29,074 nt of DNA from a virus: the IMG/VR virus record IMGVR_UViG_3300031974_001755, one strand, 5' to 3'. This document shows positions 1-29,074 of this stretch, in pieces. Position 1 is the stretch's first letter, and each line of letters opens with the position of its first letter. Both the position numbers and the translations under genes were made by a program. The notes beneath the pieces are model-generated. The model did no database searches. It was not told the DNA's origin and saw nothing but the letters and a program-made list of their open reading frames with translations.

Positions 1-91
1 ACGTTCGTTAGCACCATTGGTATAAAATGCTAACGCATCGCCAACACTACCTAATCTTGTGCTAAATTGCCCCGCAGTAGAATTTGGGTCG
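1..91. repeat. Left copy of the 91-bp terminal identity (same as 28984..29074); marks circular closure or an assembly overlap
   Basis: Read directly: acgttcgttagcaccattggtataaaatgctaacgcatcgccaacactacctaatcttgtgctaaattgccccgcagtagaatttgggtcg occurs at both ends of the window. It lies inside a coding region, so it is not a natural genome end. Confidence 0.95.
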
Positions 92-2994
92 CTGAATGCA
101 ATAACACAATTTGCTGCGGTTGTACCACTATTATCAAATACACCTAAAATGTTAGTAGAACCTACATCTGAATAAACTGTCAAAGGTCTTGAAGGGCTCG
201 ACGTGCCCAAGCCCAAATTCCCACTCGAGTCGATGCGCATACGTTCGCTTCCGCTTGTATCAAACTGAATATGAGCATAACTTGATAACTGAATTGGAGA
301 GCTATTCCAAGTTCTTAAAACACCATTAGTGCCATCATAACCTAATTGAACAGAACCTATAGATGTATTGCTTGGAGCTGCTAATCCTGTACTTGTAAAT
401 CCTCCTGCTGCGTGTACTTTATCTATTGGACTCGACGTACCAATCCCCACATTCCCACTCGAGTCGATGCGTAGACGTTCTATGTTGTTTGTACCACTTG
501 TAGTACCCGCAGTTCTGAACACCATTGCGTTTGTTGCTGAGCTTGTACCCGCAGCAACCTCATAAGACAATGACGCCTTAACACCACTTCCCGCGCCTGA
601 AGTATCAGCAGAATAAAAGTTTATAGCGCCAAGTTTATCGCCTGTTGTCCAACTTGAATCATTTGTGCTATTACCTATTGTTAAAATTGCATTGTTTCTT
701 GAACCTTCTATGTTTAACAAACTATCAGGACTCGAAGTCCCTATGCCGACTTGACCTCCACCATCAACTACAAAAAGCGTGGTGTCGCTACTATTTGCAA
801 TCAAAAACGAATCGTCATTTGAAGTGTTACCTGCTTTAATTTTTACACCATCGCCTGTACCACCATCGACTTCCAAAGGGAAAGAAGGGCTCGCTGTGCC
901 AATGCCGACGTTGCCGCTACTGTCTATTCTTAAACGCTCACTTGCAGATGTAGCGAAAGCAAAATGGTCTGTATTGTGGTCATATTTTATATAACCCGAA
1001 ATAGGACTGTCATTGTCTGCAAAATATATGTTTGAAGATGTAGTGTTTGTTGAGACAATACTCATACCTACATTGCCATTTGCTTCTAAAACCAAATCAT
1101 CGGCAAAAGAAGATATTGTACTTGCACCGCTACTTCCATTTGATATTTGTAGTTTTGTGTTTGCATCAATAACAGATGTTGAGCCAATTAATACAGCATT
1201 AGCAGAAGCGTCTACAAACAAAGTGTTTGTGTCTACTGTTAAATCGCCACTTACCGCAAGACTTGACAAAGTACCTACGCTTGTGATGTTTGTTTGTGCA
1301 GCAGTAGATATTGTACCGCTAATTGTTACAGCATCTAAGTCATTAATAACTAAGTCCCCTTTGGTGTATCCTGTACCCGAAGTGTTTACTGTGGAGGTTG
1401 GCTCTACTTCTAAGCCCTTAAATAGTTTAAACTTGTCGCTGTCAGAAGCGTCTTTAAACAGACCCGAGTATTTAGTAGTAACGCCTGAATCTAAGCTGTA
1501 TTTTCCGTATAGACCTACGTCTACGCTGTTTTCGCTATTGTCTCTTGCAAGTTCAATTAGTGGGTCTTCCACAGAAAGCGTGTCTGTATTTACAGTTGTA
1601 GTCGTACCATTGACTGTAAGGTTTTGAGCGATTGTTAAACTTCCGCCTAAAGAAACGTCGTCGGGCAAGCCTACTGTAACAGTACCGCCTGAACCTAAAG
1701 TAACACCACCACCTGTAACTTCAATTTCATTTGCTGTACCCTGAATAGTTAACGAAGTGTTACCTTGTACTGCGGTGTTTGCAGTTGAGCCATAGTCTAC
1801 GCTAATTGTAGGACTTGACCCTTCGCCTGTGTTACTACCTATTGTAACCCCTGTACCTACGCCTAAATTCTCTACATAGTCTCCTGTGGTGTCTGTACCT
1901 AAAGCGACAGAGTTAGCTTGTATTGTAGCTGTAATGTCTGCATTTGCAGTACCATCAAAAGATACCGAACCCGCTACGTCCCCGCTTAGTGATATTGTGC
2001 GAGCTGTTTCTAAAGCACTTGCTGTGTCTGCGTTTCCTGTTACGTCGCCTGTTACATTCCCCGTTACATTGCCTGTCAAGTTTCCTGTTACGTTTGTAGT
2101 TATAGAAGTCGGTAGACCTACTGTAAAGGTTTGGTCTGTAAGACTTACTTCGACCTCGTTTGTAGTACCTTGAATAGTTAATGTCTGCGAGTCTAAGTCG
2201 ACAGCAGAAGTTGTAGTGCCGTCTGTAATGTCTAAGTCTTGTGCGGTAATGTTGGAATCGACATAGGTTTTTATCGCCTTTGCAGATGCGAGGGTGTCAT
2301 CACTTGCAGAAACGCTTGTAAGGTCAGTGTCTAACACACCGCTTTTAAGGTTGTCTACTTCTAAGTTTGAGACTGTGTTATTGTCTGCGTCTACTGTTTT
2401 GTTAGTAAGTGTTTCAGTTCCTGCAAGCGTGGCAAAGTCATCATCACTTAAAGCTGTGTTAAATTCAGCAGTTGTACCACTTAGAGTATTATCTGTGAGG
2501 TCAATAGACTTATTAGTAAGCGTTTGAGTGCCTGTAAGGGTAGCTACTGTACTATCGATGTTTACAGTTAGTGTTTGGTCTACTGCGCTTGTGTCAATAC
2601 CTGTACCACCTGCAATATCTAAAGATTGGCTATCTAAGTCAACTGCACCTGTACCTGTATCGCCTTGAAAGTCTAAGTCTTGAGCTGTAACATTTGTATC
2701 AACGTAGTCCTTAACAGCAGCACTTGTTGGGACAGAAGTGTCGTTATCGTTATTACCAATCCCATCTGCTTCGTCAACAAACTTAGTAACTGTGATATCC
2801 TCGCCTGTATCTTTTAAAGACCCAAACGAAACAGTACCTGTGGCAGTAACTTGCCCATCGTTGCTGATAGTAACACCTGTGCCATTACCTGCGCCATCTG
2901 TGATTTCAACAGCACCATCAATAGCTGCATTGTCATCGGTTTTAAGCAGCCCCTGATAAGTATCTTTTATTTTTTTATTTTCTAAACTTGCCAT
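1..2994 (-). CDS. Tail fibre protein, first 998 codons. The gene is cut by the window origin and continues at 28983..28459, giving 1172 aa in total.
   Basis: ATG at 2994..2992 (MASLENKKIKDTYQGLLKTDDN...). I checked every in-frame triplet from 2994 down to 1 and found no tta/cta/tca, so there are no minus-strand stops. The ORF track omits it because no stop lies in the window on this side. Fibre-type repeats are present: TLTNK(S/T)(I/V)D, AxKxYVDxNxTAQDLD twice, (VTGN)n followed by RTISLSGDVAGSVSFDGTANADITATI, and the repeated ER(L/M)RIDSSGNVGIGT(S/A)SP modules. Confidence 0.9.
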   Translation of the reverse strand, partial: MASLENKKIKDTYQGLLKTDDNAAIDGAVEITDGAGNGTGVTISNDGQVTATGTVSFGSLKDTGEDITVTKFVDEADGIGNNDNDTSVPTSAAVKDYVDTNVTAQDLDFQGDTGTGAVDLDSQSLDIAGGTGIDTSAVDQTLTVNIDSTVATLTGTQTLTNKSIDLTDNTLSGTTAEFNTALSDDDFATLAGTETLTNKTVDADNNTVSNLEVDNLKSGVLDTDLTSVSASDDTLASAKAIKTYVDSNITAQDLDITDGTTTSAVDLDSQTLTIQGTTNEVEVSLTDQTFTVGLPTSITTNVTGNLTGNVTGNVTGDVTGNADTASALETARTISLSGDVAGSVSFDGTANADITATIQANSVALGTDTTGDYVENLGVGTGVTIGSNTGEGSSPTISVDYGSTANTAVQGNTSLTIQGTANEIEVTGGGVTLGSGGTVTVGLPDDVSLGGSLTIAQNLTVNGTTTTVNTDTLSVEDPLIELARDNSENSVDVGLYGKYSLDSGVTTKYSGLFKDASDSDKFKLFKGLEVEPTSTVNTSGTGYTKGDLVINDLDAVTISGTISTAAQTNITSVGTLSSLAVSGDLTVDTNTLFVDASANAVLIGSTSVIDANTKLQISNGSSGASTISSFADDLVLEANGNVGMSIVSTNTTSSNIYFADNDSPISGYIKYDHNTDHFAFATSASERLRIDSSGNVGIGTASPSFPLEVDGGTGDGVKIKAGNTSNDDSFLIANSSDTTLFVVDGGGQVGIGTSSPDSLLNIEGSRNNAILTIGNSTNDSSWTTGDKLGAINFYSADTSGAGSGVKASLSYEVAAGTSSATNAMVFRTAGTTSGTNNIERLRIDSSGNVGIGTSSPIDKVHAAGGFTSTGLAAPSNTSIGSVQLGYDGTNGVLRTWNSSPIQLSSYAHIQFDTSGSERMRIDSSGNLGLGTSSPSRPLTVYSDVGSTNILGVFDNSGTTAANCVIAFSDPNSTAGQFSTRLGSVGDALAFYTNGANER

Positions 2995-3093
2995 CTATGT
3001 CGTTTTTAATAAGTCTTTAAAATTTGGTTTCAATTCTTTGGTTAAGTATTTTTTTAGCTTAACTATATTTTTGTCTTTTGGTTTATATCTCAT
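2995..3093 (-). CDS. 32-aa lysine-rich peptide (MRYKPKDKNIVKLKKYLTKELKPNFKDLLKTT); function unknown
   Basis: Its ATG overlaps the stop of the upstream gene (ATGA at 3090-3093). Its TAG directly abuts the fibre ATG (TAGATG). It fills the gap exactly, and I verified all 33 codons triplet by triplet. It is below the 60-aa cutoff of the track. Confidence 0.5.
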   Translation of the reverse strand: MRYKPKDKNIVKLKKYLTKELKPNFKDLLKTT

Positions 3094-3590
3094 AATACCC
3101 ACCCATTAAATAGTGAGTCTGTATCAGGATATACATCAGAGTCTGAGTTGCTATTGTACTCAGGGAACGTAGAGCTATTAAAACTCATATAGTCAATAAA
3201 TCTACGTGTGTAATACTCTGCTGTATCTCGTGCCTTTCCTACTAAATAATCTACTTCGTTTTTATTTACGCTTTCGCTATTCTCTGAGGTGTGCTTAAAT
3301 ACACCGCCATTTTTAATCTGATAAGCTGCATAAGGTAGATACTCAACCTGCGCCCACCATATAAGCATGGGTTGTATATAATCATTTACAAGGTTAAGAT
3401 AATCGCCTGTAAGCGTACCTGCAATAATATCCGCACTAATCTTGTTGTAAAGGTCTGTACCTAAATAGTTCTGAACCTGAATTTGTTGTGCAATCTTGAT
3501 AAACTGTATAAACTTGTCAGTATCAACATTACCATCGATAATACTGTTCTTAACTAAGTCCGTTCTTGAAATAAATAGTGCTGTTGCCAT
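3090..3590 (-). CDS. Putative head-tail adaptor or head completion protein (166 aa)
   Basis: ORF with a TAATG overlap to the portal gene, lying between the portal and fibre genes. The N-terminal pattern (SRTDLVKNSIIDGNVDTDKFIQFIKIAQQIQVQNYLGTDLY) is reminiscent of gp6-like connector proteins. The function is inferred. Confidence 0.4.
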   Translation of the reverse strand: MATALFISRTDLVKNSIIDGNVDTDKFIQFIKIAQQIQVQNYLGTDLYNKISADIIAGTLTGDYLNLVNDYIQPMLIWWAQVEYLPYAAYQIKNGGVFKHTSENSESVNKNEVDYLVGKARDTAEYYTRRFIDYMSFNSSTFPEYNSNSDSDVYPDTDSLFNGWVL

Positions 3591-5347
3591 TATCCTTTAT
3601 AATTTGGGTGGTGTCCTTGGTCTTTCATGTCTTTTGGTGCTTTGGCTGCATCCTTATATCCTCTTGGAGTAGGCGCATAAGACTTAGGTATCTTATCTAC
3701 TTCATCGTAGTTTTGGATAACTTTTTTCATAGTCTTAGATTTTAGTCTGTATAAGACCTCTTCCCATCTATGCCCACAATTAACCCCACCTTTGAATCTA
3801 AACAAATCGTATGCTTTGCCCTGATGTCCAAAAGACTTATTTACACCTGCGTTTGATGCCTTGTCAATATCTTCTATTCTATATACTACACCTCTACCGC
3901 TTCTGCTCATCATAATACGACAAAACTGTCTTGATTTGCCTGAGCTGTATTTTTCAGCGTATCGATATCTTACTTTATATAGGGATTTGTCTAAATAACT
4001 AAACCCACTCTTTTTAGAATCTATTGATCTTTTTTCTAATTTCTCTTCTTTGCTTTCAATGTGCTTTACAGCCCAATCCTCTATACTTTCGTTATCCTCG
4101 CTGTGTTCTCTTACATCAACCGCTTCCCATCGGTTTGACATTGTTTCGCCCCTTAGCTCGTCAAGGATGATATCAAACTCTTCATCAGTCAAGTCCTCTT
4201 TGCTCATTTTAACCCCTGTTTCCTCTTCTCGTGTTTCCATATCAGCAACATTGTCAAGGTCGGTAAACTCTAAAGGTTGTAAGGTTTTAAAGTAAAGGTT
4301 AAGTGAAATGTTATTATACGCAAGGATTTGGTCAAAGCTCTCAATCAACAATCTTTGAAACGGACGAATAACTGTGTTATCCATAAGAATAGTAGCTGTT
4401 TTAAGCTCGTCTGCGTTGTTTCCAAGCCCTGTATTGTCTTTAATTCCTAAAAGCATAGGCGATACTACCCTGTGTGAAACGAGTATCTTACGAGCGCTCT
4501 CATCACTTAAAAACTGATATTGATTGTGAGCATCAGAAAGTTGAATAGGTTGTATATCGGCAGCAGTTTCTGCGTTATCATTAAAAGCCAAAATAAACTT
4601 ACCTGCATTGCTACTACCACTAAACTTCTCATAAATACGTCTTTCGATTAGTTCCCTTTGCTCAGGGTCAGGTGTTCCGTTATTAAAGTTGATAAGCATA
4701 GATGGTGCTAAACCATTCATTATATTGTTTAAGTGATAGTTGCTTATCTCTTCCTCTAATTCTGCGTATTGTGTACCCCCTTGATAATCAACAGGCGAAT
4801 AATACTTAAATCCTGCTCTATAAGGTTTGATGTACATAATCTCTAAGCCCTCTTTTGAAGTTCCAAAGGCAGGGATACGTTTTATCTCATCGCTCTTTTT
4901 GTACTTAGCCCAATCGTAGTGATAAAAGTACGCTTCAATTTCGCCTTTATCATTACACTTCTCAGCTCGTAGTGTTTCAACAGGGATATGCTCAAGTTTT
5001 ACAATTTTAGTTCTATCCTTAGAGTAGATTATCTGAATAGCACATTGACCCATCAATTTTAAATCGTACACTACCTTACGAACACAATCAGCATTAAACA
5101 AAGACACCATCTGTGCGTATTGGTCAGGTTTCTTATTACTATCAGTAGCATCTAACCCCTTACCATAAATCATCTCACTAATTCCGTTTATGATAGCGTT
5201 ATTAGTAGGGCTACCATTGTATCTGTCTATGAGATACTGAAAGTAGTTGTTATCTTCGCCATAGCTCACAAACTCTTGATTCCGTACTTCTTTTACAGTA
5301 GGACTTGTGTAGGTGCTTAGGTTAACTATTCTTAAATCGTTTTTCAT
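3590..5347 (-). CDS. Portal protein fused to a C-terminal MuF / SPP1 gp7-like minor head domain (585 aa)
   Basis: Size and position in the head module fit a portal. An acidic linker (EETGVKMSKEDLTDEEFDIILDEL) separates the two parts. The C-terminal ~150 aa (SRQFCRIMM...VYRIEDID...FKGGVNCGHRWEEV) resembles the Phage_Mu_F C-terminal Cys/His motif. ATGA overlap with the upstream gene. Confidence 0.55.
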   Translation of the reverse strand: MKNDLRIVNLSTYTSPTVKEVRNQEFVSYGEDNNYFQYLIDRYNGSPTNNAIINGISEMIYGKGLDATDSNKKPDQYAQMVSLFNADCVRKVVYDLKLMGQCAIQIIYSKDRTKIVKLEHIPVETLRAEKCNDKGEIEAYFYHYDWAKYKKSDEIKRIPAFGTSKEGLEIMYIKPYRAGFKYYSPVDYQGGTQYAELEEEISNYHLNNIMNGLAPSMLINFNNGTPDPEQRELIERRIYEKFSGSSNAGKFILAFNDNAETAADIQPIQLSDAHNQYQFLSDESARKILVSHRVVSPMLLGIKDNTGLGNNADELKTATILMDNTVIRPFQRLLIESFDQILAYNNISLNLYFKTLQPLEFTDLDNVADMETREEETGVKMSKEDLTDEEFDIILDELRGETMSNRWEAVDVREHSEDNESIEDWAVKHIESKEEKLEKRSIDSKKSGFSYLDKSLYKVRYRYAEKYSSGKSRQFCRIMMSRSGRGVVYRIEDIDKASNAGVNKSFGHQGKAYDLFRFKGGVNCGHRWEEVLYRLKSKTMKKVIQNYDEVDKIPKSYAPTPRGYKDAAKAPKDMKDQGHHPNYKG

Positions 5348-5763
5348 AATATAATATAATCATTATCAAATGTAGTGCTTGATACATATTCGCCCTCATT
5401 TACAGTATAATAAGAGTTCGTATCTTGATCTACTGTTTGGTCTGTACAGAATATAACACCTTTGTACAATTCTCCTACTGAGTCTGATATTGTAAATGTA
5501 TAATAGTTAGACTCCGTTAAGTCAAACTTATTTGTAATTTCTAAATACGTTTCGCCTTGACTACCTGATAAGTCTGACCCTTGCCACTCAATAGAAGATA
5601 GATTATAGGTTGTGTTATATATACTCCAAATAAAGTCCCCTGTATATGTAGTAACATCGTTTGTTGATTCGTTTCTTATCGTCAAAATCAAGCCCCCCAC
5701 AATGGTTCTACGTGGTATAACTTTAAAAGTTTGATCAGATGTGGATGTAGTTAAGATTATCAT
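5344..5763 (-). CDS. Hypothetical virion-module protein (139 aa, beta-rich)
   Basis: ATG at 5763, 6 nt downstream of a TACGTTATATA motif copy. ATGA overlap into the portal gene. Confidence 0.6.
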   Translation of the reverse strand: MIILTTSTSDQTFKVIPRRTIVGGLILTIRNESTNDVTTYTGDFIWSIYNTTYNLSSIEWQGSDLSGSQGETYLEITNKFDLTESNYYTFTISDSVGELYKGVIFCTDQTVDQDTNSYYTVNEGEYVSSTTFDNDYIIL

Positions 5764-5769
5764 ACTACA

Positions 5770-5780
5770 TATATAACGTA
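5770..5780 (-). promoter_or_regulatory. Conserved motif copy 1: TACGTTATATA (minus strand), 6 nt upstream of the ATG at 5763
   Basis: Plus strand reads tatataacgta. Intergenic, directly downstream of terminator T1. Confidence 0.6.
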
Positions 5781-5802
5781 TAGATTGTAAATTTTGTGTA
5801 AT

Positions 5803-5827
5803 AAAAAAGGGGGCTTTTAAACCCCCT
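5803..5827 (-). terminator. Rho-independent terminator T1, after the 173-aa tube-like gene
   Basis: Minus strand AGGGGG-tttaaaag-CCCCCT followed by TTTTTT. Confidence 0.8.
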
Positions 5828-5882
5828 AATTATTATTAAACCAAACTTAATGAAATAAACTCTTTGCTAATATACAAAAAAT

Positions 5883-6404
5883 TTATGGTGTTGGGTTAAT
5901 TGGTGATGATGAGTCATCAGTTGGTAATGATGCTACAAAGAAAGGTGGTGCTGTTTCCTGAGCAGTAAGGGTAAGCGTAAATCCACTTAAATCCCCCATA
6001 GCTGCACCTGTAACAACTGTACCCCCTGTAACTTCTGAACCATGATCTTTACCTACTAAAAATCCGTTGCCATTATAATCCTCAACAACGATTTGAGGTC
6101 GACCATGTGCTAAGAGCTTAATCTGCTCTTGAGTAGCTACATCTAAAAACGTAAATGTAACATTAAGGGTTGACTCATAAAAAGTAGTGCCATTTTCTCT
6201 TGACGAGTTAATAGCAGTTTCTAATGACGAGTTGCCCTTGATTTCATATTTGTAGAAAGATACGCTATCATCTAAAGTGATTGTACCACTACTGTCAGTC
6301 AATGCTGCTGTGGTAGATGTGTATGGTCCAAAGTAAATGTTTTTCAGCCCACCTACACCACTTTTACATGGTAACGCTCTTCCGTTTGATACTGCACAAG
6401 CCAT
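5883..6404 (-). CDS. Putative major tail (tube) protein (173 aa)
   Basis: A monocistronic unit bracketed by two strong terminators, which fits high expression. The sequence (GGLKNIYF...FYESTLNVTFTFLD...QIVVEDYNGNGFLVG...TGGTVVTGAAMGDLSGFTLTLTAQE) resembles siphophage tail-tube proteins. The function is inferred. Confidence 0.45.
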   Translation of the reverse strand: MACAVSNGRALPCKSGVGGLKNIYFGPYTSTTAALTDSSGTITLDDSVSFYKYEIKGNSSLETAINSSRENGTTFYESTLNVTFTFLDVATQEQIKLLAHGRPQIVVEDYNGNGFLVGKDHGSEVTGGTVVTGAAMGDLSGFTLTLTAQETAPPFFVASLPTDDSSSPINPTP

Positions 6405-6421
6405 ATTAATTTTATTTTAAT

Positions 6422-6457
6422 AAAAAAGGGTAGGTAGGCACTCGGCTTACCCACCCC
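6422..6457 (-). terminator. Rho-independent terminator T2, after the major capsid gene
   Basis: GC-rich imperfect hairpin (GGGTGGGTAAGCCGAGTGCCTACCTACCC on the minus strand) followed by TTTTTT. Confidence 0.7.
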
Positions 6458-6479
6458 TTTTAAGTTAGAGAATTATTGA

Positions 6480-7376
6480 TTACGAGTAGAGAACGATATC
6501 AGAACCAATACCATGCTGCACACCTGCTGTATAGCGCATAACTACACGAACATTGTCGTCGCCTAAAAAATCAGCGGTGTCTATCACGCGCACCTCATTT
6601 CTATCATTTAGCAAACCTGTCGCAAAGAAAAGGTTGCTTTTCTGAGCAGCTACTGCTGTGTTATCAGCAAGACCACCTGTGGCAAACAATGGGATTCCCT
6701 GAAAGTTCATCTCAGTCTGTCCTACGTGATACAAATCTCTATAACCCAAAGCAGCTTGTGCGCCTACATACGCTTTAGCGATGTTTTGAGAGATATAGAT
6801 AGTTAAATCTTCTTTACCATATACACCACTTGGGATAGCATCTACAATCGCCTGTAATTGAGCAATTACGTTTGAAGTAGTAACAGTAACAGCAGTAACA
6901 TCTACTACGTCTGCATCAGCAGTAAGTAGAGTTTCAAAACCATCAAAGTTGCCTTCCCCTGCGCTACCTGACCATATAGAAGTTTCAGTTGCTTTAGCAA
7001 CCTCAGCAGCTACACGAGCGATAACGAAGTCTGAGAACAATGGGGGTAGCTCGTCAAAAGCAGAGAATCCCATTTGAGCAGCTTCCCAATCAGCGTGAAG
7101 TTCTTTCTTACAGATTTGTAAGTTAACTTGCAACTCAGTTGGTGTAATCACTTTCTCAGTTAGAGTTAGTGTTGATGTAGTAGAGTCAAAGTCGCAATCA
7201 GCAGAGCGCACAAGATTTGAGAACGCACCTACTTTCATAGCAGCTTTGTACTTTACATTTGGTAAAATTGTGATAGCACCTTTGTCAAGTGTATCAGCAC
7301 TTAGAAGGGCTGCACCGAGATATTTTCCTGCAAATTCCCCTGCATAGCTACTTCCTGTAATAGTTGGATTTGGCAT
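6480..7376 (-). CDS. Major capsid protein, HK97-fold type (298 aa)
   Basis: Lies directly downstream of an acidic scaffold gene and is followed by a terminator. Size and motifs fit (FSDFVIARVAAEVAKATETSIWSGSAGEGNFDGFETLL). Confidence 0.75.
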   Translation of the reverse strand: MPNPTITGSSYAGEFAGKYLGAALLSADTLDKGAITILPNVKYKAAMKVGAFSNLVRSADCDFDSTTSTLTLTEKVITPTELQVNLQICKKELHADWEAAQMGFSAFDELPPLFSDFVIARVAAEVAKATETSIWSGSAGEGNFDGFETLLTADADVVDVTAVTVTTSNVIAQLQAIVDAIPSGVYGKEDLTIYISQNIAKAYVGAQAALGYRDLYHVGQTEMNFQGIPLFATGGLADNTAVAAQKSNLFFATGLLNDRNEVRVIDTADFLGDDNVRVVMRYTAGVQHGIGSDIVLYS

Positions 7377-7387
7377 TTTATATAAAT

Positions 7388-7975
7388 TTAATTGTTAACA
7401 ATTTTAGACATTACTTTGTCGAAAGTACTTTGCTTTCTGTTTTGCGCATACTTAAGACTTACTTTTTGTTTGGGTTCAGGGTTATGAGTGATCGCTTCTG
7501 TGGCAGGTGTTTCGGATAGTTCCTCTTTCACTTGCTCTTCAACTTCGCTCATTTCCTCTTTCTTTTCAATCATCTGCTTGATTTCCTCAACCAATGATCT
7601 CACTTCTGCTAACTCTTCTTTAGTAGCATATTCAGCTTCCACTTCCTCAAGTTCTTCAACTTCCTCAGATGCTTCTACTTCTTCCTCTTCCTGTTCAGCA
7701 GATTTGATTTCGCCAATGATACCCTCTTCGCTTACAACAAGGATTTGACCATCTTCCATTTGGTATTCGCCAACGGGTACGGCTACTTTCTCATCGTCTG
7801 TAAGGATAAAGACTTCTTTGCCTGATTCAAACGCTTCTGCTTCAAGGACAGTTCCATTTTCGAGTTTCGCTTGTGCTAACTCTACTACTTGGGATTGCTC
7901 GATATTTTCTACAATATCAGCAGTATCTTCCCCAAGATAGGTTTTGATTTTACTTAGAATTTCTGTCGCTTTCAT
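7388..7975 (-). CDS. Scaffolding protein (195 aa, highly acidic coiled coil)
   Basis: Long E-rich helical stretches (EQEEEEVEASEEVEELEEVEAEYATKEELAEVRSLVEEIKQMIEKKEE). Positioned between the protease and the capsid gene. A motif copy ends 3 nt before its ATG. Confidence 0.65.
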   Translation of the reverse strand: MKATEILSKIKTYLGEDTADIVENIEQSQVVELAQAKLENGTVLEAEAFESGKEVFILTDDEKVAVPVGEYQMEDGQILVVSEEGIIGEIKSAEQEEEEVEASEEVEELEEVEAEYATKEELAEVRSLVEEIKQMIEKKEEMSEVEEQVKEELSETPATEAITHNPEPKQKVSLKYAQNRKQSTFDKVMSKIVNN

Positions 7976-7978
7976 AAT

Positions 7979-7989
7979 AGTATAACGTA
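7979..7989 (-). promoter_or_regulatory. Conserved motif copy 2: TACGTTATACT (minus strand), 3 nt upstream of the ATG at 7975
   Basis: Plus strand reads agtataacgta. Intergenic. Confidence 0.55.
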
Positions 7990-8014
7990 TTTAAAAATTA
8001 ATTTGTATTTTGGG

Positions 8015-8158
8015 CTATACCTTCCCAATACCTTGCGCTCTTAACGAGCCGTCACAACACTTTATAGAATACGTGTTATCCTCACATAAACACGCACGTC
8101 TTGATCCCTTAGGGCTTGTTCTCGATGGTGTGATAAATCGTTTAAGTCGTTTAATCAT
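8015..8158 (-). CDS. 47-aa basic Cys-rich peptide (MIKRLKRFITPSRTSPKGSRRACLCEDNTYSIKCCDGSLRAQGIGKV)
   Basis: ATGA overlap with the upstream 44-aa ORF. All 48 codons verified. Antisense to track ORF 8010..8204, which I reject. Confidence 0.5.
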   Translation of the reverse strand: MIKRLKRFITPSRTSPKGSRRACLCEDNTYSIKCCDGSLRAQGIGKV

Positions 8159-8289
8159 TTTCCTTGACCTCTGTATTTTTTCTTATATAGCTTTGAACCT
8201 TTAATGCTACTCATTTTGGTTTTAGCGTGTACACCTTTTCTGCGTACCTTTGGCTTTAATACTTTTATGTAGTCTATTCGTTTAGCCAT
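8155..8289 (-). CDS. 44-aa extremely basic peptide (MAKRIDYIKVLKPKVRRKGVHAKTKMSSIKGSKLYKKKYRGQGK; 17 of 44 residues are K/R)
   Basis: The ATG at 8289 sits 5 nt inside the end of the protease gene, and its stop overlaps the next ATG (ATGA). All 45 codons verified. Confidence 0.5.
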   Translation of the reverse strand: MAKRIDYIKVLKPKVRRKGVHAKTKMSSIKGSKLYKKKYRGQGK

Positions 8290-9469
8290 CTATCGGTATG
8301 CAATTAGGTACTTTTTTTCCGTTTTTCATTTTCATGCCATATTGGACGTATCCATCTTGGCATGGCTTTTTAAGGTTGTGCTGTTCGCAAGGCATATACC
8401 ATACCTTACCCTCGTACTCGTGTTCGTGGTAAGATTCGCAACCAATATCTTTTGCTGCTGCTATTGCTAATTCTTTTGTAGCAAACGCAAGTCTATCATC
8501 TATAATCGCCATCTCGTCATTAATAACCTGAGAAGCTAAATCTAATTCGCCTAATTCTTTTAACTTGCTTTCAGCCCATCGCTTACCTGCTTTACCACCC
8601 CATAGAAGATAAGAGATAGTGCCACACGCCTTAGTGTCGCTTTCATCGTAGTACTCTTCTGCTCTGCTTAGATATGAGTACATACGTTTGATAGTTTCTT
8701 TTGAGATAGGTTTACCCTGTGCTAATTGTTGCGCTCGTATCTTACCTACATCAGTAGCACATTTGTTATTTACTTTCTCGTTGAGTTCAATACCACGCTT
8801 TGCGTTGTTTTTTACACCACTTGGGTAATCAGAGTAGGATTCTAATTCCTCTTTTTTACCATCTTTGTATCTACCATCCTTTTTAACGATTCTACGGATG
8901 TGTTTCAGCATATCCTGAGCTTCGTCCTCATCAAAGTCATTGATAGGTTCTTTAGGGCGTTCCATCTTGTCAGCGAAATACCCCTCAATACTGAATCCTT
9001 TAATTTTTTTTGTGCGCACATACGATTCCCATATCTCTTCGTTGTTGACTTTTACAGCCCCCATCCAAGTTCCCACAGGTACATTTAGCCCGTACTTTCT
9101 TGATTTGTCGTGTGTTTCGTCCTCTACTATCCAACTTTCTACAAGTGTTAATCCGTTAATGCTGTGTTGATGTTCTAATGTGGCTTTGTTTTGATTGCCA
9201 TTCTGTAAGTATAGCTGCGATGCCTTTTCTACTGTATCTTTTGAAAAGTATATATAATACTCATCATCGCCCTTACGTCTGTATATAGGTTTGTTTGGGA
9301 TAAGTAATGCACCAAGTAGGATACGCTTCTCGCCTGATACCTCAGCAAGTTTTATCTCTTCGTTTTTAAGTGCAATAAAATCCTCTTCAATGGCAGGGTT
9401 CTCTACGACAGATATCGCTTCTATCCCTGTTATCTCTTGGTCATCTAAGATTAGTTCTACGATTCGCAT
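8282..9469 (-). CDS. Prohead protease, XkdF-like (Peptidase_S78_2-type) N-terminal domain with a long C-terminal extension (395 aa)
   Basis: The N-terminus MRIVELILDDQEITGIEAISVVENPAIEEDFIALK matches the XkdF signature (ISLVDxPAIExxF). The extension carries CGTISYLLWGGKAGKRWAESKL and a terminal Cys motif, KPCQDGYVQYGMKMKNGKKVPNCIP. A motif copy ends 3 nt before its ATG. Confidence 0.7.
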   Translation of the reverse strand: MRIVELILDDQEITGIEAISVVENPAIEEDFIALKNEEIKLAEVSGEKRILLGALLIPNKPIYRRKGDDEYYIYFSKDTVEKASQLYLQNGNQNKATLEHQHSINGLTLVESWIVEDETHDKSRKYGLNVPVGTWMGAVKVNNEEIWESYVRTKKIKGFSIEGYFADKMERPKEPINDFDEDEAQDMLKHIRRIVKKDGRYKDGKKEELESYSDYPSGVKNNAKRGIELNEKVNNKCATDVGKIRAQQLAQGKPISKETIKRMYSYLSRAEEYYDESDTKACGTISYLLWGGKAGKRWAESKLKELGELDLASQVINDEMAIIDDRLAFATKELAIAAAKDIGCESYHEHEYEGKVWYMPCEQHNLKKPCQDGYVQYGMKMKNGKKVPNCIPIDG

Positions 9470-9472
9470 ATT

Positions 9473-9483
9473 TATATAACGTA
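9473..9483 (-). promoter_or_regulatory. Conserved motif copy 3: TACGTTATATA (minus strand), 3 nt upstream of the ATG at 9469
   Basis: Plus strand reads tatataacgta, in the 34-nt gap between 9504 and 9469. Confidence 0.6.
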
Positions 9484-9503
9484 TTTAGTTTGGTTTTTGT
9501 ATT

Positions 9504-11036
9504 TTATCCTATCGATGCACCCTCTACGATGTTTCGGTCTAATTCCTGTGCTGTGCTTACATCGTTTGATACCACGTATGCCTTTACAGGTTGCTGCGCT
9601 TGTCCACCTATTGCTTCTGCTAATTGGTTCGTATCTGATGCACCTACTATGTTAAATGCAGGGGGTGTAGGGGGCGTTGCAGTTGGCACAGATACAGTTG
9701 GCGCACCTCTTCCACCACCTTGAGCAAAACTTGGTGCAGCAGGTTCTTGTGCAGACGTTATGGCTTTGACGTTAGCAAGTCCACCTGCTACAACAGCAGC
9801 AGCCCCTATAAACCCAAAAATACCACCCTGAGCAAGAGCTTTGTTCGCACCTGCATAAGTATCTCTAATCGCTTGTACAATTGCAATAGCTTTACCAAAC
9901 TTAGAATTTTGCCCTACAATACTTGCTATGTTACCAAGTGCGTTTGTGATATCTTGTTGTTTTTGGATTGCAAGTTGTTTATCTAACTCAGCTTGCTTTA
10001 GAGCATCTTGTTTAGCTGCTTCCGCTAATTGCTTTCTTTTTTCCTCAGCTTCTTTTTGTCTTTGAGCTTCTGCGTCTGCTGCTGCTTTTTCCTCTGCCGC
10101 CTTTTCATCGGCTATCGCTTTCTCTGCTGCTCTTTGTTCGTTTAATAGAGCAATGGTTTGAGATGTAACCTCTTTTTGCTTAGATAGTCTTGCAGTTTCT
10201 AATTGTATTAAGTTGGCTTTAAGTTGTGCTTCCTCGTCTAAATCTTCTTTTGTTGACTTGCCTAAAGAGTTCTCTAATTGTTTGGCTTCTAATCTTAATT
10301 GAGATGCCTGTATCTCTTGTTGAGTTATCTCTTGGTCTATCCTACCTGCTTCTTTTAAAAACTCAATCCTTTGCTCTGTTGAAAACTGCTCTCTATCTAC
10401 TGCTTTCTCTAAAAGCTCTGCTCGTTTTCTATCTGCTTCTGCTCTATCAACAAGCAATCTTCTTTCTACCTTGTCTGCTTTAGCTCTTGCATCTGCTAAC
10501 TGACCTGCTAACTTTATTTCGTTTTTTGTTTCTTCGCCAAAGTTCTTAACACCATCTACAACCTCAGATACATTTTCTTTGAGTTCGCCCCATGCTGCGG
10601 ATGCGCCTTTTAAATCGCCTTTAGCAAGTTTGAATAATGCCTTACCTGCTGCAAATATGGATTCCCCTAAGTTAGCCAAGATATCTACTACATTACCTGT
10701 AACAACACCTATCTGAGTCATTAACTTGGCAAACCTATTTTGCCCCTCTTCTGATGCTGTAAATGCCTTTTGTAGAGATATAACACCTAACACTAATGCA
10801 CCTATACCTGTGGCAATAATCGCCACCCTAAGACTCTTAAATCCACTAACTGCTTTTTTAACACTTTGGCTAACACCCTTAAACCCACTAATAGCACCAC
10901 CTGTAAGATTATCTAAGCTACCTGTTAAATCTTCTGTGCTTTCATTTAGATTATCAGTACTCTTTTTAAGATTATCAATGCTTTTTTCAGCCCCATCGGT
11001 CTGTGCATCAATTATGATTGTTTTTTTGACTGCCAT
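9504..11036 (-). CDS. Tape-measure-like or internal virion protein (510 aa; coiled coil plus hydrophobic and Gly-rich segments)
   Basis: Hydrophobic helix LRVAIIATGIGALVLGVISL. Long A/E/K/Q coiled coil. The C-terminal segment GGIFGFIGAAAVVAGGLANV is typical of tape measure proteins (TMPs). The gene context is atypical for a TMP, as noted in the findings. Confidence 0.5.
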   Translation of the reverse strand: MAVKKTIIIDAQTDGAEKSIDNLKKSTDNLNESTEDLTGSLDNLTGGAISGFKGVSQSVKKAVSGFKSLRVAIIATGIGALVLGVISLQKAFTASEEGQNRFAKLMTQIGVVTGNVVDILANLGESIFAAGKALFKLAKGDLKGASAAWGELKENVSEVVDGVKNFGEETKNEIKLAGQLADARAKADKVERRLLVDRAEADRKRAELLEKAVDREQFSTEQRIEFLKEAGRIDQEITQQEIQASQLRLEAKQLENSLGKSTKEDLDEEAQLKANLIQLETARLSKQKEVTSQTIALLNEQRAAEKAIADEKAAEEKAAADAEAQRQKEAEEKRKQLAEAAKQDALKQAELDKQLAIQKQQDITNALGNIASIVGQNSKFGKAIAIVQAIRDTYAGANKALAQGGIFGFIGAAAVVAGGLANVKAITSAQEPAAPSFAQGGGRGAPTVSVPTATPPTPPAFNIVGASDTNQLAEAIGGQAQQPVKAYVVSNDVSTAQELDRNIVEGASIG

Positions 11037-11167
11037 TTTATTTCGTTTTTAACTTGGGTAAATGCTTGTTTTAAGTTCTTAGGTAGATAGTTCTGTCCTT
11101 TAGCTATTCGGATGTTTTCCGAGCCATCTTTTACATAGGGTAGTAACTCTAAGATATTCTGTATCAT
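11012..11167 (-). CDS. 51-aa ORF (MIQNILELLPYVKDGSENIRIAKGQNYLPKNLKQAFTQVKNEIKWQSKKQS)
   Basis: ATGA overlap with the stop of the 689-aa gene. Ends 25 nt inside the next gene. All 52 codons verified. Below the track cutoff. Confidence 0.4.
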   Translation of the reverse strand: MIQNILELLPYVKDGSENIRIAKGQNYLPKNLKQAFTQVKNEIKWQSKKQS

Positions 11168-13233
11168 AATTCGTTTAATAGTTCTATGTTTGATTCGCCT
11201 GTCGCTAAGTTCGTTTCTATGCTGTTGATCTTATACCTTTTGCCATTGATATCGAACCTATCAGCAAGTGTAAAGTTTAAAAGGATTCTAAGGGGTAAGT
11301 ATGCCTTTACTTTTGTGATTCTGTTCTTTGTATTGAACACATTTGTAATATAAGTGCTATAATAGTTTTGAAACAACGTACCTGTAAAACTACTATCGCC
11401 TGTATATTCGTTTTTCTCTAACTTAAAATTGATATTGGCAGTAGATGTACCTGAGCTAAAAGAAACGCTGTTAGATGGCATATTAACGCTTCCTGATACA
11501 GCAGAGTGTGTGTTATAAGTGCCATCTGCATTGACTACATCTATAAAGCTAATTGTTTCTGAGGGGTTTGTATATACAGGATAAAATAGTAATGGTTTTC
11601 CTATATAGCTTTCTTGGTTATCATCTACCGACCAACCCCATTGTATATCTGTTTGGCTTTCTGTATCTAAATTAACAAGTCTTTCGTATTTAGGGTGTCC
11701 AAATGGGGCTACTACGCTATAAAGAGAACCATCTACTATATTGCCATCATCATCTGTTTGGCTATAATCTGTCTTTGCCCATTCTTGATTAAACAGCTGA
11801 TTGTGTGTAGCAGCTAAAAATGTATCTGTATCTTCATAACTAAACGATACTTCTCTATATGGCAAAGCTACATTAACCTGACTACTGTTTACATCTACAA
11901 ACTCGCTTATATCGTATGCTGTGCTTATTGATTTTTTATTTGCATAAAAGTTATCTAAGGTATCAACGTATATCGTACCATCATCCTCTACAAAAGTTGT
12001 GAGGTTAAACATCTTGAACAATCCTGTCAAAAAATCAATTACTTTTATTTCAGGTATTTGACCTGTAATAACAAAATCAAAATCAGTAGTTAAAACATAA
12101 TTACCTGTACTGTGAGTTGTAGTAACTGTTGTTGTGAAAGCAAGCTTTTGAGTAGTCCATATAATATCTGTAAATGTAAATGCAGCTGAATACTCAACAG
12201 ATACAGTATAATAAGATAAAGGGCTATAAACAGAGGTTAAATAGATTATTTTATTTGTGCTTGTTATGTTGCTTTCTGAATAAACCTCTATACCATTCCT
12301 AAATATATTAATATCGTATGGTTGGGTTGTTGTCCTTTGTAAGTTTAAAGTAAAATTTAAAATAGGTGGTGTAGCTGTAACTTGTAGTGCTGAGGTGTTA
12401 GTCATTTGTGATAAAGGCGAAGCAGTTGGTGGTGTAGTAGTACCTGCCCCTGCTGTCCAACCATCTATTTGATTAGTAAAGGTGTCTATTTGTTTGCCAC
12501 TTGATACTATACCTTTTTTTCTGTGTAACCACATAAACAAATCATAGTAAGCATCGTTTGTGGTGTTTAAGAAATCTGTACTAAAAGTTATACCATAAGC
12601 ATCCTCAATAGCTTCTATAATCTTATGTACCCTTAGTGCGTATTTTAACTCGTTCCAAGCAAGACCATGCTTATTACCACTTTGATAGTATAGATTCCCT
12701 GTGTTGTGTGTGTTATCCCCACTATCGTAGTAAAGTCTTTTTGTGTGAGTGATAATAGGTACTACTACATCGTTTGATGCAGGGTTTCTCTGCAAAGCTG
12801 ACTTTATTTCAGAAGATGAAAAGGTTTCGTTTAAGCTATTAAGACTTGTAAGTGCACTTAGCTTATCTTCGCCTAATAAGTCTTTAAGTGTTACAGTGTT
12901 ACCAAAGAATGTGATGCGATAAGACTTAGGTTTTCTGTTTTGTAAATCTACACCTTCTAACTTTATCTTACCTTTTTTAAATGGTAGGTAGTTTAATTCA
13001 AGTGTAGCGTCTTTCTTTGTTCTCGCATCAAAGCCCCCTGTGATATCAAAGTTATAATAGTGCTTGAATATCTTGTTGTTAGTTTTAGAAGCAGGCAGGG
13101 TAAACGTCTTTGTAAACTCTGTGAACACTTTAGCTATGTCCTTTACGTTTTGGATAGACTGAGTGATAGATACGCTTTCATCTTTAAACATATCTATACG
13201 TTGACCTTCGATATATAGCTGTATGCTTTGCAC
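11164..13233 (-). CDS. Large tail/baseplate structural protein (689 aa)
   Basis: GTG start overlapping the upstream TAG (TAGTG). The N-terminus QLYIEGQRIDMFKDESVSITQSIQNVKDIAKVFTEFTKTFTLPASKTNNKIF resembles conserved tail proteins of Bacteroidota phages; this is from memory and not searched. Confidence 0.5.
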   Translation of the reverse strand: MQSIQLYIEGQRIDMFKDESVSITQSIQNVKDIAKVFTEFTKTFTLPASKTNNKIFKHYYNFDITGGFDARTKKDATLELNYLPFKKGKIKLEGVDLQNRKPKSYRITFFGNTVTLKDLLGEDKLSALTSLNSLNETFSSSEIKSALQRNPASNDVVVPIITHTKRLYYDSGDNTHNTGNLYYQSGNKHGLAWNELKYALRVHKIIEAIEDAYGITFSTDFLNTTNDAYYDLFMWLHRKKGIVSSGKQIDTFTNQIDGWTAGAGTTTPPTASPLSQMTNTSALQVTATPPILNFTLNLQRTTTQPYDINIFRNGIEVYSESNITSTNKIIYLTSVYSPLSYYTVSVEYSAAFTFTDIIWTTQKLAFTTTVTTTHSTGNYVLTTDFDFVITGQIPEIKVIDFLTGLFKMFNLTTFVEDDGTIYVDTLDNFYANKKSISTAYDISEFVDVNSSQVNVALPYREVSFSYEDTDTFLAATHNQLFNQEWAKTDYSQTDDDGNIVDGSLYSVVAPFGHPKYERLVNLDTESQTDIQWGWSVDDNQESYIGKPLLFYPVYTNPSETISFIDVVNADGTYNTHSAVSGSVNMPSNSVSFSSGTSTANINFKLEKNEYTGDSSFTGTLFQNYYSTYITNVFNTKNRITKVKAYLPLRILLNFTLADRFDINGKRYKINSIETNLATGESNIELLNEL

Positions 13234-14303
13234 TATCTTACGTTGTTTATTTTATCAAATGCGTATTCAAAGTTAAGCGTGTATTGTACGAGCTTATCGT
13301 TTACGCTTGTTTTGTATTGTAATGACTGAGTTGTAACATTAACAGGATAGATGCTGTTTGTGCCATCTAATTTTTCTAACCAAACTTGTTCGCTTAACAT
13401 AAGTTGCTTGATCACTTCGTTATGAGTGTCGCTTATGTACCCTGTGTTAGCTACTATTGTTTCATTACCCATTTTATCAAATGTTCGCTTTTGGTGTTCG
13501 TTGACATCATAGGTCAAAGTAGACAGGTTGATGTTAGCTGATTTGTATGTTTCAGATTGTGTGTTTATAGACTCAGTATTTTTGCGGTCTAAGTACATAT
13601 CTTGCAACGCACCAAACTTATTTACAAACGTAGCTTTAATTGGTGTGTATTTACTGCATTGTAATTCCTCTACTGTAAATGTTTTGTCAGTACCTGCACC
13701 TGCGCCATAATTAACCACAATCTTATTGAATGTACCTGTAACTACACTACTACTTATGTATTGTATTTTTTGGTTTGTGTTTCCATTATCGGTTATGGTA
13801 ACTGTATGTCTTTCCGTTGCATCTTGATAGTATTTAACTGTATTCGTGTCCTCTGCAAATACAGGCAGTATTACATCCTCGTTTTCGTCTTTGTAGATTA
13901 TAAGGTTTGATTGTAATGCATCTCTTTGTAGCTCAGGATTAATACTATCAGTAAAATAACCATAGCCATCCAAAGCAATATAGTCTGTGTTGCTTGTACC
14001 TAAACTTGTACCACCACCATCAACACCACTATAAATAGTGATATCAGACTCTACCCAAACAGAATAACTTGTATGCGTTCCGTTAAACTCTACTTCTAAA
14101 TAATCACGCACAAGTTCGCTAATCTCAAACACCACATAGTTATTTGAGTCTATTTCGTTTTTCGTTATGGTATATTGTGCAGTAGAAGGCTTGTCTGTTG
14201 TTAATACACCTGTGTAAATATATAACCGCATTGTAGCAGAAGCTAAACCGCCATTACTTGCTTTTACATAAAAAGGACTTCTTACGTTTATCTTTGTTGC
14301 CAT
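13233..14303 (-). CDS. Tail structural protein (356 aa); function unassigned
   Basis: TAATG overlap with the upstream gene. Beta-rich sequence within the tail gene block. Confidence 0.45.
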   Translation of the reverse strand: MATKINVRSPFYVKASNGGLASATMRLYIYTGVLTTDKPSTAQYTITKNEIDSNNYVVFEISELVRDYLEVEFNGTHTSYSVWVESDITIYSGVDGGGTSLGTSNTDYIALDGYGYFTDSINPELQRDALQSNLIIYKDENEDVILPVFAEDTNTVKYYQDATERHTVTITDNGNTNQKIQYISSSVVTGTFNKIVVNYGAGAGTDKTFTVEELQCSKYTPIKATFVNKFGALQDMYLDRKNTESINTQSETYKSANINLSTLTYDVNEHQKRTFDKMGNETIVANTGYISDTHNEVIKQLMLSEQVWLEKLDGTNSIYPVNVTTQSLQYKTSVNDKLVQYTLNFEYAFDKINNVR

Positions 14304-14809
14304 TATATTGAGTTTTCTAAATCGATAGCAAATTGCTCTTGTAATTCTTTAGGTAGGTTAGTAAATGCTTTCTCAAAGGGCTTAGTAAAAAACAGAGAAG
14401 GCTTTATACCATAGTTCTTTACAATCGTAGCAAGCGCAAACCCTGTCTGCTTATAACTTAAAAACCTACCCTTTTTGTCTCTAAACTGTATTCTCTTTGC
14501 AGATGCCCACTTACCAAACGTACCTGTTTTACTTTCTAACCCTACGAGGTTTGATGATTGCTTGTAACTAAAATTACTTAAAGACTTACCACCTTTAACA
14601 CCCTTAACACCCCTGTCTTGAAACATACCATAATCTTCCATCTCAAAGTAAAGTCTAAAACCTTGACTTACTTCCTCTATGGTGTATCCAATAGAATCGT
14701 ACAATTTTTTATTTACGTTCTTTTTGCCTTTAGTAAGGTTTGTGCGTGATTGTTGCACTACATACTTACCAAAAGCCCTTAGAGCTGCCTGTGTTTCTTT
14801 TAGCTGCAT
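14303..14809 (-). CDS. HK97 gp10-like neck / tail-completion protein (168 aa)
   Basis: KYVVQQSRTNLTKGKKNVNKKLYDSIGY...FEMEDYGMFQDRGVKG resembles the HK97-gp10 family pattern (...YAxYVExG). Confidence 0.45.
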   Translation of the reverse strand: MQLKETQAALRAFGKYVVQQSRTNLTKGKKNVNKKLYDSIGYTIEEVSQGFRLYFEMEDYGMFQDRGVKGVKGGKSLSNFSYKQSSNLVGLESKTGTFGKWASAKRIQFRDKKGRFLSYKQTGFALATIVKNYGIKPSLFFTKPFEKAFTNLPKELQEQFAIDLENSI

Positions 14810-15273
14810 ATATTAATATCGTTTTGTATTAATACATCAAACGTACAAGCCCATCCTGCTACTTGATTCTCAAATCTATCATAAAAGGGTTCGCAAGTAG
14901 GGTCGCCATCTAATTGGTATTTGTTTTGATACAACGTACCCATTCTAAGTACTTGTATAAGTTTGTTTAAAACTACAAGCTGAGTGTTAAGCACATCCTG
15001 TTCGTTGTTGTTACCTTTAAAGATGTCTGTGGTTGCTTCTTTGCTTTGGTCAACAATATCCATAGCCAACACAGAGATATTAAACCTATATATGTTTTCC
15101 TCTAATGTTACGTTGTTTACTATAAAGTGAGATAAAGGGTACATTGTCTGCTTGGCTAAGTCAATGTCTGTGATATCCCCTGTTGTTACTGTGTTGACGT
15201 TTACATCGTCTAACAGTTGGTCTTTGATTGTTTTGGTTATTTGGTAAAAACCTATTACACCTTGATTAGCCAT
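14800..15273 (-). CDS. Putative neck or tail-terminator protein (157 aa)
   Basis: Assigned by position and size only. Overlaps the next gene by 10 nt. Confidence 0.35.
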   Translation of the reverse strand: MANQGVIGFYQITKTIKDQLLDDVNVNTVTTGDITDIDLAKQTMYPLSHFIVNNVTLEENIYRFNISVLAMDIVDQSKEATTDIFKGNNNEQDVLNTQLVVLNKLIQVLRMGTLYQNKYQLDGDPTCEPFYDRFENQVAGWACTFDVLIQNDINICS

Positions 15274-15354
15274 TAAATTTACTTTTTATTTGTCTTGCTT
15301 CTAACTCTGCTTTGTCTTTCATAAAACTTAGGGCATATAAACATTGATGAGCGT

Positions 15355-16002
15355 TTAGTTTAGTGATATCTTCAAATCGTCCAATATCCCCCTGAGCGAG
15401 TGCGTAAAGTGATTGATACCACCCCCATTTTCGTCCGAAATTAGATGCAGCGCTAAGTTCATCTCCTCGTTCCCCAAATAGTTCAGCATAGCTTTCGATA
15501 AGTCCATCCCTAAATTGTAAAAAAAAACAATAGAACCTAAGACTGCACTCATGGGCATATCTTTCATCTTTTCTGCGTTATCTACGCTATAATCCTCTAC
15601 GTTGTACTTATCGCCATATTGATTCACAATAGGTCTGTATAGAACATTCATAGCCCTGTGCATATTTTCCCAATCGCCTATAAACGTATCTAAGTCTATG
15701 TATTCGCCAAAGCTCATATCATCTAACTTAGGTATAAACCCATATTGCGTACCTTTCATCTTGAACATAGTTTGCAACTTGGGTGTATGGTTTAGCATCT
15801 CAGTTAATATCTGCACTATGCTGTTAATGTCAGTAGCCCTCATAAGCAGGACGTGGTCGCCACGTATCCCACAAAATATCTCTATCATCTTAACAGCTAA
15901 AAACTTCTCGTCCTCGTTGTTATCTTGTATCTTTAGATATCTCTGATATTGGTCTAAGGTTATCTCATTAAGCGATTCAGGGATTTCTATATCTACTTTC
16001 AT
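15355..16002 (-). CDS. Hypothetical morphogenesis-module protein (215 aa; possible chaperone)
   Basis: First gene after terL. A motif copy ends 3 nt before its ATG. Acidic and helical. Confidence 0.35.
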   Translation of the reverse strand: MKVDIEIPESLNEITLDQYQRYLKIQDNNEDEKFLAVKMIEIFCGIRGDHVLLMRATDINSIVQILTEMLNHTPKLQTMFKMKGTQYGFIPKLDDMSFGEYIDLDTFIGDWENMHRAMNVLYRPIVNQYGDKYNVEDYSVDNAEKMKDMPMSAVLGSIVFFYNLGMDLSKAMLNYLGNEEMNLALHLISDENGGGINHFTHSLRGILDDLKISLN

Positions 16003-16005
16003 ACT

Positions 16006-16016
16006 TATATAACGTA
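16006..16016 (-). promoter_or_regulatory. Conserved motif copy 4: TACGTTATATA (minus strand), 3 nt upstream of the ATG at 16002
   Basis: Plus strand reads tatataacgta, in the 27-nt terL / next-gene gap. Preceded by T9 on the minus strand. Confidence 0.6.
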
Positions 16017-16029
16017 AAAAAAAATGATT

Positions 16030-17241
16030 TTAGCTAATAGCGTACTGACCTCTGTTTGGGTTTTGTAGTTGATAGCCTACGCTGTATCTAATCGCATCAA
16101 TAAGGTGGCAATAAGCATCAACAGGCGTGTTTGATTTGCGCTCTAACCATCTGTAATTGTTCAGCTCTTTAATCAGGTTTGTACTATCAGGGCTTACCAC
16201 TAAGTCGTAGTCTTGTAATAAAGAGATGCCATAGGTAACACTTCCCTGTCCTTTTATGGATGGCTTTACACTACACCCCTTTGCTTTGAGTTCGTGTATA
16301 AGTCTTGGTTCTGCACTATCCCCTACAATAAGACCATCCTTAGCGTGTTTAAGATTGAGTTGAGCTATCTGTGAGGTTGTAAGACGTGGCAGGTAAAAAC
16401 ATTCCCTTAAATAGATTATTTTGTTATCTGTATCTATGTTTGTTTCTACAAGGGTTGAGGGGTCTGCTGCAAAACCATAATCCTGCCCCCATACGCTAAC
16501 ACCTTTCTTTTTAAATTCCCCAATAGTCCAATTAGTGAATATCACACCCTCTGCTTTACTCATCCACGAACCTAACATCTGCTGTTTGTATTTCTCAGGT
16601 CTGCGCTGTTTCATTTGTTCTATCTGCTCTATGTAGCTTGTAGATAGATTGTCTAAGTTGTCTAAGTATGTGGTGTGAATGTATGTGGTGTTATCCTTAC
16701 TCGTATTGCTACCTTCCTGTACACCCTTATCTTCAAAGAATCGTGTATAGACAAAATGTTCTTTTGTTGTAGGGTTGAGTATCAGTATAACTCTGTTTTG
16801 ATTGCCTTGTTGTCTTACTGATAGGTCAATGGTATCAAACTTCTGCTCGTCTGTTAGTTCCTCTGCTTCATCTACTACCCAAGTCGTAATGCCTGTGAGT
16901 GATTTTAAACTCGCTGTCTGATCGCCTGAGCTTGTCTTGATACCCCTAAAGATTATCTTGCTTCCTGATTTCTTATTTATTATCTCGTCCTTTGTTACGT
17001 GGAAGTCTGCAATACAGTCCATCAGTTCTAACTTCTCAATAAACTCAGGGATGATTGAGATACGTGCAGATGTTAAAGTATATCGTGTGAATAGGATTGT
17101 ATGCCCACGCTCATAGGTAAGTATAACAAGCAGAGCATTTATTGAGAAAGACTTACCTGAACCCCTACCACCTGTAACCACAAAGTATCTACTATCGTCT
17201 GTGGATATTGGCAGGTATTTTTTATGTATGTTAATCGACAA
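16030..17241 (-). CDS. terL: Terminase large subunit (403 aa)
   Basis: Walker A YFVVTGGRGSGKSFS, Walker B TWVVDEAEEL and a C-terminal RNaseH-like nuclease region. The start codon at 17241 is TTG, 11 nt inside the end of the upstream gene. Confidence 0.9.
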   Translation of the reverse strand: MSINIHKKYLPISTDDSRYFVVTGGRGSGKSFSINALLVILTYERGHTILFTRYTLTSARISIIPEFIEKLELMDCIADFHVTKDEIINKKSGSKIIFRGIKTSSGDQTASLKSLTGITTWVVDEAEELTDEQKFDTIDLSVRQQGNQNRVILILNPTTKEHFVYTRFFEDKGVQEGSNTSKDNTTYIHTTYLDNLDNLSTSYIEQIEQMKQRRPEKYKQQMLGSWMSKAEGVIFTNWTIGEFKKKGVSVWGQDYGFAADPSTLVETNIDTDNKIIYLRECFYLPRLTTSQIAQLNLKHAKDGLIVGDSAEPRLIHELKAKGCSVKPSIKGQGSVTYGISLLQDYDLVVSPDSTNLIKELNNYRWLERKSNTPVDAYCHLIDAIRYSVGYQLQNPNRGQYAIS

Positions 17242-17524
17242 ACTTAATTAAGTCCTTAAAGTTTATATTTAGCCCCTCTGATGAATTGATATCCATACTC
17301 TCTTTTGGCTTACCATAACGATAGCTGAGATATAGTTGTATTGCTCTCATATCGCCTTTTGCTACGAGCTTACCTAATTGTGTTAATGCTTCGTTGCTGT
17401 CTATGATCGCATCTAAGCGTTCTACTAATTTAGCTTCGTCTGCTTTAGGTTTTCTACCCGCCCCTTGTCTTGCACCACCATTTGAAGCTCTACCATCCAT
17501 AATTGAAAAAGATTGTTTAATCAA
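17231..17524 (-). CDS. Terminase small subunit-like DNA-binding protein (97 aa)
   Basis: GGARQGAGRKPKADE...AIQLYLSYRYGKPKES is a pattern common in small terminase and packaging proteins, and the gene lies directly upstream of terL. The codon at 17524 is TTG. An alternative ATG at 17500 would give MDGRASNGG... Confidence 0.5.
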   Translation of the reverse strand: MIKQSFSIMDGRASNGGARQGAGRKPKADEAKLVERLDAIIDSNEALTQLGKLVAKGDMRAIQLYLSYRYGKPKESMDINSSEGLNINFKDLIKFVD

Positions 17525-17525
17525 T

Positions 17526-17536
17526 TATATAACGTA
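17526..17536 (-). promoter_or_regulatory. Conserved motif copy 5: TACGTTATATA (minus strand), 1 nt upstream of the TTG at 17524 (25 nt upstream of the ATG at 17500)
   Basis: Plus strand reads tatataacgta, immediately after the stop (17538-17540) of the preceding small ORF. Confidence 0.6.
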
Positions 17537-17537
17537 A

Positions 17538-17669
17538 TTATTCAGGATTTTGTGTACCCTTTAATTCCCGCACCTCTTTAGCTAATTGATTAACCATAAG
17601 GTAGAGTTTTGTTGTAGCTCTTTCTATCTGCTCAATCTTTTGTGCTTGAGTCCACTTTTTTGTTTTCAT
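17538..17669 (-). CDS. 43-aa helical ORF (MKTKKWTQAQKIEQIERATTKLYLMVNQLAKEVRELKGTQNPE)
   Basis: ATGA overlap with the upstream ORF. All codons verified. Confidence 0.5.
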   Translation of the reverse strand: MKTKKWTQAQKIEQIERATTKLYLMVNQLAKEVRELKGTQNPE

Positions 17670-17800
17670 CGTTTCTTATTTTGGTCAACGTATAACGCTC
17701 TTTTGTTTGTTCTGTGATATTGATAAGTATTCTGCCATTCAGGCATAGGGATAAACTTAATATCCTTATCTATCTCTGCTCTTGTCTTTTTTCGTTTCAT
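17666..17800 (-). CDS. 44-aa basic ORF (MKRKKTRAEIDKDIKFIPMPEWQNTYQYHRTNKRALYVDQNKKR)
   Basis: Its stop overlaps the next ATG (ATGA). All codons verified. Confidence 0.45.
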   Translation of the reverse strand: MKRKKTRAEIDKDIKFIPMPEWQNTYQYHRTNKRALYVDQNKKR

Positions 17801-17903
17801 CTAATTGTTTTTCGTATAGTGCGCAGTCGTTACATTGAAACACGCATCGTGAGTAGCTAAATTCATCATCAAGGCATATAAAGTTATTTTTTTCCATCTT
17901 CAT
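17766..17903 (-). CDS. 45-aa Cys-rich (zinc-ribbon-like) ORF (MKMEKNNFICLDDEFSYSRCVFQCNDCALYEKQLDETKKDKSRDR)
   Basis: Open frame verified. Contains a C-x9-C-x3-C-x2-C pattern. Overlaps the neighbouring ORFs on both sides. Confidence 0.4.
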   Translation of the reverse strand: MKMEKNNFICLDDEFSYSRCVFQCNDCALYEKQLDETKKDKSRDR

Positions 17904-17988
17904 ATCCTTTTAGGTATCCTATAAACCAACAGAAAGCACATAGTACCATTGTTGTTAAGAACCCACTAAAGTCCATATATAGTATCAT
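17884..17988 (-). CDS. 34-aa single-pass membrane peptide (MILYMDFSGFLTTMVLCAFCWFIGYLKGYEDGKK)
   Basis: ATGA overlap with the upstream ORF. Hydrophobic core. All codons verified. Confidence 0.4.
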   Translation of the reverse strand: MILYMDFSGFLTTMVLCAFCWFIGYLKGYEDGKK

Positions 17989-18119
17989 AATCGTTTGTAT
18001 CTAAGGTCAGGTCTATCTTCATTACTAAAGTGTTCTATCATTCTATCACAATACTTTAATATCTTAGGATCATCAGTTGTTGTTTTCCAATGATTGTAAT
18101 AACGTATCATGTGTATCAT
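17985..18119 (-). CDS. 44-aa ORF (MIHMIRYYNHWKTTTDDPKILKYCDRMIEHFSNEDRPDLRYKRL)
   Basis: ATGA overlap with the methyltransferase stop (18119-18121), and ATGA overlap with the next ORF. All codons verified. Confidence 0.45.
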   Translation of the reverse strand: MIHMIRYYNHWKTTTDDPKILKYCDRMIEHFSNEDRPDLRYKRL

Positions 18120-18739
18120 CAGAATAGTCTTTGTTGTTGTTTATGTTGTTCTATTCGCTTCATGGCAGCTTCGTAGTAGTCTTTATCGAGTTCGCACCCT
18201 GTTAGCTCATATCCTAAATTATAACAAGCTATTGCTATTGAGCCACTACCTAAATGAGTATCGAGTATCTTATCGTTTTCTTTTGCGTAATTCATAAGCA
18301 ACCATTCGTAAAGTTGAATGGGTTTCTCTGTTGGGTGTATTCGTGGTGTACCATTGTTAGCGTTTGCACCAACCCAAGATACTTTGTATTTTCTCAAAGC
18401 TCTTTTAAAACTTGTGTATGCAAGTTCGCCATCGCTAAAATCATTTGAACCTGTGCCTTTATCCCAAAACACCCAACCCATGCTTGGGGGTAAATATGTA
18501 GTCATATAATTAGCACCCCAAACTATTTGATTTTTACTAACCCTATACAACTCATTAAAATAATTAGCATCAGGTATATTGCTATCCCAATCTGTTGTAC
18601 CCCTATTTATTTTTTTCTTACCATTCCCAAGTGTCATTTTTGTTACATCAATCCCATAAGGGGGATCAACGATAGCAAGGTCGAAGTAGTTATCCTCATA
18701 CCTTGCCATTAAATCCATACAGTCCTCGTTTGTTATCAT
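18119..18739 (-). CDS. DNA N6-adenine / N4-cytosine methyltransferase, beta class (206 aa)
   Basis: Motif IV IVDPPYGI comes before motif I LDTHLGSGS, and HPTEKP is present. This is the N6_N4_Mtase family architecture. The target base and target sequence cannot be told from the sequence. Confidence 0.85.
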   Translation of the reverse strand: MITNEDCMDLMARYEDNYFDLAIVDPPYGIDVTKMTLGNGKKKINRGTTDWDSNIPDANYFNELYRVSKNQIVWGANYMTTYLPPSMGWVFWDKGTGSNDFSDGELAYTSFKRALRKYKVSWVGANANNGTPRIHPTEKPIQLYEWLLMNYAKENDKILDTHLGSGSIAIACYNLGYELTGCELDKDYYEAAMKRIEQHKQQQRLF

Positions 18740-19209
18740 TCTACTGTAATTGCGTTTGCATCGTATATGGTCGCTTGTTGGTTTCTCGGTTGTATATTAA
18801 ACCCTACTAACATAGCTTCTAAGCGTATTTTAACATCGTTTCTGCGTTCCTCAGGTACTTGGTCTATGAGTGAGTACAAAGGGTTCTCTATACGCTTCTC
18901 AATCATCTCTATTGGCTCGTCCTTTATATTGTAAAATATGTTATACACTTTGTCAAAGTCTGTCTTAAATTCTTTATCGTGTTTGTAGTAATGGGTAAAC
19001 CGATCTAAGTGATAGAGAACAGTTGCATGGTTTTGCTTAAACGATTCTGAGATATGCCTTTTGATCACTTCCTGCTCACGCATTATTCTATAAGCCATCA
19101 TCCTACCCTTTACTACTTTGTGCTTACGATTGTTCTCAGTTATATCTATACCTAAGTGTTCTTTGATGATCTTCTCTAATCGTGTCTTGATATCTTTTGT
19201 GTATGTCAT
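18736..19209 (-). CDS. DnaA domain IV-like helix-turn-helix (HTH) DNA-binding protein (157 aa)
   Basis: RKHKVVKGRMMAYRIMREQEVIKRHISESFKQNHATVLYHLDRF matches the DnaA C-terminal pattern (R..a.aRqiAMYL.r......IG..fg.rdHsTVlha). Confidence 0.5.
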   Translation of the reverse strand: MTYTKDIKTRLEKIIKEHLGIDITENNRKHKVVKGRMMAYRIMREQEVIKRHISESFKQNHATVLYHLDRFTHYYKHDKEFKTDFDKVYNIFYNIKDEPIEMIEKRIENPLYSLIDQVPEERRNDVKIRLEAMLVGFNIQPRNQQATIYDANAITVE

Positions 19210-20045
19210 CTAATCGTGCTTAATTTATTTTTAACAAATTGATTGTAGTATGTAACTACGTTATCCTTTGTGGTGTTTAAGTATGGCGGCATAGTTCTAT
19301 TGAGATACAGAGCAAACTTAACCAACTCTTTAAACATCTTATCTACATTGTTTGTTTTACGAATTACCTTATTAATGATAACTGCTAAAGCGCACTTAGT
19401 CAACTTATGTGTCATTTTATCCCATTCAATGTGTTTGTTAATCTCATCTGTGTAGGACGATTGCAATAGATAATACAACCTCAATCGTGTTGATGAGTTG
19501 CTTTGTATTTTTGCGTTCCCTGTTCTAAAAGAATCATTTAATGATTGAGTAAATAGCATCCTGATAGATGCGTGTGAGAATACACCATTGACACCCATAG
19601 CTTCATCAAGTTGCTTAGGTGTTTCAGGGATGTTGTATATCTTATTCCAAACAAACGTATAGAAGTTATCATTATCAAAAGGGTTCACACTTCGCTTAGT
19701 GGCGTGAAATCTTATATAATCCTGTATCTGTAATGGCTTTCGTATATTGTTAAGTGATAGAAAAACATCCTCAGGTTTTACCTTTGTATCGTTTGGCACT
19801 ACAACAGCGTGTATCTCTTGCTCAGGCATCTTCTCAATTACAGAGCTTAACCTTTGGTATCCATCCTCTACCGAGTATAACCCTTTGCGTATTTCGTATA
19901 ATGTTACTGCTGTTAAAAACCCATTCGCTTTGATTGAGTTGTTTAAGTTGCTTATGTGATGTTTCTCTTTCCATCTTTGATGTAGGGGGATCGTTATTTG
20001 ATTTTTTAAATCCCCTGCTTTGAATGTTCTTATTTCCGTTCTCAT
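19206..20045 (-). CDS. ParB/Srx-superfamily (ParB N-terminal nuclease-like) domain protein (279 aa)
   Basis: ISNLNNSIKANGFLTAVTLYEIRKGLYSVEDGYQRLSSV fits the ParB-N / DUF262-type DGxxR(L) core. Confidence 0.5.
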   Translation of the reverse strand: MRTEIRTFKAGDLKNQITIPLHQRWKEKHHISNLNNSIKANGFLTAVTLYEIRKGLYSVEDGYQRLSSVIEKMPEQEIHAVVVPNDTKVKPEDVFLSLNNIRKPLQIQDYIRFHATKRSVNPFDNDNFYTFVWNKIYNIPETPKQLDEAMGVNGVFSHASIRMLFTQSLNDSFRTGNAKIQSNSSTRLRLYYLLQSSYTDEINKHIEWDKMTHKLTKCALAVIINKVIRKTNNVDKMFKELVKFALYLNRTMPPYLNTTKDNVVTYYNQFVKNKLSTIR

Positions 20046-20046
20046 G

Positions 20047-20823
20047 TTATAATGTTCCTGTTAAACAATAATTATCTAAATCTGCGCCATGTATAAAAAA
20101 GGTTTCAAAAACTTCTATGGCTTCATGTGTTTTTCTTTTACCCTCATTGTAAAACTCTTCTGATACATCGTATATCGCTATGTCAAGAGTTCCCTTGTCC
20201 ATTACACCAAACTTAAAGTCTGTGTAAGGTACGTTAAATAATTCACAATAAATATACACTTGTATATCGTATCCGTACTTTCGAGCTGAATGGCGAAAAC
20301 CATTTTTAACATCAGTTGTGGTCTTTAGGTCAACGATTTTGTTTTTACCTAATACATCTGCTTTTGCTCTAAAGGGATAACCACCTATCATACCACAGGC
20401 AGGTACTTCAAACTCGCTGTTGTCTAATAGTCTTAATGCCTGTTCGTTTCTTAGGAACGCATCAGCTAACCTTTCAGCATCTCGTTTCTCTTTCATCGTA
20501 AATACTTTACCATGCTCTGCTAATGCTTCCTTATACTTCTTTGTGTTCTTGCTTTGCACATCTACAAAGATTTGGTCGTTAAATACTGAGGATTCGAGGA
20601 TGGCAGTATGAAACAACCACCCATCACGCAGGGCTTGACTATCAGGCGAACCATAGTCTGTAACAAACTTATACTTCTTTGGGCTTTGGTGTAGCATCTT
20701 GATTGATGATGAGCTTAATGCTGCCTTAGCCATATACCCATAGTAAAACTCATCTTCTCTTAATAAATCTATGAGGGTGTCTTTCTTAAAGCGTTCCCCA
20801 TTTAGTAGTGTTATCTCACTCAT
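20047..20823 (-). CDS. PD-(D/E)XK exonuclease, RecE/DUF3799-like (258 aa)
   Basis: GWLFHTAILE, then RAKADVLGKNKIVDLKTTTD (D...DLK core) and YDIQVYIY (the Q/Y motif of RecB-family nucleases). Confidence 0.55.
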   Translation of the reverse strand: MSEITLLNGERFKKDTLIDLLREDEFYYGYMAKAALSSSSIKMLHQSPKKYKFVTDYGSPDSQALRDGWLFHTAILESSVFNDQIFVDVQSKNTKKYKEALAEHGKVFTMKEKRDAERLADAFLRNEQALRLLDNSEFEVPACGMIGGYPFRAKADVLGKNKIVDLKTTTDVKNGFRHSARKYGYDIQVYIYCELFNVPYTDFKFGVMDKGTLDIAIYDVSEEFYNEGKRKTHEAIEVFETFFIHGADLDNYCLTGTL

Positions 20824-20942
20824 CTTTGGTCTGCTTCAAAACAAGTTCCACTACAATATAATTCGCTTTCTCGTATGGGTGTACCACACATTGAGCATTG
20901 GTTTGACTCTTCGTTATACTTTAGCCAATCGCTATATTCCAT
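20820..20942 (-). CDS. 40-aa zinc-ribbon ORF (MEYSDWLKYNEESNQCSMCGTPIRESELYCSGTCFEADQR)
   Basis: CxxC-x10-CxxxC pattern. Its stop overlaps the exonuclease ATG (ATGA). All codons verified. Confidence 0.5.
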   Translation of the reverse strand: MEYSDWLKYNEESNQCSMCGTPIRESELYCSGTCFEADQR

Positions 20943-21213
20943 ATTTATTCTCTTTTAAATTCTCTAACTCTTTCTCTACTCGTCTTGCACGTTCCACAGC
21001 TCTGATAACTGATTGACGTTCCTCTCGTAAGATACGCTTAAAGCTATATCGTTCTAACTCTAATTGATTGATATAGAACACGAGTCGTAATGCTGCTTCT
21101 GATATCTTTTGCAGTTCCTCATTGTCTGATTTCTTTTGCCACTTGCTGATGGTTTCTAAAATCTCAGCAGAGTCAATCATATATTGCAACTGACCAAAAT
21201 CCATATCAAACAT
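20932..21213 (-). CDS. Hypothetical coiled-coil protein (93 aa)
   Basis: ORF with an ATG start and a helical, charged sequence. No recognisable family. Confidence 0.55.
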   Translation of the reverse strand: MFDMDFGQLQYMIDSAEILETISKWQKKSDNEELQKISEAALRLVFYINQLELERYSFKRILREERQSVIRAVERARRVEKELENLKENKYGI

Positions 21214-21257
21214 ATAATCATTCCTACAAATCCTATCTGTGCGTAGTCTATCTTCAT
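21177..21257 (-). CDS. Possible 26-aa hydrophobic peptide (MKIDYAQIGFVGMIICLIWILVSCNI)
   Basis: ATGA overlap with the upstream stop (21254-21257). However, it overlaps the 93-aa ORF by 37 nt. Weak call. Confidence 0.2.
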   Translation of the reverse strand: MKIDYAQIGFVGMIICLIWILVSCNI

Positions 21258-21394
21258 AATCCTAAAAACTTTTTGGCTTTAGACCACCACACATTCTGAG
21301 TGTAGTATAAGTTAAACTCTGTCTGAGTCATTACTTCTATCCTTTCGCCTTTGTTGACGATGTATAATCCTGTGGGTGTTATTTTAAAAACCAT
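21254..21394 (-). CDS. Hypothetical protein, 46 aa if it starts at the internal ATG (MVFKITPTGLYIVNKGERIEV...). The track gives 21254..21448.
   Basis: The longer version would overlap the better-supported 44-aa membrane ORF by 70 nt. The ATG at 21394 reduces the overlap to 16 nt. Confidence 0.4.
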   Translation of the reverse strand: MVFKITPTGLYIVNKGERIEVMTQTEFNLYYTQNVWWSKAKKFLGL

Positions 21395-21513
21395 GCTCTT
21401 AGAATATAAGTTAACAATAAGATATCTAAAATCGCAATCCAAAAGCATAGAGTAATCAATGCGATGTACATTGTACCCTCTATGTCATTAAAGTAGTTGA
21501 ATAATTTTCTCAT
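21379..21513 (-). CDS. 44-aa membrane peptide (MRKLFNYFNDIEGTMYIALITLCFWIAILDILLLTYILRAWFLK)
   Basis: First ORF downstream of the predicted promoter at 21534-21563. Has a clear transmembrane (TM) helix. All codons verified. Confidence 0.45.
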   Translation of the reverse strand: MRKLFNYFNDIEGTMYIALITLCFWIAILDILLLTYILRAWFLK

Positions 21514-21533
21514 ATAATCGTTTTAATGTTATA

Positions 21534-21563
21534 CAAATATAATAAAAAAATGTTAATAAACAA
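21534..21563 (-). promoter_or_regulatory. Bacteroidota-type promoter candidate: TTG - 19 nt - TATATTTG (matches the -33/-7 consensus TTTG / TAnnTTTG)
   Basis: Minus strand cTTGtttattaacatttttttatTATATTTG. The box ends 20 nt before the ATG at 21513. It lies in one of the few intergenic gaps. Confidence 0.5.
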
Positions 21564-21567
21564 GTTT

Positions 21568-21708
21568 TTACTTTTTTCTATACTGAACAGCACACACAGC
21601 AAGTCTTTGGTCTGTGTTAGGATACTCTTTTATCATTGTAGGATTACCCATACAACGAGCCATAAAGTCCTTTCTGTCCTCTCGTGGTTTTGGTGTTGGT
21701 AATGGCAT
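21568..21708 (-). CDS. 46-aa conserved small phage protein (MPLPTPKPREDRKDFMARCMGNPTMIKEYPNTDQRLAVCAVQYRKK)
   Basis: I recognise the DFMxRCM...(E/D)(Y/F)P(D/N)xxQRxAVC pattern as a recurrent small phage protein or domain. It starts 3 nt after the C5-MTase stop. All codons verified. Confidence 0.6.
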   Translation of the reverse strand: MPLPTPKPREDRKDFMARCMGNPTMIKEYPNTDQRLAVCAVQYRKK

Positions 21709-21710
21709 AA

Positions 21711-22373
21711 TTAACTATTTAAAATTTCTATACATAATTCGTGAGGTATCTTACTTCTCTCATAATTGTTTCTTAGCCCCTGAGTTCCTTTACCTAAAGC
21801 ACCTGCTGCTTTTTTAGCTGCGTATCCTCTTGGTTGTTTATCGTGATGGCATTTTTCGTTACCATTAAAACATTCAGGTCTTGGATTCCATCCTTTAGAG
21901 TTAAGTAAGCTATAAAGATTGTTAGTCCATATATCAGTTGGTTTTGCTCGTGTATCGCCATACTTACAATACCATACAGTCGTGCGTGGCAAACCCATCA
22001 TAAACTTTTGTTTTCTTAATAGTCCTCTTGGGTTTTCTATATAAAAAATCAAACGTGGATTCAAATTACAATAGTGTTCTATTATAGATAAAGTTTCTTT
22101 TACCATATTATCACTCTTTATTGCAAAATCAGATAATGGTTTATTGTGTGGTCTATGATGAGATATAGCTGCTATGCTATAAGTAGTACAGGGGGGCGAA
22201 GCCCATATAATATCAGGCGTGAATGGTACTTTGTTAATATCAAACTCTAAAATATCTACTGCATAGTCTATACCCTCAAACTCGTTTATATCACTACTGA
22301 ACACATTGTAGCCCAAAGATTCTGCTGCTTTGCCTACTGATCTACTACCTGCAAACAATTCTAAGACATTCAT
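21711..22373 (-). CDS. Compact DNA (cytosine-5) methyltransferase (220 aa)
   Basis: Motif I ELFAGSRSVG, motif IV ASPPCTTYS (catalytic Cys), motif VI-like IENPRG and a C-terminal RSKIPHELCIEIL. Short for the family, so the target-recognition region is minimal. Confidence 0.7.
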   Translation of the reverse strand: MNVLELFAGSRSVGKAAESLGYNVFSSDINEFEGIDYAVDILEFDINKVPFTPDIIWASPPCTTYSIAAISHHRPHNKPLSDFAIKSDNMVKETLSIIEHYCNLNPRLIFYIENPRGLLRKQKFMMGLPRTTVWYCKYGDTRAKPTDIWTNNLYSLLNSKGWNPRPECFNGNEKCHHDKQPRGYAAKKAAGALGKGTQGLRNNYERSKIPHELCIEILNS

Positions 22374-23008
22374 ATATTTAAATGCATTATTGTATTTATC
22401 TTGTTTATCGTTTCCTGCTTATCTACAATTCCGTTATCATCGTAGTAAACATAAACGTAGGGGGCATACTTACGTGCGTAGTTATCGTTCTTTTCTTTGT
22501 GGTTTGCCTTCGCTCTGTTTTGGTAAGCTGTATTCATCATCTTGTATGAGATAGGTTTGATTTGTATCCCTAAGACAATGTATTCGTCTTTTATTATCTC
22601 AGCATCTATGCAATAGGTGTGGTCTTTCTCAAAGTCTGTTTTAACTATATCTATGTTTGTAAACTCTGCTTTGAGTTCGTCTATTATGCTAAGCTCTTGT
22701 TGGTATCCGTTCCAAGTCTGTCCTATCACACGATAGAAAACATATTGCTTTACCTGCTCTAATGGTATCCACTGATTCTTTAGGTGTATTCTTTGGCTTA
22801 CATAAGATAGTTGTTTGTACCCTACTGAGCATTTATACGAGTGTTCCCAATCCTTATGCGTTTTGCTTTCGTGGTATTTATGAAAGTCGCTTATGAGCTT
22901 CATGCACTTACCTACATACTTAGTCTGAAAAAAATGATTGACACTCTTGTCTTTGTTTAGCTTTCGGTACAGCTCATCGCTTAATGGTTGCTTATACTTA
23001 TAAGGCAT
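22370..23008 (-). CDS. Hypothetical protein with a possible PD-(D/E)XK-like core (212 aa)
   Basis: HTYCIDAEIIKDEYIVLGIQIKP gives a D-x14-Q-x-K arrangement on predicted beta strands. Translationally coupled (ATGA) to the C5 methyltransferase. The fold assignment is tentative. Confidence 0.3.
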   Translation of the reverse strand: MPYKYKQPLSDELYRKLNKDKSVNHFFQTKYVGKCMKLISDFHKYHESKTHKDWEHSYKCSVGYKQLSYVSQRIHLKNQWIPLEQVKQYVFYRVIGQTWNGYQQELSIIDELKAEFTNIDIVKTDFEKDHTYCIDAEIIKDEYIVLGIQIKPISYKMMNTAYQNRAKANHKEKNDNYARKYAPYVYVYYDDNGIVDKQETINKINTIMHLNI

Positions 23009-23207
23009 ATATTTTGTTTATTTGGTATATCCATTCCTTAATACGCTTAGGCGAACAGGTACAAGGTTCGTGGTACTTATGAGCATATAGGTCAGCGTGT
23101 AATTCGCATATCAGCTTGTAATGCTTCTCGGTCATATTACCACTTAAAAGCTCAGCATAGGGCTTCCACCTTTGTCTTTGCTCATCGGTCATTTGTCCTT
23201 TTGGCAT
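22998..23207 (-). CDS. Hypothetical Cys/His-containing protein (69 aa)
   Basis: ORF with an ATG start. Contains HADLYAHKYHEPCTCSPKR. No family recognised. Confidence 0.55.
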   Translation of the reverse strand: MPKGQMTDEQRQRWKPYAELLSGNMTEKHYKLICELHADLYAHKYHEPCTCSPKRIKEWIYQINKIYAL

Positions 23208-23208
23208 C

Positions 23209-23268
23209 CTAAAATTTTATGTTATTCCATTTGTTTCTGCGCTCATCGCATCCACAATCTCTACCCAT
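23209..23268 (-). CDS. Possible 19-aa leader ORF (MGRDCGCDERRNKWNNIKF)
   Basis: Starts 22 nt after motif copy 6. Its TAG stop lies 1 nt before the ATG at 23207. It could be a leader peptide or a chance ORF. Confidence 0.2.
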   Translation of the reverse strand: MGRDCGCDERRNKWNNIKF

Positions 23269-23290
23269 AAGTTTGGATATCTTCTTTACT

Positions 23291-23301
23291 ATATAACGTA
23301 T
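23291..23301 (-). promoter_or_regulatory. Conserved motif copy 6: TACGTTATATA (minus strand), in the 129-nt gap downstream of the sigma-factor gene
   Basis: Plus strand reads tatataacgta. It is 22 nt upstream of the 19-aa ORF and 83 nt upstream of the ATG at 23207. Confidence 0.55.
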
Positions 23302-23336
23302 TCCTGTGTATTTTGTGAAGTAAAATACTAAATCCC

Positions 23337-23834
23337 CTAATCCCATTCTATATTATTTTTGATTAAATCCTTAACTCTTTTGTATGTAAAGTACAGAGAA
23401 TAATAAGATATGTTTGTCTTACGTGCCAACTCTGCAATAGGCATACCATCACTAATTATCTCAAACACAGTACGATCATACCAAAAGGTTTTGTCAAGCA
23501 GATTATCCATTTGTTGCATAGCACCACAAACATCTATCTGTTTTGATTCCCCCTGCTCATCTATATAGTCAGCAAGATTCTCAATGTTAGTTTTTATGAT
23601 TTTTTTCTCTTTTCGGTGCAGATCTATAAACAAAGCCCTAAGAGTTCGGTAGATGTACATGTGGTTAATATCATCTTCAAACGATATATCTACACCCTTT
23701 GTAATGTAAGTGTGAATACGAATGTACATCTCTTGTACTATATCTTCTGCTATTGATTCTTTGCAGCCAAACGATAACACGATTCTGTGCCAATCATCGT
23801 GCTTCTCTGCAATCTTCTCAAGTGTTGTTTTCAA
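23337..23834 (-). CDS. Sigma-70 family (ECF-like, regions 2 and 4 only) RNA polymerase sigma factor (165 aa)
   Basis: Region 2: SIAEDIVQEMYIRIH...YIYRTLRALFIDLHRKEKK. Region 4 HTH: DRTVFEIISDGMPIAELARKTNISYYSLYFTYKRVKDLIK. The start codon at 23834 is TTG and overlaps the helicase stop (TTGA). Confidence 0.65.
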   Translation of the reverse strand: MKTTLEKIAEKHDDWHRIVLSFGCKESIAEDIVQEMYIRIHTYITKGVDISFEDDINHMYIYRTLRALFIDLHRKEKKIIKTNIENLADYIDEQGESKQIDVCGAMQQMDNLLDKTFWYDRTVFEIISDGMPIAELARKTNISYYSLYFTYKRVKDLIKNNIEWD

Positions 23835-24739
23835 AATGGTAAATCTGTTTGTTCTTTGGTATTGTAAGTTACTAAATTTTTTCCATCTATTTCAAAACCT
23901 ACGTTATTTAAAATACTTCTAAACTTTACGGGATCGTCTATTGGTGTTGGCTTATAGCCCAATTCTTGGTTTTTAACTTTAGCTGAATATAGATTTGAGT
24001 ATATCCAATCCGTTTCGTGGTAAATGTATCTATGTATAATTAAGTAATCATCAGCTCGGTTCACAGATTGCCCACCCATTTCAGAGTCACTTGCCATTGG
24101 TGGTATAGGATGCCCTGAGTAATAATGCCCTTGTGGGTGTCTTTTCCTTAGAGCTTCTGTTACAGCGTGTACACATATCCACGTAGTAATGTTATGCTGT
24201 TTGCAGAAGATTCGTATATCGGTAAGACTTTCATAACTGTACTCGTAGCTGTTTGAGTTCTTAGGGATATCCTTTTTTAAGCTATTTAGAGGGTCAATCA
24301 AAAACCCCTGATAATCCCACGCCTTTTTTACAGCAGTTGCAAGTTCTAAAAGGTCTTTGTATGTGTATGCTTTCTCGCTATCTACAAACTTAAAATGTTT
24401 ATATACCCAATCGTATTGCTTTTCAAAGTCCTCTTTCTCTATTTGGTTGATTGGTTTGCCCTCTGCAAACTCTATAAGTTTACGGATGAGCGCATAGGGT
24501 TCGTTCTCACTGCTAAACACAAGCCATCGGACGTTATGCTTTAGAGAATATAGAAACATCAAATAAAATACTAAGTGTGTTTTGCCTGTGTTTGCGTGTC
24601 CTAAAATAAAATTAAGATTCCCATATACAAGTCTAAAGTGATTATCTAATCTATCAACCCCTAAGCGTAAACCCTCGTTTACTTTTCCTGCTCGTATGTC
24701 ATTAAGTTTCTTGAGATGTTTGTCAAAGTTTATTAGCAT
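23831..24739 (-). CDS. DnaB-family replicative helicase, RecA-like C-terminal domain only (302 aa), ending in DLPF
   Basis: Walker A ILGHANTGKTH, Walker B GFLIDPLNSL and a DnaB motif IV-like GGQSVNRADDYLIIHR. The C-terminus is ...KEQTDLPF. Confidence 0.7.
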   Translation of the reverse strand: MLINFDKHLKKLNDIRAGKVNEGLRLGVDRLDNHFRLVYGNLNFILGHANTGKTHLVFYLMFLYSLKHNVRWLVFSSENEPYALIRKLIEFAEGKPINQIEKEDFEKQYDWVYKHFKFVDSEKAYTYKDLLELATAVKKAWDYQGFLIDPLNSLKKDIPKNSNSYEYSYESLTDIRIFCKQHNITTWICVHAVTEALRKRHPQGHYYSGHPIPPMASDSEMGGQSVNRADDYLIIHRYIYHETDWIYSNLYSAKVKNQELGYKPTPIDDPVKFRSILNNVGFEIDGKNLVTYNTKEQTDLPF

Positions 24740-24762
24740 TTGGTAAAGTTATATAAAAAAGT

Positions 24763-24790
24763 CAAAAAAAAAGGGGGTGGTTAGCCCCCT
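24763..24790 (-). terminator. Rho-independent terminator T3, between the SSB-like gene and the helicase gene
   Basis: Minus strand AGGGGG-ctaacca-CCCCCT followed by T9. Confidence 0.8.
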
Positions 24791-24795
24791 GTTAA

Positions 24796-25122
24796 TTAAA
24801 ATGGTAAATCTGCTCTATCAGGTGCGTGTTCTTTAGCTTCGACACCCTCTGCTTGTTTGTGGATTTTCCACGCTTGTATTGTGTTAAATACTTTGACTTC
24901 CCCCTGTGGATTAGTCCACTCACGACCTCTAAGATTATACTGAACCTCTACATGATCGCCTTCGTTGTATTGGTCTAAAGTCGTGCATTTGTCATTTGAA
25001 AACATAACGCTTAATATCTGAGGATATTGCTCTTTAGTGTTTAATACAAGTTCTCTAAATTGATAATTCCCTTTTGTAGTAGTTTCGCCTACTCGTTTGA
25101 CAGTTCCAATAATACTACCCAT
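24796..25122 (-). CDS. DUF3127-type OB-fold protein with an SSB-like acidic C-terminal tip (108 aa); putative ssDNA-binding protein
   Basis: The core ...FRELVLNTKEQYPQILSVMFSNDK...GDHVEVQYNLRGREW...IQAWKI matches my memory of the DUF3127 pattern (QYPKxxxF...GxxVxVxFxxxxRE...AWK). The tail ...PDRADLPF resembles the SSB tip DDD(I/L)PF. Confidence 0.65.
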   Translation of the reverse strand: MGSIIGTVKRVGETTTKGNYQFRELVLNTKEQYPQILSVMFSNDKCTTLDQYNEGDHVEVQYNLRGREWTNPQGEVKVFNTIQAWKIHKQAEGVEAKEHAPDRADLPF

Positions 25123-25474
25123 TGTTCACAAAGTTGATTAATAATTGCGCATCTGCTATTACTGTTTGTATATCTGCGTTCGGTCTTGATGCGTGAAAGT
25201 CGGCAGCAGCTTTTACCATACTTTGACGAACAATAATCTGTTCTCTGTTTGCAGTCGGTGCTGCTTGTATGGGTTTATAAATGAGCTTCGCTGTGTTGTA
25301 TTGCTCATTCGTTACTTCAAAGTCGATGGTTTCGCCCACCTGCTTTTTAAATTCGCCTTTAGCTAAAAACTGATAGTTGTTACCATTTGCGAGATACACC
25401 TGATACTTATTAAAAGTACCTGATGCGTTTGTATAAGTACCTTTCGGTTCTATTTGAGTGATTTTACTCTGCAT
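25115..25474 (-). CDS. Hypothetical early protein (119 aa)
   Basis: ORF with an ATG start. Overlaps the next gene by 8 nt. No family recognised. Confidence 0.55.
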   Translation of the reverse strand: MQSKITQIEPKGTYTNASGTFNKYQVYLANGNNYQFLAKGEFKKQVGETIDFEVTNEQYNTAKLIYKPIQAAPTANREQIIVRQSMVKAAADFHASRPNADIQTVIADAQLLINFVNNG

Positions 25475-25574
25475 AATATAATTCTAATTGTTTTTCTAAA
25501 ATTTCTATATGGGCTTCTAACTCTTCTATTCTATTACCCATAGTTTCTAATCGTGCCTTATCAAAGTCCTTCAT
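25464..25574 (-). CDS. Possible 36-aa coiled-coil ORF (MKDFDKARLETMGNRIEELEAHIEILEKQLELYYAE)
   Basis: Open frame verified. It overlaps both neighbours (by 14 nt and 11 nt) and fills the apparent gap 25475-25560. Confidence 0.35.
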   Translation of the reverse strand: MKDFDKARLETMGNRIEELEAHIEILEKQLELYYAE

Positions 25575-25743
25575 GAGTTCCACTGTATAATCCGTATCGC
25601 TTATTTTCTTCCTCTTTAAACGTATCGAGTATATCGTATAAGTCGTTCAGGGTTTGATTAGACATATCGCCCTGATTGGCGAGTGTGTAAGTAACAGCGT
25701 AGAGTATTGCATCTTGCTGTTCGGTATTTAATTTGAAATTCAT
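25561..25743 (-). CDS. Hypothetical early protein (60 aa)
   Basis: First ORF after the predicted promoter at 25765-25795. ATG start. Confidence 0.55.
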   Translation of the reverse strand: MNFKLNTEQQDAILYAVTYTLANQGDMSNQTLNDLYDILDTFKEEENKRYGLYSGTHEGL

Positions 25744-25764
25744 AATAATGTTTTAATGTTGGTG

Positions 25765-25795
25765 TAAATATATAAACTTTTTTTAAAAAAACAAA
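25765..25795 (-). promoter_or_regulatory. Bacteroidota-type promoter candidate: TTTG - 19 nt - TATATTTA
   Basis: Minus strand TTTGtttttttaaaaaaagtttaTATATTTA. The box ends 21 nt before the ATG at 25743. The architecture and spacing match the 21534-21563 candidate. The -33 element sits in the U-tract of terminator T4. Confidence 0.45.
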
Positions 25796-25815
25796 AGGGG
25801 GGCAAAGCACCCCCC
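25785..25815 (-). terminator. Rho-independent terminator T4, after ninG
   Basis: Minus strand GGGGGG-tgctttg-CCCCCC followed by TTTTGTTTTTTT. Confidence 0.8.
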
Positions 25816-25860
25816 AAAAGCATAACATTAAAACGTGTTCGGATGAACAGTACAAAAGTA

Positions 25861-26259
25861 CTACTTCATTTTCTTTTTGACAAGAGCTGTGTATTTAGTT
25901 ATTAACCCTTGCAGGTCATTGTTTGAGTATTTAGTGATTTGCATGGCTTTAGCGTGTAAGTTCTCTGCTGTGCCATAACCATAATCTTCATCTAACCTTA
26001 CACCAAACTTGTATTGTTCGCCATATCTAAACACATTACACGCAGAGCATTGTACTTGGCAGTTTGTTTCATCCCATCTTGTTCCGTAGTGCTTTCTGCT
26101 TTGAAAGTGCCCGTTTTGTAATCGCTTCCAATGTTCTGTTTTACCACAGGTGTAGCACTCAGCTATCCCCTGAGCATTTGCGTTTCTAAGTCGTATGTAC
26201 TGACTAAAGATATTATCTAAACGCTTTACAAGATTTTTGCGTGATACCTTCTTAGGCAT
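25861..26259 (-). CDS. ninG: NinG/Rap-like recombination protein (132 aa)
   Basis: IAECYTCGKTEHWKRLQNGHFQSRKHYGTRWDETNCQVQCSACN matches the lambda NinG family Cys/His pattern. Confidence 0.7.
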   Translation of the reverse strand: MPKKVSRKNLVKRLDNIFSQYIRLRNANAQGIAECYTCGKTEHWKRLQNGHFQSRKHYGTRWDETNCQVQCSACNVFRYGEQYKFGVRLDEDYGYGTAENLHAKAMQITKYSNNDLQGLITKYTALVKKKMK

Positions 26260-26429
26260 TACACAACAGCGTTATCTAAGATTTGAATTATATGGCGTAT
26301 CTCTGACTTCTCAAACTTACCCTCAATAGAAGCGTTATACGTTTTAAATGTTAAGTGATACATATCTTTCTCTGTATCCCCTTTAAGTTCTTTTTTACCT
26401 AAGTAGTCTATTTTTAAATCAAATTTCAT
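26259..26429 (-). CDS. 56-aa ORF (MKFDLKIDYLGKKELKGDTEKDMYHLTFKTYNASIEGKFEKSEIRHIIQILDNAVV)
   Basis: ATG at 26429, immediately after the AT-rich region. TAATG overlap with ninG. All 57 codons verified. Just under the track cutoff. Confidence 0.55.
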   Translation of the reverse strand: MKFDLKIDYLGKKELKGDTEKDMYHLTFKTYNASIEGKFEKSEIRHIIQILDNAVV

Positions 26430-26534
26430 TTTTTTTGCTTTATATATATATATATAAATATACTAATTATTTTTTTTATATTATATTATTATATTATTAT
26501 ATTATACTTTTAAGTATATTATTATATATATATA
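26430..26534. repeat. 105-bp nearly pure A/T non-coding region: (TA)8 at 26441-26456, three perfect tandem ATTATATT units at 26480-26503, and (TA)6 at 26523-26534
   Basis: Read directly; only a handful of G/C bases are present. It separates the end of the lysis cassette from the first early gene. It is a candidate early promoter, DNA-unwinding element or origin (inference). Confidence 0.7.
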
Positions 26535-26984
26535 CTACTTAGTGATTTTTTTAAATTTTTCAAAACCTCTACTACCAAAGTACGCCACATAGATTGTTAC
26601 GAGTAAAGTTTTAAGCAACTCTATCCACGCTTCATCTATCTCAAAAGCTATGTTTAAACTATCAAGAACAATGTAGATTGTAGTCGCAAGGGTAAGGTAT
26701 ATAAGCGTTATCGGTCTTACATTCTTACTTAAAAAACTATCGGAAGTCATATCTGATTGCCAACGCTTACTTACTTCCTGAATCTCTTGTGCGTCCATTT
26801 CAAGCAGTTTTAAGGCAGTTTCTTTATCCTGTGGGGTAAGGGTATCATCTTTTGCTATAAGTCGCTTAAACACCCCTAAAAATCCATTGTCGGGCAATAT
26901 ATCACCCATTCCATCGCCAAGCGTAGAACCCACTGATGTTAAGAATCTACCTACTTTCGTGTACTTAAACTTCTTTTTACTCAT
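26535..26984 (-). CDS. Membrane protein with a soluble N-terminus and C-terminal TM helices; 3TM-holin-like (149 aa)
   Basis: Hydrophobic segments ITLIYLTLATTIYIVL and LLKTLLVTIYVAYFG. Adjacent to the endolysin. The overall layout resembles the GTA/3TM holin family. The function is inferred. Confidence 0.4.
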   Translation of the reverse strand: MSKKKFKYTKVGRFLTSVGSTLGDGMGDILPDNGFLGVFKRLIAKDDTLTPQDKETALKLLEMDAQEIQEVSKRWQSDMTSDSFLSKNVRPITLIYLTLATTIYIVLDSLNIAFEIDEAWIELLKTLLVTIYVAYFGSRGFEKFKKITK

Positions 26985-27112
26985 ATTTTCTAAATTGTAA
27001 TTGAAAGATAAATAGATATATATTCAGCTCATTGAATTTGTACCTACCTGTTGCGGGGTAATAAGATATACCTGCTATAAACGAGGTAGGGAATAATAGT
27101 ATAATTGAAAAA

Positions 27113-27475
27113 CTACGCATAAGTCCATATTACTTCATTTGCCTTTTCAGGGTCTATATCTACGTGAATAAAACTGTTTGCTATCCCTATACGCTTAAAA
27201 CCTACGTCTAACAAGCAGTTAATTAAATGGTATCTATCAACAGAGCTTGAACACGCTATATCAACAGCTAAACCCCTAAGATGACTACTGTTAGGCGTTC
27301 CACCCACTTTAGCATTGTGTTTTTCTGTGCGATACCCTGAGTTAATTTTTATGGGCTTGTCAAACTTATCTCTTGCTTGGTCTAACATCTCTAAGATATC
27401 AGGATGCATTTTCTTACCGCTTCCCACTTCATCAGGGCTATCAAACTCTGTATAAGTAAAATACTTCATTCGCAA
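27113..27475 (-). CDS. Endolysin, Peptidase_M15 (VanY/M15A-like zinc peptidase) (120 aa)
   Basis: YFTYTEFDSPD...INSGYRTEKHNAKVGGTPNSSHLRGLAVDIA...SFIHVD supplies the H-x6-D...H zinc triad of M15 cell-wall peptidases. Confidence 0.8.
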   Translation of the reverse strand: MRMKYFTYTEFDSPDEVGSGKKMHPDILEMLDQARDKFDKPIKINSGYRTEKHNAKVGGTPNSSHLRGLAVDIACSSSVDRYHLINCLLDVGFKRIGIANSFIHVDIDPEKANEVIWTYA

Positions 27476-27822
27476 TCTTTGTATTTAAAGTTTTGACCTG
27501 TAACAGATAGCTTCTCTATCACATCGCTTTGTAAGTTTCTCAGTAGTGCTTCTATGTTATTCTTTTCCTCTACGAGCTGCTTTACCTTTGTTTCAAGACT
27601 TTGGCTTTTTGCTTGTAGCTCTGCAACTTCCTCAGGGTTCTTACCTATGAATGTATAGATCACAACCGACAGAGAACCTACTAACATACCTACAATCACT
27701 TTAAAAATATCGTTATTTGTTTCAGGTATCTCGTAAAAAGCTAAAAATAAAAGCAGAGCCATTACAAGAAAAAATATAACACCTGCACCTATATAACCCC
27801 TAAGCTCTTTATCTTTAGTCAT
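27466..27822 (-). CDS. Two-TM membrane protein with a C-terminal coiled coil (118 aa); holin/antiholin or spanin-like
   Basis: TM segments GAGVIFFLVMALLLFLAFY and VIVGMLVGSLSVVIYTFIG, followed by a helical AELQAKSQSLETKVKQLVEEKNNIEALLRNLQ. Overlaps the endolysin start. Confidence 0.45.
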   Translation of the reverse strand: MTKDKELRGYIGAGVIFFLVMALLLFLAFYEIPETNNDIFKVIVGMLVGSLSVVIYTFIGKNPEEVAELQAKSQSLETKVKQLVEEKNNIEALLRNLQSDVIEKLSVTGQNFKYKDCE

Positions 27823-27973
27823 TTCGCTTTCTTATCTCCCACCATTTTTGTATAGTGTACCCAATCGACACCACAAGTAAAAGTATTTTCAACGCTGTTT
27901 CTATTTGGTCTATTGCTGTTATCGTCATTGTTGACAAGTTCATTACATATACTTTAAAACTTGTAGCATCCAT
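27815..27973 (-). CDS. Small single-TM protein, holin-like (52 aa from the ATG at 27973). The track gives 27815..28018.
   Basis: LKILLLVVSIGYTIQKWW followed by a basic tail, EIRKRND. The ATG at 27973 lies 4 nt after the upstream stop, whereas the track start would overlap the upstream gene by 41 nt. Confidence 0.4.
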   Translation of the reverse strand: MDATSFKVYVMNLSTMTITAIDQIETALKILLLVVSIGYTIQKWWEIRKRND

Positions 27974-27977
27974 TTTA

Positions 27978-28250
27978 TTAACTTTTATATTCATAATTGG
28001 CAAAGGTGTGTACACCATTACCTTTTACTGTTATCTCATAAGACTTCCAACCATAAGGGCTTTCGTCCAAATCCTTCCATAAGGCATCGACAGAATACTT
28101 TGTTTTTTTAAGCGCACCGAGTTTTACTAATACATGATCGTGAGTGGGTGTAGTGTTACCATCTTCATCTGTATCGTGTGGTAAAGCGGATATTTTACTA
28201 TCCGCCTGTTCCTCACTTTCAAACTCATACTTTTTCCAAAGGTATGCCAT
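27978..28250 (-). CDS. Hypothetical protein (90 aa)
   Basis: ORF with a TAATG-type 1-nt overlap to the upstream gene. No family recognised. Confidence 0.55.
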   Translation of the reverse strand: MAYLWKKYEFESEEQADSKISALPHDTDEDGNTTPTHDHVLVKLGALKKTKYSVDALWKDLDESPYGWKSYEITVKGNGVHTFANYEYKS

Positions 28251-28444
28251 TACAAAATTTCTTTAAGAGCTTTTACAAACGCTTGTTTACCGAATTGCAG
28301 TTGCTCTAAGTTAAACTGTGAGCTACCGATTTTGCGGTCTAAGTCTGCGATGTGGTTTACATACGCTTTTTGCTCGTCTGTAAGCTCTTCGTAAAAATAC
28401 TCTTGTTCGTCAATAATAATAGGTGTCTTTTCTTTTTTTCCCAT
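28250..28444 (-). CDS. Hypothetical protein (64 aa), directly downstream of the tail fibre gene
   Basis: ORF with an ATG start, 14 nt after the fibre stop. Confidence 0.55.
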   Translation of the reverse strand: MGKKEKTPIIIDEQEYFYEELTDEQKAYVNHIADLDRKIGSSQFNLEQLQFGKQAFVKALKEIL

Positions 28445-28458
28445 TGTGTTAAAATTTA

Positions 28459-29074
28459 TTAATTATTAATTTGTGCCTTGAGTGAGTTTACCTCTGCTCT
28501 TAGCTCTTTTATAGCTCCTACCAATAGCGGTACGAGTTTACTTTGGTCTATGCCTTGATAGATGTCGTTTCCGTCTTCGTCTACTGCGTCTTTATCTCCT
28601 GTTACCGCTTCGGGTACGATGTCTTGTACTTCGTGCGCTAAGAATCCGTCAACAGTAGTGTCTTCGTCTGCAATAAAGTTAAAGCGTTTTGGTTCAAGTT
28701 GGTCAACCCTATCCAAAGCACCTGTCATATCTACTACGTTTTCTTTTAAGCGATAGTCAGATGAGGTGTTGTAAGCAGTTTCAGTTCCATTAGTCACTAT
28801 TTGCCCAACAATACCATTTCCATTAATAAAATCAACTAAGTTTAAACTTGTTGTCCCTGTAGTAGCACATCTTAAAATAGCCCTTGCATTATTCGCGGGA
28901 GTTATGCTAACACCTCCATTATTTGTAACAGTAGGGTCTGTTGTCGTACTAACAAGCAATCTACCACTTGAGTCTATGCGCATACGTTCGTTAGCACCAT
29001 TGGTATAAAATGCTAACGCATCGCCAACACTACCTAATCTTGTGCTAAATTGCCCCGCAGTAGAATTTGGGTCG
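28459..29074 (-). CDS. Tail fibre protein, C-terminal part, with a Peptidase_S74-type intramolecular chaperone (autoproteolytic) domain. 28984..29074 duplicates 1..91.
   Basis: Same frame as 1..2994 across the junction (...AFYTNGANER|MRIDSSGRLLVS...). The M at 28983 that the track treats as a start is an internal Met of the fifth ERMRIDSSG repeat. The C-terminus SSDYRLKENVVDMTGALDRVDQLEPKRFNF...GFLAHEVQDIVPEAV...IDQSKLVPLLVGAIKELRAEVNSLKAQI matches the S74 consensus (SDxRxK ... AQEV ... P ... L). Stop at 28459. Confidence 0.88.
   Translation of the reverse strand, partial: DPNSTAGQFSTRLGSVGDALAFYTNGANERMRIDSSGRLLVSTTTDPTVTNNGGVSITPANNARAILRCATTGTTSLNLVDFINGNGIVGQIVTNGTETAYNTSSDYRLKENVVDMTGALDRVDQLEPKRFNFIADEDTTVDGFLAHEVQDIVPEAVTGDKDAVDEDGNDIYQGIDQSKLVPLLVGAIKELRAEVNSLKAQINN
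28984..29074. repeat. Right copy of the 91-bp terminal identity (same as 1..91)
   Basis: Base-for-base identical to 1..91. The unit genome length is therefore 28,983 bp, which is divisible by 3, so the reading frame is kept across the junction. Confidence 0.95.

Follow-up and report, generated by a model that had tools for sequence, protein, structure and literature searches.

Bipartite motifs at the gene-block heads of a marine flavobacterial phage are probable promoters for a phage-encoded sigma factor

Six copies of a short motif in the genome described here are probably the middle and late promoters of the phage, read by its own sigma factor and giving leaderless or near-leaderless late mRNAs. 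The parts of this reading, which rests on sequence comparison, differ in strength. That the motif is a promoter seems very likely; that the product of the sigma gene at 23834-23337 reads it is a good probability; that the resulting mRNAs are leaderless or nearly so has somewhat better than even chances. The window, the whole 29,074-nucleotide stretch that was analyzed, is a complete circular phage genome of 28,983 bp with a 91-nt terminal repeat, and its source is a marine flavobacterial phage.

In the window, TACGTTATA occurs in six exact copies against 0.48 expected by chance, and 0 of 100 shuffled sequences reached that number, in agreement with an earlier note on this DNA that had estimated well under one chance copy per strand. 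As the note had also reported, all six lie on one strand, the minus strand, which bears all genes of the window. When extended, all copies but one read TACGTTATATA; copy 2 does end in the variant ...ATACT. A PWM made from the six sites and then scored on those same sites, a partly circular procedure, gave them 25.7 to 33 bits, with runners-up below 10 bits on the coding strand and at 10.2 bits on the opposite strand; the size of this gap means that there is no tail of degenerate copies. On the complete circle, CGTTATA is found on the coding strand 7 times downstream of the sigma gene and 0 times upstream. The earlier note had seen no conserved -35-like element, but every core is preceded, at 10 nt (9 nt for copy 6), by the end of an element that reads (c)ACAAAAT or closely resembles it.

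The six sites (P1 to P6, all on the minus strand) lead the gene blocks that had been correctly assigned to them. P1 (5770-5798: cACAAAAT at 5798-5791, a 10-nt spacer, and TACGTTATAta at 5780-5770) stands ahead of a 139-aa gene, p139, whose ATG at 5763 is 8 nt past the 9-mer; the block continues with portal, a 166-aa gene, fibre, small genes, and lysis genes. The fibre, of about 1172 aa, spans the circular junction. P2 (7979-8006: ACAAATT at 8006-8000, a 10-nt spacer, TACGTTATAct at 7989-7979) leads a scaffold-like gene and the MCP gene, with the ATG at 7975 and the C of CGT at -12, a register repeated at P3 (9473-9500: ACAAAAA at 9500-9494, a 10-nt spacer, TACGTTATAta at 9483-9473), where the ATG at 9469 opens an S78/XkdF-like protease gene. 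At P4 (16006-16033: CTAAAAT at 16033-16027, a 10-nt spacer, TACGTTATAta at 16016-16006) the -35-like element overlaps the terL stop codon, and the ATG at 16002 begins a block made of a 215-aa gene and tail genes up to a TMP-like gene. P5 (17526-17553: ACAAAAT at 17553-17547, a 10-nt spacer, TACGTTATAta at 17536-17526) leads terS and terL, and a 43-aa ORF covers its -35-like element with its 3' end. The least certain copy is P6 (23290-23316: ACAAAAT at 23316-23310, a 9-nt spacer, TACGTTATAta at 23300-23290), a putative promoter for a middle block of a 69-aa gene, an MjaI-like endonuclease, methylases, and a PD-(D/E)XK nuclease. It falls within a 45-aa gene, over the codons for T K Y T G I R Y I; its core is exact in relatives with 67-98% sigma identity (L026, L116, L053, and others) and is lost through synonymous sites in the close relatives L126, L127, and L131 (ATT CGC TAT ATA).

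The ATG lies exactly 3 nt from the 11-mer at copies 2, 3, and 4, as first noted, and 6 nt from it at copy 1; counted from the A of the ATG, the box occupies -12 to -6 in P2-P4 and -15 to -9 in P1. The claim that five copies end 1-6 nt before a start codon holds for copies 1-4 but fails for copy 5, where terS has its conserved start, an ATG, at 17500, 25 nt past the 11-mer. The TTG that an ORF caller took as a start, 1 nt beyond this copy, is spurious; in relatives it is sometimes out of frame or has a stop after it. Copies 1-5 are intergenic, with their coordinates as first given, but copy 6, also described as intergenic, lies inside the conserved 45-aa gene (23346-23209), and its 11-mer, at 23290-23300, had been placed off by one. 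In the window alone, CGTTA-N7-ATG occurs 3 times versus 1.04 expected, and the spacing is not significant.

Hundreds of uncultured relatives and the cultured Nonlabens phage P12024S have the bipartite box leading the same gene blocks. Of 119 viral contigs recovered with the bipartite DNA pattern alone, 98 encode homologues of this phage's proteins, some only 30-45% identical, and nearly all of them carry the motif on the gene strand. A motif-independent set, 791 kb of loci picked by sigma homology alone (98-42% identity), yielded 47 PWM matches of at least 18 bits, every one of them on the sigma strand, and the P4-type junction after the terL stop recurs in it. In loci picked by portal homology alone, the p139, scaffold, and protease junctions each run from RCAAAA over a spacer to a TATA-rich box and on to the ATG. 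The P1 layout recurs at p139 in 60 of these loci, the scaffold junction (P2) is conserved in 35 distinct relatives, and the protease junction (P3) is conserved in 24; the earlier note had raised the question of equivalent positions in related genomes, and at these three the motif is there. The MCP, p173, and TMP junctions, which served as controls in the portal-selected loci, lack the box in all relatives. At orthologous junctions, 51 of 56 CG[TA]TATA boxes end 5-6 nt ahead of the ATG, T at -1 is conserved at 75-100%, and the T(-1)/A(+1) pair is conserved; the -35-like element is conserved in relatives, with A at -29 in 98% of distinct sequences at the p139 junction. Some relatives (e.g., L124 and L144) have the same junction with a longer gap to the ATG. 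P12024S, whose portal is 37% identical to that of this phage, has TAAAACAAA, about 11-12 nt, CGTTAAT, and then ATG at seven block heads, and CGTTA-N7-ATG occurs there 8 times versus 1.2 expected.

The P1 junction is informative in another way. An intrinsic terminator (5808-5827, minus strand; AGGGGGTTTAAAAGCCCCCT then a T-run) ends a few nucleotides before the P1 -35-like element, and with so strong a terminator directly upstream, the approximately 45 nt before the ATG must hold a promoter for essential genes. Most of the relatives listed have terminator, promoter, and ATG in this order at the junction. A second intrinsic terminator (6432-6456, minus strand) follows the MCP gene and is conserved in relatives; p173, the next gene past it, has no motif at its head.

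The candidate reader is encoded at 23337-23834 (minus strand), upstream of all six copies, by the last sizeable gene of the early block. Its 165-aa product appears to be a divergent, ECF-like sigma factor with two domains (sigma2 and sigma4); the scores are weak, yet the matches are almost exclusively to sigma factors. Pfam Sigma70_r2 gives 21.5 bits, below the cutoff of 24, and phrog_1740 ("sigma factor") matches at 1.8e-5; JGI labels the homologues "sigma24 family." The family profile matched only sigma2 domains of sigma factors in the PDB, mostly named ECF (E 0.0045-0.6), and the AF2 model (pLDDT 76) has ECF sigmas as its top Foldseek matches (probability up to 1.0, E about 0.02, TM 0.35-0.38). 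P12024S gp33, annotated "Sigma-70 region 2," is 26% identical (E 1e-10). The sigma stop codon is overlapped by the ATG of the 45-aa gene that contains P6 (23209-23346, minus strand), which encodes a CxC protein (...LGDLVFYFTKYTGIRYIVKK...DCGCDERRNKWN) that is kept in relatives down to 42% sigma identity and has no family match in Pfam or PHROG.

Within a genome, the non-homologous junctions share a single box variant (CGTTATA, CGATATA, CTATATA, TGATATA, or TTATATA). Box identity is 6.53/9 within genomes versus 5.07/9 between them, 0 of 5000 permutations reach the observed value, and the GTTTATATA and CG(T/A)TATA junction types sit in separate sigma clades. A genome-specific box common to all junctions points to a co-evolving phage-encoded factor, not necessarily this sigma, and the agreement between motif type and sigma clade could merely mirror whole-genome phylogeny.

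The most serious alternative, though an unlikely one, is a promoter read by a host sigma, either of ECF type or sigmaA with a phage activator, while the phage sigma-like protein does something else. The housekeeping sigmaA promoter of Bacteroidota consists of -33 TTTG and -7 TAnnTTTG; like it, the motif is compact, has elements near the transcription start, and opens its box with TA, and its first eight bases, TACGTTAT, match the -7 box at 6 of 8 positions, but the critical TTTG is absent. A canonical host-type sigmaA promoter (TTG-N19-TATATTTG) does occur in this genome at 21563-21534 and is quite unlike the motif. A CGT box at -10 also marks ECF promoters in Flavobacteriaceae hosts and is carried by F. 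psychrophilum motif SM6 (PMC9723704), and the weak sequence assignment of the phage sigma leaves room for a host reader. Against this, the box differs among related phages (CGT, CGA, CTA, TGA, TTA, GTTT) while staying uniform per genome, which implies a phage-encoded reader; the motif set accompanies the sigma homologue wherever a contig spans both regions, P12024S included; and the sigma gene precedes all copies.

It is improbable that the motif acts in RNA, as an SD-replacing initiation signal in the 5' UTR or a processing site, with transcription starting further upstream (e.g., with ACAAAAT as the -10). The fixed distance to the ATG would suit such a role, as would a host phylum and a genome without SD (an SD-like sequence precedes 6 of 49 genes). 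However, the box adjoins the start in only 4 of about 49 genes and is missing from the control junctions; from the P5 and P6 boxes it is 27 and 84 nt to the following start codon; neither significant RNA structure (z -1.4 to +1.2) nor an Rfam family was found at the sites tested; and the box changes between phage lineages, although the ribosome of the host would stay the same. The promoter-like partner spacing and the T(-1)/A(+1) pair fit a transcription start site. Even less credible is an operator for a phage regulator (the CxC protein or a 157-aa protein, gene 19209-18736, with a weak DnaA-C-like HTH) over otherwise unrecognised promoters: concerted evolution requires a phage-encoded reader, but the motif is asymmetric, strictly oriented, bipartite at -35/-10-like spacing, and locked to the ATG, and the whole intergenic space at P2-P4 is 27-39 nt, with no room for a separate promoter.

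Among the three hedged readings of the earlier note, comparative evidence disfavors the RNA-level signal and retains the promoter with (near-)leaderless mRNA and the ECF-like -10 box. These are favored by the strict orientation, the same block heads in distant relatives, the -35-like partner at fixed spacing, the P1 terminator, the sigma gene upstream of all copies, the genome-specific boxes, and the pairing of an ECF-like sigma with the CGT box that Flavobacteriaceae ECF promoters have at -10; the difference between the -35-like element and the canonical ECF "AAC" motif counts against them.

Under the phage-sigma promoter model, each of the six copies would supply the -10-like part of a two-part promoter (RCAAAW, about 10 nt, TACGTTATAta) read by host core RNA polymerase carrying the phage ECF-like sigma. 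The host holoenzyme would transcribe the early genes, finishing with helicase, sigma, and the small CxC gene. Comparative genomics suggests that sigma would then redirect RNA polymerase to P6, for middle genes of DNA modification and nucleases, and to P5-P1, for terminase, tail, protease, scaffold-MCP, and portal-fibre-lysis. Box position and the conserved T(-1)/A(+1), read with the geometry and the phiEco32/7-11 distances, predict a transcription start at, or no more than about 3 nt from, the AUG, and four of six units would be leaderless or near-leaderless. The terS unit would differ in having a leader, roughly 20-25 nt long and structured. Its hairpin (17495-17527, minus strand; AATTGA...TCAATT; dG -9.5 kcal/mol, z -1.4) has a 3' arm that abuts or overlaps the terS ATG, and in relatives the arms change in compensation (CTTGA/TCAAG, TTTGA/TCAAA, ATTGA/TCAAT). 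Few Bacteroidota mRNAs are leaderless (F. psychrophilum, 5.5%; B. thetaiotaomicron, about 3.7% with a UTR below 10 nt), so the model presumes that the host would translate such messages efficiently.

The closest known systems are phiEco32 gp36 and Salmonella phage 7-11 gp47, phage-encoded sigmas with their own middle and late promoters, whose consensus diverges with sigma while promoter positions in the genome are kept; transcription starts 6-8 bp past the element, and in 7-11 the promoter has two parts, GTAAtg-N16-aCTA (PMC8948821). The present case resembles them as a small lytic phage whose divergent sigma would join host core RNA polymerase at a phage-specific consensus heading late blocks. 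It differs in that the host belongs to the Bacteroidota rather than the Enterobacteria, the consensus is unrelated and the promoters are predicted from sequence, not mapped, and the element keeps a fixed place before the start codon, with leaderless mRNAs as the predicted outcome; gp36, for its part, lacks the sigma4-like domain and the -35-like partner element that go with the phage sigma here.

Among bacterial ECF promoters, B. subtilis SigW reads TGAAAC-N16-CGTA, and SigR/SigH have a "GTT" -10 element. The phage shares with that class (group 4) a sigma of two domains, CGT(T) as the -10 core, and a bipartite layout in which an upstream element containing AC precedes CGT by about 17 nt. In contrast, ACAAAA stands here where ECF promoters have GGAAC/AAC, CGT is swapped for CTA, TGA, or TTA in sister phage clades, and the phage sigma has no recognised anti-sigma partner and a sequence below Pfam thresholds. 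Phage-encoded sigmas that take the place of the host sigma also time late genes in T4 (gp55) and SPO1 (gp28 and gp33-34), and the -10 box here is similarly A/T-rich and TATA-like; T4 late promoters, however, have TATAAATA at -10, no -35, a required sliding-clamp co-activator, and no fixed distance to the start codon. Leaderless mRNAs are familiar from lambda cI, transcribed from PRM, and are many in actinobacteria; as in these, a -10 about 7 nt before an AUG that forms the mRNA 5' end is predicted here, but the layout would be systematic at virion operon heads, in a phylum where roughly 4-6% of transcripts are leaderless.

Most likely, then, the known kind of system represented here is that of phage-sigma middle and late promoters, as in phiEco32 and 7-11, and what would be new is the leaderless layout. 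If the reading is true, an entire clade of phages would begin its virion operons in this way, within a phylum that has few leaderless messages.

The six copies of TACGTTATA in the window (P1 to P6: 5770..5798, 7979..8006, 9473..9500, 16006..16033, 17526..17553, and 23290..23316) compare with 0.48 expected, and none of 100 dinucleotide-preserving shuffles reached six, so the count in an earlier note on this DNA stands; chance as the origin of the six is excluded. Because every gene in the window lies on the minus strand, the copies, all on that strand, are all on the coding strand. Five extend to TACGTTATATA and the remaining copy ends in ...ATACT, a variant that the note had correctly recorded. 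It had placed copy 6 at 23291-23301, and the 11-mer is in fact at 23290-23300. It had also described all copies as intergenic, which is true except of copy 6, located within a 45-aa ORF, and had reported no -35-like element, but all six copies have upstream of them (c)ACAAAAT or a closely similar sequence (ACAAATT, ACAAAAA, or CTAAAAT), whose end lies 10 nt away (9 nt for copy 6). We refer to this half as the upstream element and to the -10-like half, with its CGTTATA core, as the box. A position weight matrix (PWM) built from the six sites gave them scores of 25.7 to 33 bits, while the next best site scored below 10 on the coding strand and 10.2 on the other; this gap marks the motif as a discrete class, with the caveat that the matrix derives from the same sites. 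A generic sigma-70 promoter scan of the window returned background (60 found versus 57.6 expected).

The first 91 nt of the window are repeated exactly as its last 91 nt (1-91 and 28984-29074), so the window represents a complete genome, circularly permuted and 28,983 bp long, with a GC content of 37%. The fibre ORF (2994→1) continues in frame from 28983 to 28459, encoding about 1172 aa with a C-terminal Peptidase_S74 intramolecular chaperone domain. Followed in the direction of transcription, the map begins with an AT-rich region (26535-26429) and early genes: NinG-like, DUF3127 SSB-like, a terminator, DnaB-like helicase, the 165-aa sigma ORF (23834-23337), and a small gene that we call CxC. 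P6 is followed by an MjaI-like endonuclease, a C5 methylase, a PD-(D/E)XK nuclease, an N6/N4 methylase, and small ORFs; P5 by terS and terL; P4 by a 215-aa gene and tail genes through a TMP-like gene; P3 by an S78/XkdF-like protease; and P2 by a scaffold-like gene, MCP, a terminator, p173, and a second terminator. P1 heads the 139-aa gene p139, portal, fibre, holin-like genes, and an M15 endolysin, after which the AT-rich region is reached again. All six sites thus lie downstream of the sigma gene at the heads of middle and late blocks, with none in the early region, and the core CGTTATA itself occurs on the coding strand 0 times upstream of the sigma gene and 7 times downstream. The seventh (17691-17697, minus; gagCGTTATAcgt), inside a 44-aa ORF, has no TA prefix, ta suffix, or properly spaced upstream element and is probably a chance match. 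In the proposed programme, early genes would give rise to the sigma, and the sigma to six sigma-dependent units.

Other features of the map are of separate interest. The extreme, AT-only and (TA)n-rich 105-nt intergenic region at 26429-26535, which separates the late/lysis block from the first early gene, is a candidate replication origin or early promoter region; it contains no host-type TAnnTTTG box, and no early promoters were identified for the helicase-sigma operon. A textbook Bacteroidota sigmaA-type promoter, TTG-N19-TATATTTG, occupies 21534-21563 (minus) in a 119-nt gap within the middle-gene block and suggests that genes from 21448 downwards could be transcribed by the host holoenzyme. 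The first sizeable genes after P6 (21711-23008, minus), the MjaI-like endonuclease (PF09568) and the C5 cytosine methylase, resemble a restriction-modification pair in a lytic phage. Directly 3' of MCP lies a strong intrinsic terminator (6432-6456), kept at orthologous sites (L195-L271) in nearly all relatives; p173, which follows it with no promoter box, implies partial read-through that sets the ratio of MCP to p173.

This is a phage of marine Flavobacteriia. Bacteroidota MAG bins account for 11 of the 12 genome-collection contigs encoding relatives (e.g., Flavobacteriaceae, Polaribacter, Wocania, and Saprospiraceae), and the only cultured relatives are the Nonlabens (Persicivirga) phages P12024S and P12024L, with a portal identity of 37%. 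A DNA search of deposited phages found no close relative apart from a 122-bp methyltransferase match. Ends of contigs in public assemblies, used as a stand-in for transcript ends at the predicted start sites, were uninformative: of 8 contigs with the scaffold gene, the nearest starts 75 nt upstream, and there is no record of the exact MCP protein. IMG/VR holds more than 590 sigma and portal relatives (a lower bound).

In related genomes the motif recurs at equivalent positions, at the p139, scaffold, and protease junctions and, in a related form, at the block heads of P12024S. Scanned with ACAAAAT-N9/10-TACGTTATA, IMG/VR yielded at least 119 stretches. Proteins homologous to those of this phage, in some cases only 30 to 45% identical, were encoded on 98 of them, with the motif on the gene strand in nearly all 98. 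To counter ascertainment bias, loci were also fetched by protein alone. Across 80 loci selected by sigma (98 to 42% identity, 791 kb), the sigma strand carried 47 PWM sites of at least 18 bits and the opposite strand none. Among 79 portal-selected loci, the p139-like junction had the order RCAAAA, about 10 to 12 nt, a TATA-rich box, and ATG in 60 of 60 anchored loci, most with a terminator hairpin directly upstream, and the scaffold and protease junctions read AAAT(A/G)CAAAA, spacer, box, and ATG. The motif was never present at the control junctions of MCP, p173, and TMP in relatives. In the sigma-selected loci, a regular expression for the full architecture matched almost nothing, being too rigid for the junctions of terS and p215, and terL-anchored reading took its place; raw 7-mer counts per locus were too noisy as motif-type labels on the sigma tree and were replaced by junction sequences. 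We regard the motif as a real, strongly conserved regulatory element.

The position of the element relative to the start codon bears on the transcripts it would produce. With the A of ATG numbered +1, the box CGTTATA spans -12..-6 in P2 to P4 and -15..-9 in P1. In junction sets gathered without bias, the distance from the end of CG[TA]TATA to ATG was 5 nt in 37 cases, 6 nt in 14, 7 nt in 2, 8 nt in 2, and 9 nt in 1, that is, 5 or 6 nt in 51 of 56 junctions. T(-9), A(-8), T(-7), and A(-6) were each found in 69 to 96% of junction sequences and T(-1) in 75 to 100%, with CAAAA around -31..-27. In the window alone, CGTTA-N7-ATG occurs 3 times versus 1.04 expected, which is not significant, and the weight of this spacing statistic comes from the relatives. 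Transcription start sites are usually pyrimidine/purine, with which the conserved T(-1)/A(+1) agrees. In phiEco32 and phage 7-11, measured start sites fall 6 to 8 bp after the sigma-specific element (PMC8948821), a distance that, if applied here, places the start site at the ATG. The intergenic space at P2 to P4 is only 27 to 39 nt and is occupied by the two elements, and at P1 the upstream element follows a strong terminator at a distance of only a few nucleotides, so a promoter for essential genes must fall within the last ~45 nt before the ATG. Under any sigma-70-family reading of the box, transcription would start between about -3 and +3 of the ATG, and mRNAs from box-headed units would be leaderless or carry a leader of at most 3 nt. 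The distinctive feature of the system, a -10 box locked to the start codon across the clade, leads us to infer leaderless late mRNAs.

The exception would be terS, with a conserved leader of ~20 to 25 nt. The earlier note had counted a start codon 1 nt after copy 5, but this was a TTG taken from ORF calling, which is out of frame in one relative (L135) and runs into a stop in another (L153); the conserved start is the ATG at 17500, which relatives keep together with the N terminus that follows it. The leader after P5 folds into a hairpin, AATTGA…TCAATT (17495-17527, minus), which reaches the terS ATG and is kept in relatives with compensatory arms (CTTGA/TCAAG, TTTGA/TCAAA, and ATTGA/TCAAT). 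The middle AATCAA of the leader could pair alternatively with the 5' arm, and the hairpin may exert translational control over terS, which alone among the late block heads would not be leaderless.

The weakest of the six sites is P6, for which the case as a promoter embedded in coding sequence is evenly balanced. Its host, CxC (23346-23209, minus), is the 45-aa ORF already mentioned; the ATG overlaps the sigma stop codon, and this translational coupling to the sigma gene extends to relatives with sigma identity as low as 42%. The protein (…LGDLVYY.TKYTGI+…DCGCD.RR..WN) is conserved where sigma identity has fallen to 42 to 50%, belongs to no Pfam or PHROG family, and could be a sigma cofactor or an anti-sigma. 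The halves of P6 are encoded by T-K-Y and I-R-Y-I of CxC. The exact core is kept at 67 to 98% sigma identity, including two loci (L026 and L116) with synonymous changes on its flanks; L126, L127, and L131 have ATT CGC TAT ATA in its place, and more distant clades lack it. In some of those clades, a motif-like TTCGTTATAtaat is found at the 3' end of the sigma gene (e.g., L158 and L161). Motif-like (T/C)TCGTTATAtaat at this 3' end (L135 ~4959, L142 ~1906, L158 ~2047, and L161 ~4175) coincides with the codons Y-S-L-Y-N of the conserved YYSLYNTYK. Such sites may serve as an alternative first sigma-dependent promoter where CxC is without P6.

The variation of the box among genomes argues for a reader encoded by the phage. 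Each genome uses one variant, CGTTATA, CGATATA, CTATATA, TGATATA, or TTATATA, at all its non-homologous junctions, and 9-nt box identity between different junctions averaged 6.53 within genomes versus 5.07 between them, a value reached by 0 of 5,000 label permutations. Among sigma-selected loci, 11 GTTTATATA-type junctions belonged to one of two sigma clades and those of the CG(T/A)TATA types to the other, and relatives share the positions of the promoters but have a consensus that diverges together with sigma. This concerted evolution is the strongest link to a phage-encoded reader, and the variation fits sigma-promoter coevolution of the phiEco32 and 7-11 kind, in a pattern that is not independent of genome phylogeny.

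The reader may be a phage factor other than the sigma; a search of the genome found no other RNA polymerase or strong transcription-factor candidate, the sole other regulator lead being a weak DnaA-C-like HTH in a 157-aa protein. A host sigma would fit the CGT box, which host ECF promoters of F. psychrophilum also have (PMC9723704), yet it leaves the lineage-specific boxes unexplained. Identity as Bacteroidota sigmaA promoters, defined by a -7 TAnnTTTG and a -33 TTTG, was rejected, the -7 box being present elsewhere in the window and in none of the six copies. A signal acting at the RNA level is disfavoured, as the motif is missing from most genes, the next start is a long way from P5 and P6, neither RNA structure nor an Rfam family was detectable (no match to covariance models at gathering thresholds; fold z of -1.4 to +1.2), and the box varies whereas the host ribosome would be constant. 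The motif is unlikely to be a regulator's operator, being asymmetric and strictly oriented, with no room for a separate promoter, and a promoter for a T7-like or other phage RNA polymerase, with TATA just before +1, was rejected for want of any RNA-polymerase-like gene among the annotated ORFs of this complete 29-kb genome.

The preferred reader, the product of ORF 23834-23337 (minus), is, judged from its sequence and modeled structure, a divergent two-domain, ECF-like sigma that is predicted to bind core RNA polymerase and confer promoter specificity. A sigma2 domain (regions 2.1-2.4) is present, though the Pfam Sigma70_r2 score of 21.5 bits is below the 24-bit cutoff; the ORF also matches PHROG 1740, 'RNA polymerase sigma factor' (1.8e-5), and JGI names its homologues 'sigma24 family'. 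Searched against the PDB, a 16-member family profile found only sigma2 domains of sigma factors (including SigR, Mtb SigE, SigW, and SigH; E 0.0045-0.6), and DIVQEMY aligns with the AEDLVQET motif of region 2.2. At 165 aa and without region 1.1 or region 3, the protein has the length of group 4 sigmas (~160 to 200 aa). Its AF2 model (pLDDT 76) consists of two helical bundles with a low-confidence linker between them (residues 76-81); helices 112-128, 133-140, and 144-161, which have no Pfam region 4 match, may form a sigma4 domain with a helix-turn-helix for the -35 element. Foldseek ranks ECF sigmas from holoenzyme or anti-sigma complexes highest (probability 0.9-1.0), with a phage gp79-dependent RNA polymerase complex at rank 9. 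Alignments to full-length ECF sigmas cover 160 to 177 columns, with TM-scores of only 0.35 to 0.38, which reflect a difference in how the two domains are oriented to each other. A tblastn search of deposited phages with the sigma found no match.

A distant counterpart was picked up via annotation and confirmed pairwise in the cultured phage P12024S (NC_018271). Its gp33, annotated 'Sigma-70 region 2' and encoded shortly before the terminase genes, is 26% identical to the window sigma (E 1e-10) and is by this comparison a distant homologue. Seven block heads of P12024S, including the gene before portal, read TAAAACAAA, ~11 to 12 nt, (t/c)CGTTAAT, and then ATG (167-181, 3019-3033, 5400-5414, 21260-21282, 23949-23963, 25189-25203, and 26790-26804). 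CGTTA lies 7 nt from ATG at 6 of the 7, and CGTTA-N7-ATG occurs 8 times in this genome versus 1.2 expected, 6 of the 8 being annotated block-head starts.

The likeness to ECF -10 elements drawn in the earlier note holds for CGT, found at -10 in the window and its clade, with CGTTA in P12024S and CTA, TGA, or TTA in sister clades, but does not extend upstream. A canonical ECF promoter pairs a -35 AAC with a -10 CGT across a spacer of ~16 to 17; here GGAAC/AAC is absent, and the upstream sequence is (c)ACAAAAT or AAAT(A/G)CAAAA, with 'AC' 16 to 17 nt before CGT. The closest known systems are phiEco32 gp36 and 7-11 gp47, phage-encoded alternative sigmas that direct phage-specific middle and late promoters, and T4 gp55 and SPO1 gp28/gp33-34 belong more distantly to the same mechanism class. 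That class is already known; what is new is the consensus, the sigma family, and the host phylum, and we found no prior description of such a system in the literature searched.

Leaderless transcripts make up ~4 to 6% of the total in Bacteroidota (PMC9723704; PMC7366714; also PMC6847099). In this genome, Shine-Dalgarno-like sequence precedes 6 of 49 genes, and the region upstream of start codons is A rich. The predicted leaderless or near-leaderless structural operons bear on start-codon choice in a phylum without Shine-Dalgarno initiation, where leaderless mRNAs are rare. We propose, tentatively and at slightly less than an even chance, that in an abundant clade of marine Flavobacteriia siphophages the virion operons are truly leaderless and phage ECF-like sigmas read a -12..-6 box, each lineage with its own specificity (CGT, CGA, CTA, TGA, TTA, or GTTT). 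If so, the SD-independent ribosomes of Bacteroidota translate leaderless messages well enough to build virions, and the clade holds a natural library of orthogonal sigma-promoter pairs, possibly yielding compact (~30 bp) orthogonal expression parts for a phylum in which genetic tools are scarce. P12024S on Nonlabens, with the same architecture, would serve as a cultured system for experiments. The lineage-specific -10 triplets and their diverged sigmas form a natural experiment on the specificity of ECF-like sigmas, and the sites together offer a concrete transcription programme for a very abundant, unstudied group of marine flavobacterial phages.
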